Source: an uncultured Pseudomonadales bacterium
Lineage (GTDB): Bacteria; Patescibacteriota; Microgenomatia; UBA1400; RBG-16-45-19
Assembly: GCA_964441155.1 (NCBI GenBank)
Contig: CAYYKL010000001.1
Span: 88,393 to 152,392, forward strand
Length of the DNA: 64,000 nucleotides
Reading direction: 5' to 3'
Position 1 is the first letter of the stretch. The number at the start of each line of letters is the position of its first letter. Positions 1 through 64,000 of this stretch are shown here, piece by piece. The notes beneath the pieces are model-generated. The model was not told where the DNA came from and made no database searches. It was given only the letters and a program-made list of their open reading frames with translations. Made by a program: the position numbers and the translations under genes.

Positions 1-745
1 ACACGGCTTTCGCTGCTCCTAAGACCAAACTAAAAAAAGGATTGGCTCTGAAAAGTGCCCACAGACTACCAAGAAGCCCAAATTTATAATCTCGCTTACC
101 TATCCAAGAAGCTTGCAACGAAACATCGCTGGCTGTGGCAGGATTGTGGTGATAGACGATTGCATCATCTGCAGCAATCGCCTCGTGCTTTAATTTTTTT
201 GAAAGCGTCCAATCATCATTGTATCCCGTGTCATCAAATCCACCCACCGAATCAAATGCGCTTTTTTTAATGGCTCGAAACACTTTAGAAGTGTTTGGAT
301 GATTTGTTGGTAAACGCCGATTGGTTTTGCTACCCGTGTATTCATAATTCCAGCATCGAGCCCAAGGATTATCCCAATTACCCACCATTTCAGAGCGTGT
401 GAATGTGCCAAGCATGTTATCTTTTAGTATTGGCATGCACAATGCTTCAATATAGTTTTTATCGAGTACCATGTCGGCATCGACAAAGACCAATATTTCG
501 CCTTGTGACTTTGAAGCAGCCAAATTCCGAGCCTTGGCAGGTCCTGCATGAGACTGTTTAAATATTTGAATTCTCGAGTCTTTTTTTGAAAAACTTTCGA
601 TAATTTTCACTGTTGCATCGGTTGAGCCATCATCCACCACGATGCATTCCCAATCTTCACTTGTTTGCAATTGAACTGATTCTAAGCAAGAACCAATCGA
701 TGTTGCTTCGTTAAAGCAAGGAATAATGATGGTTATTTTATACAT
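1..745 (-). CDS. Glycosyltransferase family 2 (partial; C-terminus beyond window start)
   Basis: My own minus-strand translation from the ATG at 745..743 gives MYKITIIIPCFNEATSIGSCLESVQLQTSEDWECIVVDDGSTDAT...VFVDADM. This carries the GT2 N-terminal D-rich and DxD motifs. The frame stays open to position 1. It is not in the ORF track because there is no stop within the window, and the 190..411 ORF is another frame of the same DNA. Confidence 0.6.
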   Translation of the reverse strand, partial: MYKITIIIPCFNEATSIGSCLESVQLQTSEDWECIVVDDGSTDATVKIIESFSKKDSRIQIFKQSHAGPAKARNLAASKSQGEILVFVDADMVLDKNYIEALCMPILKDNMLGTFTRSEMVGNWDNPWARCWNYEYTGSKTNRRLPTNHPNTSKVFRAIKKSAFDSVGGFDDTGYNDDWTLSKKLKHEAIAADDAIVYHHNPATASDVSLQASWIGKRDYKFGLLGSLWALFRANPFFSLVLGAAKAV

Positions 746-753
746 AATCGCGC

Positions 754-2046
754 TTAGGTAATCGGATCTAATTTATGAGCTCTCTTGCGCACCCACATAA
801 CCAATACAATTGTGGCAATCAAAACTACCAATCGAGAGATAAATCGGGCATATCCCGCGCCTTCAATACCGTAGTGAGGAATCAATAGCGCATTCAAGCC
901 AATCAAACTTATGGTTTGGAGTATGCCACTCAAGGCAAAATAGAGTGGAAATTCAATCGCATAAAATATGGCCACAAACGGTACGGTAGCCAGCACCACA
1001 AAACTAGAAGCTACTAGCCAATGAAGCGGTGTCAAAGCCTGAGCATATGCCTCACCAGCAGTCAGCATCAACAAAATTCGATTAAACGGCAAGCTTATGG
1101 CAATACCAAGCATTGCTGCAGCACTCATGGCAATCGCTTTATTGAGGTAGGTGCTTAAATGTCCTTGATGCGCATAGCGGGCAACCCTGGTATTAAGCAC
1201 TGCTCCTAATGAATACCCCATGACTGCGATAAGCAAACTTATGCGGCTGGCTGCTGCAAACAGTCCCGTTTCAAATTCATTTAAATACATCTTAACCATC
1301 AAGGTATCGACATGATCCACAACAGCCGCAGAGATGACGGCAATAGCTGTGAATTTAGTCATCGCTAGAATGAGCTTTTTGTCCTTCGCTTGAAGCTTGG
1401 ATCGACTGTTAAACCAGGATGGCAAAAACTTCCAAGCTGCAATTACCGATACCAGTGGGGCAAGTGTGTACATAAGATAGATAAAACTGACCGATTCAAT
1501 TTTTTTGACCATGAGCACACCCACAGTTGCCAATTTTAAAATCGATTGCAGAAAGGGCAATAGCGCAGCCTTAACAAATTCTAAAGATGATTGAAGCAAT
1601 ACTAAACCAAAATCATAGGCAATAATTACACCGCTAAAAGCGATGCTCACTTGGACAAGTAACGGCTCTTGAATCCCAAATACCCGCTTAGAAATTATTT
1701 GCCCAAATATAAGTCCAATCACGAAAAGTGCAATACCTATCAAAGCCTTTACTTTTGCAACGGCCACGATAATACTACTTGCCCTTTCATTTTCATGCTC
1801 GTGCAACTGAGACACGTATTTTTGCACCGCCATATTAAGACCAAAGTCACCAAAACGAGCCAAAAACAGCGTGAGTGAAAAAGCTACACTAAACAGGCCA
1901 AATTGCTCAGGTCCGAGTACTCGACTTAAAATGATAAGAGTTACGGCTGAAATCCCCGTGGCAAAAGTGTTAGCACCTACGGTAAGACCAGATTGTCGCA
2001 AGCCTTGAGATCCCAGAATAGATGAAACCCTTGAGTTAATTTTCAT
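754..2046 (-). CDS. Wzx-like polysaccharide flippase (MOP superfamily, Polysacc_synt)
   Basis: 430 aa and polytopic. The N-terminus LSRVLGPEQFGLFSVAFSLTLFLARFGDFGLNMA matches the Polysacc_synt/Wzx signature. Hydrophobic helices occur throughout. Confidence 0.55.
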   Translation of the reverse strand: MKINSRVSSILGSQGLRQSGLTVGANTFATGISAVTLIILSRVLGPEQFGLFSVAFSLTLFLARFGDFGLNMAVQKYVSQLHEHENERASSIIVAVAKVKALIGIALFVIGLIFGQIISKRVFGIQEPLLVQVSIAFSGVIIAYDFGLVLLQSSLEFVKAALLPFLQSILKLATVGVLMVKKIESVSFIYLMYTLAPLVSVIAAWKFLPSWFNSRSKLQAKDKKLILAMTKFTAIAVISAAVVDHVDTLMVKMYLNEFETGLFAAASRISLLIAVMGYSLGAVLNTRVARYAHQGHLSTYLNKAIAMSAAAMLGIAISLPFNRILLMLTAGEAYAQALTPLHWLVASSFVVLATVPFVAIFYAIEFPLYFALSGILQTISLIGLNALLIPHYGIEGAGYARFISRLVVLIATIVLVMWVRKRAHKLDPIT

Positions 2047-2082
2047 TAAAGCATGCCTATAAAACTACTTTAAACTATATTA

Positions 2083-3561
2083 TTAACGAAAATAAATGTG
2101 CTCAAGCGAAGTGAATTCATCTGGAACAAATGTTGGAGGCTCATACCCCTTGATTATAGCTTGATGATCACCTGGTTGTCGCTTTACTATTGCATCTTCG
2201 TCAACGAAAAGCATATTTCTATCAGCATAGTAAAGCAAAAACTTGCCGTAGATCATGGCGTAAGGGTACGAGTAGGTAGTGATAAGTTCATCTGGATCAG
2301 TTAATTCTTTAATTTCATTTCCCACATCATAACCAGTTTTATGCATTGAGCTCTGCTGCAGCACGCTCACAAACTCTTGTCGCTCTAGCAACCCCCATCC
2401 GGACAATAACACTCCAACAAGTAATGTTAGGATCGGAATTTGCTTTCTTATGAAAAGCTTTTGCAATAACCCGATGCCCGTGACTGCAGCTAATGCAATT
2501 CCCGGTCCAGCATAAAAAATCATATATTCGTGAATAAAAGCGGCGTTGCGAAAAATAAGCGCGTGAGCAAATCCATAAAAAAGCAATCCCGAAACCAGGA
2601 GCCATTTTTTTTCTTTAATAATTTTTTCTCTTTGCAGAACTGTGAATAAAACAAGGATAAATATGAAGATTATCAGGAGCACGATTTGAATTCTAGTGAA
2701 GTAGACCAATGCCCATCGAAATTCGTGAACTAGGAATTTTAGGAACGCCAACTGAGTGCCTTCCTCAACTGCAGTCAAGGTTTGAAGTCGCATTGCTAAA
2801 ATTCTGGCTAATCCACCCCCAAAAGCTGAACCGGTTAAAACGAAATTATGAATTAAATGCAGTCCAAATAGTCCAATTTGAGATATCCACAGAGGGGTAA
2901 AACTTTTTAGATCTGCTTTTTTTTGCCACAGCCCATCCATCAAGAACAAAATGGGAGAAAGATAATAGCCAGGCCATCCCAACAAACATAAAAAGATGTT
3001 GCTTGCAAAAAACCATCTCCATCGCAATCTACCCTCTCTCCATCTCAAGAAGGATACCAGCACGAATAATGCAGCTGCCAAAATAATAGGCTCATGCACG
3101 GGCATATTAGCAAAATAACGAAACATTGGAGTGACTATTAACAGAAGGGATGCGGCAACCCCTGAAAACTTGCCCAAATAAACTTCTCCTAAATAGATGG
3201 TTAAGCCGACGGTTAGCAGACTAAAAAGAATAGGAACTAATCTCAGCGACCACTCTTGTTGCCCAAAAATTTTGACACTCAGTGCGAGTAATAATGGCAT
3301 GACAACTGGATGATGCGTGTTGAAAGAAAACTGGGACGTAGCTAAATAGCCCGCATTTTCAGCTTGACCAAACTTTGTAGCCAAAAGTCCGTAGCGGACA
3401 TAGTTTCGAGCAATATTTCCATACTGCACTCCGTTCCAATCATGATGTCCAACAAATGGTTTATTGATGGTCTGCGTTAAAAAATAACCGGCCACTAACA
3501 TTACCAGTATCGCTAGAAAGTTGGTCATTGGGGAGTATTTAGGTGATATCTTTTGAAACAT
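2083..3561 (-). CDS. Polytopic membrane protein, GT-C-type glycosyltransferase-like (ArnT/PMT-like)
   Basis: 492 aa with many TM helices, a large first loop and a C-terminal soluble domain. Fold-level guess only. Confidence 0.4.
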   Translation of the reverse strand: MFQKISPKYSPMTNFLAILVMLVAGYFLTQTINKPFVGHHDWNGVQYGNIARNYVRYGLLATKFGQAENAGYLATSQFSFNTHHPVVMPLLLALSVKIFGQQEWSLRLVPILFSLLTVGLTIYLGEVYLGKFSGVAASLLLIVTPMFRYFANMPVHEPIILAAALFVLVSFLRWREGRLRWRWFFASNIFLCLLGWPGYYLSPILFLMDGLWQKKADLKSFTPLWISQIGLFGLHLIHNFVLTGSAFGGGLARILAMRLQTLTAVEEGTQLAFLKFLVHEFRWALVYFTRIQIVLLIIFIFILVLFTVLQREKIIKEKKWLLVSGLLFYGFAHALIFRNAAFIHEYMIFYAGPGIALAAVTGIGLLQKLFIRKQIPILTLLVGVLLSGWGLLERQEFVSVLQQSSMHKTGYDVGNEIKELTDPDELITTYSYPYAMIYGKFLLYYADRNMLFVDEDAIVKRQPGDHQAIIKGYEPPTFVPDEFTSLEHIYFR

Positions 3562-3590
3562 GAAAACTCTGATTTAAGCCAAGAATGAGA

Positions 3591-4679
3591 CTAAATTATT
3601 GAGTGGAGCAGTTCTTTATATTTATTGGCAATCCTATCTTCACTATACCGCTTCAGATTACTCACAGACAATGCCTGATCATATGAAGAACTTGACTTTG
3701 CAATTAATGCTGCAAATTCCTCTACCTTGCTCGGATTAACGTATGTCGCTGAATCTCCCAAAATATAGCGACGAGATGGGTCATCTGTGGTTACAATTGG
3801 CAATCCACATGCCTGGGCTTCCAACAATACCATCCCAAATGCTTCTTGGGTTTCGCTCGTCAATACAAACACATCACTCGCTCGATAATGCGAAGCAATT
3901 GATTCATGTGACACTTCAATTATTTGAAATCGATCACCTAGCAATTCATCCGCTAATTGTTGCAAATGTTGCCGCTCTTCTCCTTGTCCAATAACTAGCA
4001 GTGACCACTCGGGTAACAGCGCGACAGCTCGGATCACCGCATCAATCCGCTTATATTTTGTCAAAGCAGCAACAGTCAAAACCACAGGTTTTTTAAGTGA
4101 TATTTGAGCAGGCACAATCGACTCATTAAACATATTTGTGTCAATGGGTAACGGAATGGTAACGATTTTTGTTTTTGGTTGAATCTTGCTCGCCCACTCG
4201 TGCATCGGTTCGGTCAGCGCAACAAAAAAATCGGGCTTAAGTTTCAGGTTTTGCGCATCTGTCCAACCAATTCCAGCCAAACCAATCACCATAATTCTAA
4301 ACGATTTGAATAATTGAAGTACTTTGCAGATTAGAATTTCCCAGAAACCATCAACGGGAATGAAGAGATTATAGTTATCCTTAGAGAGGTAAGGCAGAGC
4401 TCTGAGTGAAAAAGCAAGTGTGCCAATTCCACGTTTGTTTATATTTAATCTCTCTAATATTTTTCCGACTGTGGTAACTGGCTTGTGAGCTGAAGGTTTC
4501 AGTGGCAATGCAAGGCGTATAGTTTTATAAAGATTAGAATTATCTTTATTTGACTCTCCTGCTTGAAAAACGGTCACTTCGTGGTTTAAGTTGCAAAATA
4601 TTTTGGCAAGAGAATACGCAGCCGTTTCTGCACCGCGCTCGACCACCCCCCCACTTAATAAAAGAATGGCTATTTTCAT
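3591..4679 (-). CDS. Glycosyltransferase family 4 (GT-B, Glycos_transf_1)
   Basis: C-terminal motif VFVLTSETQEAFGMVLLEAQACGLPIVTTDD, which is the E-x7-E GT4 signature. ATG at 4679 confirmed. Confidence 0.8.
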   Translation of the reverse strand: MKIAILLLSGGVVERGAETAAYSLAKIFCNLNHEVTVFQAGESNKDNSNLYKTIRLALPLKPSAHKPVTTVGKILERLNINKRGIGTLAFSLRALPYLSKDNYNLFIPVDGFWEILICKVLQLFKSFRIMVIGLAGIGWTDAQNLKLKPDFFVALTEPMHEWASKIQPKTKIVTIPLPIDTNMFNESIVPAQISLKKPVVLTVAALTKYKRIDAVIRAVALLPEWSLLVIGQGEERQHLQQLADELLGDRFQIIEVSHESIASHYRASDVFVLTSETQEAFGMVLLEAQACGLPIVTTDDPSRRYILGDSATYVNPSKVEEFAALIAKSSSSYDQALSVSNLKRYSEDRIANKYKELLHSII

Positions 4680-5494
4680 AAGAATTTTCTTTTTATTATT
4701 TTTAATGGAGTAAGTACAGCTGCCGAAAACGCATATGACATACTCCTATGCTGCAGAGGATCGGGGATCATTGGTGGTCTTTTTGAATAAAAAACTTCGG
4801 GCAAACTCGAAGCAGGCAATTTTTTACCCCACTCTTGTTTGAATTTATCTCGATGAAATGTATCAGCAAGTGTTGCTCCCAAAGACGATCGTTTGAGATA
4901 CGTCGCATGAAGATACCGATTAGAGGTGACGGCGAACATATCAGGAGCGTATAACAATAATGCCTTGCCATTCGAATCATAAAATCCTTCATTGGGATAT
5001 TCGCCTTTAAGCATGAGACCCGGAGATGTTGTTCTAATGAGTCTAGGTGAGTAATGCGCTATATGTCCAAAAATATTGTAGCCACCAACCGTTTCATTTG
5101 ATTGATAATGAAACATGTCTCCAAGCATGTCGTGGCGACGAACGAGCACTCCGACCAAATCAGTATTGCTAAATATAATTTCGTGAATTTCTGAACACGT
5201 TTTTTCAGGATATATTTCATCTGCATCTATCATCCATAACCAATCTGTTTTTGTTTGATCAAGTTGTTGTTGTCTTAGTGTAACTATTTCAGCTGGAGTC
5301 TTAGCGTTTGTTTGACGAAATTCAATTTTTGGATTTTTAAATGATTGAATAATTGGAATTGTTTGGTCACTTGATCCTGTATCGCTAATGAGAAACCGAT
5401 CAACGTGCTTCAAAGTTGATTGAATGGCAAACCACACCCATTGGTCATCGTTTTTGACAATCATATGGGCAGTGATGCTGGGTCTAGTTTTCAT
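4676..5494 (-). CDS. Glycosyltransferase family 2-like
   Basis: N-terminal HMIVKNDD...DTGSSD and a DxD-like WMIDADE motif. There is a 4-bp overlap with the downstream GT4. Confidence 0.5.
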   Translation of the reverse strand: MKTRPSITAHMIVKNDDQWVWFAIQSTLKHVDRFLISDTGSSDQTIPIIQSFKNPKIEFRQTNAKTPAEIVTLRQQQLDQTKTDWLWMIDADEIYPEKTCSEIHEIIFSNTDLVGVLVRRHDMLGDMFHYQSNETVGGYNIFGHIAHYSPRLIRTTSPGLMLKGEYPNEGFYDSNGKALLLYAPDMFAVTSNRYLHATYLKRSSLGATLADTFHRDKFKQEWGKKLPASSLPEVFYSKRPPMIPDPLQHRSMSYAFSAAVLTPLKIIKRKFL

Positions 5495-5503
5495 AAGACG
5501 TGC

Positions 5504-7123
5504 TTAATTACTTTTATATAATCGAATGCGCTCGCTGCCACTTGAGTAAAGCAGGTTTGCCTCATTTACATAGTCAGGAGCTTGAGCTTCGTAAACCAAC
5601 ACATGCGTCGCTTCATCCAGATTACCATAACTTGCATGCTGAACTTTAAATGGCGCGTAATAGAGATTTGCTCTGCCTACCACATGAACCAAGTCTGAAT
5701 CGGAAACAAAGCTTGCCAACTCTTTATTGGTATCCAAAATATTGGTTTTCAAATTTAAATTTTTTGCTAAATACGCTTGCTTTGATTGCTTTCCAAGTAG
5801 CACGGGAAGTACTTTTTCATTTAGTTTAATTCGAACCAGCAGGTTAAAGCTCGCAATAATTACAACTAAGGCAAAAAGTCCTTTTTGCATCCATGGCATG
5901 GATAAAGATTTTGATTCTACTGAAAACACGCTGCTCACGACTATCGCCCAAATCGGTATATAAGGTAGCAAGAAACGCGTGCCCCCCGTACGCGGCAACA
6001 ATAACCAAACCCCAAAAGTAAAAAGTGCGTAAAGCGACAAAAAACTGAATAGCTTGTTCTTTCTCATAAGGATAAATGATATGGGCAGCAATACTACAAA
6101 TAAGGGAGATATAGCTTGATCCCATAAGCTTTTGTCTAAACTCAAAAATATCGGAGATTGCACCCATTGCCATACACTTTCAGGGTTTGGAGCATACGAG
6201 TTATCGATAAACTTAGTGAACAATGGATAGACAGGATTTCCTGTGTAGTAAAACGCCCGTGCAAACCAAGCAAACGATGTTATTAATATTCCAAGTATAA
6301 ATAGTCCAATTGATTTTAGTTTATTCGATTTATTGGCATAGATAATGATCAAGATCCCCATAACCCCGATACTTGCGACGCTTAAATATTTTGTGGAGAG
6401 AGCCAGTCCCATCACCATGCCGGCTTTAAAAAGTTTCTCAATTGATGGTTTTTCCCACCAACGCACGAACAAGTAGACGCCAACAAGCTCAAAAAAACTC
6501 CGTCCTAAATCTATGTTTGCGGTTGAGCTCGACCAGCTAAAGCTGAGGTCAACTATCACCATGAGCGTTGCAATCAAGGTAGCTTTAATACCCCAGCGCG
6601 GCCAGCTTAGAAGTATAACTACTATCAGAGTCAATAATCCAAATCCCAAATGAATAAGCTTTGCCCCAATTTCATTGCCAAAAACGAGTGCAGGGATAAA
6701 TAGCATTTCAATAAGTTGCGGCATGCCACTGTAATAAAAAGTGTCCCCAGGAAAAAACTCCAACCTCCCTGACTGCAGATATAGCTTTGGCAGGGTTAGG
6801 TGATACCACAGCGCGTCATGTTGCAACTCAGGACCCAAAGCACCGATTAACAGAATCACAAAACCACAACCAATCAAGCCGATAATCACCCACCACCAGG
6901 ACTCCTTTTTAAGCAATGCTCGCAAGTCATTCCCTAGGCGCTCAAGTGTTTGATGAATTAGTTTTTTTCGCGTAAAAGCCAACCAGAAACCGATTAGCCA
7001 CCAAATAATAGTGGTAATGAGTATGGGTGTGAAAGCTAATCTCTGGAACAGGCCGAGAGCAAAAATCGCGTATGCATAGCTGCCAATATAGGCGGCCAGA
7101 GCAAACATGCTTAACTCCCACAC
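5504..7123 (-). CDS. Polytopic membrane protein, GT-C-like glycosyltransferase (family unclear)
   Basis: 539 aa with at least 10 predicted TM segments followed by a C-terminal soluble domain. The track start at 7123 is GTG, and the first in-frame ATG is at 7108. Confidence 0.4.
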   Translation of the reverse strand: MWELSMFALAAYIGSYAYAIFALGLFQRLAFTPILITTIIWWLIGFWLAFTRKKLIHQTLERLGNDLRALLKKESWWWVIIGLIGCGFVILLIGALGPELQHDALWYHLTLPKLYLQSGRLEFFPGDTFYYSGMPQLIEMLFIPALVFGNEIGAKLIHLGFGLLTLIVVILLSWPRWGIKATLIATLMVIVDLSFSWSSSTANIDLGRSFFELVGVYLFVRWWEKPSIEKLFKAGMVMGLALSTKYLSVASIGVMGILIIIYANKSNKLKSIGLFILGILITSFAWFARAFYYTGNPVYPLFTKFIDNSYAPNPESVWQWVQSPIFLSLDKSLWDQAISPLFVVLLPISFILMRKNKLFSFLSLYALFTFGVWLLLPRTGGTRFLLPYIPIWAIVVSSVFSVESKSLSMPWMQKGLFALVVIIASFNLLVRIKLNEKVLPVLLGKQSKQAYLAKNLNLKTNILDTNKELASFVSDSDLVHVVGRANLYYAPFKVQHASYGNLDEATHVLVYEAQAPDYVNEANLLYSSGSERIRLYKSN

Positions 7124-7232
7124 TTAAGCAATACCGGACAAAGAATCGACTTCATGTAAAAGGCGCTGTATAGCACGCTTGCCGTAAACCATAGTACGAT
7201 ACCTATGACTTCTAACCATTTACTGTTTATGG

Positions 7233-8462
7233 ATGAGCGATATGGTGCATCGAATTTTATTAGGCGTAGCAGTTTGCGCATGGATACTACTTTTAATCCT
7301 TCAAATTCACAATAGCACGCACTACCCAACCCGTAAAAGCTTTGATGCCGCGGGGCATATCGAATATCTAAATCTACTTAAAACAAACTTTCGCGTTCCC
7401 CTTGCCAACGAAGGCTGGGAACTATATCAGCCGCCTCTGTATTATGGTCTACACTATTGGCTTCCCAACCTTAAACTAGTTCAATTTGCTGGAGTGATCT
7501 GGTGGGTGGCAATAAGCGCGCTTGCCTTGACAACCTTCAGATTGCTTTTCAAAGATACATTATTTGCAATTAGCGGAGCGTTGTTTGTCGCTAGCTTACC
7601 GGTTATCGTGTACCTAACCCCAGCCATTGGTAATGAGTTTTTCTCGACACTACTTATAAGCTTGGGACTCTTCCTTTACTTGCGATTTAAAAAGCATCCA
7701 AGCACCAAGAGCATGCTCGTATTAAGCATCGTTCTGGGCTTAGCTCTTCTAGCCAAAGCAACTGCCCTCGTGCTCGTGGCTGCGATAGCGATAGACGTTT
7801 TATATTTGACGATAAAAAAAAGCCCAGCACATAGCTTGAAACTATTAATCACCATTTTGTGCATCGCCGCGAGCATTGGTGGCTGGTTTTATGTACGAAA
7901 CTTTTTGGCCTTTGGCAATCCATTTCAATCCTCCATTGATTTCCCGCAATTTCACATTGTTCAAGAACCTGGTTATCGAGATCTCGGATTTTTCACCGAT
8001 CTGAGTGGTTTTTGGAATATGGATCTGTTTCGCGCGCACTGGTATTCACTCATTCCAGGAACTTACTTTAGTTTCTTCTACGACGGTCACAATGCGGTCA
8101 TTCCGGTACAGTCATATTCTTTGGCAGGAATCTTGCTCGTACTGGCATCGGTACCTTTTGTGGCATTAATCGGCATAGGATTTGTGCGAAGTGTTAAAAA
8201 TTTTAGAAAAGAAGAGGCAAGGGTGTTTGTAATCTATGTAGTTTTACTATTAGCAGCATATATTGCCTACAATTTTAAGTTGCCCTTTTATTCCACCGTC
8301 AAAGGCGCTTTTATTGCAAGTCTGGCTCTGCCTTTAGGATACTTTATGCTTAAGTCCTTGCGTCAATTTCCCCAAATGATTCAGCAGTTATTTGTGGTGT
8401 ATCAATGTGCCTACGTCGTGCTCATTATCAAAAACTTTTGGATTCTGCCTCATTGGTTTTGA
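7233..8462 (+). CDS. Polytopic membrane protein, GT-C-like
   Basis: 409 aa and multi-TM, containing NEGWELYQPPLYYGLHY. Its 3' end overlaps the convergent gene by about 35 bp. Confidence 0.35.
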   Translation: MSDMVHRILLGVAVCAWILLLILQIHNSTHYPTRKSFDAAGHIEYLNLLKTNFRVPLANEGWELYQPPLYYGLHYWLPNLKLVQFAGVIWWVAISALALTTFRLLFKDTLFAISGALFVASLPVIVYLTPAIGNEFFSTLLISLGLFLYLRFKKHPSTKSMLVLSIVLGLALLAKATALVLVAAIAIDVLYLTIKKSPAHSLKLLITILCIAASIGGWFYVRNFLAFGNPFQSSIDFPQFHIVQEPGYRDLGFFTDLSGFWNMDLFRAHWYSLIPGTYFSFFYDGHNAVIPVQSYSLAGILLVLASVPFVALIGIGFVRSVKNFRKEEARVFVIYVVLLLAAYIAYNFKLPFYSTVKGAFIASLALPLGYFMLKSLRQFPQMIQQLFVVYQCAYVVLIIKNFWILPHWF

Positions 8463-9936
8463 TAGTGATTTTTTCTGCCTCAAAGTTTGCCGTCACACGC
8501 GCACTTCCTTGATCGACTGGTTTATTATTTTCATCATAGAGCCAACCAATAATGGAATCGACATAGCTGGACGCAGGCGCGTGGTCAGCCTGATGCAATA
8601 GATATATGAGCCCATAGCCGCTACAACTGTCTCCCGTTTCATGCAGGGAGTAGTTTCTTGGGTTGGTTTGGGCAATGACTTGCGACACAGCCTTATTTTT
8701 AACTTGAAGACCATAAGGGTGTTTGAGGAAAAGTAATTGCCAGAGATTTGCTAAAAAGAGAACACTTAACAAGGCAATTGTCACCCTAAAGTGAATTCTC
8801 TTGCCTAATGCATCCAATCCAAAAGCAATTAGCCCAAGTGCGGGGACAACTAATGAAAAGGCATAATATTCCTGAATACGACCTGGGTACAGTAGCAGGC
8901 TCGCTAAACCAAAAAGCGCACCAACAACAAGCAGTTGAATGGAACGGTTTCTAAACGCTTTCGCGACAAACACACTGCTTGCTAAGGCCACCGCAAATCC
9001 ATACCAATGAAAACCATTTTTTAAAGCCTGCGCGCATGTCGCAAGTTCTGCAGAAATGTTTGTGCTTGATAATTTCATGAGCAACAACTTAGCAGGCAGC
9101 GTGAAGGGGAATCCCCAATAATATGGTGTCTCCGGTGATTCGAGGTTTTTTGCCCCTTGAACCAGTGCTTCAAATGCCCTCACTTGGAGCCAGTCGTGCC
9201 GCAACTCGAACACAAATAGCGAAAGCAAAAGGAGCATCATGGATATCACTAACCCTATCCATTCCCGTACCGACAGCTTGGTAGTAAAGTGCAACCAAAT
9301 AAAAACAAATGGGATCAGCCAGAGCAAACTCAAATTTATGTGAAAGAGTAATCCTAAACATGTTCCTATTAACACCGCATATTTCAGTCGAGAATGCTTG
9401 AAACTCTTTAATTCTTTTTGACTGAGCTTATGAAGTGCCATAAAAATGAGCGCGATTACAAATGTCATTGGTGTGGGGTTAAAAAATTTCCTTTCAAGTA
9501 AAGCAAGTGGCAACGACGCTGCATGCAATAAGCTCATAATTAAGCCAACTCTTTTAGAAAAGAGTGTTGTGCCCAGCCAAAACATCACATAAGTCGTGAG
9601 CAAACCAAATGTCGAAGCAAACACCGCACCAGCCACTGCTTGGTTATTAAATAGCACAAAAAATGGCGCCGCAGCATAGAAATATAACGGTCCCAAGTAA
9701 AGTCCCGTGCCTGCTGCATTCACCCCAATTGCCGGAAAGTGTTTGCCCGTAGATATCCGTTGAACATGAAAGGCAATCACTTCTTCGTCGAGGGAAAAAT
9801 TAAAGAGACTTGAAAGATTATAAAACCTGAAGAAAAAGCTTATTCCCAATACGAGCGCGAGCAAACCAAGATGTCTATTTTTCTTTAGAAAGTTGTTCAT
9901 TAAACTCCAACATAAATTGAAAAGACTGCTCATCAA
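8428..9936 (-). CDS. ArnT/PMT_2-like GT-C membrane glycosyltransferase
   Basis: 502 aa. After the first TM helix there is an RFYNLSSLFNFSLDEEVIAFH loop with a DE motif, as in ArnT/GT39/GT83. The track start at 9936 is TTG, with an ATG at 9933. Confidence 0.5.
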   Translation of the reverse strand: MMSSLFNLCWSLMNNFLKKNRHLGLLALVLGISFFFRFYNLSSLFNFSLDEEVIAFHVQRISTGKHFPAIGVNAAGTGLYLGPLYFYAAAPFFVLFNNQAVAGAVFASTFGLLTTYVMFWLGTTLFSKRVGLIMSLLHAASLPLALLERKFFNPTPMTFVIALIFMALHKLSQKELKSFKHSRLKYAVLIGTCLGLLFHINLSLLWLIPFVFIWLHFTTKLSVREWIGLVISMMLLLLSLFVFELRHDWLQVRAFEALVQGAKNLESPETPYYWGFPFTLPAKLLLMKLSSTNISAELATCAQALKNGFHWYGFAVALASSVFVAKAFRNRSIQLLVVGALFGLASLLLYPGRIQEYYAFSLVVPALGLIAFGLDALGKRIHFRVTIALLSVLFLANLWQLLFLKHPYGLQVKNKAVSQVIAQTNPRNYSLHETGDSCSGYGLIYLLHQADHAPASSYVDSIIGWLYDENNKPVDQGSARVTANFEAEKITIKTNEAESKSF

Positions 9937-10621
9937 ACGCCTCGGACAAAATTTTCAAATTCGGAATAACGCAGTGACCCCCAATAGGCCCTTCGATATA
10001 CTTTAAAATCGGCCGCCTGACATGGGGCAAGCTTTGGGCATAACCTTCGTTATAAACCTCTGAAAACCGCGTATACACTTGTTCGAAATTTGTATTCGTT
10101 TTCTCGGTTAACTTTTTAACCATTTTATTAAAAACAATATTCCAGCCATAATAAGTGGTGCACAAGAGCTTAGCCAATTCTGAATCTTCCGGAGAATCAA
10201 ATCTGGCAATTTTTGGTGCCCCCAAATCTAACCAGTGCGCCTTGGCAAGCTTAAAAGCAACATCGTCCATCGCTCCGATAACTTTAGTAAAGTGGGTTTG
10301 ATACTTCGCTAAGTGTGGATGAACGCCCATGATGGGGGAATGAATACATAAAGTTTTTGTGACTGCTGCAACTTGCCTGGTTGTTCCTGGAGCGACCGTT
10401 GAGTTAATAATTATTAGCTTTGGTTTCGCGAGTTTGGTCGCAGCCTCAATCGATGCAATAAAACTTTCATTGAACGGGATGCATACATGCAAAATATCGA
10501 GGTCATTATTTTGAATGGTGTCGTGATCGAGGTCTTTAGTGAGAATAGTATATTTGCCTTGAGCCAGTTCACTCACTGCCCTGCCCACTTCCCCCATGCC
10601 CAATATGCCAATCGTTTGCAT
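9875..10621 (-). CDS. Short UDP-glucose/GDP-mannose dehydrogenase family-like oxidoreductase
   Basis: The N-terminus has a Rossmann motif IGILGMGEVG. INSTVAPGTT resembles the UDPGDH STVPPGTT motif. GPIGGHCVIPN resembles the catalytic GGxCxxK/N cysteine motif. At 248 aa it is far shorter than canonical members of about 400 aa. Confidence 0.4.
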   Translation of the reverse strand: MQTIGILGMGEVGRAVSELAQGKYTILTKDLDHDTIQNNDLDILHVCIPFNESFIASIEAATKLAKPKLIIINSTVAPGTTRQVAAVTKTLCIHSPIMGVHPHLAKYQTHFTKVIGAMDDVAFKLAKAHWLDLGAPKIARFDSPEDSELAKLLCTTYYGWNIVFNKMVKKLTEKTNTNFEQVYTRFSEVYNEGYAQSLPHVRRPILKYIEGPIGGHCVIPNLKILSEAFDEQSFQFMLEFNEQLSKEK

Positions 10622-12186
10622 TAGTGTTTCCTCGTTATTGTTTTAATAATAAAGGTTAAGAGCATCCCAAACCAAGCTGTGATCCAAATCCCCAACATCG
10701 GCCATTTTGCAATTGATGCTTTGTATTGAGAAACTTGCTGGACAAAAACCGAAAATGATTCAAATGAATAGTATTGGCTTGTGATATACCACAAGCTATA
10801 TACACCCAATCCTACTAGTCCTAGCCTAAGCATTGCATTGAACTGCGCATGCCAGCTTTTCGGCACCAACTGAAGCCAGCCAAAATAAAGCAATGCCATC
10901 TGCGACACAATAAGTGGGAAAAAATACCTGCCTTGAATCCCATGGCCGAAACCAAGCTTTAATATAGCTGACAATTCCCAGGCCACCAAGCCGATACCAT
11001 ATCCAGCATTACCTAATGCCAATGCTAGCCACAACAGTGGATTGTCCCCATCAACTTGCTTGCGCATCACTTTTGCTGCATAAACAACCCATCCGACTAC
11101 GCTAATGACCGTCAAAAGCTTAAATGCTCGAATAAGAGGCAGCGGAAATACCACCCCGAGCCATTTAAATACTCCCCAATACCAAGGTAATGTTTCGCGA
11201 TAAAGTCGTGATACCAACACTTGAAGAGAGGTGAGTAAGTCTGGATTGGCAAACATATCGCTAAGTGACAGTGGCCAATAGGGCAACCAAAATCCTTGAT
11301 TGAAAAGTTTCATGAGCGCGAAGACTAAGCCTAAGCTAGCAGAGGACACGAGCAATGCTGCAAATATTTTTTTCACGCTACCCCGATGCCTGAAGTAGGC
11401 AATTAAACATGCGGCAATCATCAGTGGAGTCAACAAAAATATTGTTTGCTTGGTGAGCATGCCCAAACCGAAAAGCAGTGCGATTGCAAACATTCGTTGT
11501 ATGGAGTAACCATGTCGAATAAGTCGCAAGCATGCAAGGGTTATTGCACTTCCTATAACTGTCACGAGCGTGTCGTTATTGATGCCACTCGAAACAAATA
11601 CCAACATCGGATGAGAGGCAGTCACGGTGGCCAAGCCGAGAGCGTGCGATGAATGCTTGGGAAACAACTCTTTCCCTGTTTTATATGCTAGATAAATAAT
11701 CCCCGTAAATAAGACTGCTGAACCAATACGCACTAGAAGAACGCGTGTGAATAAATCAGCTCCATACACCAGTCGATACCAGGCAGAGCTGTACCAATAA
11801 AAAAGTGGCGGATAGTGGGGTGATTCACGTCCTACAAATACTTTTCTTGCCTCCACCGGGAGGCTTTTCAACTGCTGCTCTCTGGAACCATCAATTCCCG
11901 AAACATACGAAATTCTAAAGCTTGGATTACCAGTAAATTGATTATTCCCTCGCTCATCGCGCAAAGTTCCCAACACTCGCTCACTTTCGGCAATTTCTTG
12001 CGATAGATCTGCTGACCCTCGCGGATCTCGACCTAGTTCACTCGTGTTTTGCACTTGCGCAAAATGTGCTTGCTCATCGGGAAAATGCCAAATAGGCATG
12101 AGAGCTGCCCAGACAACTGATGAAAAAAATGCAGTCAGTAAAAGCAGAGTTTCAAGTTTGAGAAATGAACGTAATCGTTTGCGCAT
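10621..12186 (-). CDS. Polytopic membrane protein with PDExxH motif (GT-C / DUF2142-like)
   Basis: 521 aa. WHFPDEQAHF follows the first TM helix, then about 10 further TM helices. ATG at 12186 confirmed. Confidence 0.4.
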   Translation of the reverse strand: MRKRLRSFLKLETLLLLTAFFSSVVWAALMPIWHFPDEQAHFAQVQNTSELGRDPRGSADLSQEIAESERVLGTLRDERGNNQFTGNPSFRISYVSGIDGSREQQLKSLPVEARKVFVGRESPHYPPLFYWYSSAWYRLVYGADLFTRVLLVRIGSAVLFTGIIYLAYKTGKELFPKHSSHALGLATVTASHPMLVFVSSGINNDTLVTVIGSAITLACLRLIRHGYSIQRMFAIALLFGLGMLTKQTIFLLTPLMIAACLIAYFRHRGSVKKIFAALLVSSASLGLVFALMKLFNQGFWLPYWPLSLSDMFANPDLLTSLQVLVSRLYRETLPWYWGVFKWLGVVFPLPLIRAFKLLTVISVVGWVVYAAKVMRKQVDGDNPLLWLALALGNAGYGIGLVAWELSAILKLGFGHGIQGRYFFPLIVSQMALLYFGWLQLVPKSWHAQFNAMLRLGLVGLGVYSLWYITSQYYSFESFSVFVQQVSQYKASIAKWPMLGIWITAWFGMLLTFIIKTITRKH

Positions 12187-12245
12187 AATTCGCTTCCAGA
12201 CCTACTATAGGCAATACAACTCTCTTTTGATAGACTTAAAGCCGT

Positions 12246-13235
12246 ATGAATGAACCATATACCGATAAAGCAATTTTAGTGACTGGTGGAGCTGGGTTTA
12301 TTGGCTCGCACCTCACTGATTATCTCTTAAACCTAGGCGCATTTGTCACGGTCGTGGACAATTTTATCACTGGCAACAAACAAAATTTATTGGGTGCTCT
12401 TGAAAACCCTCGCTTTCGCTTCATACAAGCCGATGCATCTCAACCACCAATGACGTACCTCCAGACTTCGAACGATGGCGCCATCGAACATTTTGACTAT
12501 ATTTTTCATTTCGCCTCCCCTGCTTCGCCTCGAGGCTATATGGATAAACCAATTGAAACCTATGAAGTAAATTCATTTGGTTCGCATTTCTTGGCTCAGT
12601 ATGCTCTCGAAACTGGTGCCACGGTCCTTTATGCCTCAACTTCAGAAAGCTATGGTGATCCACTGGAACACCCACAAAAAGAATCATATTGGGGAAATGT
12701 TAACCCCGTGGGGGTGAGATCCTGCTACGACGAATCCAAGCGGTTTGGCGAAATGGTTTTTTCAACCTGGGCAAGAGAGAAAAATCTCGATATGCGCATC
12801 GTGCGCATCTTCAACACCTACGGACCGCGTATGGACCCACGCGACGGCAGAGTCATTCCGAATTTTGTAAACCAAGCACTCAAAAACGAGCCCATCACTG
12901 TTCATGGTGATGGCACCCAAACCAGAAGCTTTTGTTATGTCGATGATTTAGTTCAATTTATCGTGCGCATGGCAGTAAGTTCTGAGGCTCGTGGTGAAGT
13001 CATCAACATTGGCAACCCGGACGAATACACCATGTTTGATTTTGCCCAAAAGGTTAAGGATTTAACTGGCAGTAATTCAGAAATTGTTTTTGTTGACCGC
13101 CCAAGCGATGATCCCAATAAACGAAAGCCAGATATTAGCAAAGCAAAAGCAGTTCTAAGCTACGAACCACAGATGAGCTTGGATGAAGGATTAAAAAAGA
13201 CGATTGAATTTTTCACTGAAAAAATCCATGCCTAA
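12246..13235 (+). CDS. uxs: UDP-glucuronate decarboxylase (UDP-xylose synthase)
   Basis: Near-collinear with the UXS1 family: ILVTGGAGFIGSHLTD...VVDNFITG...ASPASP...YGDP..HPQ.E.YWG.VNP.G.R.CYDE.KR...RIFNTYGPRM...DGRV..NF. An SDR YxxxK motif is present. Confidence 0.85.
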   Translation: MNEPYTDKAILVTGGAGFIGSHLTDYLLNLGAFVTVVDNFITGNKQNLLGALENPRFRFIQADASQPPMTYLQTSNDGAIEHFDYIFHFASPASPRGYMDKPIETYEVNSFGSHFLAQYALETGATVLYASTSESYGDPLEHPQKESYWGNVNPVGVRSCYDESKRFGEMVFSTWAREKNLDMRIVRIFNTYGPRMDPRDGRVIPNFVNQALKNEPITVHGDGTQTRSFCYVDDLVQFIVRMAVSSEARGEVINIGNPDEYTMFDFAQKVKDLTGSNSEIVFVDRPSDDPNKRKPDISKAKAVLSYEPQMSLDEGLKKTIEFFTEKIHA

Positions 13236-14175
13236 AACAATTCTTGTTACTGGGGGAGCGGGTTTCATCGGTTCTCATTTGGTAGATAAACTTATTGATC
13301 GGGGTGATTCTGTTGTCCTTATTGATGAATTCAATGACTATTACAATCCTAAGATTAAGCGTCAAAATATTTCCCAACACGCTCATAATCCCAACTTTAA
13401 ATTGTATGAAACCGACATTCGGGACTCTATAACGATTAACCAAATCATAGAAACACATAAACCTGATTGTGTGGTTCACTTAGCCGCACGAGCCGGAGTG
13501 AGACCGTCTCTCCAAGATCCAAAACTCTATTACGACGTCAATGTCATGGGCACACTTAACGTTTTGGAAGCAATGAAACAAAACAACGTTCCCCAACTAG
13601 TCTTTGCTAGTTCTTCTAGTGTCTACGGCAATCGCGCTAGTGGACCATTTAAAGAAACTGACAATACTGACGCGCAAGTTTCTCCCTATGGCGCCAGCAA
13701 AAAAGCAGGTGAACTTTTATGCCACACCTACGCACACCTCTATGGCATTAAAACGACGTGCTTAAGATTTTTTACCGTCTTTGGCCCCAGAAACCGCCCC
13801 GACATGGCATGCTATCTCTTCACCAAAGCAATTTTGGATCAAAAACCCATAACCATGTTTGGCGATGGTTCAACGGGTAGAGACTATACATTTGTGGACG
13901 ACACTGTCTCGGGAATTCTGGAAGCCATAGACCAGCCTTTTGCTTTCGAAATCATCAACCTCGGCAATTCGTCGCCTGTGCTACTTGAAGACCTCATCGC
14001 ATCAATCGAAAAGGTCGCTGGAAAAAAAGCGAACATTATTCCTGGAGCACTTCAACCAGGCGACGTGCAACTCACCTATGCAGATATTTCCAGAGCCAAA
14101 TTACTACTCGGATGGGAACCGAAAATCTCTCTTGAAGCAGGCCTCAAATCTCTCCATACTTGGATGGTAGAATGA
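13228..14175 (+). CDS. UDP-glucuronate 4-epimerase (NAD-dependent epimerase)
   Basis: ILVTGGAGFIGSHLVDKLIDRGDSVVLIDEFNDYYNPKIK and YGASKKAGELL match Cap1J/GlaKP-type UDP-GlcA 4-epimerases. The track ORF begins at a TTG at 13204. The ATG at 13228 leaves an 8-bp overlap with uxs. Confidence 0.7.
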   Translation: MPKTILVTGGAGFIGSHLVDKLIDRGDSVVLIDEFNDYYNPKIKRQNISQHAHNPNFKLYETDIRDSITINQIIETHKPDCVVHLAARAGVRPSLQDPKLYYDVNVMGTLNVLEAMKQNNVPQLVFASSSSVYGNRASGPFKETDNTDAQVSPYGASKKAGELLCHTYAHLYGIKTTCLRFFTVFGPRNRPDMACYLFTKAILDQKPITMFGDGSTGRDYTFVDDTVSGILEAIDQPFAFEIINLGNSSPVLLEDLIASIEKVAGKKANIIPGALQPGDVQLTYADISRAKLLLGWEPKISLEAGLKSLHTWMVE

Positions 14176-14179
14176 ACGC

Positions 14180-14467
14180 ATGAATAAGCAGTTAGAAAAC
14201 ATACAATCAAAAGCTCTGCCAATTTTAAAACAATATGGCGTAACTCAAGCGGGTATATTTGGATCAAGAGCCACTAATTTTGATTCCAAGTCTAGCGATG
14301 TGGATTTACTCATTGATGCGCCAGATTCACTATCTATATTTGACCTGCTTAAGCTCAAACATTCTCTGGAAGACTCACTGGGTATTCCCGTAGATTTAGT
14401 TGAATATAAGCTCCTCAAACCTTTTATTAAAAAGCGCGCACTCCAAGAAGAAATTAGGATTTTATGA
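14180..14467 (+). CDS. mntA: MntA-type nucleotidyltransferase antitoxin
   Basis: 95 aa. GIFGSRATNFDSKSSDVDLLID matches the minimal nucleotidyltransferase GS...DxD motif. Confidence 0.75.
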   Translation: MNKQLENIQSKALPILKQYGVTQAGIFGSRATNFDSKSSDVDLLIDAPDSLSIFDLLKLKHSLEDSLGIPVDLVEYKLLKPFIKKRALQEEIRIL

Positions 14468-14811
14468 ATCCCGTTGATCCCCGCCAGCACCTTCAAGACG
14501 CGTTAGACTCTATCCAGCAAATTCAGCAGTATTTTGAAGGCAAAAAGTCTGTTGATCTTGAAGAAAATGATATGCTTTTTGATGCCATTTTGATGCGCTT
14601 GCAAGTAATCGGAGAGGCAGTCAAAAAATTACCCAAACCTATGCATGAGCAGCATCCCCAGATTCCTTGGCGAGAAATTATCGCCTTAAGAAATTATATT
14701 TCTCATGCATATAGCTTTTTAGATGCAAGCAGGTTTTACACCATAATTGTCGACGATTTACCTAAGTTGCAAAAAGTTTTGCGCGAATTATTTTCCAAAT
14801 CTGATCAATAG
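14464..14811 (+). CDS. hepT: HepT (DUF86/HEPN) toxin
   Basis: 115 aa. LRNYISHAY matches the HEPN R-x4-H-x-Y motif. There is a 4-bp overlap with the upstream mntA. Confidence 0.75.
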
Positions 14812-14822
14812 GTTTTATTTCC

Positions 14823-15758
14823 ATGAATAACACTTTTTGGCAAAAAAAACGCGTTTTGGTCACTGGTGCTCATGGCTTTTTGGGCAAACACTTAGTTGAT
14901 CAACTCAGAAAGACTAAAGCTGAACTGATTACTCCAACTTCAGATGAGTGCGATCTTCGAGACTTGAGTCAAGTTCAACGAATTGTCAAAGACATTGATA
15001 TTGTCATTCACTTAGCTGCCAAAGTCGGTGGCATTGGTTACAATCAACAAATTCCGGGAGAAATGTTTTACGACAATGTGATCATGGGCGCCCAGCTCAT
15101 GGAAGAGTCTCGCAAAGCAGGGGTGAAAAAATTTGTAGCTCTAGGCACCATTTGCGCTTATCCGAAATTTACGCCCATTCCTTTCAAAGAAGAGGATTTG
15201 TGGAATGGCTATCCAGAAGAAACCAACGCTCCCTATGGCCTGGCCAAAAAAATGCTGCTGGTCCAGGCACAAGCCTATAGGCAACAATATGGTTTTAATG
15301 CCATTTATTTGCTCCCCGTGAATATGTATGGACCGGGTGATAACTTCGACCCGGAGTCTTCGCACGTTATCCCAGCACTCATCAAAAAATTCATTGAGGC
15401 TAAAGACAAAAAGCAAAAGACAGTTTCTGTTTGGGGCACCGGCAATCCTACCCGAGAATTTCTCTATGTCGAAGATGCAGCTCGAGGGATAATTCTAGCA
15501 ACTGAAAAATATAACGGCAGCGAACCTGTCAACTTAGGCAGCAGCCACGAAATTAGCATTCGTGAACTTGCCGAAACAATTAAAGATTTGATCGGTTATG
15601 ATGGAGCCATTGCGTGGGATGTCTCAAAACCCGACGGCCAACCAAGGAGAAAGCTGGATACGAATAAAGCAAAAGATCTTTTTGCTTTTGAAGCTTCAAC
15701 AAACTTTACTAATGGATTGCCGAGAGCAATTGACTGGTATCGACAAAAACGTGACTAA
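14823..15758 (+). CDS. fcl: GDP-L-fucose synthase
   Basis: Collinear with E. coli Fcl: [11 protein letters not shown]...ICAYPK...[11 protein letters not shown]...[21 protein letters not shown]...[18 protein letters not shown]...[12 protein letters not shown]. Confidence 0.85.
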
Positions 15759-15795
15759 AACCACTGTTATTACTCCAAAATCTTCCATTTTTTCA

Positions 15796-16569
15796 ATGGC
15801 TTACTTGATGGAAATTGTCGAGTTTCGGGATCTATTAAAAACGTTTGTTTCAAGAGATATTCGCGTACGCTATAAGCAAACAATTATTGGCGGAGCCTGG
15901 GCAATCGCACAGCCTTTTGCAACAATGGTAGTTTTCTCCTTCTTCTTTGGAAAATTGGCTAAAATGCCTTCGGACAACATTCCTTATCCAATTTTTTCTT
16001 ATGCTGGCCTTCTGCTTTGGACCTATTTTTCTAACGCCCTCACCACATCGGCAAGTAGCTTAGTAGGAAACACCAATTTGATCACAAAAATATATTTTCC
16101 ACGTATTATTATTCCAGTGGCTGCCACTCTGACTGGACTTCTTGATTATGCAATTTCCTTTATCATTATGGTTGGAATGATAATTTGGTTCCAGACGCCT
16201 ATAAGTTGGAATATTTTGTTTTTACCTTTAGTGCTAATTATCACCTGGTTACTTGCATGTGGCTTGGGTCTTTGGCTGTCAGCACTCAATGTTAAATTCC
16301 GTGATGTTCGCTTCGTAATCCCATTTTTTTTACAGTTGTTAATGTATATTACTCCAGTCATTTATCCAGCATCTGTTGCTGATCGATTTCGCTTTGTTTT
16401 AGCACTTAATCCAATGACTGGACTAATTGAAACTCATCGAGCAGTGTTGCTGGCTCAAAAAATTCCTTGGATAGAATTGAGCTGGTCGGTAGTCTATACC
16501 CTCCTTATTGTAATTTTTGGTGTTGTATATTTTAGAAAAGTAGAGAGAAGTTTTGCGGACATAATCTGA
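15796..16569 (+). CDS. wzm: ABC-2 type polysaccharide export permease
   Basis: About 258 aa with six TM helices and the ABC-2 signature region. The track ORF at 15598 overlaps fcl, and the first ATG after the fcl stop is at 15796 (MAYLMEIVEF). Confidence 0.8.
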   Translation: MAYLMEIVEFRDLLKTFVSRDIRVRYKQTIIGGAWAIAQPFATMVVFSFFFGKLAKMPSDNIPYPIFSYAGLLLWTYFSNALTTSASSLVGNTNLITKIYFPRIIIPVAATLTGLLDYAISFIIMVGMIIWFQTPISWNILFLPLVLIITWLLACGLGLWLSALNVKFRDVRFVIPFFLQLLMYITPVIYPASVADRFRFVLALNPMTGLIETHRAVLLAQKIPWIELSWSVVYTLLIVIFGVVYFRKVERSFADII

Positions 16570-16571
16570 GT

Positions 16572-17819
16572 ATGAACAATGACACAGTTATTCAAGTTGA
16601 AAATTTGGCCAAATTTTATCGCATAGGCGAGCGTCAGTCGTATCTTACGCTTAGAGACCAACTTGCTCGATTAGCGCTTTCTCCCTTTACATCTCGAAAA
16701 ACTGATCCTGTCAATGAATTTTGGGCTTTGCGTGATGTTTCATTTGAAGTAGCTCGGGGGGAAGTAGTGGGAATTATTGGAAAAAACGGTGCTGGAAAAT
16801 CGACGCTTCTGAAAATCATTTCTCGTATTACTGAGCCAAGCGCAGGTAAAATTACCTTGCACGGCAGTGTGGCTTCGCTGCTAGAGGTAGGCACAGGGTT
16901 TTCTCCAGAATTAACTGGCCGAGAAAATATTTTTCTTAATGGTTCAATTCTGGGTATGTCTAAGCAAGAAATAAGGAAAAAATTTGACGAAATTGTTGAT
17001 TTTTCTGGCGTGGAACAATTTTTAGATACACCAGTCAAACGCTATTCATCTGGCATGTATGTTCGTCTAGCCTTTGCAGTTGCAGCTCATTTAGACTCAG
17101 AAATTTTATTGGTTGATGAAGTATTGGCAGTTGGAGACGTTGAATTCCAAAAGAAGTGCTTACAAAAAATGCAGGCTATTACCAAGGGAGGCAGAACCAT
17201 ATTGTTCGTCAGTCATAACTTGGCTGCTATCGAGGCGTTGTGTAACCGAGGAATTATTTTAGAAACAGGAAGAGTTACCTATAGTGGAAAATCTTCTAAC
17301 GCCGTGCGCCATTATTTAGAACAGCAAAAAGTCCCATCGGATGAAAATTTGTTAAATAGGAAAGACAGACAAGGTGATGGAAGAGTGAAAATTAGTGGAT
17401 TTAGAATTCTAAATCAACAAAAAGAAATCGTAAGCTCAATGATGAGCGGAGACAATTATTGCTTTGAGATCGACTACCATAAATTTGTATCTGAAAAGCT
17501 CAAGAATGTGGTGGTGGGAATTAGTATTTATGATGAATTAAATATTCGTGTTATGGAGTTGCGCACATCATTTTCTAATGCAAATTTGAGCCTGACTGAG
17601 CAAAAGGGTAAAATCCAATGCTTAGTCAACGACTTGCCATTGACATTAGGAAGTTATACTTTTTCGTTAATTTTGACAGCTAATGATATAGAAATGCATG
17701 ATCTTCTCGAGTCTGCATACGCTTCTAGTGTTGATGGTGGTGATTTTTTTGGTACGGGAAAAGTTGGTAATCCTGATCGCTGCAAAATTCTTATAAGAAC
17801 TTCATGGCTATTGGGCTGA
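16572..17819 (+). CDS. wzt: ABC transporter ATP-binding protein with C-terminal extension (Wzt/TagH-like)
   Basis: Walker A GKNGAGKST, signature YSSGM, Walker B LLVDEVLAVGD. About 165 aa follow the NBD, comparable to the Wzt glycan-terminus-binding domain. Confidence 0.85.
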   Translation: MNNDTVIQVENLAKFYRIGERQSYLTLRDQLARLALSPFTSRKTDPVNEFWALRDVSFEVARGEVVGIIGKNGAGKSTLLKIISRITEPSAGKITLHGSVASLLEVGTGFSPELTGRENIFLNGSILGMSKQEIRKKFDEIVDFSGVEQFLDTPVKRYSSGMYVRLAFAVAAHLDSEILLVDEVLAVGDVEFQKKCLQKMQAITKGGRTILFVSHNLAAIEALCNRGIILETGRVTYSGKSSNAVRHYLEQQKVPSDENLLNRKDRQGDGRVKISGFRILNQQKEIVSSMMSGDNYCFEIDYHKFVSEKLKNVVVGISIYDELNIRVMELRTSFSNANLSLTEQKGKIQCLVNDLPLTLGSYTFSLILTANDIEMHDLLESAYASSVDGGDFFGTGKVGNPDRCKILIRTSWLLG

Positions 17820-17828
17820 ATTATTCGT

Positions 17829-19028
17829 ATGTTGAAGAAATTACTACCCCTTGTTTCTCGAGCCTTTGGATCTACCGGCAAATTATTGATTCGGGCTGCA
17901 AAACAAATGCACACCTACGAGTTTTTTGAAAATATCAACACAACTAAGCTTCCTGCCAAATCCAAAAGAGCGCTTATTATTTATGACACCTATGCTCTGC
18001 CTTATTTTTTGAATGATAAATTGGAATCATTCCCATATTTACAGAGCCATACAATGTACTGGGAAAGTTGCGAATTAGCACGTCTATTGAATCAATATGG
18101 ATACATTGTCGATTATTTGCATTACGCTTCAGATCGATCAATTGCATGGGAGAAGTATAGCCTTGTGATTGATTCTATGAACCATTTGCCAAATCATACG
18201 GTTAAAGGACAACAACGAGTTTACTACACAACACATTGTCATTGGTTATTTAATAATCAAGCAGAACTGCGAAGGCTCAATCAATTTCGAACTCGACATC
18301 ACCTTAACTTGCCACCAACACGCCAACTCACTTTTGGAAATGCTGATGAACAAGCTGACTACCTTACTTACTTTGGAACCGATTTTTTGCTAAACTCCGG
18401 ATATAGTCACGATCTAAAATCGTTTCCCTTGTCGATTAGCAGCTGCTACTCACCAACTACTTTTTCAGATGTTTCGAGCAAAGATTTATCTCAATTTTTA
18501 TGGTTAGGAGGTGCAGGAGGTGTGCACAAAGGGTTAGACTTGGCTGTTGAGGCAATTGAAAAAATACCCCAGGCGAAACTTCATGTTGTAGGTGGTTTTG
18601 AGTCTGAACCTCAATTTGACCACTGGTTAAAAGCGAGAAGTCGAAATGAGCCTAGAATTATTCTTCATGGTAGATTGCAAACTGATTCAGCGGTCTTTGA
18701 GCAAATTGCCCAAAATTGCATTGGAATCGTCTACCCCAGTTGCGCCGAGGGAGGTCCGGGATCGGTAGCGCAAGCATTGCACTTTGGATTGATACCCATA
18801 GTCACCAATAGCAGCAATGTTCGAGCAGAAGATTTGGGTTTTGTGATTTCTGAGCATGATGACGTGCCCATAATTGATTCTCTTATGGGACATATCGAAA
18901 CAGTGATGTCAATGCAGGTTAGTCAAGCAAACAAGCACAAGCGAACGATTAGAGCATATGCGCAGTCTCATCATACGCGCCAAGCATATTCTCAAAGCAT
19001 TATTCAACTCATAGAGGAATTCCAATGA
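17829..19028 (+). CDS. Glycosyltransferase, GT4-like C-terminal domain
   Basis: C-terminal CAEGGPGSVAQALHFGLIPIVTN resembles the GT-B E..G....EA...G.P motif. The N-terminal half is unassigned. Confidence 0.5.
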   Translation: MLKKLLPLVSRAFGSTGKLLIRAAKQMHTYEFFENINTTKLPAKSKRALIIYDTYALPYFLNDKLESFPYLQSHTMYWESCELARLLNQYGYIVDYLHYASDRSIAWEKYSLVIDSMNHLPNHTVKGQQRVYYTTHCHWLFNNQAELRRLNQFRTRHHLNLPPTRQLTFGNADEQADYLTYFGTDFLLNSGYSHDLKSFPLSISSCYSPTTFSDVSSKDLSQFLWLGGAGGVHKGLDLAVEAIEKIPQAKLHVVGGFESEPQFDHWLKARSRNEPRIILHGRLQTDSAVFEQIAQNCIGIVYPSCAEGGPGSVAQALHFGLIPIVTNSSNVRAEDLGFVISEHDDVPIIDSLMGHIETVMSMQVSQANKHKRTIRAYAQSHHTRQAYSQSIIQLIEEFQ

Positions 19029-20041
19029 CTTTGATCTCTAATGGGTTGCGATACCTAACAAATAGCTGCAGACAATGGCAGCGAGTGAGTATTAGGAATC
19101 GTCAGCGTGATGATATGGCTAAAATCTATGATGGAATGGTTGAGCGGGTTCCCGCCAAAACCATAAAAAAACACATTCATTCAAAAATGGCTCCTGAAAT
19201 TGAAAGAATTATTGACTTCGTAGATCGATATCGAACTTTAGAACCACCTTCGATTCCTCAACGAAACTACACCTCTATATCAGTGGTTATTCCTCATTAT
19301 CACCACTATGAATACTTAGATCTTGCTTTGACTTACCTAGAACGTCAGACAGATAAAGCAGAAGAGGTGCTCATAGTCGATGATATTTCTCCTGATCAGT
19401 CTAGACTGCTCTCTGTGATTAAAGCTCACCAAAAAAAATTACCACTTCGTCTCCTTAAGCCAAAGTTAAAATTGTATCCGGCGAAAGCCAGACAGTATGG
19501 CGCTGAAAACGCCAAAAGTGATGTATTGCTTATGCATGATGCTGACGATATCTCGCATAAAAATCGGATAGCATTAACCAGGTCTTTCTTTCAATCTAAT
19601 AAAAACGCTATGCAGCTAAATATTGGCTATGTGGAATTTTATAAGAAAGCTTTTTTTGATTATTTGGGGGATTTTTCAAATCTGATTTTGGATGATTACG
19701 TAGTGACCACGTCTGAAATTATCCAAGCAATGCGGGCGAAATTTATTAACCAACAACTTTCCATCCCCGATGCTTTCCGAGTACATTTTGGCGGATATGG
19801 CGCTAAGGGTAAATTTGGTTTCTTACCTCAATCCGGGCATGTTGCGTATCGAAAAGAAGTGGTTTCCCAAGTGGCTTGGACCTCCACACCAACCAACTAT
19901 ATTTTTACCCATTTTGAAGACTTTGAGTTTAATTTTTTATTATTGCTTGCTTTTCAAGCATCCTATCAATTGGATATACCCTTGATCTATTATCGTCGAT
20001 TCACGTCTACCAATGTTGTGAGTAATTATCGAGTTATTTGA
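19025..20041 (+). CDS. Glycosyltransferase family 2
   Basis: ISVVIPHYHHYEYLDLALTYLERQT...LIVDDISPD...LMHDADD, which is GT-A with DxD. 4-bp overlap with the upstream gene. Confidence 0.6.
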   Translation: MTLISNGLRYLTNSCRQWQRVSIRNRQRDDMAKIYDGMVERVPAKTIKKHIHSKMAPEIERIIDFVDRYRTLEPPSIPQRNYTSISVVIPHYHHYEYLDLALTYLERQTDKAEEVLIVDDISPDQSRLLSVIKAHQKKLPLRLLKPKLKLYPAKARQYGAENAKSDVLLMHDADDISHKNRIALTRSFFQSNKNAMQLNIGYVEFYKKAFFDYLGDFSNLILDDYVVTTSEIIQAMRAKFINQQLSIPDAFRVHFGGYGAKGKFGFLPQSGHVAYRKEVVSQVAWTSTPTNYIFTHFEDFEFNFLLLLAFQASYQLDIPLIYYRRFTSTNVVSNYRVI

Positions 20042-20052
20042 TAGAATGAAGT

Positions 20053-20829
20053 ATGAAAAATAAAATATTAAACCCGCTGAGGCGGGCTATTCTTATCGCG
20101 GTTCACCAAAGTCGAGAAGGTCACATTCCAAGTGCATTGTCGATTTTAGACATCGTATGGGTATTGTATGACGGTATCCTACGGATTAACTCAACATCAG
20201 TATCTGACCCAAATCGTGATTTCTTTATATTGAGTAAGGGCCAAGCTTCGCTGGCGCTGTACACCGTGTTGGCAGAGAAAGGATTTATTACTCACGAGGA
20301 TGTTCAGCACTATTGCAATATTGATGGCATTTTAGGAGGACATCCGGATCGTACAAAAGTGCCTGGAGTTGAAGTGTCTACCGGATCTCTAGGCCATGGC
20401 TTTCCTATGGCAGTGGGCATTGCCCTGGGAAACCGACTAGCAAAACGCACTAATCGCACATTCGCATTAATTGGGGACGGAGAAGCAAATGAAGGCACAG
20501 TTTGGGAGGCAGCTCTCTTGGGTGCCCATCACAAACTTTCAAATTTAACATTGATTATTGATCATAACCACTCGACAGATCGGGCTTTAATGGTAGATGA
20601 TCTGGCTCAAAAATTTAATAGTTTCGGCTGGTGTGTTTTGGAAACCAATGGACATGACCACGCCCAGCTTGAAACTGCATTAACAACTACAGATCCCATT
20701 AAACCTATGGCTATTGTTGCCCACACAATAAAAGGCCACGGCATTCCTGAAATGGAAAATAATTGGTCCTGGCATCATAAAGCACCGACCGATGATGAGT
20801 TATCCGTTTTCTTGAAGGAATTGAAATGA
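20053..20829 (+). CDS. Transketolase, N-terminal (TPP-binding) subunit
   Basis: HIPSALS...GHPDR...GSLGHGFPMAVGIALG...ALIGDGEANEGTVWEAAL...IIDHN, the classic split-transketolase N half. Confidence 0.85.
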   Translation: MKNKILNPLRRAILIAVHQSREGHIPSALSILDIVWVLYDGILRINSTSVSDPNRDFFILSKGQASLALYTVLAEKGFITHEDVQHYCNIDGILGGHPDRTKVPGVEVSTGSLGHGFPMAVGIALGNRLAKRTNRTFALIGDGEANEGTVWEAALLGAHHKLSNLTLIIDHNHSTDRALMVDDLAQKFNSFGWCVLETNGHDHAQLETALTTTDPIKPMAIVAHTIKGHGIPEMENNWSWHHKAPTDDELSVFLKELK

Positions 20830-21707
20830 GAAAACAATTCGCAAGCACTGTCGGCGAATTGATGGGTCAGAATGAACGAGTGGTAACCTTGTTGGGTGAT
20901 ATTGGAGTGTGGGGTTTTAACCAAGTGTTTACAGACTATCCGGAGCGCATATACAACGTTGGTATACTCGAGCAAGCCACTATTAGCATGGCGGCTGGGC
21001 TGGCATTAACTGGGTTTATTCCGGTAGTTCATACCATTGCCCCTTTCTTGGTTGAGCGTGCTTTGGAACAACTAAAAGATGATTTTGGCTATCAGCACTT
21101 GGGTGGCAACTTTGTGAGCGTGGGAGCTTCGTATGATTACGCTAGCCTAGGCTGCACTCATCATTGTCCGGCGGATGTAGGCATCTTGAGTCGGATTCCG
21201 GGCATGGAGATTATTGTGCCGGGTACGGCAGTAGAATTTGATCAATTGTTTCGTTTTTACTATGACGACGGCAATCCAACCTATTTCCGATTAAGCGAAC
21301 GTAGTAATACCGAAAGTAATTTTACAGAACCTGGCAAGGCTGTGGCGATTCAATCAGGAAAGCAAGCCACTATTGTGTGCGTGGGACCAACTCTCGATCG
21401 AGTGATGGAAGCTGCGACGAACAAAGATGTTGGTGTTATATACTACTCAGTGGTCAAACCATTTGATGCAGAAACCTTACGAGAAACAACATATTCAGAT
21501 AAAGTACTGTTGGTTGAACCCTATTATGAGGGCGTATTAACCAGTGAGGTGACTCGAGCATTTTATCCGAAAGCAATTAAACTTGACTACATGGGAGTGC
21601 CACACACCTTTTTGCATAATTATGGCAATGCTGAGCAGCATGACGCGCAAATTAACTTAACTGCCGATGCGATAGCCAATCGCCTAGAAAGGTTGATTCA
21701 TGCATAA
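20826..21707 (+). CDS. Transketolase, C-terminal (pyrimidine-binding) subunit
   Basis: 293 aa with GYQHLGGNFVSVGASYDY and a transketolase C-terminal half. 4-bp overlap with the N-terminal subunit. Confidence 0.8.
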   Translation: MRKQFASTVGELMGQNERVVTLLGDIGVWGFNQVFTDYPERIYNVGILEQATISMAAGLALTGFIPVVHTIAPFLVERALEQLKDDFGYQHLGGNFVSVGASYDYASLGCTHHCPADVGILSRIPGMEIIVPGTAVEFDQLFRFYYDDGNPTYFRLSERSNTESNFTEPGKAVAIQSGKQATIVCVGPTLDRVMEAATNKDVGVIYYSVVKPFDAETLRETTYSDKVLLVEPYYEGVLTSEVTRAFYPKAIKLDYMGVPHTFLHNYGNAEQHDAQINLTADAIANRLERLIHA

Positions 21708-22716
21708 GCTGAGTCAGTTTTTGTTAGACGATGCGCGCAGCATTGGGGAACGGGTAGACTGGACCCCGCTGGATGGCAAGTCATTGATGATAACGGGTGC
21801 TTCAGGCTTGATCGGACACTACTTACTTGCTTCTCTGACTCATGCTCGAGAAAGCCATGATTTTACTGTGATTGCAGTGTTTCATAGTGAACCGGAGCCA
21901 TATTTGCAAAACATTTTGTCAAAGATCAGCGCCACTGTGTATGTAGGGGATTTGACCGATGAAACTTTATTTTCACAATTACCCCAGTCTGACATGATTA
22001 TTCATGCCGCAGGCTATGGACAACCGGGCCGATTTTTGGAAAATAAATCCAAAACGCTCAAGTTAAATACGTTTGCAACTTTTAAATTGCTTGATTTGCT
22101 TAATCCAAGGGGGCGATTTTTGTTTGTGAGCAGTAGTGAAATTTACAGTGGCTCTCCAAATTCTCCCTACAAAGAAGCAAATATTGGCACTACCACACCA
22201 CTACATCCTCGAGCCTGCTACATTGAGGGAAAACGCGCGGGTGAAACTATAAGCCTTAATTATAGTCGTGAACATGTATCTACGGTGGTTACCCGACTAT
22301 CATTAGCGTATGGACCCGGTACAAAACGACATGATCAGCGCGTTTTGAACAACTTCATTGAAAAAGGCTTAGGTGGCAAGATTGAACTTATGGATGCAGG
22401 CGTAGCTTTACGAACGTATGTGTATGTCACTGATGCGGTTGAAATGTTGTGGAAGATGTTATTGTCTGGCAAAGAACTTGTATATAACTTGGGCGGACAT
22501 TCGCGCTCATCAATTGCTGACCTAGCAAAACTAATTGGAGACTTGATGCAGGTTCCTGTGCTTGTGCCAAAAGTCAGCCAAACAGTATCCGGTGCGCCCG
22601 ACGACGTGTCGCTTGATATGACTCTGGCAGAAAACGAGTTTGGTAAACCTGATTATGTAACGATAGAAGAAGGTTTGAAACGCACCATTGCTTGGCAAAG
22701 GATGATCTATTCATGA
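21700..22716 (+). CDS. NAD-dependent epimerase/dehydratase (extended SDR)
   Basis: LMITGASGLIGHYL glycine-rich motif, SSSEIY, and YIEGKR (YxxxK). Substrate unknown, and it is not a canonical Gmd. Confidence 0.65.
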   Translation: MHKLSQFLLDDARSIGERVDWTPLDGKSLMITGASGLIGHYLLASLTHARESHDFTVIAVFHSEPEPYLQNILSKISATVYVGDLTDETLFSQLPQSDMIIHAAGYGQPGRFLENKSKTLKLNTFATFKLLDLLNPRGRFLFVSSSEIYSGSPNSPYKEANIGTTTPLHPRACYIEGKRAGETISLNYSREHVSTVVTRLSLAYGPGTKRHDQRVLNNFIEKGLGGKIELMDAGVALRTYVYVTDAVEMLWKMLLSGKELVYNLGGHSRSSIADLAKLIGDLMQVPVLVPKVSQTVSGAPDDVSLDMTLAENEFGKPDYVTIEEGLKRTIAWQRMIYS

Positions 22717-23477
22717 AAGCTCTTCTTTTTGATATCCGATATCACTTGATTCGGTGGTGGAACCGACAAATACGCCGTCAGGCGATTCAGGATGATTTTG
22801 ACTGGAGCGAGTATCATATCCATTATTTGGGCGAGCTTGAAGATACCAAAAACAAAGTGACTCATCGATTGAAAAAAGGAGACTATATTTTTGTCAATGG
22901 CAGTTTAAAAAAGAAAAAGAAAGTCTTACCGCTCCATCCCAATCATAGACTGCTCTACGAAACGTTATTGCAGCTCAAGTCAGAAAGTATTTTGGAAGTT
23001 GGCAGTGGTGGCGGTGATCATTTATGGAATATGAGCCTGTTATCGCCCAAGCTTAAATTGTATGGTGTGGATTTATTAAAAACACAATTGGAGTTGCAAA
23101 AACGACGTTCTCCTACGCTGAAAGCCATGATCAAGCAAAGAGACATCACGTTACCATATTCGAAAGAAATACCTTCCGTTGATTGCGTATATTCTCAAGC
23201 AGTGATTATGCATATTCATGCTGGCAATGGTCACTTGGTAGCGTTGAGTAATATGTTTCAGGCTGCAATGAATCAAGTTGTGCTTATGGAAAATTGGGGC
23301 AAGCATCAGTTTATGTCAGACATTCTGATGTTACATAAACATGGCATGATTCCTTGGAATACAGTGTACTTTTATTTCCGCCGTTCACCAGAGCTAGGAA
23401 ACGTGCCACATTTAATGGTAGTGTCTCGTGTTAAGCTTGATTACGAACCGCTTACTGATTACCAACTGCTGGCTTGA
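22713..23477 (+). CDS. Class I SAM-dependent methyltransferase
   Basis: ILEVGSGGGDHL (motif I) and LYGVDL. The track ORF starts at a TTG at 22692. The ATG at 22713 gives a 4-bp overlap with the upstream stop. Confidence 0.5.
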   Translation: MKALLFDIRYHLIRWWNRQIRRQAIQDDFDWSEYHIHYLGELEDTKNKVTHRLKKGDYIFVNGSLKKKKKVLPLHPNHRLLYETLLQLKSESILEVGSGGGDHLWNMSLLSPKLKLYGVDLLKTQLELQKRRSPTLKAMIKQRDITLPYSKEIPSVDCVYSQAVIMHIHAGNGHLVALSNMFQAAMNQVVLMENWGKHQFMSDILMLHKHGMIPWNTVYFYFRRSPELGNVPHLMVVSRVKLDYEPLTDYQLLA

Positions 23478-23485
23478 GGAGAAGA

Positions 23486-24253
23486 ATGAAATTGATGGGA
23501 TTTGATGTTCCACTCAAACCTTTTTTGCCGCCTATCTTACACGATCGGTTGGTAGGTAGTTATTCACAAATAAAAGGCAGTGAACTACAAAAAAAAGGTT
23601 TTAATGCCGAGAAGAAAGAGCCTTTCATTCACTCTCGCTTTAACTCATTTAGTGGACCTCAACACGAAGATTTATTAGTTGATTATCTGCTTGGCTTTCC
23701 GAAAAAGGGCTTTTACGTAGATGTAGGCGCCAATGATCCAGATTTTTTAGGCCACACACAAAGGTTTTATAATAAGGGCTGGAGAGGAATTAACATTGAA
23801 CCCCAAAAAAAATTATGGCACAAACTAAATAAAAAAAGAGCTGAAGACATCAATCTATGCTTAGCAGTTGCTAATGAGTCAGGGACCAAAACTTTCTACT
23901 CCTTACCTCACAGAAACGACGGCTCATCACTAAACTTGACTATGGCTGAGCTTAATAGCAGCTGGCACCACGCAGAAATTCAACCAATAGAGGTATCTGT
24001 CCAGCCATTAAGTGCACTTTTCACTAAATATTTAAAAACTAGTACCATTGATTTCATGTCTGTTGATGTAGAAGGATATGAATTATCGGTGCTGGAAAGT
24101 AATGATTGGGATCGATTCCGCCCTACACTACTCATAGTAGAAATTGCACATTTCAATAACAACAAAATTATTTCTTACCTTAAAAAGCAAGGTTACACAC
24201 TTTTGTATAATAATTATGTTAATGGTATTTTTATGGATCAGGCTTGTATTTGA
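23486..24253 (+). CDS. FkbM-family methyltransferase
   Basis: GFYVDVGANDPDFLGHTQRFYNKGWRGINIEPQ matches the Methyltransf_21/FkbM motif. The track start at 23474 is TTG. Confidence 0.7.
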   Translation: MKLMGFDVPLKPFLPPILHDRLVGSYSQIKGSELQKKGFNAEKKEPFIHSRFNSFSGPQHEDLLVDYLLGFPKKGFYVDVGANDPDFLGHTQRFYNKGWRGINIEPQKKLWHKLNKKRAEDINLCLAVANESGTKTFYSLPHRNDGSSLNLTMAELNSSWHHAEIQPIEVSVQPLSALFTKYLKTSTIDFMSVDVEGYELSVLESNDWDRFRPTLLIVEIAHFNNNKIISYLKKQGYTLLYNNYVNGIFMDQACI

Positions 24254-24264
24254 AGGAATTTAAT

Positions 24265-25191
24265 ATGCATAAATCAATTACGCTGGTTACCGGATCAAAG
24301 GGATTACTGGGCAACGCATTGCGGTCGCTAAAGCCTCACAACACCATTTTCCTAGATAGAGAAGATGTAGACCTCAGAGATTTTAATGCTACTAAAACTT
24401 TATTTCACTACCTGAAGCCAGATCGTATTATCCATTTGGCGGCAGTTGTGGGAGGCTTGGGCAGCAACATGATCCATTCCGGAGAGTATTTTCGCAGCAA
24501 CATCGCTATCAATACAAATGTGCTTGAGTCTGCAAGATTGGCTGGTACGAAAAAATTGATATCGTATATGTCCACATGTGTGTTTCCGGAAAATGCGGCA
24601 TACCCTCTTAATGAGAAGGACTTGCATAACGGAGCTCCTCATCCATCTAATTTTGGCTATGCCTACGCAAAACGAATGCTAGAAGTCCAAAGCAGTGCCT
24701 ATCGGCGAGAATGGCAGTGCGATTACATTATTGCCATTCCGACCAATATGTATGGACCGCATGATTATTGGAGTTTGGAGAATGGCCATGTCGTGCCCTC
24801 TTTAATTCATAAGTGTTACTTAGCTAAGAAAAATAAGACTTCTCTGACTATTTGGGGGAGTGGCAAACCACTTCGTGAATTTGTATTTGCACGCGATATT
24901 GCTCAACTCAGTCTATGGGCGTTAGATGAATACGAAGAAGCGGCACCCATCATTTTATCGTCTGGAGAAGAAATTAGCATTAGAGATTTGGTAGACCTAA
25001 TCGTGCAACTAATGAAGTTTAAAGGAAAAGTTCATTTTGATTTGGATAAACCAGATGGACAGATCAGAAAGCCATCAGATGTTGGCAAGCTGAAGCAGCA
25101 TTTACCACATTTCAAATTCACCCCAATCGAGGTTGGTTTACAAGAGACAATCGAGTGGTTTGAGAGTCATTACCCAGACGTAAGATTGTAA
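24265..25191 (+). CDS. GDP-L-fucose synthase-like SDR (second Fcl paralog)
   Basis: ITLVTGSKGLLG...CVFPE...FGYAYAKRMLEV...NMYGPHDYWSLENGHVVPSLI...IWGSGKPLREFVFARD...DKPDGQIRK. The track start at 24244 is TTG. The ATG at 24265 has AAGGAA 7 nt upstream. Confidence 0.75.
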   Translation: MHKSITLVTGSKGLLGNALRSLKPHNTIFLDREDVDLRDFNATKTLFHYLKPDRIIHLAAVVGGLGSNMIHSGEYFRSNIAINTNVLESARLAGTKKLISYMSTCVFPENAAYPLNEKDLHNGAPHPSNFGYAYAKRMLEVQSSAYRREWQCDYIIAIPTNMYGPHDYWSLENGHVVPSLIHKCYLAKKNKTSLTIWGSGKPLREFVFARDIAQLSLWALDEYEEAAPIILSSGEEISIRDLVDLIVQLMKFKGKVHFDLDKPDGQIRKPSDVGKLKQHLPHFKFTPIEVGLQETIEWFESHYPDVRL

Positions 25192-25193
25192 TT

Positions 25194-26123
25194 ATGGCCA
25201 AGCAAATTCGATTAGTAGCTACAGATTTTGAGAGAGCATTTGGGAGCCCACTTTCTCGTAGAGTCAAGCAGAGGTTGGAACAAAAGCGCATAGTGTTGGA
25301 GCCATTGTCAATTACAGAGAGAGACCACGTCATTCAACAAATAATCAATACTTTGCTAGATCCCAGCATCATACCGGCTGGCAAACATCGCCGATCTCAA
25401 TGGGAAACGGGCTGGAGAGAAAATCTGATCCTGTATCAAGAAACTAATAGCTTGACTACTATACTACCTCGTTATTTTGGCAAGTATCCTTATGTAAGAT
25501 TTGAAGGTGAGTTTTTTCGAACAGCACATGATAATACAGAATATCTCATGCTTGAAGTGTTGTTGGATTGGTTGTTTGACAAATACCTAGCGAATAAACC
25601 AGTTGTGTATGAATTCGGTTGTGGAACTGGTCATAACTTATTACGATTGAGAGAAATCAATTTAGATGCGGAGCTATGGGGACTAGATTGGGCTGAGTCC
25701 TCTCAGAAAATACTGTCAGAATATGTTTCCAAAGGCATGATCACTAAACTTAATGCCAATAAATTTGATTATTTTGAACCAGATTATAACTTCAACCTAG
25801 CACCTGAATCAGCTCTGTTTACCGTGGCTTCCTTAGAACAAATTGGGAATCAGTATGTCCCGTTTGTTGATTACGTGTTACAGAAAAAGCCTTCCTTGTG
25901 CTTACATATTGAGCCAATGGCAGAACTCCTTGATTCCAATCGACTGCCAGATTTTCTGTCAATTGCATACTTTAGCAAGCGCAATTATTTGTCTGGATAC
26001 GTTGAGTATTTAAAAAAACTTGAGAGTGAGGACAAGCTAGAGATTCTTCTAGCTCAACGATCTAACATTGGCAGTATGTTTGTTGATGGATACTCAATTG
26101 TTGTTTGGCGCCCACTTCAATAA
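25194..26123 (+). CDS. Class I SAM-dependent methyltransferase
   Basis: VVYEFGCGTGHNLLRL (motif I) and LWGLDWAE. Confidence 0.55.
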   Translation: MAKQIRLVATDFERAFGSPLSRRVKQRLEQKRIVLEPLSITERDHVIQQIINTLLDPSIIPAGKHRRSQWETGWRENLILYQETNSLTTILPRYFGKYPYVRFEGEFFRTAHDNTEYLMLEVLLDWLFDKYLANKPVVYEFGCGTGHNLLRLREINLDAELWGLDWAESSQKILSEYVSKGMITKLNANKFDYFEPDYNFNLAPESALFTVASLEQIGNQYVPFVDYVLQKKPSLCLHIEPMAELLDSNRLPDFLSIAYFSKRNYLSGYVEYLKKLESEDKLEILLAQRSNIGSMFVDGYSIVVWRPLQ

Positions 26124-26133
26124 AAGGCTATTT

Positions 26134-26982
26134 ATGTCTCACTCGCCATTTGTTTCCCTTGTAATTGTGACATTTGGTAGGTCAGATTATTTGGAACAAC
26201 TAATTGGTTCTATTCGTGAAACCTCACCTTCACATGAGCGCGAAGTAATAGTGGTTTCTTCAGACCCCAGAGAAAGCAAGAAAGCGAAATGGCTGAGGCA
26301 ACAAAAAGACCTTGTTACGTTATTTGTTGATGAGCGGCTACCTGGCCAGACACGTAAAAAAAGCTTATATTACTATACCAATTACGGTCTTAAAGCGGCT
26401 AAGGGAGAGTGGTTATTCGTCCTAAACGACGACATGAAAATGTCGAAGAATTGGTTTAGAGAGCTAAAATCCACAGTCAGCCAACATTCAAATGTGGGCA
26501 TGATAATTACCGCTAGCCATATTGGCGCAACTAACCTGGGACCTCGAATTCCAATAATAGGAAAGGTGCGCCAAAAAAATGACTCTTGGCGAAATATTTA
26601 TTTAGCTGATGTAGCAGTTATCCGCTCTAATGTGCTGGAATCAGTGGGTTATTTTGATGAACATATGGATTGGTATGGCAGCGGAGTTGATAATTCTTTA
26701 AAAATCGAATTACTCTCTGAATACCAGGTTATAACCAATTCAAAAATTGTGATCGACCACTTCATTGCCAGTGAATTAAGAGAGGTTAATAGAGGAACAG
26801 CATTTTGGGATTTTAATTATATTCACCGAAAATGGCAAAAGTGGGGTAAAAAGAACTCCGTGGAAATTCAAGTTACTTTGGGAACAAAACCCTATAGCAT
26901 CCTTTCGGTATCAAGCCAGGTTGCTCAAGATTTAAACCATTTGGTTTTTCGCTGGATTAAGCAATGGCTTAGTCGCCTATGA
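26134..26982 (+). CDS. Glycosyltransferase family 2
   Basis: VSLVIVTFGRSDYLEQLIGSI...VIVVSSDP...VLNDDMKM. The ATG at 26134 follows the upstream stop at 26123. Confidence 0.65.
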   Translation: MSHSPFVSLVIVTFGRSDYLEQLIGSIRETSPSHEREVIVVSSDPRESKKAKWLRQQKDLVTLFVDERLPGQTRKKSLYYYTNYGLKAAKGEWLFVLNDDMKMSKNWFRELKSTVSQHSNVGMIITASHIGATNLGPRIPIIGKVRQKNDSWRNIYLADVAVIRSNVLESVGYFDEHMDWYGSGVDNSLKIELLSEYQVITNSKIVIDHFIASELREVNRGTAFWDFNYIHRKWQKWGKKNSVEIQVTLGTKPYSILSVSSQVAQDLNHLVFRWIKQWLSRL

Positions 26983-28019
26983 AAAAAAGAGTTTCCTTTC
27001 TAGTTAAAGACGAATGTTTTCTTAATAACAGATTTTTTGCTCGAAATGATTCGCTTATGCGCGATGGACTGAATGATAGGTATATTGCATTCTATGACTT
27101 ATTAACAAAATTTGACATTGAGATCGGGACTCAAGATTTAGTAGACCCCAGGAGCGCAGATCTGGTAATCATGCATGATTTTAGTCCAAAACTTTGGAAT
27201 TTGATTCCCAACAAAAAAAATATTAAGAAGTACCTTTTGGCATATGAGCCACAGGTGGTCAACAACGATAATTGGAAAACAAGCACGTTAGCGCTTTTTG
27301 ATAGGGTTTTTACCTGGAATTTAAAGCTCATCAACAATAAACATGTAATTTGGCTTCCCCTGAGCATGCGTCTCGAATTTGCTGAAGCTAATTGGGAACA
27401 GTTTAGACAAAGGATTTTTTGCGGTTCTGTATATAGTTTTAAACCAAGCTCAAAAAAGAATTCTCTCTATAATAATCGACTTTTTGATACTCTATCTCTT
27501 TCTAGATTAAATCCAGGTCAAGTGCATTTATATGGCCAGGGTTGGAGCCGTATTGCCGAAAATAACCTCAACATAATCGGAAAGTTATCATTGTTATTCC
27601 AGTTAAGAGGATTTCTACCATCAGAAATAATGTCTATTTATCGCGGCACTATAGAGAAGAAAAACCCAACGCTGAGACAATATAAATTTAGTTTATGTTA
27701 TGAAAATATGAGCGGTGTTTCTGGATTTGTGACAGAAAAACTTTTTGACGTAATGAAGGCAGGATCTATCCCAATATATCTAGGCGCACAAGATATAACT
27801 GACCTCGTACCCGAAAGCTGTTATATTGACAGACGAAAATTCAGATCAATCGGCAATCTAAATTCCCATCTTCACTCATTTAATTCAGAAGATTACAACT
27901 ACATGCTGATGGCTCAGGAAAAATTTGTAAAAAGTCATTTTGGAAATATCTTTCAAGCTTCAACTTGGGCAAAGACTTTAGGGGAATGGTTATTGCGTGA
28001 TTTGGATCTCGAGCAGTAG
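26979..28019 (+). CDS. Alpha-1,3-fucosyltransferase (GT10)
   Basis: YKFSLCYENMSGVSGFVTEKLFDVMKAGSIPIYLG is near-identical in pattern to the H. pylori FutA/FutB motif YKFNLCFEN..GYGYVTEKI.DAYFSHTIPIYWG. Confidence 0.75.
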   Translation: MKKRVSFLVKDECFLNNRFFARNDSLMRDGLNDRYIAFYDLLTKFDIEIGTQDLVDPRSADLVIMHDFSPKLWNLIPNKKNIKKYLLAYEPQVVNNDNWKTSTLALFDRVFTWNLKLINNKHVIWLPLSMRLEFAEANWEQFRQRIFCGSVYSFKPSSKKNSLYNNRLFDTLSLSRLNPGQVHLYGQGWSRIAENNLNIIGKLSLLFQLRGFLPSEIMSIYRGTIEKKNPTLRQYKFSLCYENMSGVSGFVTEKLFDVMKAGSIPIYLGAQDITDLVPESCYIDRRKFRSIGNLNSHLHSFNSEDYNYMLMAQEKFVKSHFGNIFQASTWAKTLGEWLLRDLDLEQ

Positions 28020-28021
28020 TC

Positions 28022-28837
28022 TCAATTTTTGGCACGATTTTGTTTCTTTGCGACAACATGAATTCCATAGCTAAGAATTTCTTCTGTGTTTTGAGAGTGC
28101 GTTGAAAATTGATGCAAAGTTCTGAGAACAATCAGTCTAGCAATCGCAAAAAGCCAATTAGTCTTGTAAGCTGATTTGCTGTGTCGATGTTGAAAAATTT
28201 CCATCCTTCTTAATTCTTGTGCCAGATATTCAAAGTAATTCCCGTTAAATGTTAGCTCTAAGATGTTAAATCCATTTTTCTCGAGAACGTATTGATACCA
28301 ATATTTGCTCAGTCCTGTTTGAAAAAAATATGGCGCATAGTGGGTCAGAGAACAAATTGGTGCAGTGATTATTAGCTTTCCATCGGGTTTTAATATTCGA
28401 GAAAATTCTTGGATCGCTTTAACTGGCTCTGGTACGTGTTCAAGAACTTCTATGCACATGATTGCATCAAAAGTGCCTGCACCAACTGGAATGGCTGTAA
28501 TATCAGAGACAATATCTAGTTTTGAATTATCCCAACTACTGGTTTGCATCCCTTCATGATTCCCCTTGCCATCATATTGACCAAAGTCTTGGCTGGTGTA
28601 ACGCAAATGGCTACAGTAGGGTTTGTATTTCAGCTCTCCTGCGCCGGCGTCTAATATAGTCAATCCTTTGGGTAATTTTTTCAGCGTTTTTTCTAGCCAA
28701 GCTTCTCTAAAGCGTGTGTTGGTCGTGCCAATTGGACTGGTAATTTTTTCGAAGATTTTTGCTTTTATTCCACTAATAACGTTCATATAAATTTTCATTA
28801 TATTCAGATTTAACAACAACACTTTATAATGTAGCAT
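28022..28837 (-). CDS. Class I SAM-dependent methyltransferase
   Basis: LTILDAGAGELKY (motif I) and CIEVLEHVPEP (Methyltransf_11/23-like). Confidence 0.6.
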   Translation of the reverse strand: MLHYKVLLLNLNIMKIYMNVISGIKAKIFEKITSPIGTTNTRFREAWLEKTLKKLPKGLTILDAGAGELKYKPYCSHLRYTSQDFGQYDGKGNHEGMQTSSWDNSKLDIVSDITAIPVGAGTFDAIMCIEVLEHVPEPVKAIQEFSRILKPDGKLIITAPICSLTHYAPYFFQTGLSKYWYQYVLEKNGFNILELTFNGNYFEYLAQELRRMEIFQHRHSKSAYKTNWLFAIARLIVLRTLHQFSTHSQNTEEILSYGIHVVAKKQNRAKN

Positions 28838-28863
28838 ACTGATTCTGTTACTAAAGGTTGAAC

Positions 28864-29760
28864 ATGATTATTGTTGGATTGGCTGGTGGACTGGGAAACC
28901 AGATGTTTCAGTTCGCTTTAGGATATCGATTGGCATTAGACCGAGCAGTGCCCTTGGCATTTGATGTATCGGGTTTGCACAACCCAACAATAGTGGCCAG
29001 AAATTTTAGCTTGGGTGTATTTGGAATAAAAAAAACTATTGCTCCAGAAAATGTTATTCAAAGATATCGTTATGGGTCTTTATTTCCAAACCGGCCGTAT
29101 ATTCACTCCTTAATAGATTCGGTTTTTCCATTGAAAAGAAAATCCTATAAACAAGAATCTGGACTTGGCTTTGATAGCTCAGTATTCGGTCTGGGAAAGA
29201 ATGTCTATCTCCAGGGTTATTGGCAAAGTGAGCAATATTTCCTAGACCGAGAATCATACATTAGAAAAGCATTGAGTTTTACCCCTACGCTTCAAGAAAA
29301 TATTCGCGATTGGGAAGCCAAAATATCCAATTCTCATTCTGTTGCTGTGCATGTGAGAAGAGGGGATTACGTTACCGATCCTAAAGCGAATGCAATTAAT
29401 GGTGTGTTAGAGACGAAATATTACATGAGAGCAAGTGAGTTTTTGGAAAAAACAATTAAACACCGAACCAGAAATTCCTCCAATCAACTTGAGTATTTTG
29501 TTTTTTCGGATGATCTACATTGGGCTCAGAAAAACATTACTTTTAAAGGCAAAACTCATTTTGTCGAAACCAAGATTGATTATGAGGATATGAGGTTGAT
29601 GAGCCTGTGTCGGCATCAAATAATCGCCAACAGCACGTTTAGCTGGTGGAGTGCATGGCTTAATAAAAATGGTGATAAGATCGTTGTAGCTCCAAAAAAT
29701 TGGTTTATGGCGCCACTTTCGAATCCTGACTTAATCCCAAACAGCTGGATGCAATTGTAA
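28864..29760 (+). CDS. Alpha-1,2-fucosyltransferase (GT11)
   Basis: N-terminal IIVGLAGGLGNQMFQFALGYRLA, then VAVHVRRGDY, then IIANSTFSWWSAWL. All three GT11 motifs are collinear with H. pylori FutC / E. coli WbsJ. The track start at 28858 is TTG. Confidence 0.85.
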   Translation: MIIVGLAGGLGNQMFQFALGYRLALDRAVPLAFDVSGLHNPTIVARNFSLGVFGIKKTIAPENVIQRYRYGSLFPNRPYIHSLIDSVFPLKRKSYKQESGLGFDSSVFGLGKNVYLQGYWQSEQYFLDRESYIRKALSFTPTLQENIRDWEAKISNSHSVAVHVRRGDYVTDPKANAINGVLETKYYMRASEFLEKTIKHRTRNSSNQLEYFVFSDDLHWAQKNITFKGKTHFVETKIDYEDMRLMSLCRHQIIANSTFSWWSAWLNKNGDKIVVAPKNWFMAPLSNPDLIPNSWMQL

Positions 29761-29761
29761 T

Positions 29762-30739
29762 ATGCACTTATCATTCTTGCCCTGCCTCGTGGATCCAATT
29801 TCTCATAGTCCACTGCAAATTAAAGTGACAAAAAGAAGAGGATCGTTTATAGACGAAGGCTCATTGATAGGTAGAAAATCCATATACCCAATAGTTCATG
29901 GAATTCCCCGTTTTAGTGGATATCAGGATGACAAGAAGTATGCTGATAGTTTTTCTTATCAATGGAACCGATGGGGATTAATCCAGTTTGAGCGATTCAA
30001 TAAGGGCTATCCTATGGAAGGTCATACTCGCACAATTTGGGAACGGGTAACCGGAGTTACCGGGTCTTTAACAGGCAAAACGGTCGTTGATTGGGGTTGT
30101 GGAACGGGAAGATTTATTGAGATTGCTCGGGAGAAAAAAGCTAAAGTAATTGGAATTGATCTAAGTTACTCGGTAGAAATTGCTCAGCAACAATTTGCTG
30201 ATGATCCTAATGTGCTAATCATTCAGGGAGATATCTTAAATTCACCCATTGCACATTCTACAGCAGACTTGGGGTATTCTATTGGGGTGTTGCACCATAC
30301 GCCAAATCCTAAACAGGGTTTTCACGAATTGGTAAAAATGATTAAACCAAAAGGTCGTGTGGCAGTTTCCGTGTATGGGACTTCAGGACATTATGTTAAC
30401 CCTGTGGTAAACATGTATCGTCAAGTTTTCAAGTATTTGTGGCCCGTTTTGAAACATTATCCGCCTCTAATATATTCGTACTCAGTTGTGTATGGGATTA
30501 ACCCCATAAAGAAGTTGCCAATCCTTAGAAATTTGATGTGGCCGCTTTTTTCTATGTTCCCATCTATTGATTTACCAGATCCTCGATGGTCAGTGCTGGA
30601 CACGTTTGATAGTGTTACTCCAACATATCAAAAAGGATTATCTTTATATGAAGTTTTTGATTGGTTTAAGTCAAACAAATTATCAGAGATTGAGCCAGCT
30701 GATTGGAAAGGTACGTGCCTGAGGGCGTATAAAAAATAA
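29762..30739 (+). CDS. Class I SAM-dependent methyltransferase
   Basis: VVDWGCGTGRFIEIA...VIGIDLS (motifs I and II). Confidence 0.6.
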   Translation: MHLSFLPCLVDPISHSPLQIKVTKRRGSFIDEGSLIGRKSIYPIVHGIPRFSGYQDDKKYADSFSYQWNRWGLIQFERFNKGYPMEGHTRTIWERVTGVTGSLTGKTVVDWGCGTGRFIEIAREKKAKVIGIDLSYSVEIAQQQFADDPNVLIIQGDILNSPIAHSTADLGYSIGVLHHTPNPKQGFHELVKMIKPKGRVAVSVYGTSGHYVNPVVNMYRQVFKYLWPVLKHYPPLIYSYSVVYGINPIKKLPILRNLMWPLFSMFPSIDLPDPRWSVLDTFDSVTPTYQKGLSLYEVFDWFKSNKLSEIEPADWKGTCLRAYKK

Positions 30740-30742
30740 TAT

Positions 30743-32557
30743 ATGTGCGGTATTACTGGTTTAATAGCACCTAAAAATCAGCAGAATTCTGTTCGCTTGG
30801 ATCGGATGGTGCAAAGTTTGAAGCATCGTGGGCCTGATGCTCATGCATCTTACTGGTTTTCTGAAGCCGGCCTGGGTCACACACGGCTGGCAGTGGTTGA
30901 CTTAAGCCCAACCGGATCTCAGCCAATGCTGAGTCGAAATAAACAATTGGGCATAACTTTTAATGGGGAAATCTATGGGTATCAGCACCTAAAAAAGTCA
31001 TTTTCAGATTATCCATTTATATCGACATCTGATACTGAAGTAATTCTGGCGCTCTATGAGAAGTATGCAGAAAACATGCTGACGCGTTTACCGGGTCAAT
31101 TTGCTTTTGCGCTCTGGGACGATAAGGGCAAAACCTTGTTCGCCGCACGTGATCGAATGGGAGAAAAACCTTTTTACTATGCTTTTGGCCCTCATGGAGA
31201 ATTTCTCTTTGCTTCAGAAATGAAAGCCCTGTTGGCCAGTAATCTCATTAAACCTGAAATTGATCAAGATTCACTGAGTTATTATTTACAACATTTATAT
31301 GTTCATCCTCACAAAACAATATATAAAAATATCTACACCCTCCCACCCGCTCATGAACTTATCTATAAAGCAGGTAAAGTAAAAGTGAAGCGCTATTGGC
31401 ATTTGCCCAAACTTAACCATGCTATTGGGCTTGATGAAGCTATCGCAAGATTTCAACAGCTATTGACAACTGCTGTTCAAAAGCAATTGGTTGCTGATGT
31501 TCCTGTGGGAGCTTTTTTAAGTGGTGGCATCGATTCGAGCTCAATCGTTGCTCTGGCGTCTCAGCTTCACCCCAACCTAACTACATTCTCGTTTGGATTT
31601 GAAGGCAAAAGAAGTGAACTGCCATATGCGCGGCTCGCGGCCAAACGCTATAAAACAAACCACATTGAACTTACAGAAAAAGAAAATATCGCAGAGTTAT
31701 TGTTAAAAATGCAAGAAGTCTACGATGAACCCTTTGCGGATTCATCTAATATTCCCACCTACCTTATATCGAAACTGGCCCGCGAGCATACAACCGTTGC
31801 CTTAACCGGAGACGGCGGGGATGAAATATGTGGCGGCTATGCTCATTGGTATCGGCCGTTATATTGGATGCTAAACGAGAAACCCTATTTTGGAAAATCC
31901 TTTTTACTTTCCTTAGCGACTCATTTCATGCAAAAGTTTAATCAGCCTCAGGCCAGAGAGCTCCTCTATCGTCAAGCAGGATTAACGTTACAAAACGACA
32001 CCGATTCCATAATTCAAGCTCATGATAAACAAAATCACTATTTTAGTAACTCAGAAATTAAACACTTAGGTTTAAAACCATATTCCATGAACCAGATTGC
32101 TTATTCCAATACTATGGAATCAGTTTTCGCCATGGACGTGGAAGACTACCTGCCAGGAGATGTTTTAGTGAAAACGGATCGAGCTTCCATGGCACATGGT
32201 TTAGAGCTGAGGGCACCTTTTCTAGATGTGGACTTAATTGAATTTTGCCTTTCCTTGCCCTTCACTCTTAAGCTAACACGCTCTGAAGATAAACATCTCC
32301 TAAGAAAAGCGTTGGACCAACAACTACCTAAAGAAATCATAAAACGACCCAAACAAGGTTTTGGCGCACCCATAGTTACTTGGCTGCAAAGAACTGATGT
32401 TCAAGAACTTATCGCAGAAAATCTTCACAAAAATAACAGAAAGGTTTTCTCACTTTTGCCATTTGATACGGTTCAGGAATTAAGTTCACAACCTACCTAC
32501 AAAACTTGGGTTCTACTAACCCTATCTTTATGGCTTGAAAATCGAGACTATTTGTAA
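30743..32557 (+). CDS. Asparagine synthase (glutamine-hydrolysing) family amidotransferase
   Basis: N-terminal MCGITG (Ntn Cys2), PP-loop SGGIDSS, 604 aa. In a glycan locus this is probably a WbpS-like sugar amidotransferase rather than AsnB proper. Confidence 0.8.
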   Translation: MCGITGLIAPKNQQNSVRLDRMVQSLKHRGPDAHASYWFSEAGLGHTRLAVVDLSPTGSQPMLSRNKQLGITFNGEIYGYQHLKKSFSDYPFISTSDTEVILALYEKYAENMLTRLPGQFAFALWDDKGKTLFAARDRMGEKPFYYAFGPHGEFLFASEMKALLASNLIKPEIDQDSLSYYLQHLYVHPHKTIYKNIYTLPPAHELIYKAGKVKVKRYWHLPKLNHAIGLDEAIARFQQLLTTAVQKQLVADVPVGAFLSGGIDSSSIVALASQLHPNLTTFSFGFEGKRSELPYARLAAKRYKTNHIELTEKENIAELLLKMQEVYDEPFADSSNIPTYLISKLAREHTTVALTGDGGDEICGGYAHWYRPLYWMLNEKPYFGKSFLLSLATHFMQKFNQPQARELLYRQAGLTLQNDTDSIIQAHDKQNHYFSNSEIKHLGLKPYSMNQIAYSNTMESVFAMDVEDYLPGDVLVKTDRASMAHGLELRAPFLDVDLIEFCLSLPFTLKLTRSEDKHLLRKALDQQLPKEIIKRPKQGFGAPIVTWLQRTDVQELIAENLHKNNRKVFSLLPFDTVQELSSQPTYKTWVLLTLSLWLENRDYL

Positions 32558-32566
32558 GGATCTATC

Positions 32567-33568
32567 ATGAGTGTTCCTCTTGTTTCAGTGGTAATGGCTG
32601 TACATAACGGCGAAGCGTTTATTTCAGAATCAATCGACAGTATTCTTAACCAAACGTGGACAAACTTTGAATTACTCATTATTGACGACGCATCGACCGA
32701 TAAAACGACGACATTAATCAAAGATTTTAGCGATCATCGCATTAAACTTTTTAAGCTGCCTAAAAAAAATGGATTATCAAAAGCTTTGAACATAGGCTTG
32801 CAACACGCTCAAGGGAACTACATTGCTCGAATGGATGCCGACGATAGTAGCCATCCTCAGAGATTAACTGAGCAAATTGCTTTCATGGAAAAGAATAGCG
32901 ACGTTGTTCTTTGCGGGAGCTTTATCAAGAGCATAGGAAATTCGCATCAAACCACAACATACCCCGTCGACTCAGAACTTTTAAAAACCAGTCTTTTATT
33001 TGGCTCACCCTTTGCCCATCCGAGTGTCATGATTCGCGCGGATGTTCTCAAAAAAAATAAACTTGAATACAATGAAGCATTGTCCACAGCCCAAGACTAT
33101 GAGTTATGGACTCGCTTAAGCCTCTTTGGTAATTTTGCCAATATACCTAAAGTATTGTTGCACTACAGGAAACACAGCAAACAAACAAGTAAAACCAAGA
33201 GGGCGCTGCAATTACAAACTGCTTACGCGCTGTCTCTCAAAGTTCTGAGCTCAATAAATGTGTCTCCCCGACCAGACCAGGCTTCTGTTCACCAAGCATT
33301 AGTAGCTCATCGTTATGACAATGCCACTGAGCGAAACGTCGTTTTTTGGCTTAACACAATTTTTACTGCTAATGAAAAAACAACTGTGTTTAATCGCCGT
33401 GCCATAAAAAAAACATTGACCAACTTATGGCTAGAAGTAGCTCTACAACAAAGAGTCTCTTTGGTGCAGGTTTTTAAATCGCTACTGAAAGAACCTTTTA
33501 TCCTTTTTGACAAAACTCTATATTGTAGAGTTTCTATATTGTGCGGCAAAAAGGCTTTCAGAATATGA
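32567..33568 (+). CDS. Glycosyltransferase family 2
   Basis: VSVVMAVHNGEAFISESIDSILNQTWTNFELLIIDDASTD...RMDADD. Confidence 0.75.
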   Translation: MSVPLVSVVMAVHNGEAFISESIDSILNQTWTNFELLIIDDASTDKTTTLIKDFSDHRIKLFKLPKKNGLSKALNIGLQHAQGNYIARMDADDSSHPQRLTEQIAFMEKNSDVVLCGSFIKSIGNSHQTTTYPVDSELLKTSLLFGSPFAHPSVMIRADVLKKNKLEYNEALSTAQDYELWTRLSLFGNFANIPKVLLHYRKHSKQTSKTKRALQLQTAYALSLKVLSSINVSPRPDQASVHQALVAHRYDNATERNVVFWLNTIFTANEKTTVFNRRAIKKTLTNLWLEVALQQRVSLVQVFKSLLKEPFILFDKTLYCRVSILCGKKAFRI

Positions 33569-34740
33569 ACATTGTTTTTATAGGGACTATTGATACCAGA
33601 GGCGGCGCTGCAAAGATATCCTGGAGTTTAAAGAGGGAACTAACCGAAAAAGGTCACCAAGTAAGTATGTTTGTGGGAAATAAATACTCTCAAGATCCTT
33701 GCGTCTATCAGATTCCCTGGTATCGAGGCCAATTCTTTCTAGAGCGTTTTTTTGCCAATGATCTAGCTTTCCCTAAAACTGATTATTTAGTTAATCATCC
33801 AATTATTCAGTCTGCTGACATAATACATTGCCACAATTTGCACAGTAGTTTTTTTAACTTAGGCACATTGCCAAAATTAGCTCAAATTAAACCCCTTGTT
33901 TGGACTCAACACGACTTATGGTCGATCACGGGAGGCTGTACCGATAGCCACACTTGCTCTCTTAACAAGCCATCCAGAATTGCATATCACTTTGGAGACA
34001 CGAGAGCGCATTTACTTAAAACGAAGCAGCAACTGTACCAACAAGCCTCGTTTACTGTTGTTGCTAATTCTCAATGGATGTTAAACCAGCTTAGCGGCAG
34101 CATCTTGGGAGACAAACCTCTTCACTTAGTGCGAAATGGTATTGATACGAGATTGTTTAAACCAATCGATAAAAAAAGTGTGCGCAAGAAGCTAGGCATT
34201 CCTCCAGATGCTTTTGTAGTCTTGTTTGCCGCAAAAGGTGGCTTACGCAATAAACTAAAAGGCTCAGATTATTTTGTTTCGTTGCTTCAAAATTATAAAA
34301 ATAAAGATATATACGGCATTTGTGTGGGCTCGGAAAAAACATTGACCGAAGAAAAGTCGATTCCTTGGCTAAAAATCGTGCCCTTCCTAACAGAGTCTTC
34401 TAAAATGGCTGAGCATTATTGCGCTGCCGATGTTTTTGTTTATCCAACTTTAGCTGATTCATTTGGTCTTGTCGCAGCAGAAGCGATGGCCTGTGGAACA
34501 CCTGTCCTTACTTTTAATACAGATGCTCTACCCGAACTGGTTGAGCACAAAGTTAATGGATATGTTGCGAAGTACCAAGATGCAGATGATTTGTTAAACG
34601 GTTTGAAGTGGATTCAAAAACTGACTCTATCGGCAAAAAAATCAATCGCAAAAAAATCGAGGACCAAAATAGTTGATGATTTTTCACTGGAAACCATGAC
34701 CAGCAACTATCTCCAACTTTATGAAAAACTGTTAAGTTAG
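33565..34740 (+). CDS. Glycosyltransferase family 4
   Basis: ADVFVYPTLADSFGLVAAEAMACGTPVLTF. The track start at 33541 is GTG. The ATG at 33565 makes a 4-bp overlap with the upstream stop. Confidence 0.75.
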   Translation: MNIVFIGTIDTRGGAAKISWSLKRELTEKGHQVSMFVGNKYSQDPCVYQIPWYRGQFFLERFFANDLAFPKTDYLVNHPIIQSADIIHCHNLHSSFFNLGTLPKLAQIKPLVWTQHDLWSITGGCTDSHTCSLNKPSRIAYHFGDTRAHLLKTKQQLYQQASFTVVANSQWMLNQLSGSILGDKPLHLVRNGIDTRLFKPIDKKSVRKKLGIPPDAFVVLFAAKGGLRNKLKGSDYFVSLLQNYKNKDIYGICVGSEKTLTEEKSIPWLKIVPFLTESSKMAEHYCAADVFVYPTLADSFGLVAAEAMACGTPVLTFNTDALPELVEHKVNGYVAKYQDADDLLNGLKWIQKLTLSAKKSIAKKSRTKIVDDFSLETMTSNYLQLYEKLLS

Positions 34741-35781
34741 AGACATTAAGTAACTTATTAATGTCTTTCCTAATTGCAGTGGAGTGAATTGCTGTACGTA
34801 AAGTTTGTGAGCATTACTAGCAAGTTTTTTGCTCAAGCTCGGGTTTTGTTTTAGTTGCAAAATTTTATCCGCAATATCCTGAGAATCGGCAATATTAGTC
34901 ATTAAACAAGTGACTCCATCTTCCAGTATTTCAGCAATGCCTTTTGTGTTAGCTGTTATATAAGGTATGCCTGCAGCCAGAGATTCATATGCTTTATGAG
35001 GAATGGTACGATTTAAGCGGTCATTGTTAGCAAACTGTCCCAGCATAATGTCTGCGGTTTTTAATTGAAAATTAAGTTCTTTGTGAACCATGTTTTCAGT
35101 AATCAGAGTTACTTTAGTTAACTGAAGCTGATTGTAAAGTGCTCTAATTTTTATAAGTTCGAATCCATTGCCTATGATGGTAAATCGAATATTCTCATTC
35201 TCTAATATTTTTGCAGCTTGAAGAATATATTCGACACCAGCTTCAGGAAGAAATTTCCCTCGAAAAATGACTTGCATTGGCAAGGTAACAGAATGTTTTC
35301 CTAATTGAGTAAAGGCATCGTCAGCCCCGGTATAAACTACTGCCAATTTTTTTGGGCTAATCGAATAAGTTTTTGCAACAAAATTTTTTTGTGCTTTGCT
35401 TTCCAACAAAACAAGATCTGAAAGCGAAAAAGTAAGCCAGTCAAAAAAACGCGCTCTCCATAAATGCAGAATTGATTTTTGGTGGAGAGATCTTGAAAAA
35501 ATTGCAGGATCAATGAGGGGGCACAATGCATCGAAAACAACAGGTACACCCGCAATCAATTTCGCCAATGGGACTAATAAAAAACTCCCATAACCTACAA
35601 TCATAACGTTAGTTTTTGATTTTATTTTTGAATATGCAGTAAAAAGGGAAATAACATTCAAGGGAAAGCGTGCGTGACTAACAACCAGGTTTACGATGTG
35701 GCCATTTTGCCTTAAGCCTTTGATGTAAATGCGATTTCGAGAAAAATTGGGATCAAAATTGCCAAAATAACAAATATTCAT
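34732..35781 (-). CDS. Glycosyltransferase family 4-like
   Basis: MNICYFGNFDPNFSRNRIY at the N-terminus and KAYESLAAGIPYITANTKGIAEIL in the C-terminal half. Confidence 0.6.
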   Translation of the reverse strand: MNICYFGNFDPNFSRNRIYIKGLRQNGHIVNLVVSHARFPLNVISLFTAYSKIKSKTNVMIVGYGSFLLVPLAKLIAGVPVVFDALCPLIDPAIFSRSLHQKSILHLWRARFFDWLTFSLSDLVLLESKAQKNFVAKTYSISPKKLAVVYTGADDAFTQLGKHSVTLPMQVIFRGKFLPEAGVEYILQAAKILENENIRFTIIGNGFELIKIRALYNQLQLTKVTLITENMVHKELNFQLKTADIMLGQFANNDRLNRTIPHKAYESLAAGIPYITANTKGIAEILEDGVTCLMTNIADSQDIADKILQLKQNPSLSKKLASNAHKLYVQQFTPLQLGKTLISYLMSLT

Positions 35782-36314
35782 GATTTTTGCTTAGTTATAT
35801 ACTCATTCACGGTCATAATTTGTTTGGCTGGATTACCGGCGACCACAACTCCATCGGCTACGTTTTTAGTAACCACCGATCCCGCACCCACCAAGGCACC
35901 ATTTCCTATGGTTACTCCAGGTAATATAATACATCCTGCACCAATAAACACGCTATCTTTAATGACTACTTCACCCCATTTGCTTTTTGGCTCAAGTCCT
36001 TTAAGTTTTCGAAAATGATTGTAAGAAGCGTCATGTGCGATGACTTGCGTATATTCGGTAATAACACAATTACTGCCAATGGTTATTATTGGTCTTCGGA
36101 GCTTCTTGGCTTCAGGGGTTTTATATAAATCAAGACGTACATTGGTGGCAATCCAAGTATTCGAGCCAATGGTCGCGATTCCCCATCTTTGAAAGTATTT
36201 TCCAACAGCGTAATGATCAAAATAAAAAACTATGAAAGTGAGTAGCTTATCGAAAGTTCGAATTAATTCTTTGCCGGTGTCCCATGTTGTAGAAATGAAT
36301 TTTTTTGTGATCAT
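35778..36314 (-). CDS. Sugar O-acetyltransferase, left-handed beta-helix (hexapeptide repeat)
   Basis: IGSNCVITEYTQVIAHD...VVIKDSVFIGAGCIILPGVTIGNGALVGAGSVVTKNV..VVAGNPAK, which is maltose/galactoside acetyltransferase-like. Confidence 0.8.
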   Translation of the reverse strand: MITKKFISTTWDTGKELIRTFDKLLTFIVFYFDHYAVGKYFQRWGIATIGSNTWIATNVRLDLYKTPEAKKLRRPIITIGSNCVITEYTQVIAHDASYNHFRKLKGLEPKSKWGEVVIKDSVFIGAGCIILPGVTIGNGALVGAGSVVTKNVADGVVVAGNPAKQIMTVNEYITKQKS

Positions 36315-36964
36315 TTTTGCGCCTCAAATCTGTATCCCAATGGAAATACCTCTCGTTTGGAAGGTGATAGCTTTATTATTAGCTTGTCTAACAAAACAAG
36401 TGGCAGCAAAATAAATGGGCGTATAAATAAAGGCACAACATCATAAAAAAGATTGTATGAGGAGGTTAAAGGTCCAATTCCAATAAAGGTGATATTGATT
36501 TTGCTGAATCCCGTTTCTTTAAGCATTTTTCTTAAACTCTCTTGCGTATATCGAAAGTAATCGTGTGGGTCAGGGTGAATGCGAATCATGAAGGGCACAA
36601 ATCCGTGTAATTGACCTTTTTCAAGCAAATTGGAATGCGCAAATCGCAAAGCTTGTTTGGGCTGATAGAGATGCTCAAGAAGATTAAAACACAACACATT
36701 ACGATAGATGGGAATTTTTACACTCGGTGGATTTTCTAAATCAATGACTTGATCAACATTGCTGCTGAATTGATCTAGCTTTACCAATTTTTTCACTTTC
36801 TTTATGTCAAGGTGATGGTAGTAAGAGGGATTTTCTCCCGCACCCAAATCCAACACGTTTCCAGTTAATTCAACATTTTTAAGAGAGAAATTCATCATCG
36901 CTCTTAATATACTTTTATTTTGAAGCGTTTGGCGTAATAAAAAACCGATCATAAAATGATTCAT
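36311..36964 (-). CDS. Putative SAM-dependent methyltransferase
   Basis: VLDLGAGENPSYYHHLD resembles motif I. The rest is unassigned. Confidence 0.4.
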   Translation of the reverse strand: MNHFMIGFLLRQTLQNKSILRAMMNFSLKNVELTGNVLDLGAGENPSYYHHLDIKKVKKLVKLDQFSSNVDQVIDLENPPSVKIPIYRNVLCFNLLEHLYQPKQALRFAHSNLLEKGQLHGFVPFMIRIHPDPHDYFRYTQESLRKMLKETGFSKINITFIGIGPLTSSYNLFYDVVPLFIRPFILLPLVLLDKLIIKLSPSKREVFPLGYRFEAQK

Positions 36965-37001
36965 TCTTTATATAATGATTGAGCATGAACCTGGAGCAAG
37001 A

Positions 37002-38117
37002 TCATGTGTTAAACAATTTTATATATGCATTAGAAGCACTTTCTAATGAATAGTTTTTAACTGATGCTTTATTTTCCTTCCCTATTGTCTCAAGATCTGC
37101 ACGAGTTAACAATTGTTCTATTTTTTCTGGAAATTGAGAGGGCTTGCACAAAAACTGACGCTGAAGTGAACCAAAAAGCTCGCGCACGCAGCCCACGTTT
37201 GTGCTCACAATGGGCAAGCCATAAGACATTGCCTCTAAGGTTACTCGGGGAAAGCCTTCTGAGCGCGAAGGCATAATAAATACATCTGCTGTTTTATAGA
37301 GCGCTGCAGTTTGCTCGTGAGTAAGTGCTCCATGAAAGGTTACGCGATTTTCTTGTTTGAGTTTTGCTATTTGAAATTTGAGATTTTCCAAATCTGGTCC
37401 TTCTCCAACAATATGGAAATGAGCGTTTGGAATTCTATCAAGAGTAGTTTTCATGATTTCAGGCAATTCACGACTTCCCTTTCGTGGAGAGATGTGGTGA
37501 ACAAAGAGAATGTTGGTGAGTTCGGGTTTAGGCGTTCGGGGTTCGGGGGAAGGCAGCGGTTTACTCCGTACTCCATACTCCATACTCTGCACCTGCTCCA
37601 CCCAATTCGGAACGATACGGATAGGTTTTTTGAAATTAAAAACGTTGCGATACGAAGTGGCCACGGCCTCATGTCCTGTAACCAAGACATCAGTGAGTTT
37701 CAGGGCAATCTCAAGCATTATATTATTCGGTTTTTGATCATATCGCTCACAATCCCAATAATAAATCGTTAGCTTCTCAGAACGGAAAAGCACGTTTTTT
37801 AATAGCCACGCAATCACCACCGACCAATATGAATAATGGATGTATATGTTTTGGAATCCCTCTTGAATATATTTTTTGACAATCATAAAACGCTCGATCA
37901 AATTAAAGGGCTTTAATTGGAATTTTTGCATGCGAATTACACTGATATTCGAAAAGCTTTTGACAGCTCCATCGCCTGACTCAAAGAGAATTGCCAAATC
38001 AATTTGTTTTCCAGCCACATCAAACAACCAATACCAATAGGGATAATGCGTTGCATCGCTCGTGTTAAACCGCGGAAATATAACTAGTACTTTAGTTTTT
38101 GCATTTTGCTGTTTCAT
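37002..38117 (-). CDS. Glycosyltransferase family 4
   Basis: ADVFIMPSRSEGFPRVTLEAMSYGLPIVST. It contains a Pro/Glu-rich low-complexity linker (SPEPRTPKPE) encoded at about 37540..37610. Confidence 0.75.
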   Translation of the reverse strand: MKQQNAKTKVLVIFPRFNTSDATHYPYWYWLFDVAGKQIDLAILFESGDGAVKSFSNISVIRMQKFQLKPFNLIERFMIVKKYIQEGFQNIYIHYSYWSVVIAWLLKNVLFRSEKLTIYYWDCERYDQKPNNIMLEIALKLTDVLVTGHEAVATSYRNVFNFKKPIRIVPNWVEQVQSMEYGVRSKPLPSPEPRTPKPELTNILFVHHISPRKGSRELPEIMKTTLDRIPNAHFHIVGEGPDLENLKFQIAKLKQENRVTFHGALTHEQTAALYKTADVFIMPSRSEGFPRVTLEAMSYGLPIVSTNVGCVRELFGSLQRQFLCKPSQFPEKIEQLLTRADLETIGKENKASVKNYSLESASNAYIKLFNT

Positions 38118-39252
38118 GAAGGCATTCTAGGAAATTAGTAATCAAGGTTTCTTTTTGGTAATTGTTTTTTAGTTTTGATTGGGCCGCAACCGCCATATCA
38201 AAAAGCTTCTGGGGACGCTTTAGTGCTTGAAAAAGTGCTTGATAAATGCCCTCTGATGAATTGCCTTCAAAAACCACTCCAGTTTTATCATGGACAATAA
38301 GCTCCCCTGCACACCCAACATTACTCATTACGACCGGCACACCAGCGGCCGCTGCTTCAACCACTGCCATCCCCCAGCCCTCATAAAAACTTGGAAAAAC
38401 GAACAAGTTTGACTGGTGTAAATGCTGTTTAACTTGAAGTTTGCTCGCGAATCCTGTGATGTTCACTTTTTTACTCAAACCTAGTTGTGAGATTTTTTGC
38501 CGCAATGCCTTTTCTTGCGAGCCGCCTCCAACAATAGTCAAATGCAAATCAGAATCGTGGTGGATTAGCTTCTCAAATGCTTCGAGTAATTGAACATGAT
38601 TTTTAGCCCAATCAAGCCTGCCCACCGTCACTATGTTAGTGATGCGAGATTTGTTAACAACTTGCTTGTCAAAAAAACTAGTATCGACATAGACCGGAGC
38701 TTTAAATGTTTTTGCAGTGAGTGAGGGCACCAATGCATTTAACGCTGTCAGTGAATGTTTGCTACCGTAGCGAATTGTGTCCGCTTGAGGAAGTATCCAG
38801 GTGCTTAAAATGGTTAGTAGTTGGTTTTGTAAGTTTCTTTTTTGCCACACGGGTGAAACGAGATCTGTAGCGTGAATTTGAATATTCAAAGGAATTCGTA
38901 ACTTTTTTTTAAGCATTACTCCAATAAGACCTGAGATAAATGCGTCTTGAGAGGTTATTAGGTTTATTGGATCACCCTGCTTTGATTGCGACAATGCAAC
39001 ACTAATTCGATAACCATCTAAAACCGTGTGCCAACGACTTTTAGAATTTGTGGGAATAATCTGAAGATTCTTGTTTGTAATTGCATTTAGCGGCTTACTT
39101 TGATTATTCAAAGTATTCAAAACAACAATGGTTAATGCGCCAATATGACGCGCGTACTCCGATTGCCGTTCCAAGGCATTGCCATAGGAACCATCAAGCA
39201 TGGCAGAGTCTAAACTGATCATAAGCAGGTGAAGATGAGAGTATTTTTTCAT
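38092..39252 (-). CDS. Glycosyltransferase family 4
   Basis: SNLFVFPSFYEGWGMAVVEAAAAGVPVVMS. Confidence 0.75.
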   Translation of the reverse strand: MKKYSHLHLLMISLDSAMLDGSYGNALERQSEYARHIGALTIVVLNTLNNQSKPLNAITNKNLQIIPTNSKSRWHTVLDGYRISVALSQSKQGDPINLITSQDAFISGLIGVMLKKKLRIPLNIQIHATDLVSPVWQKRNLQNQLLTILSTWILPQADTIRYGSKHSLTALNALVPSLTAKTFKAPVYVDTSFFDKQVVNKSRITNIVTVGRLDWAKNHVQLLEAFEKLIHHDSDLHLTIVGGGSQEKALRQKISQLGLSKKVNITGFASKLQVKQHLHQSNLFVFPSFYEGWGMAVVEAAAAGVPVVMSNVGCAGELIVHDKTGVVFEGNSSEGIYQALFQALKRPQKLFDMAVAAQSKLKNNYQKETLITNFLECLHETAKCKN

Positions 39253-40334
39253 TGCAATTCTTTCAGCACTGATTCAAGTTTCTGAATATGATTGTGCCAG
39301 CTGAATTGCAAGGGGTCTACAAGGACGTGAGCGTTCTTTATCTCACTATTAATAGCATGAGCTAAAGCTTTGGGATTATTTGGTTGAACTAAGTCTTTAT
39401 TGCCCAATAATTCCGTGTGCGGTGGAATACTGCTGGCAATTATTGGGGTATTAAGCAGCATTGCTTCAATGAGTGTATGTGGCTGTCCTTCGTAGGATGA
39501 GTAGAGCACTAGTTGTGCAGAAGTGATCATTTCAGAAAGCGATTCTGTTTTCGAAAGCTTTCCTTTAAACTTTACCCAAGATTCCGCTTTCAATTGCTTA
39601 GCCTGTGTCTCGAGATTTGAGCGCTCAACTCCATTACCGATTATAGTTAATGTCCAGGGCTTAAAAGAGCGAGCTAACGACACTGCTTCGATTATTTGAT
39701 CGACGTGTTTCCAAGGAACCAAACGCCCAACAAAAACAATTTTATTTGCATCACGCACTGATGAAATTTTAATTTTGGCAGGAATTTCAACTGCATTCGC
39801 AACGATGGCTATTTTTTTTGAGCTAAGGCCATGAACTGAAACAAGAAAATCTCTGAGGTATTTTGAGGGAACAATAATCTTGTTTGCGCATTTTAAAACT
39901 AATCGATGCAAATACAGCTTAAGGTTTAAAATATGATTGTGTGCATAAAAAGCTTCTAGTGTTTCTTCGGTCCTTCCCGCTTCAACCAATGCCTCCCATA
40001 CTTCATCTCCCACAAATTTCACCACTAAGGGAATTTTTCTTATTTTTGAAACAATAAGGCTGGCAACTCCCACTACTACTGTCCCTTGCGCATACATGAT
40101 CTGATTTTTTTGTGTCAATTTAAATAGTTGAAGAAGTAATCGAGCTTGACGAGAGAGCATATTTCCACTTGTGGACACTCCATGTATTATTTTTTGATTG
40201 GAGATTTTCGATTCAGCAAATGTCACGACGTTGACTTCATCTTGTCGTTGCAAACGCTCAAGCAATCCGCTCACATAACTCGCTGGACCTCCAATTTGAG
40301 GTGGGAAAATTGGCGTAACGATGAGTAAGTGCAT
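39249..40334 (-). CDS. Glycosyltransferase family 4
   Basis: QLVLYSSYEGQPHTLIEAMLLNTPIIAS. Confidence 0.75.
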   Translation of the reverse strand: MHLLIVTPIFPPQIGGPASYVSGLLERLQRQDEVNVVTFAESKISNQKIIHGVSTSGNMLSRQARLLLQLFKLTQKNQIMYAQGTVVVGVASLIVSKIRKIPLVVKFVGDEVWEALVEAGRTEETLEAFYAHNHILNLKLYLHRLVLKCANKIIVPSKYLRDFLVSVHGLSSKKIAIVANAVEIPAKIKISSVRDANKIVFVGRLVPWKHVDQIIEAVSLARSFKPWTLTIIGNGVERSNLETQAKQLKAESWVKFKGKLSKTESLSEMITSAQLVLYSSYEGQPHTLIEAMLLNTPIIASSIPPHTELLGNKDLVQPNNPKALAHAINSEIKNAHVLVDPLQFSWHNHIQKLESVLKELQ

Positions 40335-40339
40335 AGTTT

Positions 40340-41512
40340 TTAGTGGTTAGTGGCTAGAGAGCACATTTCACTTTCTACTTTGTTGGCTATGGAATCCCAA
40401 GAGTATTGATCTTTTACGAGTTTTTGGGCTTTTTTGATCAGAGATTGCTTCAACTCTGTCTCATTAAACAGTTTTTCAATTGCCAAAGCTAATTGCTTCG
40501 GATCATTTGGTTCCACCAATAACCCAGTTTCTCGGTGGGTTATAAAGTCTGGAATCCCGCCAACTGGCGTAGCTATTACAGGGACCCCCGCTGCCATTGC
40601 CTCAATGAAAGCAACACCAAATCCTTCAAATCTTGACGGACGGACAAACAAATGTGCTTGCGCAAGCAATTCGGGAATCTGTTTATTTTCAACTCGCCCA
40701 AGTAAGGAAATTTGTTTGTCTAATTTGAGATTTGAAATTTGTCGTTTGAGATTTTTCCTCTCCTGTCCTTCTCCCGCAATTATGAGTCGCCACTTCAATT
40801 CTTCGGGCAACAAAGCCACTGCTTCAATAAGCGTATCCATTCCATTTCGAGGAATCAGTGATGAGGTGGACACTATAGTAAATATACTGTTTCCAATTTT
40901 ATTCTTTTTCATGTCACTCCGAATCTCAAACTCTTTTACATTGACTCCATTCGGAATAACCACCACGCGCTTGCCGCCCGTTTTTTTTGTTTCTGTGGCG
41001 GAGTATGCACTCACCGCTGCCAAAACATCAGCTTGAGCATACGACCAGGACAACAAAGGGGTGAGTAATTTTGGCATGAGTTTTTTGAAAAAGCTTCCCC
41101 CTCTCGTTAGCACTAATTCCTCTTCGTGCATTCTTGGGTTTTGAATGGTCACGTAGAGTGGTTTCTTGACCAATTTTTTGATAATCACACCCACAATTGC
41201 CTGAGGAAATTCTTGCTTGGCCCATAGCAAATCAAGTCGCCTTCGACTTAGATTCCAGGCGATTTGCGGTGTGCCAATAAGCACGTACGATAGACCCATC
41301 AAATTTGGAATACGCGGATAATACACAGGAATCACCGTGACACTTTTGGGCAGCAAAGATCGAATACTTGTGTCATTGCCCGTGAAAACCACCAGTTGAT
41401 GCTTCTTGCTCAATCGTTTGATAGTTTCAACCGCAGCCACTTCAGCACCTCCCAAAGCTCCCGGTTTTAAATCAGCGGCTATGCAAACAATGGAGAGACT
41501 TTGAGAAATCAT
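40340..41512 (-). CDS. Glycosyltransferase family 4
   Basis: AHLFVRPSRFEGFGVAFIEAMAAGVPVIAT. Confidence 0.75.
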   Translation of the reverse strand: MISQSLSIVCIAADLKPGALGGAEVAAVETIKRLSKKHQLVVFTGNDTSIRSLLPKSVTVIPVYYPRIPNLMGLSYVLIGTPQIAWNLSRRRLDLLWAKQEFPQAIVGVIIKKLVKKPLYVTIQNPRMHEEELVLTRGGSFFKKLMPKLLTPLLSWSYAQADVLAAVSAYSATETKKTGGKRVVVIPNGVNVKEFEIRSDMKKNKIGNSIFTIVSTSSLIPRNGMDTLIEAVALLPEELKWRLIIAGEGQERKNLKRQISNLKLDKQISLLGRVENKQIPELLAQAHLFVRPSRFEGFGVAFIEAMAAGVPVIATPVGGIPDFITHRETGLLVEPNDPKQLALAIEKLFNETELKQSLIKKAQKLVKDQYSWDSIANKVESEMCSLATNH

Positions 41513-41525
41513 GAGATAGTGGCTC

Positions 41526-41690
41526 TCAGGACTCTTGTGGCATCATATTAGGAATTCCGTTTTTGATTGGATATATGCGTTTGCATTTTTTGCACACAAG
41601 CTGTTCCCCCTTGCTTAACTTTTTCAACACTACGTCTGCTAGATCGTGTGGACAAGCTAGAATTTTTAGTAACTGCGGATCAAGTGGCAT
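41526..41690 (-). CDS. Trm112/UPF0434 (YcaR)-like small zinc-ribbon protein
   Basis: Not in the ORF track (54 aa). A codon-by-codon minus-strand translation gives MPLDPQLLKILACPHDLADVVLKKLSKGEQLVCKKCKRIYPIKNGIPNMMPQES. Compare E. coli YcaR ...LLEIIACPVC...LICK...AFPLRDGIPVLL. It sits 13 nt from each flanking GT4 gene on the same strand. Confidence 0.6.
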   Translation of the reverse strand: MPLDPQLLKILACPHDLADVVLKKLSKGEQLVCKKCKRIYPIKNGIPNMMPQES

Positions 41691-41709
41691 AAGCATTCCT
41701 TCTTTCTAA

Positions 41710-42726
41710 TTAGTGTAACAAAGACTCATAAACATTGTGCGTCTGGTTGACTACCTTATCCCACGAATAGTTGCGCTTGACCGTGGCATACCCATTGATT
41801 CCAAGTCTTTTTGCTTTAAGTGGAGATTGGAGCAGCTTGAGTAGTTCTTGTGCTAAAGATTGAGGATTACCAGGCTCAACAAGGTAGCCATTAACACCGT
41901 GCTTCACCATCTGCGGGTTATCTCCAACGCGAGTTACTACAACCGGCAGCTTGGCTGCCCAAGCCTCAAGCAAGGTTATTGGCTGTCCTTCGGCATATGA
42001 GGGCAAACAAAAAACCCAAGCTTGCTTGTATGCTTTAACCAGCGACTTTCCCGACAACCTGCCTCCAGTCACCAGGTTTAGTTTGGTGTTCGGCAATTGA
42101 ACTTTAATGATCTCAAAGGCCTGCTGCAAAACATCTAATGCTTTAAACTTGTCTCGTCGCCCTACCCAAATAATGGTGGGTTCACTAGCTTTTCGAGCAA
42201 CTACCTTGTCGTAGTCTCCCACATCTACACCATTGCGAATCACCGTAATATCATTAGTTGCCCGTTTATAGGCAAGAAACGTGGAGCTGACGGTTATCTG
42301 AGCTGAATACGCAATTCCCGTCAATAACCACCGCTCAAGTTTTCCTTTGAATGAGGAATCATTTTGGTCCATGAGATGGCTTCCATGAACTGTATGAACG
42401 ACTGGAATTTTCAACAGCACACTGGCTAATTTAGCCACAAATCCCGCATTAAATCCATGTGAATGAATAATGTCGAACGGGTTTTTGCGGTGCTTTTGGA
42501 GGATTGTTATCGGAGAAACGCACGACCACATCATTCGAGAAATAATGTTTGCGTGAGAATCATACACAATGTCTATGTCGCAACCATAATCGTTTCGCAG
42601 TCGTTTGGATATTTCACTAATATGCACTTGTCCACCACCATACACACCCTTTTTTCCTGACTTTTTATCAGGAAACCAAGCGTCAACTATCATAACAATA
42701 TGCAGCTTTTTTTGATTAAATTTCAT
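41710..42726 (-). CDS. Glycosyltransferase family 4
   Basis: AWVFCLPSYAEGQPITLLEAWAAKLPVVVT. Confidence 0.75.
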   Translation of the reverse strand: MKFNQKKLHIVMIVDAWFPDKKSGKKGVYGGGQVHISEISKRLRNDYGCDIDIVYDSHANIISRMMWSCVSPITILQKHRKNPFDIIHSHGFNAGFVAKLASVLLKIPVVHTVHGSHLMDQNDSSFKGKLERWLLTGIAYSAQITVSSTFLAYKRATNDITVIRNGVDVGDYDKVVARKASEPTIIWVGRRDKFKALDVLQQAFEIIKVQLPNTKLNLVTGGRLSGKSLVKAYKQAWVFCLPSYAEGQPITLLEAWAAKLPVVVTRVGDNPQMVKHGVNGYLVEPGNPQSLAQELLKLLQSPLKAKRLGINGYATVKRNYSWDKVVNQTHNVYESLLH

Positions 42727-42777
42727 ACGTTAACATTTTATGCATTCTGTTGTATCGTTACTGGTAGATTGTAAACT

Positions 42778-43080
42778 ATGCCAACTCCCTTGTACCGCAC
42801 CATTTTACGCCAACTCATGCAAGAACATGATGCTGAGTTTAGCGCATTTGCTAAAGCACATGATGCCTATCAAAAACAGGGCGCCAAGCATCAGGCCAAA
42901 TTTAATGAAATTGGCTCTCCTGTGGTGGAATTTTTGCGAGAAGGTGAGCGGCGCTTGTGTGGTAAAACAGAACGGGGAACATACTCGGCTTATTCTTCAA
43001 CCTTGGCAGAAAAATATTGGAAAGAAGTTAAAGCCTTTTTCCCACTCATTGACTTCGTTGGAGCAAAAATTTCTTCATAA
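42778..43080 (+). CDS. Hypothetical small protein
   Basis: 100-aa ORF with a balanced, helical-looking composition (MPTPLYRTILRQLMQEHDAEFSAFAKAHDAYQKQG...). I prefer it to the overlapping 152-aa ORF in another frame, which has an odd composition. No family recognised. Confidence 0.3.
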   Translation: MPTPLYRTILRQLMQEHDAEFSAFAKAHDAYQKQGAKHQAKFNEIGSPVVEFLREGERRLCGKTERGTYSAYSSTLAEKYWKEVKAFFPLIDFVGAKISS

Positions 43081-44278
43081 TTTTCACCAACTTTTCTTTG
43101 CTAGTCACGCTTATTCGAATAAGTCGTTGCATATTAGTCATGCCAGTCCGCTTTGCTTTTTGCATGCACCAAGCCCATATCGCAACACTGACAATTGACA
43201 AACTGTTACCCAACATTCTTGGGACAGTTAGTTGAGTCATCTGACTCGTAACCAAATGCGTACCCGCTTCTAATTGATAGGCAACCAGGCCTGCATTATC
43301 CTCAGGATTTTCTAGAGTTACCGACAGGTCATTTGCTTTGACTCTCCAACCAGGAAAATACATAGTTTTTTGAATCAGTAGCGATTTTTCTGGAACAATT
43401 GCGGTAAAGGTGTTTTCCGACCAATGCTTGGGTTTATGAACTATTTTTACTGCGGCGTTTGGGCTAATTATTGTTCGATTTGGATAGTCATCAAATATAT
43501 CGCTGGCTTTTTTTTGATCAAACGTTGTTGCAATAAAGTTGCCCGAATGTTCATCTTTGATCAAAGCAGTCTGTTCAGTATAGTGGGGCAATACAAACCA
43601 CGCCGTGTTGGCACTAGCCCAAAACAAACACAAGATAAAAGGTTTTTTTAGTGATGTTTTTGCGACCGCCAGAACTCCTAACCCAAGCCCTGCGCAAAGC
43701 GCCAGCATAGCGCTTGATGCAAGTAATCCAAAGGACAACACAAGCACCAAGACCAACCCTTCTTTTGAGAGTGCTCGTGACCACCATTTAATGTTAAGTG
43801 AGTTAATTTTGACAAATCTTGAGGTTGCCCACACAAGCCAAGGCAAAGTCATCAAAGTTATAGGCAAATCACTTCCTACGAGATCAAGCGTAGCCACGAT
43901 AAGTAAAGTCGCGGTAGCGCTTGAAAACGTTAATAGCCGAGTTTTCTGAATTCTATCAATTTGATGCAATCCCCACAGAAAAAGGGCAATAATTATCAGG
44001 AGATTTGCACTTCGTGCTTGCATACCAGGTAAATCGAGTAAACCAGCGGGGATGCCGAGCCAAATCTTTACAGGATGGAGAAAGGTGAAGCGGGCATCGC
44101 CAAAGCCATTGTTTGCAAAGGTATCAAATCGGGGCGGCATGTGACCGGCAATCAGCGCTGTCAAATATTGAGTACTCTCGCTCGAATCTTTAGTGACTGT
44201 GAGGGGCTTGCTGCGTGCTTGGCTCCAAAGCATTGTCACGCTTGCCACTATTCCAACAATAACAATTATTTTCCTCAT
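43046..44278 (-). CDS. Membrane protein with YfhO/PTPS-related-like C-terminal YFPGW domain (short paralog)
   Basis: 410 aa. MPPRFDTFANNGFGDARFTF parallels the FP.RW..GFANYG.P motif of the larger paralogs. The C-terminus YFPGWRVKANDLSVTLEN...GLVAYQLEAGTHLV is shared with 44386, 51547, 55628 and 57344. Confidence 0.4.
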   Translation of the reverse strand: MRKIIVIVGIVASVTMLWSQARSKPLTVTKDSSESTQYLTALIAGHMPPRFDTFANNGFGDARFTFLHPVKIWLGIPAGLLDLPGMQARSANLLIIIALFLWGLHQIDRIQKTRLLTFSSATATLLIVATLDLVGSDLPITLMTLPWLVWATSRFVKINSLNIKWWSRALSKEGLVLVLVLSFGLLASSAMLALCAGLGLGVLAVAKTSLKKPFILCLFWASANTAWFVLPHYTEQTALIKDEHSGNFIATTFDQKKASDIFDDYPNRTIISPNAAVKIVHKPKHWSENTFTAIVPEKSLLIQKTMYFPGWRVKANDLSVTLENPEDNAGLVAYQLEAGTHLVTSQMTQLTVPRMLGNSLSIVSVAIWAWCMQKAKRTGMTNMQRLIRISVTSKEKLVKIMKKFLLQRSQ

Positions 44279-44385
44279 TGTCTTTATTGTAGACCTATTC
44301 GTTGATGTTCGAGAAAAGTGAAAGCTTTTTCAGGCAGCATGACAACGACAACAATGCGTCGTTTGCGCACTTAAGAATTGCCAAT

Positions 44386-46125
44386 CTAGTTTAATATTAA
44401 ATTTTTGCGAGTCTTACCCATTTGAAAGCTTATAAAAATTAAGATCGATAAAACACTAATCAAACTAATTAAAGATGTTATTTCTGCAATTTTTTGAACA
44501 TCCGTTTTCTCCAGATCTAAAACTAGTGAATGCTGTCCAGGTGGCAAATAAACAGAAAGTAGTCCGTTATCGCCCGCAAATGATTCAATTTCTTTTCCAT
44601 CTTTATAAACTTTCCACATAGGAAAGTAGAATACTTCCAGTTGCGTTAATCCAGCAATCTCGTTTGATATTTGATGCACTTTTTTTCCTGGCCTCAAACT
44701 CTGCTGCGGAAAAATACCCTCTGCTTGACGTGCTCTAATTTCCGTCGAAGGATTTTTGGGCAGCTTGCGCACGGCAATTGGCAAGGATTCAAGTGATATT
44801 TCAGTAGAGCCATAATAATCGGTATTCGTTAAAATTGTTTGATCATCATAAAACTTGACTTCCATAGGTCTGAGATAATTTCGACTTGCAAACGCAAAGC
44901 TAATCAGAAGCATTATGACTACTAAGTTTCTTGAAATTTTGGTTGCAAATTGACTAACTAGCCAAGCTGTCAGCCAAGACAAACTAACTGCAGGCAACAA
45001 TAACCATCTCCAGGGATACTGAGTCTTGCTTAGCAAAGGCATGTGATTCCATAAAAGCATTGACCAATCCAAACTCATTGTCATTCCAAAAACTGTTATC
45101 CCAAGCATGGTAAGTGCAAGCCAAAAGAGTTTCTTCTTTTTCCAATTTAGCCCGATAACAGCAAGTGCGACAAACAACACCAACCAGTGTGCCAATCCCA
45201 TTTGAAAAGACATACCATCGCTCGTTCCAGCACTTGAGTAACCATACCCCCAAGGCGAATAGAGCAATTGTCTCAAGGTCACAAAATGATCCGTGGCCTG
45301 AACAGTCGGCTGATGACCCATGCGCACAAAAGCCGATTCAGTCACGACAGGCACCCAATAAAAGGCAGATAAAAGCAGCGCAAGCACACACGAGACAAGC
45401 ATCATCTGTGCTGCCTTCATCCGTTGACTGCTCGCTGCTTTTAGCACATAGAGTCCGTAAACAACCAATAATGGAAGCGCAATAAATGCAGACAATATAT
45501 GGGAAAGCAATAAGCCACTCAAACTTAGTGCGATGCAAAGAATACCCAATAAATTTCGTTGAGTAGAAATTCCAATTTTTATGCTCAACAAAGCCAAAGG
45601 CAAGAATAAAAACGCCATGATTGTTCCCAATTGTCCCGACACATACAGGCTAAGCAAATGATATGGAACGAGTAGATAGGCAATTGCACCCACAAAGGAT
45701 GGTTTCCTGTCAAAATATCTACGCAACCAAAAATACATAGCTATGATGGAAAGCGTCGTTGAAGTAATAATCGTAAGATTCAAACTAGTAGTGAGATCCC
45801 ATCCTGAAAATACGAAAATACTCGCAAAATAGTAAGGCAGTGGATAGGTGTAGTTAAAAACAGGATAGCCAAATCCATTCATCATATCCTGAGCTAATCG
45901 AACTGGAAATTGGCCGTGAGCCAGTTCACGAGTTAGATGAGAAAGCCTTATGAGATGATGTTGCCCATCATGGGTTTGGAATAGTCCTGGACCAAAAAAA
46001 TACTTAAGCACCACCAATGAAATCAATACAAGCATAACCACTGGAGCCACAGTCAGCACCCTAGAAAAAACAATTGAATTTCTTCTTCTGGCGCCGCTGA
46101 GTCTAGTTTTTTGTAGCATATGCAT
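44386..46125 (-). CDS. YfhO/PTPS-related-like GT-C membrane glycosyltransferase
   Basis: 579 aa. N-terminus QTHDGQHHLIRLSHLTRELAHGQFPVRLAQDMMNGFGYPVFNYTYPLPYY, about 12 TM helices, and C-terminus FYFPMWKVYKDGKEI...LPPGQHSLVLD. Confidence 0.45.
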   Translation of the reverse strand: MHMLQKTRLSGARRRNSIVFSRVLTVAPVVMLVLISLVVLKYFFGPGLFQTHDGQHHLIRLSHLTRELAHGQFPVRLAQDMMNGFGYPVFNYTYPLPYYFASIFVFSGWDLTTSLNLTIITSTTLSIIAMYFWLRRYFDRKPSFVGAIAYLLVPYHLLSLYVSGQLGTIMAFLFLPLALLSIKIGISTQRNLLGILCIALSLSGLLLSHILSAFIALPLLVVYGLYVLKAASSQRMKAAQMMLVSCVLALLLSAFYWVPVVTESAFVRMGHQPTVQATDHFVTLRQLLYSPWGYGYSSAGTSDGMSFQMGLAHWLVLFVALAVIGLNWKKKKLFWLALTMLGITVFGMTMSLDWSMLLWNHMPLLSKTQYPWRWLLLPAVSLSWLTAWLVSQFATKISRNLVVIMLLISFAFASRNYLRPMEVKFYDDQTILTNTDYYGSTEISLESLPIAVRKLPKNPSTEIRARQAEGIFPQQSLRPGKKVHQISNEIAGLTQLEVFYFPMWKVYKDGKEIESFAGDNGLLSVYLPPGQHSLVLDLEKTDVQKIAEITSLISLISVLSILIFISFQMGKTRKNLILN

Positions 46126-46128
46126 GAC

Positions 46129-47745
46129 CTAATTTTTGGGAGTTTGAGCAACAACAAACACTGGCTGACCATTGGGTAAGTCGACAGTTTCGACAACCAT
46201 AGAATCATCTGGATTAATTTCTTCTGGCGTAGCAATGTAAAGGGTATTAGCGGTACTTTCTGGCCAATTTATTTTACGTAATTCGTAATTCGCCAAAGCC
46301 CCAAATAAAAATTCTTGGGGAGTGATTCTTCGATACAGCAATGTATAAATATACGGCTGCCCATAAGCGTCAGTTATGACAACTTTATTGACGTGTCTGC
46401 CTCTGGTTTTTGCAATGGCAATAGCTTCTTTATAGCCGTATTGATGATCAAGAGCAGAACTAAGTGCATATGAATAATAATAGGCATGGATATAAGAAAC
46501 GAACTCAGCAAAAAGCACAAAAACTAGTAAGCTATGAAAAATTAATTTTGTGTTTACCTCTATTCTCGCTATTTTTGATTCTATAAATGCCCAACCGATT
46601 GCGCTAATAATCATAATCGCCGGCAACGCCAACAAACTTCTTAATGAATGAGGAACTACGTCTCCTAGAACTGCTGGAATAATTCCAATCACCACCCAGC
46701 CAATAAGAAATATTGAATAGTTTTTTCGAATTCTTTTTAATAAAAACCCCAAACCAATTAGGAAGAGTGAAAATTGAAGTTTGTAAAGCACTCCATGGCC
46801 AGATACCGAATGACGAACACTAGCAGCATCAGCTCCGCTAATCCAAAAGTTTGGCGAAAGTTGACTATAAGTATTTTGCGCCACTAACTGGAGCACTTTG
46901 GAAGGCATTTCCAAATTTCCGGATTCGTCATAAATAACCAGGCTTTCTGCCCTAGTGCCTCCTTCTCCCCAAATCAAATCTTGAGCAAGAGGCAAGCTCA
47001 AGATGATACCCAAAAGCATTGCGGGTAACCACCATTTCCATCGCCCCAGTCTTTCTCGGAAGTAAATCAATATGAATGCTGCGGTGAAAATTGGAACGAA
47101 GATTTTGGTACTGTGATACGCGTACATGCTTGCAATTAAACTAATGGCACCAAGACTATAATAGTGTGGCTTGTTAAATGCTTTTAGCAAAGCCCATACC
47201 CCAATAAGCAACAGTGTGAGAGCAATGTTGGCTTCGTATCCAGCTCTGGAGAAATGAATGTGCCATGGTGAAATTGTCGTAAAAATACTCGCTATGAGCG
47301 CGATTTTTGTTGCAGAAACAGCGGGCACGAGCATTAGTTTTTTCAAGAGCAGCTGGGATATTTTGTAAACCAAAATAACGGCAACTATTCCAGCAATTGC
47401 AGAATATACACGAATTAAATTCTCATGTAATCCAAATAGTTTAAACGGCACACTTAGAGCGTAAATAAGCAGCGGGGCTTTATAATCACCAAATGATTTA
47501 AATGAAACGGGCATGAAGTTGGCGTACTCATCACGATGCCAAGTAGCAATTCCCCAGGCGTTATAGGTAATTGCAGCTTCATCCCATGTATATCCTATGG
47601 GAACCTGGCCAAGCTTATACAGCCTTAAAAAAGCAGCAACTATCACAACAAATACAATTAAAATTGATGGAAAGCAGTTTCTCACAACATTGTTTATGTT
47701 TACCAATTTGCGAGAGTTGGGCACTATTTTTGTAGACACTGTCAA
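46129..47745 (-). CDS. ArnT/PMT_2-like GT-C membrane glycosyltransferase
   Basis: 538 aa. The first loop LGQVPIGYTWDEAAITYNAWGIATWHRDEYANFMPVSFKSFGDYKAPL carries a DE motif. The start is TTG at 47745 or GTG at 47739. Confidence 0.5.
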   Translation of the reverse strand: MTVSTKIVPNSRKLVNINNVVRNCFPSILIVFVVIVAAFLRLYKLGQVPIGYTWDEAAITYNAWGIATWHRDEYANFMPVSFKSFGDYKAPLLIYALSVPFKLFGLHENLIRVYSAIAGIVAVILVYKISQLLLKKLMLVPAVSATKIALIASIFTTISPWHIHFSRAGYEANIALTLLLIGVWALLKAFNKPHYYSLGAISLIASMYAYHSTKIFVPIFTAAFILIYFRERLGRWKWWLPAMLLGIILSLPLAQDLIWGEGGTRAESLVIYDESGNLEMPSKVLQLVAQNTYSQLSPNFWISGADAASVRHSVSGHGVLYKLQFSLFLIGLGFLLKRIRKNYSIFLIGWVVIGIIPAVLGDVVPHSLRSLLALPAIMIISAIGWAFIESKIARIEVNTKLIFHSLLVFVLFAEFVSYIHAYYYSYALSSALDHQYGYKEAIAIAKTRGRHVNKVVITDAYGQPYIYTLLYRRITPQEFLFGALANYELRKINWPESTANTLYIATPEEINPDDSMVVETVDLPNGQPVFVVAQTPKN

Positions 47746-47890
47746 TTGTTCTTATCCATAAGCACTAGTATTCTACGATTATAGCTGGAAAATTTGAGAA
47801 TTTCTTTAAATGCCTTAATAAGGCACTATCACATGATTGCCAAAGTACAAGGCATATAACTTTTAAAAAGGTATCACGCTATTTAGTCGC
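47746..47890. promoter_or_regulatory. Divergent AT-rich intergenic region between two GT-C genes; probable bidirectional promoter
   Basis: At 145 bp this is the largest non-coding gap in the window. It is AT-rich and flanked by divergently oriented starts at 47745 (-) and 47891 (+). No specific -35/-10 could be assigned with confidence. Confidence 0.3.
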
Positions 47891-49690
47891 ATGTACTACA
47901 ATAACTTGAATATGCATGTATTAATCACAAAACAAATCCAAAAGAGCTTTAAAAAATCAGACTGGGCTTTTATCGTAATCGCCGCCAGTCTTTTATTAAT
48001 CGGAATCAGCATGAGGACACTATATCCAGGGAATTATCCCTTTGGATTCGATCAAGTGCAAATATTAGAAAACGCAAAAAAAATTCATCAGGGTAATCTA
48101 ACTCTAATTGGTCCAAGAACTGGTCCAGCGACTTTATTCACAGGCCCGTTGATTTATTATGCGACTGCATTATTCATGCCTTTTTTTGGTGAACCCTATT
48201 CTGTTGTTGTCGCCAGCTTGAGTTTCTCAATCATTACTGGTTTATTCGCGCTAATTCTTAGCATTCATTACTTTAAAGACAGACTTCTATCATTGTCGGT
48301 GACTGCAATTTGGTCACTATCACCGTTTATGATTCAGATGGACAGGATTTCTTGGAACCCGAACATCAGTATGCTTGCAGGACTACTGGTTAGTTTTCCC
48401 ATTTTTGCTCGACTACTCAACAACAAACCATTACGCTTGGGTGACGCTTTAATTGTGGGGCTAGGAGTATTTCTAGGATATCAAGCACATTTTTCGGGGT
48501 TGATATTAATTTCATATGCGCTCTTCGGCTGGTGGCTACTTCCCGCAAAAAAGTTTTACGCAGCAATAATTGTCTTTATCTCTTTTATGCTTTCATTGAT
48601 GCCCACAATACTTTTTGACATTCGTCATAATTTCTTAAATATCACTGGATTATTAGCCCTGTTTCAAGATGATAGCAAAGTTTCTTTACATGATTTTGGG
48701 TCAACTGCAGTCAACAACTTTTTCACCGTTTTCCATTTGACAGGCAGGCTTTTATGGGAACACAACAATCCACTATTCGTTGGCCTAACTGGAGTCTTTG
48801 TATTTCTTTTTGTGATTGCCTATAAGCTTTGGTCGGTTAAGCTTCGAGTCTACATTCTTTCTTGGATAGTTGGCATGCCATTTGTTTTTGTTTTTTATAA
48901 ATCAAATATTCCTGAATATTATTATCTGATACTCGTGCCTACCTTGCTATTTCTTTTGAGTTTTATCGGAAAAATTGTTTTTGAAAATCAGAATATGAAA
49001 TTGAAAATGAGTTTTTTTGTGCTGCTTGCTGCTTACTTGACTGCAGTTTCATTAACCAAATCTATCGCACCTAGCTTTACAAGTATTAAGGAAGTACGCG
49101 AAACAACATCATATGCAAAGGGCATGTTGGAAAACAATGCAAACCTCACGGTCGTATTCGACATGGAACCGATTGATAGCCTAGGCTACAAGTATCTTAT
49201 GAGAGACTATATAGATCGCTTTGCTTATTCACACACCTTACTCCACATGATCCATCCAGCATCTCCTAATGCATTCTCAGATTATCAATCAGGCAAAGCA
49301 GCTGTATGGGAAGACTTGAGAACAGATGCTAATGCTAATCACTACTTAGCAGACAGTGAATATATTATAAAAACTCCAAGGAATCTAAAGCTCTACAAAG
49401 ATATTTCTGGTTATGAGGGCTTTCCTCAAGCAGATTCACTTGCGGTGATTATGGATGGAAAAGAGCAAGCTTATCTCTTAATTCTACCCATTGCAGCAAG
49501 CGAGCCGAGCGCTCCTGAACAAGAAATAATAACTGCATGTTCGCAAGGAAAACAGCTCACCAGCAATAATCAGAAACTTAAGTGTTCACAGCATTATGCT
49601 CTTTGGTTAGAGCCTTCAAACTATAATGAAACAGCAATCATTGATTTGAGCAATATATCGCTCATAAAAGAAATGGGCTTAGACAATTAG
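47891..49690 (+). CDS. Polytopic GT-C-like membrane glycosyltransferase
   Basis: 599 aa. The first loop YPFGFDQVQILENAKKIHQGNLTLIGPRTG is paralogous to NDEASDLARLYQLGHNFKLTLIGPISN in 59773..61221. Confidence 0.4.
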   Translation: MYYNNLNMHVLITKQIQKSFKKSDWAFIVIAASLLLIGISMRTLYPGNYPFGFDQVQILENAKKIHQGNLTLIGPRTGPATLFTGPLIYYATALFMPFFGEPYSVVVASLSFSIITGLFALILSIHYFKDRLLSLSVTAIWSLSPFMIQMDRISWNPNISMLAGLLVSFPIFARLLNNKPLRLGDALIVGLGVFLGYQAHFSGLILISYALFGWWLLPAKKFYAAIIVFISFMLSLMPTILFDIRHNFLNITGLLALFQDDSKVSLHDFGSTAVNNFFTVFHLTGRLLWEHNNPLFVGLTGVFVFLFVIAYKLWSVKLRVYILSWIVGMPFVFVFYKSNIPEYYYLILVPTLLFLLSFIGKIVFENQNMKLKMSFFVLLAAYLTAVSLTKSIAPSFTSIKEVRETTSYAKGMLENNANLTVVFDMEPIDSLGYKYLMRDYIDRFAYSHTLLHMIHPASPNAFSDYQSGKAAVWEDLRTDANANHYLADSEYIIKTPRNLKLYKDISGYEGFPQADSLAVIMDGKEQAYLLILPIAASEPSAPEQEIITACSQGKQLTSNNQKLKCSQHYALWLEPSNYNETAIIDLSNISLIKEMGLDN

Positions 49691-49758
49691 GTGCAGATTC
49701 AAATTGAAGTCTAGCGTGAAAAGTGTTCTGATATGCGTAATTACGTTTTCATCTTATA

Positions 49759-51534
49759 TTACTTGAATTTTGCAAAATAATTTTGACAAAATTCTATTTG
49801 TGATTTCTTTTCTACAAGCATGTCTTGATGATTAGATAGCTCGATAAATGGTTTCAGCTGCACGTCATTGCAGAATGCATCATTATAAATATGCCAATAC
49901 GCGCCATTATCAACCACCGATGGAATCGTAAGCACTTCACTATTTTCATGTCCTTCACAAACACCTCTCCATGATTCATTTATCACGATAGCGTCTTTGG
50001 AGGGATTGGCACATTCAGTGGTAAATATAATATTATTTATACTTGATGTGTGATCTGAAAGTTGTTGAGCAAATTCAGATGATGTTTTTTTGGAGTAATA
50101 ATCCGAATAGACAATATAATTCCACAGCATTACAGGCACATCCACGGCATGAACATAAATTGGTACTAAAGGGTCAATGCTTCTAATTCTATCAATATAA
50201 TTAATAACGACACGCTCACTGAAATAACTAATATTCAATCCAAGTATGGGATATCTATAGAAATACTGGTACCCAAAGTAGAGGATCGAGAAACCATAAC
50301 ACAAGAAAAGCACTATTTTGGTTATCTTTGATTCTAATAGCCAGTAAACCCCCCACGCAATAAAGCCGATTAAAAGCGTATAGGCAAAAAACATTCTCAA
50401 AAGATACCATGAGCCTCCTGCATTAATCGTTGAGGGAATCGCTGCAATAAATATAAATCCTATTATTGAAATATGTTTATGAAAATGCTCTTTATGCCGA
50501 CCCATGAAAAACAATCCCAGCAGAAGTAACCCGAAATCTATTGCATAAAACCAGCCATGTCCCCAAACAGCAAATTTACTCTGCGCGGGCTCACCCGACC
50601 AGAACATCATCAGAGAATTAAATGCGCCTATAAATTTTTCCGTAATAAATTTTACGGTGATAATTACTTTATTGCTAAATAAGGATGCAAACGGATTATC
50701 TAAAGACAATCTACGCTCATTATTTGTCTGCTCAGAAAGAAATTCTGTGTCTTTAAAAATTGACTGAGAGAATCGATCTGCGACTGATTGATTGGGTAAA
50801 AGAAATGATAAATACGCCACAAATAAAGCTAAGCTCAGAAGTAAAAACGCTTTTATTTGTCGTTTGATTTTTTGACCTTCTTGGCTGGTTGCCTTATGCC
50901 AAAGTAATAAAAATAACCATGGAAGAAAAAGTAATTTATAACCTTGATAACCAAAAAAACCCACCGATATCAAAATAAAACTTAAACTTATTCCCCTCCA
51001 TGTTTTAGTCCTCAAAAATAGAGAACCTGCTAATAAATAAAAGAATACGCTAAAAACAGCATCATACATCAGTCTAGATAATTGCCACAGAAGTGGATTA
51101 AAACTTGCGACTACTAATACACAATTAGCCAGTTTTCTATTTTTGTACCATTCGTAAAAAAACCAACTCAAAACAAATGGGAATAATATCCCCAGCACAA
51201 GAGAGAGTCCCCTAGTAGCTAATAGTGGATTTTCAATTAGCCCGAAAAAAGGAATCATAAATACGCCAGGGAGTTCGGCATACATCGGATGAAGTGGTTG
51301 CAAACTCCAGGGGGCATAAGTTTGATCAATAGTTTTTCCCGTTAAGGCCATTGCTTTGGATTGGGCAGCATACACCAGTTCATCATGGGTGAGGGCAGCC
51401 GGAAAAACACTCGCCAAAGTCAGTCGACTCAATAGAATGCCAACTAGACAAGCCACAATGACAAAGATATATCCTCTTCGATTAATTAAATCGTATCTTG
51501 TAAAAAGCTTTCTTGTTTTCATATTAAGCTGCAC
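49759..51534 (-). CDS. ArnT/PMT_2-like GT-C membrane glycosyltransferase
   Basis: 591 aa. ALTHDELVYAAQSKAMALTGKTID after the first TM helix gives a D/E loop-1 motif. The track start at 51534 is GTG, with an ATG at 51522. Confidence 0.45.
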   Translation of the reverse strand: MQLNMKTRKLFTRYDLINRRGYIFVIVACLVGILLSRLTLASVFPAALTHDELVYAAQSKAMALTGKTIDQTYAPWSLQPLHPMYAELPGVFMIPFFGLIENPLLATRGLSLVLGILFPFVLSWFFYEWYKNRKLANCVLVVASFNPLLWQLSRLMYDAVFSVFFYLLAGSLFLRTKTWRGISLSFILISVGFFGYQGYKLLFLPWLFLLLWHKATSQEGQKIKRQIKAFLLLSLALFVAYLSFLLPNQSVADRFSQSIFKDTEFLSEQTNNERRLSLDNPFASLFSNKVIITVKFITEKFIGAFNSLMMFWSGEPAQSKFAVWGHGWFYAIDFGLLLLGLFFMGRHKEHFHKHISIIGFIFIAAIPSTINAGGSWYLLRMFFAYTLLIGFIAWGVYWLLESKITKIVLFLCYGFSILYFGYQYFYRYPILGLNISYFSERVVINYIDRIRSIDPLVPIYVHAVDVPVMLWNYIVYSDYYSKKTSSEFAQQLSDHTSSINNIIFTTECANPSKDAIVINESWRGVCEGHENSEVLTIPSVVDNGAYWHIYNDAFCNDVQLKPFIELSNHQDMLVEKKSQIEFCQNYFAKFK

Positions 51535-51546
51535 ATTTGTATTTTT

Positions 51547-53283
51547 TTATTTTTTTCTATGTATGAACAAACTATACAACCAAGCTCTGCCTCTCGCCAT
51601 GACCCTATTATTGTAATCAACTAAGGATAATAGGCCGAAAAGAGCCAATATTTGAGATATTAATCTCACTCTCGTAATACCATTGAAGCGTATGCTTACC
51701 ACTTTATTACCAGCTGATACGGGTAAAATAATTAATCCTTGGAATGCCTGCGTTGATTCGTAAATTTGCGTGACCTCGTTATTAACTTTTGCAATCCAAC
51801 CTGGAAAGACTGCTCGTTTATGCACGAGAAATCCACTCTCATTGATGTGCGCAAAATAGTTAAGGTGAGATCCGCTTTTGTGGATATAGTTTATTTCAAC
51901 TTCCTCTTGATCGTCAAGATTTGCGCTCAGTTTTTTTACAAATAAGGTTTCTTTAGCTAGATCAGGAATAGAGGTTAAGGTTTTAGGCTTATGCTCATCA
52001 AAGCTTGATGCAACTCCCGACCATTCAAGCCATTCATAATCGGACCTATAATTAGCTTTTTTTGGATAGCCATACGCTGCATATGCGAATATCGCTGAAA
52101 AAACCAATATTCCAGCGAGGAGTTTTATTGTTAAAGTATTTGAACGAGACAACAGTTTGGGAGTTAGAGCGACAGAGCCAATACATATGATAACCAAGAG
52201 TCTCCAGGGAAATTGGAGGTATTGCAAGGGTGCGAATGAATCCCACAATGCAGCGGTGAAAGGCTGCATTAAGCCGATAGAAATAAGAATCCATGCAATC
52301 CAAAGTCCTACGCTGTAATCTCTTGGTTTTTTTAGCCAATAAAGCATTCCTGAAACTAAAACCAACATCGGAAAAATCCCTATTTGCAAAACCTCCAAAA
52401 ATATGGAGCTTGAGTGTAACGATCTTCGAAAATCAAATAAGTTCCCGATTTGAATAAATTGATTTGAATGCTGCATTAACCATCCACTTTGATTGTAGCT
52501 AATCAAGCCTTTTTCAAGAATGGCCGGTATCCAATACCAACTCGAAATAAGCAATCCTTGTATAAACGAATAAAACGCGCGCAATGCATGAGATTTTGAA
52601 GCAGTTAACCAATGATGCAAAAGCAACATGACAAGAATCGTTGTTCCAATTGGCAAATGGCTAAGTAATAACCCCGCTACGCTTAGCGCTACACCAGTTT
52701 GCGCTAACGACTGTCTTGCAGTTGATTTTGTTGTTTCCAACAACCATAAGAGGGTCAATCCCAACGAGTATGCATACAATTCTCCAATCGCACCCCGCCA
52801 ATAGACGATGAGCAGAATATAGGGATTGATAATGCTCACCATGCCGATAATTGCGGAAATCGATCTTGGGAGTTTATAGACTCTTGCTAAATTTGTGGCT
52901 GAAATAACAGCAATTAATAGGGCAGTTAACACTAGCAAGTTGGTACTTTCCTGGAGTGTCCTGCCAGTTATATAAAAAAGCACTCCCATTGCATACGGCA
53001 ATGGATATATATAGTTAAATACAGGATATCCTAGCCCACTATTTAAATTTGGTGCCCATCTGGGAGGGAATTGGCCTTGTTTTAATGCTAAATAATAGTT
53101 TGCTAATCTAGCTACGTGGTGATTGTAATCATCTGATTCATAATATACATCCAATAAAAGCGGTCTAAAAAGAAATACAGTTAAAACTACAAGCACCAAT
53201 CCAAAAAAAATATGTGCAAAGCTAAACAACTGCCATTTGCGCCTACTTTTGATATCGGGCGATAACATAGGCTTGAAGTCCAT
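51547..53283 (-). CDS. YfhO/PTPS-related-like GT-C membrane glycosyltransferase
   Basis: 578 aa. YESDDYNHHVARLANYYLALKQGQFPPRWAPNLNSGLGYPVFNYIYPLPY, with a C-terminal AVFPGWIAKVNNE...AGNKVVSIRF domain. Confidence 0.45.
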   Translation of the reverse strand: MDFKPMLSPDIKSRRKWQLFSFAHIFFGLVLVVLTVFLFRPLLLDVYYESDDYNHHVARLANYYLALKQGQFPPRWAPNLNSGLGYPVFNYIYPLPYAMGVLFYITGRTLQESTNLLVLTALLIAVISATNLARVYKLPRSISAIIGMVSIINPYILLIVYWRGAIGELYAYSLGLTLLWLLETTKSTARQSLAQTGVALSVAGLLLSHLPIGTTILVMLLLHHWLTASKSHALRAFYSFIQGLLISSWYWIPAILEKGLISYNQSGWLMQHSNQFIQIGNLFDFRRSLHSSSIFLEVLQIGIFPMLVLVSGMLYWLKKPRDYSVGLWIAWILISIGLMQPFTAALWDSFAPLQYLQFPWRLLVIICIGSVALTPKLLSRSNTLTIKLLAGILVFSAIFAYAAYGYPKKANYRSDYEWLEWSGVASSFDEHKPKTLTSIPDLAKETLFVKKLSANLDDQEEVEINYIHKSGSHLNYFAHINESGFLVHKRAVFPGWIAKVNNEVTQIYESTQAFQGLIILPVSAGNKVVSIRFNGITRVRLISQILALFGLLSLVDYNNRVMARGRAWLYSLFIHRKK

Positions 53284-54889
53284 CTAAATACGTAATTTCA
53301 TCAAGTACTTTGAGATCAGACGTTTCAATTTCATCTAAGCATTGGCTTTCAAGCACATACACTGCGCCTGTTTCCCATTTCGATGAGGGCACGCAATGAG
53401 ACCTGTCAAAAACATACTTATCCAACGAATAAACATTTTTAAAACGAGCAAAAGGTTCTTGTTGCAGCGATTGTGGGCTAATTTGTCCTGACAAAAGAAT
53501 ATAAGCATATAAGGGTCTCAAATCACTGGTAACAATAACTTTTGAAGTGTTTGAAGAATAATTCTCAATCTTCTGTGCTATTTGGGTGTAAGGCCAGTTG
53601 CGGTGCCAAGGTTGGTATGTTTTTTGTTGAATTGCAAACTGACCAAAAAAATATAAAACAGAATACGCATATGCAATTACTAGTCCCCCGACTAATACTT
53701 GTTTTAGAGGATTATGAGACCTATGCGCAATTTGCTGCAAACCAAGCGCTACAAAATAAGCTAGGGGTAAAATCATTACAAAAGTGCGAATAGTACTAGG
53801 TGTTTCTTGAACAGTAAGCATCGCGGGAATAGGAGCTACCACCAACATTAAAATAATATAAAGCAATTCTTTTCTTCTTTGTTTTAATGCACTCAATATC
53901 CCTAAAAACATAAGGGGAAATTCCACAATATAGAAGGGGCCGTGAAAAGGAATTTGATAGCGACGAGGTTCCCCCCAATGCATAAACAGAAAGTCCGCTG
54001 AAAAATACGAAATATATTGGTTAAAAATCTCTCTAAAATAAAAATGTGGTTTGTTATACCACAATCGCAACAACCATACTGGGGCATAGTTCGTTGCGCC
54101 AGCCGTTTGTTCGAATATATTTGCAAGAGGAACGTCTGATGTAAAAATGCTAACATCAGCAATTCTATTCGAGCTCGATAACACAATAATAGAAAAAACA
54201 AATGCTGCAACAATAGGCAGAACAACTCGCAGCGCATTTTTTAATGAGATACTCTTGCGCATGGTCATAAAAAACAGACTTAACGTTGCAAAAAGGGGCA
54301 AAATAATTTTAGCCGAGTGATATGAATACATCGCAAAGAATGAAGTGGCAAACAAGAGCATGAGCATCTTGTACTTTTTCTTTTGAAGATATGCCAATAG
54401 CAGAACGATTGTCAGCAAAAAGAAAGTGAACGACATAATTACTTCTTGAGTTGATCGACTTATGACAATATGCCATGGCGAAATTGCTAATACAAAAGCA
54501 AGGATAATTCCCAAAGTTTTTTGTCTTAAACGAACTGAAATTAACCACACTAAAAAAATTGATGTTACTCCCAGCACAGCCGAAGGTATGCGCGAAGCAG
54601 CGACAGTAGGTCCAAACAACGAAATAAAGGGAATTTGAAAATACGAGTACAATGCCGGTTTGGGGTCAATTAGAGAATGTAATGTAAGGGGTAAAAAACG
54701 ATTGTCCTCATCCCTACCCGTTTCCAATAGAGAAATTGAATTAATTAAAAAGGATGCCTCATCGGCATGAAACCCATGAGGAGTATTACCCAAATCAAAG
54801 AATCGAACCGCTGAAGCGATGAATAAAACGAGCACCAACAGCAAATAGGTGTAATTCTTGGCCAAAACACCGCTTAACCTTTTTTTCAT
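53243..54889 (-). CDS. ArnT/PMT_2-like GT-C membrane glycosyltransferase
   Basis: 548 aa. RFFDLGNTPHGFHADEASFLINSISLLETGRDEDNRFLP gives a DE loop-1 motif. ATG at 54889 confirmed. Confidence 0.5.
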   Translation of the reverse strand: MKKRLSGVLAKNYTYLLLVLVLFIASAVRFFDLGNTPHGFHADEASFLINSISLLETGRDEDNRFLPLTLHSLIDPKPALYSYFQIPFISLFGPTVAASRIPSAVLGVTSIFLVWLISVRLRQKTLGIILAFVLAISPWHIVISRSTQEVIMSFTFFLLTIVLLLAYLQKKKYKMLMLLFATSFFAMYSYHSAKIILPLFATLSLFFMTMRKSISLKNALRVVLPIVAAFVFSIIVLSSSNRIADVSIFTSDVPLANIFEQTAGATNYAPVWLLRLWYNKPHFYFREIFNQYISYFSADFLFMHWGEPRRYQIPFHGPFYIVEFPLMFLGILSALKQRRKELLYIILMLVVAPIPAMLTVQETPSTIRTFVMILPLAYFVALGLQQIAHRSHNPLKQVLVGGLVIAYAYSVLYFFGQFAIQQKTYQPWHRNWPYTQIAQKIENYSSNTSKVIVTSDLRPLYAYILLSGQISPQSLQQEPFARFKNVYSLDKYVFDRSHCVPSSKWETGAVYVLESQCLDEIETSDLKVLDEITYLDGLQAYVIARYQK

Positions 54890-54973
54890 ACTTTATTGTA
54901 ACAGTGATTTTCACGCTTAAACTGCACTAGTTTAGACTTTGTAACCTTTAATCTATAAGCCTTAGGGAACTTT

Positions 54974-55636
54974 TTAGACCATTTTAATTTTGGTAATAAC
55001 CACCCAGGAGAATTGCTTATATTTTTCTCTGAAATCCTCATTTCGATATTCAAAATGAAGCGGACCATTTACCTGCGACATCGTTGCTAAGTCCTCCAGA
55101 AAAACCAAAAGGTATTCATTTCTGCTTTTCGTTCCATATAGGAGCAGGTTTGGAGTGACAACTATCTCTTCATAGCGCCAATCGATTCCAAAGTGAGCTT
55201 GCAAAGCGTTGCTATCCAGCGTATTTTCAAGCAAACCTTCTAAAGACTCAATCGAATTAGATTCGTAGCTAATCCAAGGCACAAATGAATCGCACCGCTC
55301 AAGAACCATCGTTTCAGGAAAAAAGGTTTTAAGTTCGCATGCAGATTTGGGTGGGTCAAACAGTCTCAAACCTCCATAGCCGATCAAATCTCTAAACTCC
55401 CAGAAAGTCCAAGGATTCACATCGCGATTAGATACAATATTCGCAATGAAGCTCTCTTTTCGAGAATGTTCAATTCTATTAAAAAAAAGCGCTCCTAGTC
55501 TCGGTTGAGTGAGACAATACAAGCTGATGATTATTATAGAACTTGTAAGGACTATAATTGAATCATTCAATACTAATTTTTGTTTGCGTTTCGCCATAAA
55601 CGAGGCACGCAGTCGATTTAAGCCATTATGAAACAT
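54974..55636 (-). CDS. Small signal-anchored protein, partner of the adjacent GT-C gene (unknown family)
   Basis: 220 aa (207 aa from the second Met) with one N-terminal TM helix (SIIVLTSSIIIISLYCL) and a soluble domain. It shares NPWTFWEFRDLIGYGGLRLFD with WFWEWRDKNYGFYTFD in 59105..59737. It is head-to-head with 55628..57340. Confidence 0.35.
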   Translation of the reverse strand: MFHNGLNRLRASFMAKRKQKLVLNDSIIVLTSSIIIISLYCLTQPRLGALFFNRIEHSRKESFIANIVSNRDVNPWTFWEFRDLIGYGGLRLFDPPKSACELKTFFPETMVLERCDSFVPWISYESNSIESLEGLLENTLDSNALQAHFGIDWRYEEIVVTPNLLLYGTKSRNEYLLVFLEDLATMSQVNGPLHFEYRNEDFREKYKQFSWVVITKIKMV

Positions 55637-57340
55637 AGTATTAGTATAATTTTCCTTCTGATTTTGTCCATAATCTTCTCAGGTGATGCTCTTTTTACAA
55701 ACCTTCAACCTGCGCATATGGATGGAGTTGTGCACCTAACAAACATGGCGATCTTTAAGGAAGCAATTGAAGATGGTGATTTCCCGGTGAGGTGGACGGA
55801 TGGGTTTGCAAATTATGGACTTCCCATGGGATCTTTCGCGCAACAATTCACTTCCTACTTTGGAGCCCTCCTCACCTTTCTCACCAATGATCTGAACGTT
55901 TCCTATAATTTAGTACTATTATCTGGAACTTTCTTTTCATTATTGCTGCTGTATGCAACTCTAACCATGTATACAGATAATCTTTCGGCTCTTGCTGGCT
56001 CTGTTGTCTTTAACTTCTCTAGCTATCGAATTATTAATGCACATATTCGTGGCGCCTTACCTGAGTTTTTTTCAAGTGTTTTTCTTATTGGTTTGCTTTA
56101 TACATCTGCGCTCTTGTTTAAAAAAAGAAGTATATTAGCGTTTCTTTTGACAGTTTTGTTCTTTTCAGGCTTGATATTAACTCACCCCATGATGCTAGTT
56201 CCCGCCTTCGTCATACTTATCCCCTGGACCATTTTTCTCTACTTCGAGTCAGCAAAGGTTAACAAACCACTTGAAGCTAATAATAGCTTAATTATCCTTA
56301 CATTAGGAATGCTTTTGGGTTTAACGCTCAGCGCTTACTATTCTTTGCCACTTCTGCATGATATTAAATATTTCTATTACGGACAGCAATCTAATCATAT
56401 TGGACCAGAAACGCACCTAAGTGTATCTGAGCTTGTCGAGCCAGCTTGGCATTATTTTTTTGTTTCAAACAACAGCATCTTGTCCAGAGGACATGTTATT
56501 AAATTTGGGCTTATTGAGTCGGGAATTCTTGTGTTTGGCTTTTTACTTTTAGTATTTCGCAGGCGATTCAGAATCAATAAAAATGTTAATTTGCTAGCCA
56601 TGGTCAATATCGTTGCAGCAACTTTATTGTTCTTGGTTTCTAGGTATTCAGTTGAATTATATCAAAAAATTAGTTTTCTCAGCTCGATTCAATTCCAATG
56701 GAGAATGCTTTCTGCCTTGATTATCGTGCCACCTATTATTTTGGCAATATATTTGAATTCTCTCAATAAAATCCCACGACAAATACTATTCTTGATTATC
56801 TCATGCAGCATAACTCTCGTAAGCGCTAAGCAACTGTATGGCAAGAATTTCCAATTTCTTTCACAGGATTACTATTATCGGACGGTTCAAAATTTGCATT
56901 CTAACAATATGAATACTATTTGGACGGGAGAGACTAGCACCTATCCTTCAAATCAACCACAAGTTGAAATAATAGAGGGAGATGGAGAATTACTCCAACA
57001 GAATTTCCACAATTCTTCACGTGATTATATTTTACAAGCGCAGGCCTCAGTGAGAATCCTAGATAAAACGTTCTATTTTCCGGGCTGGAAAGTCTATGCA
57101 GGAAATGAAGAGATTCCCATCGAATTTCAAGACCCCAATTATCGTGGTGTAATCACGTTTCAAATACAAAGCGGCCAGCACGCTATTCGAACAGTATTTG
57201 AACCGACAAAAACAGTCCAAATTTCGAATGTGATTACTCTAGTCACACTCATAGCTCTGCCATTAATCGTCCTTATACTCATAAAAATTAATCTATTGTC
57301 GAATCGAGATCACAAACGAGCCCTTGAGATGATGCATTAA
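55628..57340 (+). CDS. YfhO/PTPS-related-like GT-C membrane glycosyltransferase
   Basis: 570 aa. HMDGVVHLTNMAIFKEAIEDGDFPVRWTDGFANYGLPMGSF, with C-terminus FYFPGWKVYAGNEEIPIEFQDPNYRGVITFQIQSGQH. Confidence 0.45.
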   Translation: MKHSISIIFLLILSIIFSGDALFTNLQPAHMDGVVHLTNMAIFKEAIEDGDFPVRWTDGFANYGLPMGSFAQQFTSYFGALLTFLTNDLNVSYNLVLLSGTFFSLLLLYATLTMYTDNLSALAGSVVFNFSSYRIINAHIRGALPEFFSSVFLIGLLYTSALLFKKRSILAFLLTVLFFSGLILTHPMMLVPAFVILIPWTIFLYFESAKVNKPLEANNSLIILTLGMLLGLTLSAYYSLPLLHDIKYFYYGQQSNHIGPETHLSVSELVEPAWHYFFVSNNSILSRGHVIKFGLIESGILVFGFLLLVFRRRFRINKNVNLLAMVNIVAATLLFLVSRYSVELYQKISFLSSIQFQWRMLSALIIVPPIILAIYLNSLNKIPRQILFLIISCSITLVSAKQLYGKNFQFLSQDYYYRTVQNLHSNNMNTIWTGETSTYPSNQPQVEIIEGDGELLQQNFHNSSRDYILQAQASVRILDKTFYFPGWKVYAGNEEIPIEFQDPNYRGVITFQIQSGQHAIRTVFEPTKTVQISNVITLVTLIALPLIVLILIKINLLSNRDHKRALEMMH

Positions 57341-57343
57341 ACT

Positions 57344-59095
57344 TTAGAAGTCTTTTTTAAAGAGTCTACTTATATTCGAATAAAGTGCTGGTCTACTCGA
57401 AAGGTATATGCCCCCAATTAATCCCATTGCGATTAATGAAATCAGCTTAGATGCGAATCGAACCTTGGTGTCTTTATATCTTAAATCTATGCGATAACTG
57501 CCTTGAGGTATTTTGAGAGTCATAACTCCACGATAACTTGGATCTTGATATTCAACGGTTTGTTCGAGACCATCTATTAAGATTGTCCATCCAGGAAAGT
57601 AAAAGGTGTTAAAAGATATCCTCGAGGGTATTTCAGCAGAAACTTGATAAGAACGTTTCGAAGCTGTTTCTTTAATAATCCTAGCTTCCGCCGTTCCCTC
57701 AATTACCGTTAACAAAGTTTTTTGCTGAGGATAGTCCTTAGTCTCGCCCACCCAACGAGGATTTAAGTTTGTGCTATGCAGGTTTTCTTTGGTAAAGGAA
57801 TAATAGTCAACGTCATGATTCACATAGTTTTTTCCATACGCTTCTGGAAGCCTAGTTAAGGCTAAAATAATCAGTAGAGCAAGAATTGAATATTTTTGCA
57901 GCCGAAATCTAGCATGCAAAAGAGTAGCTAACACTGAAACACTAAAGTGAAATGACATCAAAAATCTCCATGGGTATTGAAGATTGGATAAAAACATCAG
58001 CTTTGAATACAAAGGCGCTGATAATGGAGTGCACAGGAAGAGCGAAAGTGACGCAGCAAAGAACCAAATTCCCAAGGCTCTATTACTTTTGCTTTTGCAA
58101 GCAAGCAAGATAATAGTGACCAATGCAATCAAATATATGCCAAGCTCGATTATGCCGATGGGAATAGGTCCAATTCTAGGGCCAGGATGATCGGTCAGGG
58201 AAAAATAGGGCCATTGAATAACCGAAGCACTCTTCCAATTTAAAAATTTATCCAATTCAATGAGAGATGCCCCCGATCCCTGATAGAAATACTTTGTCTC
58301 AATTATTAATGGAAACAAATAATAGGCACCTGCCAATATTCCCAGCGCAATCATGCTCGTCACCAAAAAAATATTGGAGAATGCTGATTTTTTTAGAGAT
58401 ATCTTCGAAAAAGCAATCGCGACTAGTAGTGGCATGGTTATGATAATTGCCATTGGATGAGTAAGCACGAGCAAAGCACTTAAGACTGCCACTAAAGCTA
58501 ACCCCCGCGCAGTTGGCTTGGACAAGCTTTTTGACATTTGAAAAAGCAAAATTGGCAACAAAGCACTTACCAATAGTTCCGGAATAGCACCCCGACTATA
58601 AATATTGATTATTCGGTAATGTGAGAAAGTCCAAACCAGAGATCCACCCAATGACGTAAGAGTGACTCGCTTTTCATTTGGCACTGGCTTTTGCAGAATA
58701 TTTTGCAAAAACCAGAACATCCCCAAACCACTGAATATAGTGCTGACTAATATAATGATTTTGAAAACTATATGTGGAGATAATCCCAAAAGCAAAAGGG
58801 TGGCACCAAATATTGCACTTGTTTGATGGGCAATTAAACTTAATGGATACCCATAATTCGCAAACCCCTGAAACCAAGAAGGAATTTCCACCCCTTTAAG
58901 AATTTGAGCGTACTGCACTGCGGTTGTAAGGTGAATGTGTCCATCAAAGGTTGTGGGAATTCCTGGATGGGATAACAAGTCAAGATTTAGCAAAATACTT
59001 GAGAAAAATATAATGCCATAGGCCCAAAACTGGATAGATAATAGAGCATAACTATTTCTTACATACTTGCTTACTTGCATGTATTTATTATCCAC
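57344..59095 (-). CDS. YfhO/PTPS-related-like GT-C membrane glycosyltransferase
   Basis: 583 aa. FDGHIHLTTAVQYAQILKGVEIPSWFQGFANYGYPLSL, with C-terminus FYFPGWTILIDGLEQTVEYQDPSYRGVMTLKIPQGSY. The track start at 59095 is GTG, with an ATG at 59080. Confidence 0.45.
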   Translation of the reverse strand: MDNKYMQVSKYVRNSYALLSIQFWAYGIIFFSSILLNLDLLSHPGIPTTFDGHIHLTTAVQYAQILKGVEIPSWFQGFANYGYPLSLIAHQTSAIFGATLLLLGLSPHIVFKIIILVSTIFSGLGMFWFLQNILQKPVPNEKRVTLTSLGGSLVWTFSHYRIINIYSRGAIPELLVSALLPILLFQMSKSLSKPTARGLALVAVLSALLVLTHPMAIIITMPLLVAIAFSKISLKKSAFSNIFLVTSMIALGILAGAYYLFPLIIETKYFYQGSGASLIELDKFLNWKSASVIQWPYFSLTDHPGPRIGPIPIGIIELGIYLIALVTIILLACKSKSNRALGIWFFAASLSLFLCTPLSAPLYSKLMFLSNLQYPWRFLMSFHFSVSVLATLLHARFRLQKYSILALLIILALTRLPEAYGKNYVNHDVDYYSFTKENLHSTNLNPRWVGETKDYPQQKTLLTVIEGTAEARIIKETASKRSYQVSAEIPSRISFNTFYFPGWTILIDGLEQTVEYQDPSYRGVMTLKIPQGSYRIDLRYKDTKVRFASKLISLIAMGLIGGIYLSSRPALYSNISRLFKKDF

Positions 59096-59104
59096 ATATG
59101 TTGA

Positions 59105-59737
59105 ATGAATTGCTATCTCAACAATTCCGCATTACGATTAATCAGCATGAAAACGAAACTATTTATAATCGCATTTTTACTAATTGGTGCTTATTTGAGT
59201 CTTCTTGCAAAACAGGTTTTTACTTCTATAAACACCTTATGCTCGCTAAACTCCTATGTACGAACCCATAATAAAATAGATGCAAAGTGGTTTTGGGAAT
59301 GGCGAGACAAAAATTATGGCTTTTATACCTTTGACAATAACGTGGTGTCGCCGGGAATGACGCATCGATTTAATTCTAATAATTCTGAAGCTTTTTTATT
59401 GGAGGCGTATACTGCGCCAAATATAAGAAGCGTTGATTATGTTGCTATTCCTAATATTACACCCAGCTCACTTTCCACAATTAAAGCACTATCTGCTCAA
59501 GAAAATAAGAATATCCCTATTAAAACTGAGTCTAATTATTCACTAAGCAAGCTCGTCGATTCAAATGTGATTCAACTAGAAACATCGTTTACAACGGAAG
59601 AATTGATGCATACAAATGGCTTATTTGATTTTTTACCCGAAGAACGTGAGCAACTCAAAGAAAAAGTGTGGAAGTCAGTCAACCTCATAAAATTTTCGCC
59701 CTGGGCAAGACATATGTGCCATCAACCTTTATTTTGA
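59105..59737 (+). CDS. Small signal-anchored protein, paralog of 54974..55636 (unknown family)
   Basis: 210 aa with one N-terminal TM helix (LFIIAFLLIGAYLSLLA) and AKWFWEWRDKNYGFYTFD. It is divergent from 57344..59095. Confidence 0.35.
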   Translation: MNCYLNNSALRLISMKTKLFIIAFLLIGAYLSLLAKQVFTSINTLCSLNSYVRTHNKIDAKWFWEWRDKNYGFYTFDNNVVSPGMTHRFNSNNSEAFLLEAYTAPNIRSVDYVAIPNITPSSLSTIKALSAQENKNIPIKTESNYSLSKLVDSNVIQLETSFTTEELMHTNGLFDFLPEEREQLKEKVWKSVNLIKFSPWARHMCHQPLF

Positions 59738-59772
59738 CAACGTGGATTGGCATTGCTGAAAATTTATCAGCT

Positions 59773-61221
59773 TCATTTTTGAAACCAGAACACTTTCCAT
59801 TGAGTTCTGTCTACAGGAAATGCAGCCTTTAGTGAAACCTGTTCAAAAAAATTCATTGCAACTGAATTATCATTTCTTAAGTCAAGCTCATCTCCAGTCG
59901 TTACAACATACAAACGGCTTGATGTGTCGTATTCAGACGCTTGCTTTAGTCCTATGCCATGCATGCCTAAAACATGGCGATACAATTCACCCATGGGGGC
60001 TTTGTCTGGAGAAACATGGACTGCGATATTGACATCGATTGTTGGATCAGTGTCTTGAATGTCTCGAATTATTTTTACTACTCCATCTACGACAGCAGGG
60101 CTAGGATGCACCCGAGTTTGAAACATTAATTCAGGAAGCTTGCTAACTGATGTAATCGACATAAATGAAATAATCACAAGAACCATAGACTGACTGAATC
60201 TATTAGTTCGTTTGGCAATCAACCACATGAAAAAAAACGGTAAAGCAGGCAAAAAATAGCGAGTAGCTATATTGTCAATAAAAACCATCATGCTTAGCTG
60301 AGCTAGGACAGGTGCGAACCATTTCAATGCTCTACGGTTGTATTTAAGGTCGAAAATTATCAGCATTGATACGAACAATACAAAAAGAAAACTTAATCTA
60401 GTGTTGGAGACTAAGTACGAAAAGGTTTCGTAAGTAACAGCAAGAAATCTTGTGAACAAGTGATCCAATTCTCCACTGACAACATTTGGAGCATCACCTG
60501 AAACGAAATATTTTCCAAAGAATAATCCAGGTGGATGTCGTAAATCAAACAGGACAAACGGTGATAATGCGATAGCTAAACCGAGGATTATAGCCATGAG
60601 ACTAATTAATTGCTGTTTCTTATTTTTCTTTGAAAAGATCACACTGACACACTCAACAACGAAAAAAGCCACAATAGCAACAATGGCTATATAGTGATGA
60701 TGCACCGATAAACCCAAGGATATGCCCGCAAAAAACTTAAACAGTGGTTTTTGTTTTAAAAGCAAAAGAAGAGCAGCGAAAATCCAAAGCGGCATGAAGT
60801 GAGGGTTCCATGCCCACCGCCCAGTTTCAACAAGCGGATACCAAACAATAGCTAAGAGACCGACTGGGATCACCAAGGATTTGTTTGTTTTATACGTTAT
60901 GAAAATAATAATTAATGAAGTAATCACACTCCAAAATGCTGTCCCCACTGCTGGACTGGCAGCGGAATAATTAAGTGCCATAACAAAAGGAAGCTGCAAG
61001 TAATAGGTAAGTGATCCAAAAACTTTTGTGTTGTCGTTGGAAATAGGGCCAATCAAGGTGAGTTTAAAATTATGTCCCAGTTGATAGAGACGTGCTAAAT
61101 CCGATGCCTCATCATTGGTAAATCGAGCGGTTTCAGCTAAATTAAAAAATCGAGTGAACAACAAAGCTATAAAAAGGAGAGCAAATATAATGAGGTGCAG
61201 CGACAGTTTTTTTATTATCAT
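59773..61221 (-). CDS. Polytopic GT-C-like membrane glycosyltransferase
   Basis: 482 aa. The loop FNLAETARFTNDEASDLARLYQLGHNFKLTLIGPISND is paralogous to 47891..49690. Confidence 0.4.
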   Translation of the reverse strand: MIIKKLSLHLIIFALLFIALLFTRFFNLAETARFTNDEASDLARLYQLGHNFKLTLIGPISNDNTKVFGSLTYYLQLPFVMALNYSAASPAVGTAFWSVITSLIIIFITYKTNKSLVIPVGLLAIVWYPLVETGRWAWNPHFMPLWIFAALLLLLKQKPLFKFFAGISLGLSVHHHYIAIVAIVAFFVVECVSVIFSKKNKKQQLISLMAIILGLAIALSPFVLFDLRHPPGLFFGKYFVSGDAPNVVSGELDHLFTRFLAVTYETFSYLVSNTRLSFLFVLFVSMLIIFDLKYNRRALKWFAPVLAQLSMMVFIDNIATRYFLPALPFFFMWLIAKRTNRFSQSMVLVIISFMSITSVSKLPELMFQTRVHPSPAVVDGVVKIIRDIQDTDPTIDVNIAVHVSPDKAPMGELYRHVLGMHGIGLKQASEYDTSSRLYVVTTGDELDLRNDNSVAMNFFEQVSLKAAFPVDRTQWKVFWFQK

Positions 61222-61267
61222 GCTATTTATAATTCTCTTGTAAATTGATTTTTAACGCACATATTCT

Positions 61268-63184
61268 TTATTTTCTTTTATAAATGATTGCATCACCTGA
61301 ACTGGTTACAACCTCAAAATATTCAGCGAAGTTATTACTATTTTCTTCTTGAGTAAATTTTTCAGGAATGTATAAATACATTATATGGTGAATTTTCATT
61401 AATTCATCAATCTCCTTAGCAGACATATTAACATCGAATGATTTTTCAACTATATTCTTTGCATTTACGCTATATATCTGGAGTAAGTCAGCTTGAGTTT
61501 GGTTACAATAGAAGCATGGTTTCCCACTCAGTGCAGGAATGATAGCCTTGTCCTCGTAAGGTGCTAATACCGATCCTGGATCTTGTTGCTTTAATTGCTC
61601 TAAAACGAGTAAGTTGGATTTGGATATAGCATATGCATTGGTCGTCCTCGATGAAATTTGATTTGCAATGGTGAAGATTGATGTGGGGAAAGCAAGGAAA
61701 CCAACTATTAACGCTAAAAGCACTTCCCGCCTCCCAATTTGAGTAAAAGCCACAATCACAAGCGGAGTTAAAAGCACATACGCATAATAACCAAATTGAA
61801 TGGTATTCCACTCGACACCAGACTGAGAGAAGAGTAGCGGAAAAAGTAGTGCGGCTAGAATCAAAACAATAAACTGATTTTTTTCAGGATTATTAATCCT
61901 ATGAAGACCATAAAATCCAATCAACCGACTTCCCATATTGCCGAGTATAAAGACAATTATTCCTGCAGCCCACAGAGCCGTTAGCCCGAGGTAATTGGAT
62001 TGTGCTTCGTAGCTTAGTCGCCTTAACTCCCAGCGTGGCAGATTAATGCGATCAGAGGCTTCAAACATAGTTTTTACAAACCATCCAGGATTCCACTCTA
62101 GCCCCGCCGATTGAGGCGACCCCAAAGTGGAACGAGCGACAACAAGAAATGATGCGATGCATACAAACAAAAATATCATCGCGAACATGATTAATCGTTT
62201 TGTTAGAAGCCATGCACCCATGTAAACTCCACCCAGAAGAAGTAACACACCGCCATAAGCTTTAATTCCCAAATGACTTCCAATCATGAACCCAATAAGT
62301 GCAACATTTAGCCTCTCAGGCTTTCGATAAACCAAAATACTTAAGTTCAGTGTTAATATGAAAAGTGAAAATGACACTCCAAGTGGCAAGTTCACCCAGG
62401 TAGATATGTTTTGATGCATCCAAAATGCACTCTCATTTACTGATTGTTGAAGGCCAATTAGTGGCAATATATATGCCAAGCTCCCTCCACCAATCAACAG
62501 CATTCCCGAGAAAATTTCTAACAAGAACTTTTTCTTCTGATTCAGCACATATTTTGACGGCAAGAGTGAAAAAGATAATTTTTTAATCCCATACAATGCC
62601 AATAACCCGAATAGAAATGGATATACCCTAAATACTAAGTCCTGGGATTTAATTCCAAATAGTCTCACGAACTCAGAACCGGATAAATCGACTAAATAGT
62701 GATAGCCTTCAAGACTGAATTGTGCAAATGTAGGCATTACTCTGTCTGAAGCTGATGCTAATGTTTCCATTAAGGCCATATGCCACACACCATCATGGGC
62801 GTTGACCCCATGAAAAATCATTTCTCCGTCTTTTATCCAGCCGGATAAAAACACCGGCATAGTCCAAATAAAAGCAAACATAAGCTTGAGTAATAATCGA
62901 GCTAGCACCGATCTACTGAATAGCATCAGAATCGAACCTAAACTCATGCTTCGAGCCGAAATTATGCCAATGATAAATATCGCAAAATTAATCAGGGTAT
63001 TTAAGGTATGGCTTGGGGATACAAACAATAATAAAACCCAAATCACATATCCCACTCCGAAGCCATAAAATAATTGCTCACTAGGACTATTGGTAATGTG
63101 CCGCGTAAAAAATTTTCCAAATAATGCCAGTGTCAGGAACCAAAAAAATACCTGAAATAACGGTGCAATAAATTGAATAAACAT
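61268..63184 (-). CDS. Large polytopic membrane protein with C-terminal soluble domain (possible GT-C)
   Basis: 638 aa with at least 12 TM helices, a WIKDGEMIFHGVNAHDGVWHMAL loop, and a soluble C-terminus of about 130 aa. Family not recognised. Confidence 0.35.
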   Translation of the reverse strand: MFIQFIAPLFQVFFWFLTLALFGKFFTRHITNSPSEQLFYGFGVGYVIWVLLLFVSPSHTLNTLINFAIFIIGIISARSMSLGSILMLFSRSVLARLLLKLMFAFIWTMPVFLSGWIKDGEMIFHGVNAHDGVWHMALMETLASASDRVMPTFAQFSLEGYHYLVDLSGSEFVRLFGIKSQDLVFRVYPFLFGLLALYGIKKLSFSLLPSKYVLNQKKKFLLEIFSGMLLIGGGSLAYILPLIGLQQSVNESAFWMHQNISTWVNLPLGVSFSLFILTLNLSILVYRKPERLNVALIGFMIGSHLGIKAYGGVLLLLGGVYMGAWLLTKRLIMFAMIFLFVCIASFLVVARSTLGSPQSAGLEWNPGWFVKTMFEASDRINLPRWELRRLSYEAQSNYLGLTALWAAGIIVFILGNMGSRLIGFYGLHRINNPEKNQFIVLILAALLFPLLFSQSGVEWNTIQFGYYAYVLLTPLVIVAFTQIGRREVLLALIVGFLAFPTSIFTIANQISSRTTNAYAISKSNLLVLEQLKQQDPGSVLAPYEDKAIIPALSGKPCFYCNQTQADLLQIYSVNAKNIVEKSFDVNMSAKEIDELMKIHHIMYLYIPEKFTQEENSNNFAEYFEVVTSSGDAIIYKRK

Positions 63185-63251
63185 GTGTAATTCTCGCTTG
63201 CGATATTAAGTGACAAAATAAACGAGTGTAATTATGAGTATACTTTAAGTT

Positions 63252-64000
63252 ATGCGCGCACTACATTGGTCACTTGTATCGACTTTATTTTGTTTCATAT
63301 TATTGCTTCCTGACGCAGCCGGAGCAAAAAATACACCCATCGCAACACAAAACTATCCAAAATACATTTTATTTGTTAATCAAGTGCGCGGTGAAGAATG
63401 CTGTGATCCCGGCAATATCGACTCACTTAATCAACAACTTGAAGTTTTTGCAGCACACAAGCTATCTGCTACTTTTGCCCTTCGCTATGATGCCTTGAAC
63501 CAAAAATTTGTAAATCCAATAGTAGACTCGAAACAAAATCATGAAGTTGCTGCATTTTTGGAAATCACCCCTTCTCTCGCTATGGATGCCGGTGTCGCCT
63601 ATTACGGCAACGCTGATAGTTGGTATAGAGCAAAGCATAGTTATCTAGTCGGATACACGCCAGAGGATAGAATCAAACTGATTGATGCTTATATGTCTCG
63701 ATTCAAGTCTTTGCTCGATTCTTATCCCAAAACCACTGTTGCGTGGATGATTGATCCCGTGTCTTTAGCCTACTTGTCTGAAACATATGGGGTAACCGCA
63801 CATGAGATTACTCGAGAACAATGGGGTACTGATAGTTACACGCTCCATGGTGGACCGCCCCATTATCCTTATTTCCCCTCACCAAATTGGACCCTTGTCC
63901 CGAGTGACCAAGCAAATAGCATGCCTCTAATTTTTCGCCAAACGGTTAGTGATCCCTTAAAAAATTATGGTGATTTCACTTCGGCTTTCACCAGTCAGCC
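63252..64000 (+). CDS. Secreted hypothetical protein (partial; continues beyond window end)
   Basis: My own translation from the ATG at 63252 gives MRALHWSLVSTLFCFILLLPDAAGAKNTPIATQNY... with an N-terminal signal peptide. The frame is open for 249 codons to the window edge. It is not in the ORF track because no stop falls in the window, and the track's 63274..63498 ORF is another frame. Confidence 0.4.
   Translation, partial: MRALHWSLVSTLFCFILLLPDAAGAKNTPIATQNYPKYILFVNQVRGEECCDPGNIDSLNQQLEVFAAHKLSATFALRYDALNQKFVNPIVDSKQNHEVAAFLEITPSLAMDAGVAYYGNADSWYRAKHSYLVGYTPEDRIKLIDAYMSRFKSLLDSYPKTTVAWMIDPVSLAYLSETYGVTAHEITREQWGTDSYTLHGGPPHYPYFPSPNWTLVPSDQANSMPLIFRQTVSDPLKNYGDFTSAFTSQ

Follow-up and report, generated by a model that had tools for sequence, protein, structure and literature searches.

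A split transketolase-family gene pair at the core of an uncharacterised gene cassette common to many bacterial phyla and phages

Among the described systems that come closest to the genes studied here, those of yersiniose A (YerE/YerF), ErwE and MMAR_2332 combine a 4,6-dehydratase, a PLP/PMP 3-dehydrase, a ThDP enzyme and a reductase in LPS/glycan loci. YerE-type enzymes place a C2 or longer unit onto the C4 ketone of a 3,6-dideoxy-4-keto nucleotide sugar, the acceptor of YerE itself being CDP-3,6-dideoxy-4-keto-D-glucose (PMC12247030). For the hydroxyacetyl branch of miharamycin and amipurimycin, split-gene transketolases (TKs) with a ketone acceptor have been proposed, and 13 split TKs of Streptomyces BGCs are described; TK action on a sugar ketone is a proposal only, unproven in vitro even for miharamycin (PMC12247030). 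AniP (anisomycin), another biosynthetic TK relative, is a single chain of 603 aa without the histidine-rich motif and acts on aromatic keto acids. Finally, the GDP-L-colitose and GDP-L-fucose pathways (Gmd, ColD, ColC/GFS) operate without a ThDP enzyme, a UXS-like SDR or a methyltransferase of the U313 type described below. A full-text literature search turned up no glycan locus with a characterised split TK.

We report that TktN and TktC, a split pair of TK-family genes in a 64-kb stretch of DNA (hereafter the window), are the core of an uncharacterised gene cassette that is common to many bacterial phyla and phages. Most likely, the cassette attaches a C2 unit to an activated deoxy-sugar bound for a surface polysaccharide. 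The original prediction held that split TKs of polysaccharide clusters are already thought to make higher-carbon or branched sugars; what the searchable literature contains is an untested proposal for Streptomyces nucleoside-antibiotic clusters only, and none for glycan loci (PMC12247030).

Gene order in the window and in related loci

The arrangement on which the original prediction was built, i.e., a split pair with an ATGA overlap, a GT2 gene upstream and an SDR gene plus methyltransferase genes downstream, was recovered at exactly the same positions (Table 1). In the ATGA at 20826-20829 the stop codon of TktN overlaps the start codon of TktC, and the start ATG of the SDR gene (21700) sits 8 nt inside the end of TktC, a second overlap on which the original prediction is silent. 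The absence of a pentose-phosphate context, likewise claimed, was borne out: every annotated gene across the 64 kb is glycan-related, glycan genes continue in the flank outside the window, and neither pentose-phosphate genes nor a second tkt were found within the 64 kb. With its Wzm/Wzt genes, the locus belongs to the glycan pathways that depend on an ABC transporter. No Gmd gene is present in the window; the gene at 13204-14175 was considered for this role and ruled out by its scores (Table 1), which identify a GalE-like epimerase. Nor does the window have a ColD-like gene, and the U313 methyltransferase is carried instead. There were no tRNA or Rfam matches in the window, and a scan of it for promoters and terminators gave a signal no better than that of shuffled sequence.

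Table 1. Positions of the genes discussed in the text, numbered from the first nucleotide of the window
Feature	Position	Strand	Size and evidence
Gene with UXS motifs	12246-13235		
GalE-like epimerase	13204-14175		192 bits GalE, 79 bits TIGR01472
Second Fcl of the window	14823-15758		
Wzm/Wzt ABC exporter	15598-17819	+	ABC2_membrane; ABC_tran + Wzt_C
GT2 gene, upstream of TktN	19025-20041		
TktN	20053-20829	+	258 aa; Pfam Transketolase_N (PF00456), E=1.3e-38
TktC	20826-21707	+	293 aa; Transket_pyr (PF02779), 3.5e-21; Transketolase_C (PF02780), 6.7e-07
UXS-like extended SDR, third gene of the trio	21700-22716	+	PF01370, 4e-39
Class I methyltransferase, Methyltransf_11	22692-23477	+	Domain match
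FkbM-family methyltransferase	23474-24253	+	PF05050, 6.7e-29
Fcl-B, GDP-L-fucose-synthase-like	24244-25191	+	319 bits against human GDP-L-fucose synthase (4bkp)
U313, divergent class I SAM methyltransferase	25194-26123	+	AF2 model and Foldseek
GT10-family, fucosyltransferase-like glycosyltransferase	26979-28019	+	PF00852, 7e-15

The strong domain matches, together with the recurrence of the exact proteins on independent assemblies with the same neighbours, indicate that TktN and TktC are genuine genes and not chance ORFs. Their clade is compact and divergent, and at a cutoff of E<=1e-30 it amounts to 223 clusters (50% identity) in a set of 1.84 billion representatives; its members are 55-65% identical to one another, and the nearest relatives of the window cassette are only 60-65% identical to it. 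Many close homologues come from Patescibacteria. A pattern scan of 185,579 species representatives gave 417 matches, which is a lower bound, and the cassette is on this count absent from most genomes.

The order TktN>TktC>SDR is conserved in 61 viral contigs and in 79 bacterial loci; the latter represent at least 10 phyla, including Patescibacteria, Proteobacteria, Verrucomicrobiota, Omnitrophota and Bacteroidota, and Prosthecobacter and Humidesulfovibrio are among the carriers. The SDR gene follows TktC in 69 of the 79 bacterial and 57 of the 61 viral loci. The overlap of TktC with the SDR gene measures 8 nt in 21 bacterial loci and 4 nt in a further 13; at the TktN-TktC junction, most related loci show anything from an overlap of 4 nt (-4) to a spacing of approximately +17 nt. 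TktN/TktC and the translationally coupled UXS-like SDR may be viewed as a portable three-gene unit, and one locus carries two copies of the cassette. The Methyltransf_11 and FkbM genes are window-specific insertions, as homologues of these were present in only five and one of the 79 related loci, respectively. Verrucomicrobial loci have a D-2-hydroxyacid dehydrogenase gene nearby. Wzm-Wzt lies directly upstream of TktN in approximately 20 related loci. The Wzt nucleotide-binding domain is 56-63% identical across 21 loci, but only one of these conserves the C-terminal domain as well, which leaves unsupported the notion that the product of the cassette is a chain cap read by the carbohydrate-binding domain of Wzt.

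Some of the viral contigs with the trio have portal and terminase genes alongside. Compact phage operons show the order RmlC-like > TktN > TktC > SDR > ColD-like > Gmd, such that the trio is nested between the RmlC-like epimerase and ColD/Gmd with genes overlapping, and FkbM and TylF-type methyltransferase genes are interleaved in the phage cassettes. ORFs situated between TktN and TktC in phage loci were considered as homing endonucleases and turned out to be TylF, Methyltransf_24 and FkbM methyltransferases. None of the cultured phages in INPHARED has the TktN/TktC family, and TktC matched no PHROG family.

Domain affinity and active site of TktN and TktC

TktN and TktC have the split architecture of the Carboxydothermus-type enzyme (C. 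hydrogenoformans TK, ChTK; 6yak/6yaj), in which the PP domain, which binds the ThDP diphosphate, and the pyrimidine-binding Pyr plus TKC domains are separate chains encoded by adjacent genes. Pfam searches returned only Transketolase_N, Transket_pyr and Transketolase_C, and the TPP_enzyme N/M/C architecture of AHAS/POX-like enzymes is absent. YerE, by comparison, is a single chain of this decarboxylase (AHAS/POX-like) superfamily and uses pyruvate and CDP-sugars, whereas TktN/TktC represents two chains of the TK family in a GDP context.

TktN is clearly TK-like (196 bits against the N chain of the C. hydrogenoformans split TK, 6yak; 133 bits for Transketolase_N versus 26 bits for DXP_synthase_N), and when E. 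coli TktA was compared with the window by tblastn, nothing but TktN matched, the C-terminal half of TktA giving no match to TktC. Against the C chain of the split TK, TktC reaches no more than 83 bits, which is near its DXS scores (68 bits for the DXS Pyr/C-terminal region), and its AF2 model (pLDDT 89.7) is as much like the latter region (TM 0.85-0.90) as like ChTK-C (TM 0.83-0.85). Given a predicted TktC structure equally close to DXS and to TK, pyruvate is a conceivable donor. DXS differs in being a single chain and in keeping the phosphate-binding Arg.

With TktA and ChTK the pair shares the fold, the ThDP/Mg motif, the activating Glu and the donor histidines. Specifically, D142 and N172 of TktN correspond to E. 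coli D155 and N185 in the ThDP/Mg2+ GDG-X(n)-N motif and are invariant among 120 homologues, and E49 of TktC, equivalent to the cofactor-activating E411, is also invariant. In transketolase the histidines H26, H66, H100, H261 and H473 bind the donor hydroxyls. TktN keeps H26, H100 and H261 (as H24, H97 and H241), and the donor-site H473 is conserved as H112 of TktC; the H66 equivalent is Gln64 in the window TktN, with H in 104 and Q in 16 of the 120 family members. D469, which selects the stereochemistry of the acceptor 2-OH in transketolase, is replaced by L108 in TktC, and L is found at this position in all 54 viral (54/54) and in 53 of the 55 bacterial copies.

In E. coli TK and DXPS the substrate phosphate is bound by R358, S385, H461 and R520 (PMC11387542). 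R358 (R2 in TktC) is the sole residue kept of these four; H461 is replaced by G100, R520 by E158, which is a charge reversal, and S385 by G30, an assignment that falls in a loop and is alignment-dependent. E. coli residues 455-470 were aligned by HMMER pairwise alignment to 6yaj combined with motif anchoring. The kept and lost TktC positions are near-invariant in the 120 homologues as well as in the 55 bacterial and 54 viral copies. Judging from the sequences, the catalytic machinery is intact and the sugar-phosphate site dismantled, and the loss of three of the four phosphate-binding residues and of D469 argues that TktN/TktC is not a pentose-phosphate transketolase. In these losses, and in belonging to a glycan locus and not to central metabolism, the pair differs from TktA and ChTK.

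AniP resembles TktN/TktC in that its phosphate residues are not conserved and position 520 is acidic, the R520 to D change accompanying inactivity on G3P (PMC11387542), but TktN/TktC is split and keeps the histidine motif. A split TK encoded on a Streptomyces clavuligerus plasmid in a secondary-metabolite context is 39% identical to TktC and shares the H461 and D469 losses. Likened by description, the miharamycin/amipurimycin split TKs also have an adjacent oxidoreductase in a sugar-tailoring cluster; they belong to actinomycete secondary metabolism, whereas the TktN/TktC clade is a separate family that occupies surface-glycan loci of many phyla and phages.

Partner enzymes of the cassette

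The closest solved relative of the SDR is human UDP-glucuronate decarboxylase, at only 115 bits, and its residues N123, S144/S146-E147, Y174 and K178 are conserved family-wide. It belongs to the nucleotide-sugar class (extended SDR, UXS/RmlB-like) and is as similar to redox-neutral 4-oxidising enzymes (UXS, RmlB) as to simple reductases.

Moreover, the cassette travels with enzymes of GDP-6-deoxyhexose metabolism, namely Gmd and a clade of Fcl-like proteins, plus either a ColD-like 3-dehydratase or a SAM methyltransferase; these partners are homologues of the GDP-L-colitose/GDP-L-fucose enzymes Gmd, ColD and ColC/GFS. Gmd and its Fcl-like and ColD-like companions belong to the GDP-4-keto-6-deoxymannose pathway; the cassette-linked Gmd is canonical (PF16363, 508 bits). 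The 'aminotransferase' beside the SDR gene was considered as a perosamine synthase and is ColD-like by score (ColD, 218-240 bits; perosamine synthase, 107-134 bits) and has an HH motif. It is present in half of the cassettes. U313 matched no Pfam family above threshold; its AF2 model (pLDDT 94) has the small-molecule O-/C-methyltransferases NcsB1 and AtmM as best Foldseek matches (E ~1e-8 to 1e-9), and the gene is found in 47 of the 79 bacterial and 28 of the 61 viral loci. In the viral loci the ColD-like and U313 genes are anti-correlated (counts 27 / 26 / 2 / 6, Fisher p = 2.6e-9), and at least 14 switches between them map on the TktC tree. The two are thus alternatives, almost mutually exclusive, which fits both acting at the same position beside the 4-ketone. 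With respect to the yersiniose systems, the set of 4,6-dehydratase, 3-dehydrase, ThDP enzyme and reductase is seen in the ColD-flavour bacterial and phage loci; the window, without Gmd and ColD, has a methyltransferase (U313) in place of the 3-dehydrase.

Fcl-B keeps S110, C112, K143 and H182, which are conserved in the cassette-linked clade, and the Y-x-x-x-K motif is present in the window copy; we take S/C/Y/K/H to be the catalytic set of the GDP-L-fucose synthase 3,5-epimerase/4-reductase. It is 60% identical to cassette-linked copies from other phyla and only 35-37% to Gmd-linked Fcl and to the second Fcl of the window; Fcl-B is a cassette-linked paralogue in a clade distinct from Gmd-linked Fcl. 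Downstream of the cassette, GT10-like genes are seen in 13-14 related bacterial loci, and they occur in phage loci too; both GT10 and GT11 fucosyltransferase-like genes are found near cassettes, which fits a GDP-linked, fucose-like product. In the window the GT10 gene is the candidate transferase for such a product.

A proposed reaction and its alternatives

The partners Gmd, ColD-like and Fcl-like point to GDP-4-keto-6-deoxyhexose chemistry, and we favour a branched sugar as the outcome. The proposal that TktN/TktC is a ThDP carboligase recruited out of sugar-phosphate metabolism into nucleotide-sugar tailoring, adding a C2 unit onto a GDP-4-keto-6-deoxyhexose to give a branched deoxysugar, stands in our judgement at about even chances. 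Starting from the observed gene structure, domains, substitutions, conservation, partners and phage carriage, we infer substrate, donor, position of attack, order of steps and product as follows. GDP-mannose would be converted to GDP-4-keto-6-deoxyhexose via a 4,6-dehydratase, after which, in other loci, the ColD-like 3-dehydratase would take off the 3-OH, and in the window U313 would probably mask it. The resulting 3-modified GDP-4-keto sugar would be the carbonyl acceptor for TktN and TktC, acting together as a heteromeric ThDP-dependent carboligase of the TK family. A C2 unit loaded on ThDP, with a ketose or hydroxypyruvate as donor (glycolyl unit) or perhaps derived from pyruvate, would be joined to the C4 ketone, and the SDR would reduce the resulting keto function. 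The Fcl-like enzyme may supply the L-configuration and/or the 4-reduction logic; because the epimerase acid/base residues of Fcl-B are kept, it would need a 4-keto sugar with C3 and C5 protons and so would not act after C4 has become quaternary. A GT10-type transferase would install the branched, methylated 6-deoxyhexose into the Wzm/Wzt-exported glycan.

Of the original reading of the pair as a sugar-biosynthetic split TK, one part stands: the trio, the lost phosphate residues and the phage copies agree with a non-housekeeping ThDP enzyme tied to an SDR and sugar modification. Its suggestion of a heptose or octose product has no specific support, given that heptose-pathway genes are absent and that the partners indicate GDP-4-keto-6-deoxyhexose chemistry.

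Other readings were weighed. It is doubtful that the trio makes a separate small block, such as a C2-C4 hydroxy-carbonyl or acid decoration or a non-phosphorylated ketose, and that the proximity of Gmd, ColD and Fcl merely reflects shared glycan clusters. Gmd, ColD-like and Fcl-like enzymes do constitute a complete colitose/fucose pathway without the trio, the D-2-hydroxyacid dehydrogenase near the Verrucomicrobial loci is in keeping with such a block, and the missing phosphate site is compatible with small non-phosphorylated substrates, as for AniP (PMC11387542). However, the SDR is of the nucleotide-sugar class (UXS/RmlB-like), no gene for handling acyl, CoA or ACP groups is retained alongside the trio across the related bacterial and phage loci, and the phage mini-operons embed the trio, genes overlapping, between RmlC-like and ColD/Gmd.

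Chain extension, the higher-carbon option of the original prediction, in which the SDR makes an NDP-hexose aldehyde or a 4-keto-5,6-ene, the TK-like enzyme adds the C2 unit at C6 to give a 6-deoxy-octulose-type sugar and the Fcl-like enzyme processes the product, is unlikely. No heptose/octose pathway genes were found in the 140 loci, no known extended SDR yields a C6 aldehyde on an NDP-sugar, and the ColD/U313 alternation touches the position beside C4 and not C6. This is to be set against the facts that aldehydes are the natural TK acceptors, that the donor-binding histidines are kept and that the epimerase/reductase residues of Fcl-B, all of which are kept, suit a 4-keto substrate that still carries hydrogens at C3 and C5; the processing of heptoses by GFS homologues in Campylobacter provides a parallel.

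UXS and UDP-apiose/xylose synthase go through 4-keto intermediates and bring about sugar rearrangement, and the resemblance of the SDR to enzymes of this type, as well as the retention of the histidines that deprotonate the donor 3-OH, would suit ThDP-dependent C-C cleavage or rearrangement. The C3-OH/C4=O of a keto-sugar, with the 4-keto group supplied by the SDR, would then serve as donor, leading to epimerisation, ring contraction or shortening. We regard this as decidedly improbable, as it has no known precedent and the ColD-like 3-dehydratase in half of the cassettes removes the 3-OH that it needs. Finally, that TktN/TktC is a housekeeping split transketolase of the pentose-phosphate pathway placed by chance in a glycan island has next to no probability, and on the residues such a role is very unlikely: C. 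hydrogenoformans possesses only a split TK (PMC7661550) and many close homologues belong to Patescibacteria with their small genomes, but three of the four phosphate residues and D469 are replaced (with charge reversal at R520), from phylum to phylum the pair keeps its synteny with SDR, Fcl and methyltransferase genes, phages carry the cassette, one locus has it twice, and most genomes lack it (417 matches in 185,579 species representatives, a lower bound).

Returning to the addition of a C2 unit to a GDP-4-keto-6-deoxyhexose, we tentatively suggest that TktN/TktC could be the first example of a new functional class, i.e., a TK-family enzyme with a nucleotide-activated keto-sugar as acceptor and thus a TK-type counterpart of YerE. 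Together with the SDR it would make an undescribed GDP-sugar, namely a 6-deoxy-3-O-methyl hexose with a 4-C-(dihydroxyethyl or hydroxyethyl) branch or the corresponding 3,6-dideoxy sugar. The pathway would have spread over at least 10 phyla by horizontal transfer, and phages would use it as an auxiliary gene set to remodel glycans of the host or the virion. If true, TktN/TktC would be the first natural TK-family enzyme shown to form a tertiary alcohol on a sugar ketone, and TK activity that forms tertiary alcohols on ketones is sought by biocatalysis groups (PMC12247030). It would also add a new branched deoxysugar and its pathway to the surface glycans, at present essentially unknown, of Patescibacteria, Verrucomicrobiota and Proteobacteria, among others, and an entire sugar-tailoring cassette would join the auxiliary genes of phages, with a bearing on receptor masking and phage-host specificity. 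Moreover, thousands of entries named 'transketolase' or 'hypothetical protein' would need re-annotation, and metabolic reconstructions may be counting such entries as pentose-phosphate enzymes.

The trio and its glycan island

Pfam matches and ORF positions agree with the original prediction of two transketolase (TK) ORFs, here TktN and TktC (see the table), and so do the predicted ATGA coupling, with the TktN stop codon and the TktC start codon overlapping at 20826-20829, and the neighbours, since domain matches place a GT2 gene upstream of TktN, and the SDR and then Methyltransf_11 and FkbM methyltransferase genes on the downstream side. The SDR gene starts 8 nt ahead of the TktC stop codon and thus translational coupling spans three genes, not two. 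Independent assemblies carry the same proteins with unchanged neighbours. A GC-rich hairpin with perfect pairing (CCCGC-TGAG-GCGGG, up to 7 pairs when extended), detected by the terminator scan on both strands, lies at 20071-20088, 18 nt inside the TktN CDS, and may affect translation initiation.

Positions of the trio and associated features (window positions unless a locus is named)
Feature	Position	Remarks
Polytopic membrane proteins	2083-12186; 43046-63184
UXS-like SDR	12246 (start)	UDP-xylose-synthase motifs STSE, CYDExKR, YGPRM
GalE-like SDR	13204-14175
MNT/HepT-type toxin-antitoxin pair	14180-14811	nucleotidyltransferase and HepT RNase
Wzm/Wzt ABC exporter	15598-17819	Wzt (16572-17819) with carbohydrate-binding domain
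TktN	20053-20829	258 aa; Transketolase_N 1.3e-38
TktC	20826-21707	293 aa; Transket_pyr 3.5e-21, Transketolase_C 6.7e-07
SDR	21700-22716	epimerase/dehydratase family; directly after TktC
Fcl-B	24244-25191	GDP-L-fucose-synthase-like
U313	25194-26123	SAM methyltransferase
GT4 genes	34732-42726	seven in tandem
Cassette region, viral locus L137	10528-14769
Cassette region, viral locus L114	6721-8667

The entire 64 kb is a glycan island encoding glycosyltransferases of families GT1, GT2, GT4, GT10 and GT11, at least six methyltransferases, one AsnB-like amidotransferase, two Fcl-like proteins and at least 14 large polytopic GT-C-like membrane proteins (PMT_2, DUF2142, YfhO/PTPS_related; 6-14 predicted TM segments). 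The number of these membrane proteins is unusual; several are distant paralogues (21-31% identity), and they run on past the window edge (flank L147). The toxin-antitoxin pair lies within the glycan operon, flanked by the GalE-like SDR and the first Fcl gene. The nucleotide-binding domain of Wzt is 56-63% identical in 21 related loci whereas the carbohydrate-binding domain has a conserved counterpart in L005 alone (45%), so the recognition domain of the exporter varies independently of the cassette.

As predicted, the trio is far from any pentose-phosphate context: neither pentose-phosphate genes nor a second stretch resembling E. coli TktA were found in the 64-kb window. Despite the two Fcl-like genes, it contains no canonical GDP-mannose 4,6-dehydratase (Gmd) gene; the upstream SDR pair (12246-14175) was ruled out as Gmd given the UDP-xylose-synthase motifs of the first member and the GalE-like character of the second. 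Together these two genes suggest a UDP-pentose branch within the same locus. Genes for a GDP-4-keto-6-deoxymannose 3-dehydratase (ColD)-like protein, an RmlC-like protein or a 2-hydroxyacid dehydrogenase are likewise absent from the window.

Active site and relatives of TktN and TktC

The family was aligned to E. coli TktA (numbering verified) and to a crystallised split TK. The cofactor motif GDG..N (TktN D142, N172), the activating Glu (TktC E49, corresponding to E411), the histidines that hydrogen bond the donor sugar (TktN H24, H97, H241; TktC H112) and R358 (TktC R2) are retained. In TktC, H461, D469 and R520 are replaced by Gly100, Leu108 and Glu158, and S385 by Gly30, the S385 equivalence being less secure because it falls in a loop. 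Kept and replaced positions are near-invariant in 120 homologues, 55 bacterial and 54 viral copies; the window TktN has Gln at the H66 position, a minority state (16/120). R358, S385, H461 and R520 make up the phosphate-binding site that TK and DXPS have in common, D469 is essential for acceptor binding and stereoselection, and in AniP an acidic residue at the R520 position accompanies inactivity on glyceraldehyde-3-phosphate (PMC11387542); the same positions have been engineered so that TK accepts non-natural aldehydes (PMC7661550). With the cofactor residues kept and the phosphate-site residues and D469 replaced, TktN/TktC is very probably an active catalyst, though not one for ordinary sugar phosphates.

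Thousands of metagenomic homologues of each chain exist at approximately 55-65% identity, many of those of TktC being named "hypothetical protein" at NCBI. TktC is remote from canonical enzymes: its bit scores are 83 with the C. hydrogenoformans split-TK C chain, 68 with DXS and 35 with human TK, and the C-terminal half of E. coli TktA gave no tblastn match to TktC. Its AlphaFold model (pLDDT 89.7) fits the split-TK beta chain (TM 0.83-0.85) as well as it fits DXS (0.85-0.90) on superposition. When 1.84 billion cluster representatives were scanned exhaustively with HMMER, only 223 clusters reached E<=1e-30, all stand-alone proteins of approximately 285-310 aa.

Remoter relatives are plasmid-borne: those of Streptomyces (39% identity) have secondary-metabolite genes around them, and that of Desulfobaculum (40%) lies in a different glycan locus. 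The split pair of the S. clavuligerus plasmid (L085, 9254-10897) has likewise lost H461 and D469, which by sequence points to a wider lineage of biosynthetic split TKs; it adjoins an MFS transporter, an NRPS condensation-domain protein and a phytanoyl-CoA dioxygenase, and probably represents an uncharacterised secondary-metabolite use of the same lineage. The distant D. bizertense pair (L084, NZ_CP090010.1, 4478-10819; 40% identity to TktC) lacks the SDR, sits among GT2 genes, glf and an ABC permease, and adjoins a second split ThDP (thiamine diphosphate) enzyme pair ("thiamine pyrophosphate-dependent enzyme" and a hypothetical protein).

The cassette in bacteria and viral contigs

Scanning 185,579 species-representative genomes revealed 417 stretches that encode a relative. 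The best 79 of these loci belong to Patescibacteria, Alpha-, Beta-, Gamma- and Deltaproteobacteria, Verrucomicrobiota, Omnitrophota, Bacteroidota, Fibrobacterota, Acidobacteriota and others, and homologues of the SDR, Fcl-B and U313 are present in 69, 52 and 47 of the 79 (median identities 49%, 59% and 47%). The order is nearly always TktN>TktC>SDR>Fcl>U313, with 8-nt and 4-nt TktC-SDR overlaps in 21 and 13 bacterial loci, and frequent neighbours are canonical Gmd, Wzm/Wzt and GT10 and GT11 glycosyltransferases. The SDR, of the extended type, keeps the catalytic set N, S-x-S-E, Y, K, and its best solved relative is human UDP-xylose synthase (only 115 bits). Fcl-B, which retains the Ser, Cys, Lys and His residues and scores 319 bits with human GDP-L-fucose synthase, constitutes its own clade: copies from different phyla share 60% identity, but Gmd-adjacent Fcl copies and the other Fcl of the window are only 35-37% identical to it. 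U313 matches no Pfam family above threshold; its high-confidence model (pLDDT 94) has a predicted class I SAM methyltransferase fold with a helical N-terminal domain and is closest to small-molecule O- and C-methyltransferases. One Syntrophorhabdaceae chromosome (L050, OY762209.1) has two TktN-TktC copies within one locus, the first followed directly by an Fcl gene and the second by SDR-Fcl-U313-GT10. The Prosthecobacter-type loci of Verrucomicrobiota (L063, L064, L069, L072, L076, L081, L082) encode, after the cassette, a D-isomer-specific 2-hydroxyacid dehydrogenase and also a TylF-like methyltransferase.

The trio also occurs in 61 IMG/VR viral contigs (L086-L146; TktN in 60, TktC in 58, SDR in 57) with the bacterial active-site signature. 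Some of these are certainly phages: portal and intein-containing T4-type large terminase genes adjoin the cassette in L137, L141 and L142, and a virion structural protein gene in L114, although such hallmark genes lie beside it in a subset of viral loci only and IMG/VR contigs may include some cellular DNA. Ribonucleotide reductase, DnaB-like helicase and DNA ligase genes are neighbours in others. Viral copies are scattered in at least 10 clades among bacterial ones; no cultured phage in GenBank/INPHARED carries the cassette and it gave no PHROG match. Besides the terminase (L137, 12226-14769), an adjoining phage UDP-GlcNAc 2-epimerase (L127, 13298-15754) contains an intein, with a LAGLIDADG endonuclease. 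In approximately 20 phage loci (including L094, L096, L099, L103, L113, L118, L122-L124, L126, L128, L131, L132, L135, L139 and L146) one or two methyltransferase genes (TylF-like, Methyltransf_24, FkbM) separate TktN from TktC, so the subunit genes do not have to adjoin or be translationally coupled.

In many phage and some bacterial loci the SDR is followed by a DegT-family gene whose product is ColD-like (218-240 bits against GDP-4-keto-6-deoxymannose 3-dehydratase, 107-134 against perosamine synthase), with a His-His motif where Lys is usual. Gene order in the most compact of the phage operons is RmlC-like epimerase > TktN > (methyltransferase) > TktC > SDR > ColD-like > Gmd. U313 and the ColD-like gene are nearly mutually exclusive: 27 viral loci have ColD only, 26 U313 only, two both and six neither (n = 61, Fisher p 2.6e-9), the bacterial figures being 9, 39, 4 and 26 (n = 78, p 0.07), and the TktC tree requires at least 14 switches between them.

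Proposed reaction and its alternatives

We regard it as established, as judged from sequence, that TktN/TktC is a cofactor-competent TK relative with a rebuilt substrate channel; also established are its being locked to a nucleotide-sugar-type SDR and the travelling of the trio with enzymes that make or process GDP-4-keto-6-deoxymannose. By analogy, the cassette appears to follow the gene logic of yersiniose biosynthesis, where a 4,6-dehydratase, a 3-dehydrase, the ThDP enzyme YerE and a reductase (YerF) lead to a C4-branched 3,6-dideoxyhexose. The acceptor of YerE is CDP-3,6-dideoxy-4-keto-D-glucose (PMC12247030). On the basis of this match, and reading substrate, donor and product from gene context alone, we propose that TktN/TktC would move a ThDP-bound C2 unit onto the C4 ketone of a GDP-4-keto-6-deoxyhexose, with reduction of the product falling to the SDR. 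With a free 3-OH beside the ketone the sugar would resemble a TK donor and invite C3-C4 cleavage; removal of the 3-OH by ColD, or its methylation by U313, would leave the ketone to serve as acceptor only, and either one blocking the 3-OH would explain their alternation. Fcl-B needs a 4-keto sugar with H at C3 and C5 and must therefore work ahead of the branching step or use another intermediate. The histidine cluster favours a hydroxylated donor (a ketose or hydroxypyruvate); the dehydrogenase adjoining verrucomicrobial cassettes, a weak hint in the same direction, could be a source of hydroxypyruvate, an irreversible C2 donor. Given the DXS-like features of TktC, the donor could also be pyruvate.

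Alternatively, Gmd, ColD and Fcl could simply make colitose or fucose, and the trio might make a separate small substituent. Chain extension at C6, i.e. the octose originally suggested, is reasonable chemistry for a TK, but no gene supports it. A role in cleavage or rearrangement is disfavoured by the presence of ColD. That TktN/TktC is the housekeeping TK is very unlikely: its active site is altered, its synteny is fixed, L050 has tandem copies and phages carry it.

For the original statement that split TKs in polysaccharide clusters are thought to make unusual sugars, we found no characterised case in the literature searched. The nearest idea is hydroxyacetyl transfer by split-gene TKs of the miharamycin and amipurimycin clusters, a proposal only, with 13 further Streptomyces candidates said to "all originate from Streptomycetes", and LPS sugar branching is assigned to YerE-like enzymes only (PMC12247030). 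Unlike the latter, TktN/TktC appears by sequence to be a TK-family, GDP-sugar-linked enzyme, and unlike the Streptomyces split TKs its clade is present in many phyla and in phages; as such, this clade would be new.

Follow-up and report, generated by a model that had tools for sequence, protein, structure and literature searches.

A GT10/GT11 fucosyltransferase-like pair within an ABC-transporter surface-polysaccharide operon that also carries a split-transketolase cassette

The two fucosyltransferase-like and two GDP-fucose-synthase-like genes of this DNA are real, and are part of a surface-polysaccharide operon of the ordinary ABC-transporter kind, in an uncultured bacterium from the environment. 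Half of the region that had been flagged for its fucose genes is a widespread sugar-modifying cassette, apparently uncharacterised so far, around a split transketolase. The best explanation, to which we give a probability of about 0.6, is a Wzm/Wzt operon with GT10 and GT11 enzymes plus a cassette making a second modified 6-deoxyhexose. The operon is co-directional and extends for ~20 kb, roughly 14.8–34.7 kb of the window (the whole stretch of 64,000 nucleotides analysed), with the flagged region as its distal half, and sits within a glycan island of >85 kb that is rich in GT-C/PMT_2/YfhO-type membrane transferases. Gene identities, motifs, fold, synteny and co-occurrence are shown directly. 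The open reading frames of a first-pass annotation are all where it placed them, and it was correct that the DNA is AT-rich (GC ~40%), Shine-Dalgarno-poor (9 of 45 starts against a 7.5% background) and, by domain searches of the window's reading frames, glycosyltransferase-dense; its interpretation of the fucose region is only partly supported. The genes are:

12246..13235, +, UDP-glucuronate decarboxylase (UDP-xylose synthase) homologue (human UXS1 2b69/4gll 327 bits; TSE motif)
13204..14175, +, GalE-family epimerase, closest to UDP-glucuronate 4-epimerases (5u4q 265 bits, 6zl6 200 bits; SSS motif)
14180..14811, +, MntA/HepT-like toxin-antitoxin pair (NF047752 E=1e-11, NF047751 E=3e-6, both below cut-off)
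14823..15758, +, Fcl1, bacterial-type GDP-L-fucose synthase homologue (NF047922 299 bits)
15598..16569, +, Wzm ABC-2 permease (PF01061 E=1e-17; Wzm/RfbD-like NF050109 match)
16572..17819, +, Wzt ATPase with C-terminal carbohydrate-binding domain (ABC_tran E=6e-23)
17829..20041, +, GT4 and GT2 glycosyltransferases (Pfam matches)
20053..21707, +, split transketolase-like ThDP enzyme, TktN 20053-20829 and TktC 20826-21707 (Pfam, PDB)
21700..22716, +, UXS-like extended SDR, conserved split-transketolase partner (UXS1 115 bits)
22692..24253, +, two methyltransferases, class I 22692-23477 (Methyltransf_11 E=3e-6) and FkbM-type 23474-24253 (Methyltransf_21 E=7e-29)
24265..25191, +, Fcl2, FX-type GDP-L-fucose synthase homologue inside the cassette (human FX 4e5y 319 bits)
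25194..26123, +, SAM-methyltransferase-like protein, cassette member (EFGCGTG motif)
26068..26982, +, GT2 glycosyltransferase, coupled to the GT10 gene (PF00535 E=8e-9)
26979..28019, +, GT10-family (alpha1,3/4-fucosyltransferase family) enzyme (Pfam, alignment, AF2 model)
28022..28837, −, class I methyltransferase, opposite strand (Methyltransf_11 E=4e-13)
28864..29760, +, GT11-family (alpha1,2-fucosyltransferase family) enzyme (PF01531, motifs)
29762..30739, +, class I methyltransferase (Methyltransf_11 E=8e-17)
30743..32557, +, AsnB-type glutamine amidotransferase, probably for sugar-acid amidation (Asn_synthase E=6e-94; TIGR01536 466 bits)
32567..34740, +, GT2 32567-33568 and GT4 33541-34740 (Pfam matches)

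The Wzt protein carries Wzt_C (PF14524, E=7e-17; 62 bits, cut-off 30), the true start of Wzm is probably downstream of 15758, and the toxin-antitoxin-like pair is inserted immediately 5′ of Fcl1. The block from Wzt to GT10 is syntenic as a whole with one related locus, L095, where the GT4 and GT2 genes of 17829..20041 have orthologues of 47% and 42% identity and a 45% identical orthologue of the second GT2 is directly upstream of GT10.

The GT10 call, and the FutA-like motif on which it had been based, stand up well. The gene passes the PF00852 cut-off (E=7e-15; 55.5 bits against 23.9), and residues 224-314 of its 346-aa product align with residues 221-310 of the H. pylori alpha1,3-fucosyltransferase HpFucT (2nzw), with YKFsLCyEN...VTEK...IPIYxG kept and N243/E253/K254 equivalent to HpFucT N240/E249/K250; E90, R167, N243, E253 and K254 are invariant across its subfamily. 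With an AF2 model (pLDDT 91.5) the top Foldseek matches are 2nzx/2nzw (E=8e-12), followed by FUT9 and FUT13. Sequence similarity to HpFucT is limited to the C-terminal donor-binding domain, the acceptor domain matching only at the level of fold (TM ~0.6, 16% identity), and this counts against the best explanation, as does the literature having yielded no characterised member of the subfamily. The GT11 gene, whose reading frame opens at a TTG (28858), also passes its family cut-off (PF01531 E=1e-35; 123.9 bits against 23.9); its translation contains GGLGNQMFQ, HVRRGDY, YFVFSDD and ANSTFSWWSAWL, and the three FutC/WbsJ motifs earlier ascribed to it are all there. Both are GT-B enzymes of the inverting type, and their GDP-sugar sites are intact.

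Does such a pair make Lewis x/y-type epitopes on LacNAc, for mimicry of a host or partner cell, as had been proposed from H. pylori? The enzyme set is H. pylori-like in that the FutA (GT10) and FutC (GT11) families, GDP-fucose-synthase homologues and several methyltransferases are present, and with FutA/FutB the window GT10 shares the GDP-fucose-binding motif, the GT-B fold and, in 2NZW/2NZX, its best structural match. The GT2 gene conserved with GT10 and GT11 in many loci could add a beta-linked acceptor, and the contig most closely syntenic with the window carries an Fcl labelled ‘Patescibacteria group’, many members of which are episymbionts. However, overall identity to FutA/FutB is ~16%, and in sequence the acceptor domains are unrelated; the protein has neither the heptad repeats nor the C-terminal amphipathic helices; the genes instead share a Wzm/Wzt operon with methyltransferases and the cassette; and there is no GT25-type galactosyltransferase match among the window reading frames scanned. 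Of 80 GTDB loci with this GT10 subfamily, at least 11 have GT10 and GT11 genes within 6 kb of each other, and most of these also have a GT2 of the type at 32567 (36-42% identical orthologues beside GT10-GT11 in L010, L015, L029, L034, L045, L048, L059 and L073), and the sets recur in free-living chemolithotrophs, marine and predatory bacteria (Sideroxyarcus, Psychromonas, Mariprofundus, Sulfurimonas, Bdellovibrio). With no FutA-type repeats in the GT10, at most 34% identity to any relative found, and such sets in free-living bacteria, Lewis/LacNAc chemistry and mimicry are not indicated; nothing points to LacNAc acceptors, Lewis epitopes or an animal host, and we consider the proposal most improbable. 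Nor does CAZy family membership settle linkage or acceptor: Hh0072 is a GT11 alpha1,3-fucosyltransferase (PMC4202792), and FUT10/11 are GT10 protein O-fucosyltransferases, the eukaryotic enzymes fucosylating EMI domains (PMC11949838). That last precedent, with the island's GT-C/PMT_2/YfhO-type transferases, which are usual for glycosylation of proteins or of the wall, is what commends direct fucosylation by GT10 of a protein (e.g., S-layer or pilin) or lipid, and not a polymer. It is just as hard to credit, as the GT10 gene is translationally coupled to the upstream GT2 by a 4-bp overlap, the pair is one fused 812-aa protein in L097, and a position inside the Wzm/Wzt operon is what one would expect if sugars were added step by step on a lipid carrier.

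The claim of two GDP-L-fucose-synthase-like genes is confirmed: the best PDB match of each is a GDP-L-fucose synthase, and the catalytic residue sets (S/T-x-C, YxxxK, His) are complete. Fcl1 (8du0/7ll6/1e6u, 204-222 bits; T-x-C) has orthologues of 63-65% identity adjoining Gmd in L066 and L075. Fcl2 is a member of a 306-aa bacterial clade (64-73% identity) whose genes, in the sampled loci, are always flanked by the SDR gene and the methyltransferase-like gene. Counting against the best explanation, the 299 bits of Fcl1 and 227 of Fcl2 are below the NCBIfam equivalog cut-off of 500, and Gmd, ManB/ManC and Fkp are all missing from the window and its 10-kb flanks. What of Gmd, a canonical version of which had not been obvious? 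It is absent from the window and 10 kb on each side, flanks in which no candidate dehydratase (GDP_Man_Dehyd/epimerase-family gene) was found either. An E. coli Gmd probe has at most 25% identity anywhere in the window; as a positive control it matches 55-81% identical genes in related loci. The best window candidate, the epimerase gene at 13204..14175, is ruled out (TIGR01472 79 bits, cut-off 415). Among 80 GTDB loci carrying the GT10 subfamily, 26 have a Gmd of at least 300 bits, and in L075 gmd, fcl and GT10 are contiguous. The SDR at 21700 had been put forward as the Gmd candidate; since its orthologues adjoin canonical Gmd in L096, L130 and L136, it more likely has a different job.

That SDR, with its SSE and YxxxK, belongs to the cassette, whose order is split transketolase, UXS-like SDR, (Fcl), SAM-methyltransferase-like protein. 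The split transketolase (Transketolase_N E=1e-38, Transket_pyr E=4e-21; best PDB match the split transketolase 6yaj) has orthologues of 53-61% identity in all eight sampled Fcl2 contexts, with SDR orthologues (46-55%) directly after TktC in all eight. The cassette is present in each of these contexts (8/8, 46-72% identity) as well as in 27 of the 29 metagenome loci whose upstream sequence was long enough; 13 of 15 well-flanked loci have Gmd or Fcl, 10 of the 15 having Gmd or a Gmd-like gene, and 11 of 34 have a GT10 gene no more than 5 kb downstream. Methylomonas sp. AM2-LC is one carrier of the cassette. Against the best explanation, only 9 of 27 metagenome loci have Fcl2 within the cassette, so that it may be either a plain GDP-fucose synthase or the enzyme of a cassette step, and no characterised cassette enzyme was found in the literature. 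The product is possibly a branched or methylated GDP-6-deoxyhexose.

Three interleaved methyltransferases had been taken to imply O-methylated fucose. Those at 28022-28837 (−) and 29762-30739 are clear; the one at 25194-26123 is weak, being below Pfam cut-offs alone, though with a SAM motif and in a family (1029 cluster representatives) of which 17 of 30 members match Methyltransf_25. In several genomes members are fused to Transket_pyr/Transketolase_C (TktC) or to E1_dh. Orthologues of 28022-28837 are in 5 of 8 cassette loci (40-51%), and at 44% in L010 and L029. As at least two of the three, those at 25194 and 28022, travel with the cassette and not specifically with fucosyltransferases, they need not be fucose O-methylases.

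Could everything nevertheless serve one difucosylated, O-methylated polysaccharide, with redundant Fcls, the SDR at 21700 as a non-canonical Gmd, the transketolase for precursor supply and the methyltransferases acting on fucose? The SDR keeps Ser-x-Glu and YxxxK, a dehydratase/decarboxylase-type site, and precedes Fcl2, as gmd precedes fcl; within 8 kb, no canonical Gmd is present in most of the cassette loci that were sampled around Fcl2; Fcl2 is nearer true FX (319 bits) than any other solved enzyme; and GDP-heptose-type genes (SIS, GHMP kinase, nucleotidyltransferase) adjoin the cassette in L097 and partly in L091, which would fit a transketolase supplying sedoheptulose-7-P. Yet in L096, L130 and L136 it is a canonical Gmd together with an Fcl1-type gene that adjoins the SDR orthologue and, with Gmd or a Gmd-like gene also in the 10 of 15 loci above, the SDR is not simply a Gmd substitute. 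The fusions of the methyltransferase-like protein to TktC or E1 argue for a shared pathway rather than housekeeping supply, and TktC has lost the equivalents of His461 and Asp469 of the E. coli transketolase. We think this single-polymer alternative rather unlikely, one chance in a few.

For the favoured Wzm/Wzt operon with its cassette, we infer donors, linkages, acceptors, cassette chemistry and cap as follows. At the cytoplasmic face, the GT4, GT2, GT10 and GT11 enzymes would assemble a polymer on a lipid carrier, GT10 and GT11 each most likely adding an alpha-linked L-fucose-type residue, and Wzm/Wzt would export it, the Wzt carbohydrate-binding domain probably reading a terminal, perhaps methylated, cap (for such reading see PMC9445017). 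The polymer's final acceptor may be lipid A-core, an S-layer protein or a wall polymer. Fcl1, and probably Fcl2, would convert GDP-4-keto-6-deoxymannose to GDP-L-fucose, the Gmd supplying it having to be encoded elsewhere. The cassette, which in other bacteria travels with Gmd/Fcl, often followed by GT10, may divert the GDP-keto-sugar to a second, C2-branched and/or methylated 6-deoxyhexose.

Known systems resemble parts of this. E. coli WbsJ (O128), WbiQ (O127) and WbwK (O86) and H. hepaticus Hh0072 share the GT11 Pfam domain, HxRRGD, FSDD and STFSWW motifs and a polysaccharide locus; theirs are Wzx/Wzy-dependent O-units with adjacent gmd-fcl, whereas the window is ABC-transporter dependent with no local gmd, and because Hh0072 makes alpha1,3 the window GT11 linkage cannot be assumed. 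Wzm and Wzt with Wzt_C are shared with E. coli O9a (WbdD/Wzt) and Aquifex aeolicus (PMC9445017), and as in capped ABC-dependent O-antigens the several SAM methyltransferases could make a methylated cap; unlike O9a, no WbdD-type kinase-methyltransferase with coiled coil was recognised in the window, and a fucose-type heteropolymer is predicted here instead of polymannose/rhamnose. For the cassette, ThDP-dependent branching has precedent in C2 (hydroxyacetyl/acetyl) transfer to a 4-keto sugar: a split transketolase beside an oxidoreductase and sugar-nucleotide enzymes is shared with the YerE (yersiniose) and miharamycin/amipurimycin cases, split-gene transketolases having been proposed for the latter two (PMC12247030). 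Those known or proposed cases involve CDP-sugar/YerE-type decarboxylases or Streptomyces antibiotic clusters, whereas the window-type cassette, its chemistry predicted, occurs across many phyla in loci for cell-surface glycans, where it is linked to Gmd/Fcl and GT10, and, unlike them, has a dedicated methyltransferase-like partner.

The two fucosyltransferase genes belong to an operon of ~14.8-34.7 kb in which the genes are tightly packed or overlapping and, with one exception, on the + strand. Every gene named in the first-pass annotation was recovered in the ORF map, and the order is as follows.

14823-15758, +, Fcl1, a GDP-L-fucose synthase homologue
+, Wzm, ABC-2 permease (PF01061)
+, Wzt, PF00005 plus the Wzt_C carbohydrate-binding domain (PF14524, E=7e-17)
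+, GT4, then GT2
20053-20829 and 20826-21707, +, split transketolase (TktN and TktC)
21700-22716, +, SDR
+, two methyltransferases
24265-25191, +, Fcl2, a second GDP-L-fucose synthase homologue
25194-26123, +, methyltransferase-like protein
26068-26982, +, GT2
26979-28019, +, GT10
28022-28837, -, methyltransferase
28864-29760, +, GT11
+, methyltransferase
30743-32557, +, AsnB-type amidotransferase
32567-33568, +, GT2, then GT4, +

This layout is that of an ABC-transporter-dependent polysaccharide pathway, and the Wzm/Wzt export set, i.e., ABC-2 permease and Wzt_C-bearing ATPase with its carbohydrate-binding domain, is complete. In systems of this type the Wzt domain recognises chain ends that carry a chemical modification, in many cases methylation (PMC9445017). 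Five methyltransferase-type genes are candidates for providing a chain-terminating cap, none of them recognisable as a dedicated terminator. The AsnB-type amidotransferase (30743-32557) shares the operon with a UDP-GlcA 4-epimerase-like gene and UXS (12246-14175), and the three together suggest xylose and an amidated uronic acid as further components of the glycan.

Is the GT10 product a Lewis-type enzyme, as had been proposed from its likeness to H. pylori FutA? The 346-aa protein matches Pfam PF00852 (Glyco_transf_10; E=7e-15, 55.5 bits against a cut-off of 23.9), and phmmer aligns its residues 224-314 with residues 221-310 of HpFucT, the H. pylori alpha1,3-fucosyltransferase (2nzw, 5zoi). 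The FutA-like donor motif is indeed kept, with YKFsLCyEN..G.VTEK..D....IPIYxG shared with HpFucT, and the GDP-fucose-binding residues N240, Y246, E249 and K250 of that enzyme correspond to N243, F250, E253 and K254, the one replacement being Tyr by Phe at F250. The nearest homologues have just 32-34% identity. E90, R167, N243, E253 and K254 are invariant in alignments with 14 and with 21 homologues. E90 lies within an 'EP' motif reminiscent of the FUT pattern E(S/P)P...F..(W)T, and from its place in the N-terminal domain it may correspond to the HpFucT catalytic base, Glu95. Mutation of either Glu95 or Glu249 inactivates HpFucT (PMC4202792). An AlphaFold2 model, for which the alignment of 21 sequences was the input, has high confidence (mean pLDDT 91.5, pTM 0.90), and in a Foldseek search of the PDB its ranks 1-8 are HpFucT chains (E 8e-12 to 6e-10, TM 0.56-0.61) and human FUT9 (TM 0.51-0.60), with mango FUT13 and Arabidopsis FUT11 next in rank; the predicted structure is thus a GT-B fold nearest to the solved GT10 enzymes. 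The GT11 product matches PF01531 (Glyco_transf_11; E=1e-35, 123.9 bits against a cut-off of 23.9), and all three expected motifs, HVRRGDY, YFVFSDD and ANSTFSWWSAWL, are present, with GGLGNQMFQ also visible in the translation; no solved GT11 structure is detectable for it from sequence.

The analogy to the FutA plus FutC pair therefore stands at the level of enzyme families, and falls when extended to membership of the H. pylori Lewis system. The acceptor domain of GT10 is related to that of HpFucT at the level of fold alone. H. pylori FutA and FutB carry heptad repeats, amphipathic helices and a determinant for type-1/type-2 acceptors; in contrast, the window GT10 has none of these, ending at residue 346 without C-terminal DDLRxNY heptad repeats or a FutA-type C-terminus, and its gene has no tandem repeat. 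In both GT10 and GT11 there are enzymes that form other linkages or use other acceptors (PMC4202792, PMC11949838), e.g., the GT11 member Hh0072 has an alpha1,3 linkage (PMC4202792). The Lewis-mimicry claim carries little weight, because the evidence favours an ordinary environmental polysaccharide operon.

Relatives of the pair bear on this directly. A motif search over one genome per GTDB species gave at least 560 confirmed stretches with the GT10 subfamily, and among the matches listed are Campylobacterota, Bdellovibrionota, Elusimicrobiota, Chlamydiota, Nitrospirota, Omnitrophota, several Patescibacteria and one Micrarchaeota MAG. Strong Gmd is within 10 kb in 26 of 80 GT10 loci, and Gmd or strong Fcl in 29 of the 80; in one related locus (L075) the gene order is gmd-fcl-GT10, and in another (L066) gmd-fcl is 1 kb from GT10. 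This neighbourhood supports a GDP-fucose-type donor as the probable one for the subfamily. GT11 is near GT10 in at least 11 of the 80 loci, often directly adjacent, and a GT2 related to that at 32567-33568 usually joins the pair. Named carriers of both include Halothiobacillus, Sulfurimonas indica, Bdellovibrio, Nitrospinota, Sideroxyarcus, Mariprofundus, Ca. Phlomobacter, Psychromonas and Riflebacteria. Pairing of the two fucosyltransferases thus recurs in environmental bacteria, as a module shared horizontally among them, and the idea of animal-host mimicry, of which it is no signature, is not borne out. These GT10 proteins form a divergent subfamily that is very common in uncultured bacteria, with GT11 and one particular type of GT2 as frequent companions, and are a source of new fucosyltransferase specificities. 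In a Veillonellales relative (L097; JBDKTO010000091.1, 9912-12350) one 812-aa GT2-GT10 fusion protein comes straight after the transketolase-containing genes considered below, which argues by analogy that the window GT2 (26068-26982) and GT10 would work in succession.

How is the donor made? The two GDP-L-fucose-synthase-like genes are real. The top solved relatives of both are GDP-L-fucose synthases, and both keep the Ser/Thr-x-Cys (TIC/STC), YxxxK and His (SHV/GHV) features, though neither reaches the NCBIfam NF047922 equivalog cut-off of 500 bits (Fcl1 298.8, Fcl2 226.6). Fcl1 resembles the bacterial enzymes 8du0, 7ll6 and 1e6u (204-222 bits). Fcl2 scores 319 bits (E=2e-94) with human FX versus 165 bits with E. 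coli Fcl; a transfer from eukaryotes was considered for it and rejected, because it is a member of a very large bacterial clade. That clade comprises 306-aa proteins with 64-73% identity, and members are named as GDP-L-fucose synthase in Patescibacteria, Omnitrophica, Desulfobacterales, Veillonellales and Methylomonas. The earlier remark that no canonical Gmd is evident also holds: no window ORF exceeds 79 bits with TIGR01472 (cut-off 415), and tblastn of the window with an E. coli Gmd sequence, serving solely as probe, gave nothing above 25% identity, while as positive control it matched 55-81% identical genes in related loci. Within 10 kb outside either window edge there is further glycan gene content and no Gmd. 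Fcl1 orthologues adjoin Gmd in L066 and L075. Two other genes were tried as Gmd and rejected, 12246-13235 being a UDP-xylose synthase homologue (327 bits with human UXS1) and 13204-14175 an epimerase-type SDR with an SSS motif and UDP-glucuronate 4-epimerases as nearest relatives. The SDR at 21700-22716, which had been the sole candidate put forward for the missing enzyme, is a distant UXS-like protein (115 bits); that role is not borne out and it is more likely an enzyme of the cassette described next. Between the sugar-nucleotide genes and Fcl1 there is an MntA/HepT-like (type VII) toxin-antitoxin pair (14180-14811), both NCBIfam scores being under cut-off, and in L066 and L075 its position is taken by gmd.

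The cassette consists of the split transketolase, the SDR, in some cases an Fcl, and the methyltransferase-like protein. The last (25194-26123) was one of three interleaved methyltransferases from which O-methylated fucose had been proposed, and they cannot simply be read as fucose O-methylases. It is sub-threshold in Pfam, yet has the SAM motif EFGCGTG, its family has ~1000 clusters at 50% identity, and 17 of 30 scanned members match Methyltransf_25. In three related proteins (P0323, P0330, P0358) it is fused to Transket_pyr plus Transketolase_C, and in another (P0311) to an E1 subunit. Eight contexts of the Fcl2 type were sampled (L092/L093; L094, Methylomonas sp. AM2-LC, CP157005.1, 229-247 kb; L095, a contig whose Fcl carries the label 'Patescibacteria group bacterium'; L096; L097, Veillonellales; L098; L099, Omnitrophica; L100), and all eight have the order TktN, TktC, SDR, Fcl2, methyltransferase-like protein. 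Identities to the window proteins are 53-59% for TktN, 53-61% for TktC, 46-55% for the SDR, 64-72% for Fcl2 and 46-52% for the methyltransferase-like protein. L095 matches the window gene for gene from Wzt through GT10, and the minus-strand methyltransferase (28022-28837) has 40-51% identical orthologues in five of the eight. In L096 a canonical Gmd (60% identity to the probe) and an Fcl1-type gene are directly beside the cassette. That 5.5-Mb genome contig has, in its 2.83 Mb region, the cassette 1.5 times, as TktN-TktC-Fcl2 and then TktN-TktC-SDR-Fcl2-methyltransferase-like-GT10, and a mannose-6-P-isomerase-type cupin gene also adjoins it. Proteins of DUF268 (PF03269), a family known mainly from Caenorhabditis proteins, adjoin the cassette in L094, L097 and L100.

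A metagenome scan was seeded with the methyltransferase-like protein and the best 80 of at least 504 confirmed relatives were kept; the counts that follow are for these 80 and use relaxed identity cut-offs chosen after inspection of exceptions. Where 4.5 kb or more of upstream sequence is available (29 loci), TktN, TktC and SDR are immediately upstream in 27. An Fcl2-type gene is in between in 9 of those 27, with a different SDR or none elsewhere, and on the downstream side GT10 follows within 5 kb in 11 of 34 loci (11 of 24 among closer homologues). Where both flanks reach 8 kb or more (15 loci), 13 have Gmd(-like) or Fcl genes. In literature on transketolase with fcl, gmd, O-antigen clusters or GDP-4-keto-6-deoxymannose no description of the cassette was found. 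These four to five genes, tightly conserved, apparently unstudied, and genetically coupled to GDP-fucose-pathway genes and GT10, allow the specific and testable prediction that surface glycans of bacteria contain a new modified deoxy-sugar, and Methylomonas sp. AM2-LC is a named strain of a cultivable genus.

What might the cassette do? 4-Keto sugars for LPS are branched by YerE-type ThDP enzymes. TktC matches 6yaj best (83 bits), in the C-chain of that genuine split transketolase; DXS comes next, and the 6yaj alignment places Gly100, Leu108 and His112 at the positions of His461, Asp469 and His473 of E. coli transketolase, so that only the last is kept. In the E. coli enzyme His461 contacts the substrate phosphate and Asp469 the acceptor C2-OH; the loss of both equivalents suggests that its acceptor may be non-canonical. 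For miharamycin/amipurimycin biosynthesis it has been suggested, though never demonstrated, that a keto-sugar receives its hydroxyacetyl branch from a split-gene transketolase; the 13 further cases predicted all come from Streptomycetes (PMC12247030). In a plausible model for the cassette the transketolase would branch the GDP-4-keto-6-deoxyhexose supplied by Gmd, the SDR would process the branched product, the methyltransferase-like protein would methylate what results, and the Fcl-type enzyme would complete it or yield GDP-fucose in parallel. That the cassette adds and methylates a two-carbon branch on the sugar made by Gmd, or on a comparable NDP-4-keto sugar, giving an undescribed branched 6-deoxyhexose which GT10 (perhaps GT11) transfers or beside which it fucosylates, is a tentative proposal to which we give about one chance in five. 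Alternatively, the transketolase may do no more than supply sedoheptulose-7-P, and for this there are GDP-heptose-type genes beside the cassette in L097 (SIS isomerase, GHMP kinase and nucleotidyltransferase) and a partial set, kinase and nucleotidyltransferase only, in a further locus, L091. Were the branching proposal true, it would be the first physiological split-transketolase pathway of keto-sugar branching, and one acting in cell-surface glycans of many bacterial phyla, not in a Streptomyces antibiotic cluster. L091 also has a second transketolase pair, two aldo-keto reductases and three further Fcl-like SDRs.

The operon is set in a glycan island of >85 kb, dense in GT4 and GT2 enzymes, that runs past both window edges. 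At least 10 paralogous GT-C-type membrane proteins (PMT_2, PMT, YfhO, PTPS_related, DUF2142, DUF6541) flank the operon at 2083-12186 and 44386-59095, and the 10-kb flanks beyond the window have Wzx, Wzy_C, GT2, GT4 and PMT_2 genes; with Wzx flippases and Wzy_C in the island, Wzx/Wzy as well as ABC-transporter routes are therefore present. Window GC is ~40%, and no tRNA or Rfam matches were found in it. Promoter and terminator scans did no better than on shuffled sequence. An SD-like tetramer (GGAG/GAGG/AGGA) is within 20 nt upstream of 9 of 45 gene starts against a random background of 7.5%, and translation initiation in the window seems to be largely Shine-Dalgarno-independent. Next to a DUF2142/PMT_2 protein (10621-12186), a 248-aa ORF (9875-10621) aligns weakly (39.6 bits, cut-off 190) with approximately positions 105-281 of the 413 in a nucleotide-sugar dehydrogenase model, and could be a UDP-glucose dehydrogenase that is truncated or has degenerated.

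Follow-up and report, generated by a model that had tools for sequence, protein, structure and literature searches.

To what use does a Microgenomates (CPR/Patescibacteria) genome put a 20-kb block of genes for polytopic membrane proteins? The block lies towards one end of the window (the whole stretch of DNA that was analysed, 64 000 nucleotides), and the original prediction described it as eleven paralogous GT-C-type membrane glycosyltransferase-like genes. All 11 ORFs were found at the coordinates and with the lengths claimed (410–638 aa) and all encode polytopic membrane proteins, with 6–12 hydrophobic segments in ten of them and 3 in 43046 according to a crude Kyte-Doolittle hydropathy scan, from which the TM counts of the array proteins are taken. 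Ten of the genes are intact, whereas 43046 is a degenerate remnant and not an intact enzyme. No prior description of the array was found in the literature. The genes, named by their first coordinate, are as follows:

43046..44278, minus strand: degenerate YfhO-like paralog, 410 aa (BLAST and hhalign, C-terminal domain only)
44386..46125, minus strand: YfhO/PTPS_related-type GT-C, 579 aa (PF10131 37.2 bits and PF09586 32.0 bits, both above cutoff)
46129..47745, minus strand: PMT_2 (ArnT/GT39-like) GT-C, 538 aa (PF13231 27.3 bits, cutoff 26.1)
47891..49690, plus strand: 'LTLIGP' GT-C, 599 aa (C-terminal domain beta-rich; AF2 model and Foldseek)
49759..51534, minus strand: divergent PMT_2-like GT-C, 591 aa (BLAST against 53243 7e-16; hhalign 100% to the 46129 and 53243 groups)
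51547..53283, minus strand: YfhO-like GT-C, 578 aa (BLAST against 44386 3e-36 over 544 aa; hhalign 100%)
53243..54889, minus strand: PMT_2 GT-C, 548 aa (PF13231 36.7 bits)
55628..57340, plus strand: YfhO-like GT-C (PTPS_related/DUF6541-like), 570 aa (hhalign 100% to the 44386 group)
57344..59095, minus strand: YfhO-like GT-C, 583 aa (PF10131 30.1 bits, above cutoff)
59773..61221, minus strand: 'LTLIGP' GT-C, 482 aa (hhalign 100% to the 47891 group and 96–99% to the PMT_2-like groups)
61268..63184, minus strand: Pfam-less GT-C, 638 aa (3-TM N-terminal extension, alpha/beta C-terminal domain)

Subfamilies and predicted fold of the array proteins

All-vs-all BLASTP recovered the three subfamilies that had been proposed and left 61268, already singled out as divergent, without a BLAST paralog. 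The YfhO-like group consists of 44386, 51547, 55628 and 57344 (21–31% identity, E-values of 1e-10 to 1e-68), the PMT_2-like group of 46129, 53243 and 49759, and the LTLIGP group of 47891 and 59773 together with the upstream gene 8428. Pfam gave GT-C-clan matches for six of the eleven genes (one of these below cutoff) and no match for five, and profile–profile comparison with hhalign linked all subfamilies at 95–100%, and 61268 was tied to the 53243 group at 92% across 375 columns. The N- and C-terminal motifs quoted earlier are present in the YfhO-like alignment consensus ('MDGxxH...GDFPVRWxDGFANYGLP' and 'TFYFPGW'), as are 'DE' in loop 1 of the PMT_2-like group and 'LTLIGP' in 47891 and 59773. 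An acidic residue directly after TM1 is kept in every array protein except 43046 (10 of 11), and since the N-termini are rich in Lys/Arg we place loop 1 outside the membrane. AF2 models were made for two of the array proteins, 47891 and 61268; both are confident and their Foldseek matches are almost all GT-C enzymes (ArnT, STT3/PglB/AglB, ALG9/12, Pmt, AftA/B/D, Emb, DPY19). The Pfam matches, the profile links and the predicted folds of these two Pfam-less types therefore bear out the assignment of the array proteins as GT-C-type glycosyltransferase-like membrane proteins.

Within the YfhO-like group the conserved motifs are 'HDGQHH' after TM1 in 44386 (a clade present in 38 related loci), 'SDDYNHH' in 51547, which has no Pfam match, 'MDGxxH' with invariant D32 and H36 in 55628, and 'FDGHIH' in 57344, the sister of 55628 (31% identity, BLAST 4e-68). 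55628 has PF20176 and PF10131 matches, both below cutoff, and 314 homologs, of which those named come from Patescibacteria/Microgenomates. 43046 resembles this group significantly only in its C-terminal ~100 aa (BLAST, hhalign) and has no Pfam or NCBIfam match; it is collinear with 55628 apart from large deletions and retains the helix motif of EL1 ('GHMPPRFDTFANNGFG') as well as, at the C-terminus, the FYFPGW domain and its last TM, but ~160 aa of the TM core are absent, the DGxxH positions are not conserved and the position of the catalytic Asp is occupied by Thr. In the PMT_2-like group 'WDE' is conserved in 46129 (BLAST against 53243, 6e-27), 'HDE' follows TM1 in 49759, which has no Pfam match, and 'ADE' is conserved in 53243, a gene that overlaps 51547 by 41 nt and whose clade is present in 45–49 loci. 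47891 has no direct Pfam match, although among its homologs some match PF13231 or are named 'glycosyltransferase family 39'; D54 is invariant within 'FDQ', and the leading Foldseek matches of its model (pLDDT 87.9, pTM 0.84) are ArnT, ALG9, AftB, AftA and Pmt4. 59773, also without a Pfam match, conserves 'NDEAS' and 'LTLIGP'.

The outlier 61268 has an invariant 'HDGxWH' in EL1, and its model, in which the C-terminal domain is predicted to resemble an archaeal oligosaccharyltransferase (OST) domain, ranks the OST catalytic subunits STT3/AglB/PglB first in Foldseek by virtue of its predicted TM core. This comparison, which applies to 61268 only, is qualified by the EL1 motif (DxD in OSTs), by the 3 additional N-terminal TM helices and by the closest profile relative in the window, which is PMT_2-like. 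Neither an STT3 Pfam/HMM match nor a WWDYG motif was found in 61268 and a profile search with its C-terminal domain found no OST sequence. One member of its family gave a weak TMEM260-like match.

A small membrane protein paired with one clade

Interleaved in the array are two single-pass genes (~200 aa) of a separate family that is not GT-C:

54974..55636, minus strand: small single-pass membrane protein, 220 aa (longest ORF), head-to-head with 55628
59105..59737, plus strand: second small single-pass partner, 210 aa, head-to-head with 57344

The true start of 54974 is probably Met14. Its family carries the motifs 'fW.fREf..pG' and 'EM..NGffdy', and 54974 has no Pfam or NCBIfam match. That both proteins belong to one family is indicated by phmmer/HMM matches to a common ortholog set and by the FWE[FW]RD motif in both; an ortholog of 59105 (61% identity) occupies the equivalent position in L089, a locus from another genus. 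A homolog of 54974 lies directly upstream of, and divergent from, 71 of the 84 genes of the 55628/57344 clade as against 0 of 244 genes of other GT-C types (counts for the 55628 clade are biased upward because the related loci were retrieved via the 55628-family motif). The small protein thus pairs head-to-head only with this clade, and the family has 52 stand-alone representatives among 1.8 billion proteins.

The array lies in a probable cell-surface glycan island

As predicted, the window encodes 16 GT-C-like proteins, 11 in the array and five upstream that are tied in by Pfam or profile links. These and the principal neighbouring features are:

754..2046, minus strand: Wzx-type (Polysacc_synt) flippase (PF01943 64.1 bits), adjoining GT-C gene 2083
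2083..12186, minus strand with one gene on plus: upstream cluster of five GT-C-like genes (2083-3561, 5504-7123, 7233-8462 on plus, 8428-9936 and 10621-12186) with PMT_2, PMT or DUF2142 matches
15598..17819, plus strand: Wzm/Wzt ABC exporter (Pfam), Wzt with a Wzt_C glycan-binding domain
63252..64000, plus strand: putative secreted protein, 715 aa, of which only the start lies within the window

Four of the five upstream genes score above the Pfam cutoff for PMT_2, PMT or DUF2142 and the fifth below it; hhalign ties in 8428 at 99–100%, its link to the 47891 group being at 100%. Scattered among them are GT4, GT2 and a UDP-sugar-dehydrogenase-like fragment (Pfam). A central block for cytoplasmic glycan assembly (12–42 kb), which includes Wzm/Wzt, encodes epimerases, GT2, GT4, GT10, GT11 and methyltransferases (Pfam). 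The array does not end at 63184 as had been supposed: at least three further GT-C-like genes follow past the window end, which makes at least 19 within the ~75 kb of window and downstream flank. The downstream genes were read from L001 and L087, which are the same locus as the window (99.995–100% identity), and comprise a 754-aa YfhO-like GT-C (hhalign 97% to the 44386 group), a DPMS-like GT2-methyltransferase fusion, a GT2, a Wzx-like flippase, a PTPS_related GT-C and a PMT_2 GT-C. We read the region as a cell-surface glycan island that spans at least 75 kb and has the array embedded in it.

The best PDB match of the GT2-methyltransferase fusion is DPMS (5mlz, 6e-21, whole catalytic domain), followed by ArnC and GtrB, and short GT2 genes homologous to it sit inside the arrays of ~34 related loci. 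With this DPMS-like GT2 and Wzx-type flippases adjoining the array, the extracytoplasmic, lipid-linked-sugar-dependent role originally suggested is reasonable. Inside the window itself we found neither a GtrA-type flippase nor a DUF2304 protein nor a GtrB-type synthase. As a single DPMS-like GT2 was found near ~19 GT-C genes, a model of one donor per enzyme lacks support; some donors must be common to several enzymes or come from synthases encoded in other parts of the genome.

Age and distribution of the array

Every array paralog is more closely related to genes of other genomes than to any other gene of the window, and the array clades recur in 3–79 loci across Roizman-, Levy-, Woese-, Pace- and Beckwithbacteria. 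In contigs of five sequencing runs the array is 99.99–100% identical and without rearrangement, and it is largely syntenic with that of a relative, the orthologs sharing 55–76% protein identity. Gene gain and loss between genera does occur, L089 lacking the 53243/51547 pair and having another gene where 47891 would stand. The array is thus old and common to relatives, and its paralogs come from several anciently separated clades; the description of the set as amplified and diversifying is not supported. Nor can the locus be called exceptional without qualification, as 4–10 such genes per ~21 kb are usual in Microgenomates loci and arrays of this kind are the rule there. From records of 1.10–1.17 Mb among relatives we infer a reduced host genome of ~1 Mb.

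Alternative explanations

We think it probable that the array comprises ten GT-Cs predicted to be catalytically intact and one degenerate copy, drawn from several ancient clades, which transfer lipid-linked sugars within the surface-glycan island. Another reading would make the proteins transporters, or membrane proteins of some other kind that are not glycosyltransferases. It might be argued from the five without a Pfam match and from the suggestion by Meheust et al. (2019; PMC6744442) that families enriched in CPR and having more than four TM helices 'may be involved in transport', but it is scarcely credible given the conserved loop-1 acidic residue and the profile links that join the members lacking a Pfam match to the PMT_2 and YfhO groups. 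GT-C enzymes top the Foldseek lists of both models, with transporters appearing only at E > 0.02 and TM-scores near 0.1, and transporter identity is rejected at the fold level. The many paralogs side by side, the gain and loss of genes between genera and the decay of 43046 might suggest a recently amplified, rapidly diversifying family making variable surface glycans, for example for phage escape or host recognition; this reading is very improbable, and largely refuted, because paralog identity is only 21–31%, all paralogs have closer relatives elsewhere, the clades recur across lineages, the array is invariant in five sequencing runs and core synteny is retained.

It is possible, if rather unlikely, that the main task of the enzymes is not the decoration of a polysaccharide but the O-glycosylation of secreted or surface proteins (S-layer, pilins, Ser/Thr-rich regions) in the manner of PMT/GT39 or TMTC-type enzymes; 61268 might then serve as an oligosaccharyltransferase, transferring a finished glycan en bloc onto protein. 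The PMT_2 and PMT matches, the first rank of STT3/AglB/PglB for the 61268 model, the TMEM260-like match in its family and the weak resemblance of 53243 to Agl23 and WsfD (archaeal, S-layer protein-glycan pathways; NCBIfam, far below cutoff) point this way, and Wzm/Wzt with methyltransferases is similar to ABC-dependent S-layer glycan clusters. Against it stand the missing STT3 match and WWDYG motif in 61268, the failure of its C-terminal profile to find any OST sequence and the fact that characterised YfhO enzymes modify teichoic acids, not proteins (PMC8035078). No candidate acceptor protein was found.

Relation to known systems and possible mechanism

In mycobacteria and corynebacteria one organism has many envelope GT-C paralogs (EmbA/B/C, AftA-D, PimE, the Mpt enzymes and Pmt), which draw on polyprenyl-phosphate donors and, each contributing its particular sugar or linkage, build a complex extracytoplasmic heteropolysaccharide. 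The fold matches of the array models include AftA, AftB, AftD and Emb, but no relationship is seen at the level of sequence, most of the actinobacterial genes are scattered over the genome rather than gathered in one array, and the host here has an apparently reduced genome. ArnT/GT83 and PMT/GT39 share with the array proteins a 'DE' or Asp motif in loop 1, 46129 and 53243 match Pfam PMT_2, and ArnT is the best structural match of the 47891 model; the C-terminal domains are unlike (that of 47891 is beta-rich in the model) and, in contrast to eukaryotic PMTs, no MIR domains were detected by Pfam. As Patescibacteria are thought to be without an outer membrane (PMC6744442), lipid A is an unlikely acceptor. 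Similar in organization are the Gram-positive multi-component transmembrane glycosylation systems (CsbB/GtcA/YfhO, GtlA/GtlB, GacI/J/L and CsdAB/CD/EF), in which a GT-A/GT2 polyprenyl-phosphate-sugar synthase works together with a flippase and with a YfhO- or PMT_2-type GT-C whose action is extracytoplasmic (reviewed in PMC8035078). The same Pfam families occur in the array, and a DPMS-like GT2 and Wzx-type flippases adjoin it. The Gram-positive systems, however, have one GT-C per module and 1–4 per genome against at least 19 in ~75 kb here, where no GtrA-type flippase and only one DPMS-like synthase were seen and one clade has a dedicated small membrane partner without known counterpart.

On the surface-glycan reading that we favour, a cytoplasmic DPMS-like GT2 would load polyprenyl phosphate with sugars and a Wzx-type flippase would carry the lipid-linked sugar across the membrane to its outer face. 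There each GT-C, by means of the conserved Asp where extracytoplasmic loop 1 begins, would transfer the sugar to a surface glycoconjugate, with a separate acceptor or linkage for every enzyme. The YfhO and PMT_2 proteins characterised in the Gram-positive systems work in just this way (PMC8035078). The likeliest acceptor would be a methylated, fucosylated glycan that the central GT2/GT4/GT10/GT11 genes assemble and Wzm/Wzt exports, and surface proteins may be acceptors too. Most likely, then, the array serves to build or decorate sugars of the cell surface, on the outer side of the membrane.

The array and its relationship to GT-C glycosyltransferases

The original prediction placed eleven paralogous GT-C-type membrane glycosyltransferase genes between 43046 and 63184 of the window (genes are named here by their start coordinates), and an ORF listing reproduced their coordinates and sizes. 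All-versus-all BLASTP recovered the proposed subfamilies, namely a YfhO-like group (44386, 51547, 55628 and 57344, with 43046 similar in its C-terminal part only), a PMT_2-like group (46129, 53243 and 49759) and an LTLIGP group (47891 and 59773, to which 8428, from the upstream cluster, is added), with 61268 belonging to no group; the motifs quoted for these proteins are present in the family alignments. Identity between paralogs of the array is only 21–31%. The five upstream proteins (2083, 5504, 7233, 8428 and 10621) are GT-C-like too, which agrees with the predicted figure of 16 GT-C-like proteins in the window.

A simple hydropathy scan gave 6–12 hydrophobic segments in ten of the eleven array proteins and just three in 43046, while AF2 models of 61268 and 47891 show at least 11 TM helices together with helices in extracytoplasmic loop 1 (EL1). 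From the scan and the two models, the features taken to define a GT-C protein (at least eight TM helices and a helix-bearing EL1) are judged present in the array proteins except 43046. The latter is also the exception to the conservation of an acidic residue after TM1, seen in ten of the eleven ortholog alignments as (H/x)DGxxH in the YfhO-like group and 61268, as DE in the PMT_2-like group and 59773 and as FDQ in 47891. The N-termini of these ten proteins are rich in Lys and Arg, which places loop 1 outside the membrane.

Pfam matches above cutoff were obtained for 44386 (both YfhO, PF09586, and PTPS_related, PF10131), 57344 (PF10131), and 46129 and 53243 (PMT_2, PF13231, CAZy GT39/GT83; scores of 27.3 and 36.7 against a cutoff of 26.1). 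Protein 55628 fell under its cutoff (22.7 versus 26.4), neither 51547 nor 43046 matched the YfhO or PTPS_related models, five of the eleven proteins had no Pfam match at all, and NCBIfam gave nothing above cutoff for any array protein. Profile–profile comparison (hhalign, with profiles made from orthologs in the fetched related loci) joined all YfhO-type members at 94–100% probability and the YfhO-like, PMT_2-like and LTLIGP groups to one another at 95–100%; 61268 aligned with the 53243 group at 92% over 375 columns. Membership of 49759 in the PMT_2-like group comes solely from BLAST and hhalign to 53243, the DE motif being present in all three members, and among the homologs of 47891 are some with a PMT_2 match or annotated as ‘glycosyltransferase family 39’.

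Profiles of three array families (A1, A2 and A3) had no meaningful match among PDB sequences, and since these sequence searches were empty the two Pfam-less types, 47891 and 61268, were modelled. The 47891 model (pLDDT 87.9, pTM 0.84) matched the folds of ArnT, ALG9, AftB, AftA, Pmt4 and AftD. Similarity in three dimensions to solved GT-C enzymes thus refers to predicted models of these two proteins, the other nine being assigned through Pfam and hhalign. The prediction would have failed had the proteins proved to be transporters or other membrane proteins lacking a GT-C fold or the loop-1 acid, and this did not happen; in the fold searches with both models transporters appeared solely at E > 0.02 with TM-scores of about 0.1, on which basis we reject a transporter identity.

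Protein 43046 is collinear with 55628 minus about 160 residues of the TM core, and in the alignment of the two a Thr stands opposite the catalytic Asp and an Asp opposite the His. The helix motif of EL1 is still there, as is the C-terminal domain. On this alignment an intact enzyme was rejected, and we read 43046 as a decaying or non-catalytic paralog.

61268 and the oligosaccharyltransferases

Protein 61268 belongs to no Pfam family and has no sequence match in the PDB. Pfam searches with all 21 members of its family returned nothing useful even at E ≤ 1, the STT3 HMM matching neither 61268 nor any other member, and a profile of the C-terminal domain gave chance-level matches only against PDB sequences. 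The WWDYG motif is missing, with no WWD anywhere in 61268. The position that might be equivalent to it, purely on our own reading, has the family consensus YxDTAYVSAFSGKP, and in 61268 itself the sequence PYEDKAIIPALSGKP. As neither the C-terminal domain nor the family matches an oligosaccharyltransferase (OST) in sequence, the link to OSTs is one of structure only, and judged by the predicted model these proteins would constitute a GT-C family outside Pfam coverage with an OST-like domain.

A small membrane protein paired with 55628 and 57344

Two single-pass membrane proteins of about 200 aa with shared motifs are encoded within the array, next to 55628 and 57344:

54974–55636, minus strand, small partner protein
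59105–59737, plus strand, small partner protein

This family has no Pfam or NCBIfam match. In the related loci, 71 of the 84 genes that are of the 55628/57344 type have a homolog of the small protein directly upstream in divergent orientation, and none of 244 other GT-C-like genes has one alongside; within the head-to-head pairs no more than a few tens of bases separate the two start codons. An exhaustive search yielded 52 representatives, stand-alone and of about 150–240 aa, with no fusion to a GT-C among them; the sole exception to this size was a weak match of 1000 aa that is probably spurious. The module of GT-C and small partner occurs twice in the window, which indicates duplication as a unit. 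The small protein may serve as an accessory subunit, present acceptors to the enzyme or act as a regulator, and so tight a gene pair is directly testable by co-folding or co-expression.

Public gene calls of 55628 (P0001, 540 aa) differ in the stretch 55628–55720: they begin at Met31 (MDGVVH...) and lose TM1. The 570-aa start is probably correct, as the longer N-terminus is covered by the ortholog alignment. This 570-aa form is overlapped by 9 nt by 54974 in its longest reading, the true start of 54974 probably being Met14.

Age, distribution and extent of the array

A scan of one genome per species gave 80 related loci, and those of at least 15 kb usually hold 4–10 GT-C-like ORFs (range 1–10). 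For every array member the best relative in these loci outscores any paralog in the window. Clustering produced 9–14 clades that recur and have five or more members, and the array genes belong to clades found in 3–79 loci, the 55628 clade being over-represented by construction because 55628 was the search query. The array is 99.99–100% identical and unrearranged in contigs of five sequencing runs. A relative whose orthologs are 55–76% identical (L089) keeps the order 61268, 59773, small partner, 57344, 55628, small partner, 49759; it lacks the 53243/51547 pair and has another gene at the position of 47891. The description of the array as amplified and diversifying therefore did not survive: closer relatives outside the window, the low identity of the paralogs, invariance across runs, kept synteny and recurrent clades lead us to reject recent amplification or hypervariability, and they indicate an old, retained toolkit subject to slow gain and loss.

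Those homologs of 55628 that carry a taxonomic name belong to Patescibacteria, for the most part to Microgenomates lineages (Roizman-, Levy-, Woese-, Pace- and Beckwithbacteria), and genomic records of relatives reach about 1.1–1.2 Mb. Many of the array-bearing GTDB representative MAGs, as TPA assemblies, bear the title ‘uncultured Gammaproteobacteria’ or ‘Pseudomonadales’, with single cases of ‘Limisphaerales’ and ‘Weeksellaceae’. The gene content of the loci in such records (of which the related locus L018 is typical) is that of named Microgenomates, and the titles, which we treat as unreliable, are probably placeholders or the contigs mis-binned.

Contigs identical to the window (L001 and L087) run on past position 64000 and hold further genes, the first of which begins inside the window:

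From 63252 (L001 17535–19682), plus strand, 715-aa secreted protein with an N-terminal signal-like segment
Beyond the window end, 754-aa YfhO-like protein (hhalign 97%)
L087 4256–5521, about 3.7–4.9 kb past the window end, DPMS-like GT2–methyltransferase fusion, followed by a GT2
Beyond the window end, second Wzx-type flippase
Beyond the window end, PTPS_related protein and PMT_2 protein

The 715-aa protein has no Pfam or NCBIfam match; in L089 it is 59% identical and occupies the same place between two GT-C genes. With these, the GT-C-like genes number at least 19 over about 75 kb and make up about 32 kb of coding sequence.

The surrounding glycan island and the supply of donors

The window (GC about 40%) is one large glycan island, whose centre at 12–42 kb encodes sugar-nucleotide epimerases/dehydratases, a split transketolase, methyltransferases, an acetyltransferase, an asparagine-synthase-like amidotransferase, glycosyltransferases of families GT2, GT4, GT10 and GT11, and a Wzm/Wzt exporter with a Wzt_C domain. 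Coordinates of three genes of the island are:

754–2046, Wzx-type (Polysacc_synt) flippase
26979–28019, GT10-like gene (fucosyltransferase C-terminal domain)
28858–29760, GT11 (alpha-1,2-fucosyltransferase family) gene

A minus-strand methyltransferase gene separates the GT10-like and GT11 genes, and several more methyltransferase genes and the Wzt with Wzt_C lie nearby. Together the fucosyltransferase-type genes, the methyltransferases and the Wzt_C-bearing Wzt suggest that the ABC route exports a glycan that is fucosylated and capped with methyl groups.

Among the sugar-nucleotide enzymes the transketolase is split over 20053–21707 (plus strand) into a TPP-binding N-terminal gene and a pyrimidine-binding/C-terminal gene, and its product may be a sugar that is branched or lengthened by two carbons. 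A toxin–antitoxin-like pair (14180–14811, plus strand) fills the space between two epimerase genes; the genes for its nucleotidyltransferase (Polbeta/NTP_transf_2, 95 aa) and its HepT-like RNase (115 aa) share 4 nt. A 248-aa ORF at 9875–10621 (minus strand) has weak, sub-threshold matches to parts of UDP-glucose/GDP-mannose dehydrogenase and may represent a gene that was truncated or has decayed; in its longest form it overlaps 8428–9936 by about 60 nt.

No polyprenyl-phosphate-sugar synthase of the GtrB or GT-A type was found inside the window, nor, as signs of a GtrA-type flippase, any small ORF with three or more TM segments or a DUF2304 homolog. The GT2 genes of the window (1–745, 4676 and 32567) were rejected for this role as they look like generic polymer-building GT2s. 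The fusion on L087 matches dolichol-phosphate-mannose synthase (DPMS, 5mlz) at 6e-21 over its whole catalytic domain, with ArnC and GtrB lower in the list; its C-terminal domain is a class-I methyltransferase, and in L089 it is 81% identical. Polyprenyl-phosphate-sugar synthases are not known to have this architecture. About 34 related loci have short homologous GT2 genes within their arrays, and one relative has a GT2 + DUF2304 pair, the arrangement of GacI/GacJ. One synthase for about 19 GT-Cs implies that donors are shared or made elsewhere.

A model for the array and its meaning

The array, the DPMS-like GT2 and the flippases would fit, by analogy, the multi-component scheme of transmembrane glycosylation, in which setting YfhO transfers GlcNAc to teichoic acids (LTA/WTA) of Bacillus subtilis, Staphylococcus aureus and Listeria, the function being known for Firmicutes members only (PMC8035078). 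That the array GT-Cs would use a polyprenyl-phosphate-linked sugar donor is suggested indirectly, by the DPMS-like GT2 and the Wzx-type flippases beside them. We consider it likely that the array represents a lineage-typical GT-C battery that uses polyprenyl-phosphate sugars at the membrane's outer face and modifies surface glycoconjugates of the same island, extending, branching or decorating what the island makes; the donor, the acceptor and the side on which the enzymes act are inferred here. As acceptor a glycopolymer, at somewhat less than even odds, appears somewhat likelier than protein, a rather doubtful choice, and both may apply.

A bolder combination of these elements seems improbable to us. 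It would have a conserved GT-C toolkit of at least a dozen clades build a Microgenomates-specific extracytoplasmic heteroglycan layer, comparable to mycobacterial arabinogalactan/LAM assembly, with the 61268 family as an unrecognised bacterial relative of STT3/AglB/PglB that transfers en bloc, onto protein or cell wall, a glycan exported by Wzm/Wzt or Wzx, and with the 55628/57344 clade and its small single-pass partner as an obligate two-subunit enzyme.

No published description of a GT-C expansion in CPR bacteria or Microgenomates was found in the literature searched. Meheust et al. (2019) reported Microgenomates-enriched, mostly hypothetical membrane families and regarded CPR-enriched families with more than four TM helices as possibly transport-related, glycosyltransferases going unmentioned (PMC6744442). 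Both the enzyme superfamily and the kind of pathway are familiar in the present case. The unusual points are how large and how conserved the array is for a reduced genome, the Pfam-less family that by predicted structure is OST-like, and the small protein dedicated to one GT-C clade. Membrane protein families that are largely unannotated can now be given a fold and a likely activity. Genomes of the CPR/Patescibacteria measure about 1 Mb and are missing most biosynthetic pathways. That at least 19 large GT-C genes are carried in a single island by a genome of this type, in clades that persist among relatives, implies that selection for an elaborate surface glycan has been strong and long-lasting; in these bacteria, which are not yet culturable, such a glycan is a plausible determinant of host attachment, phage resistance or envelope integrity.
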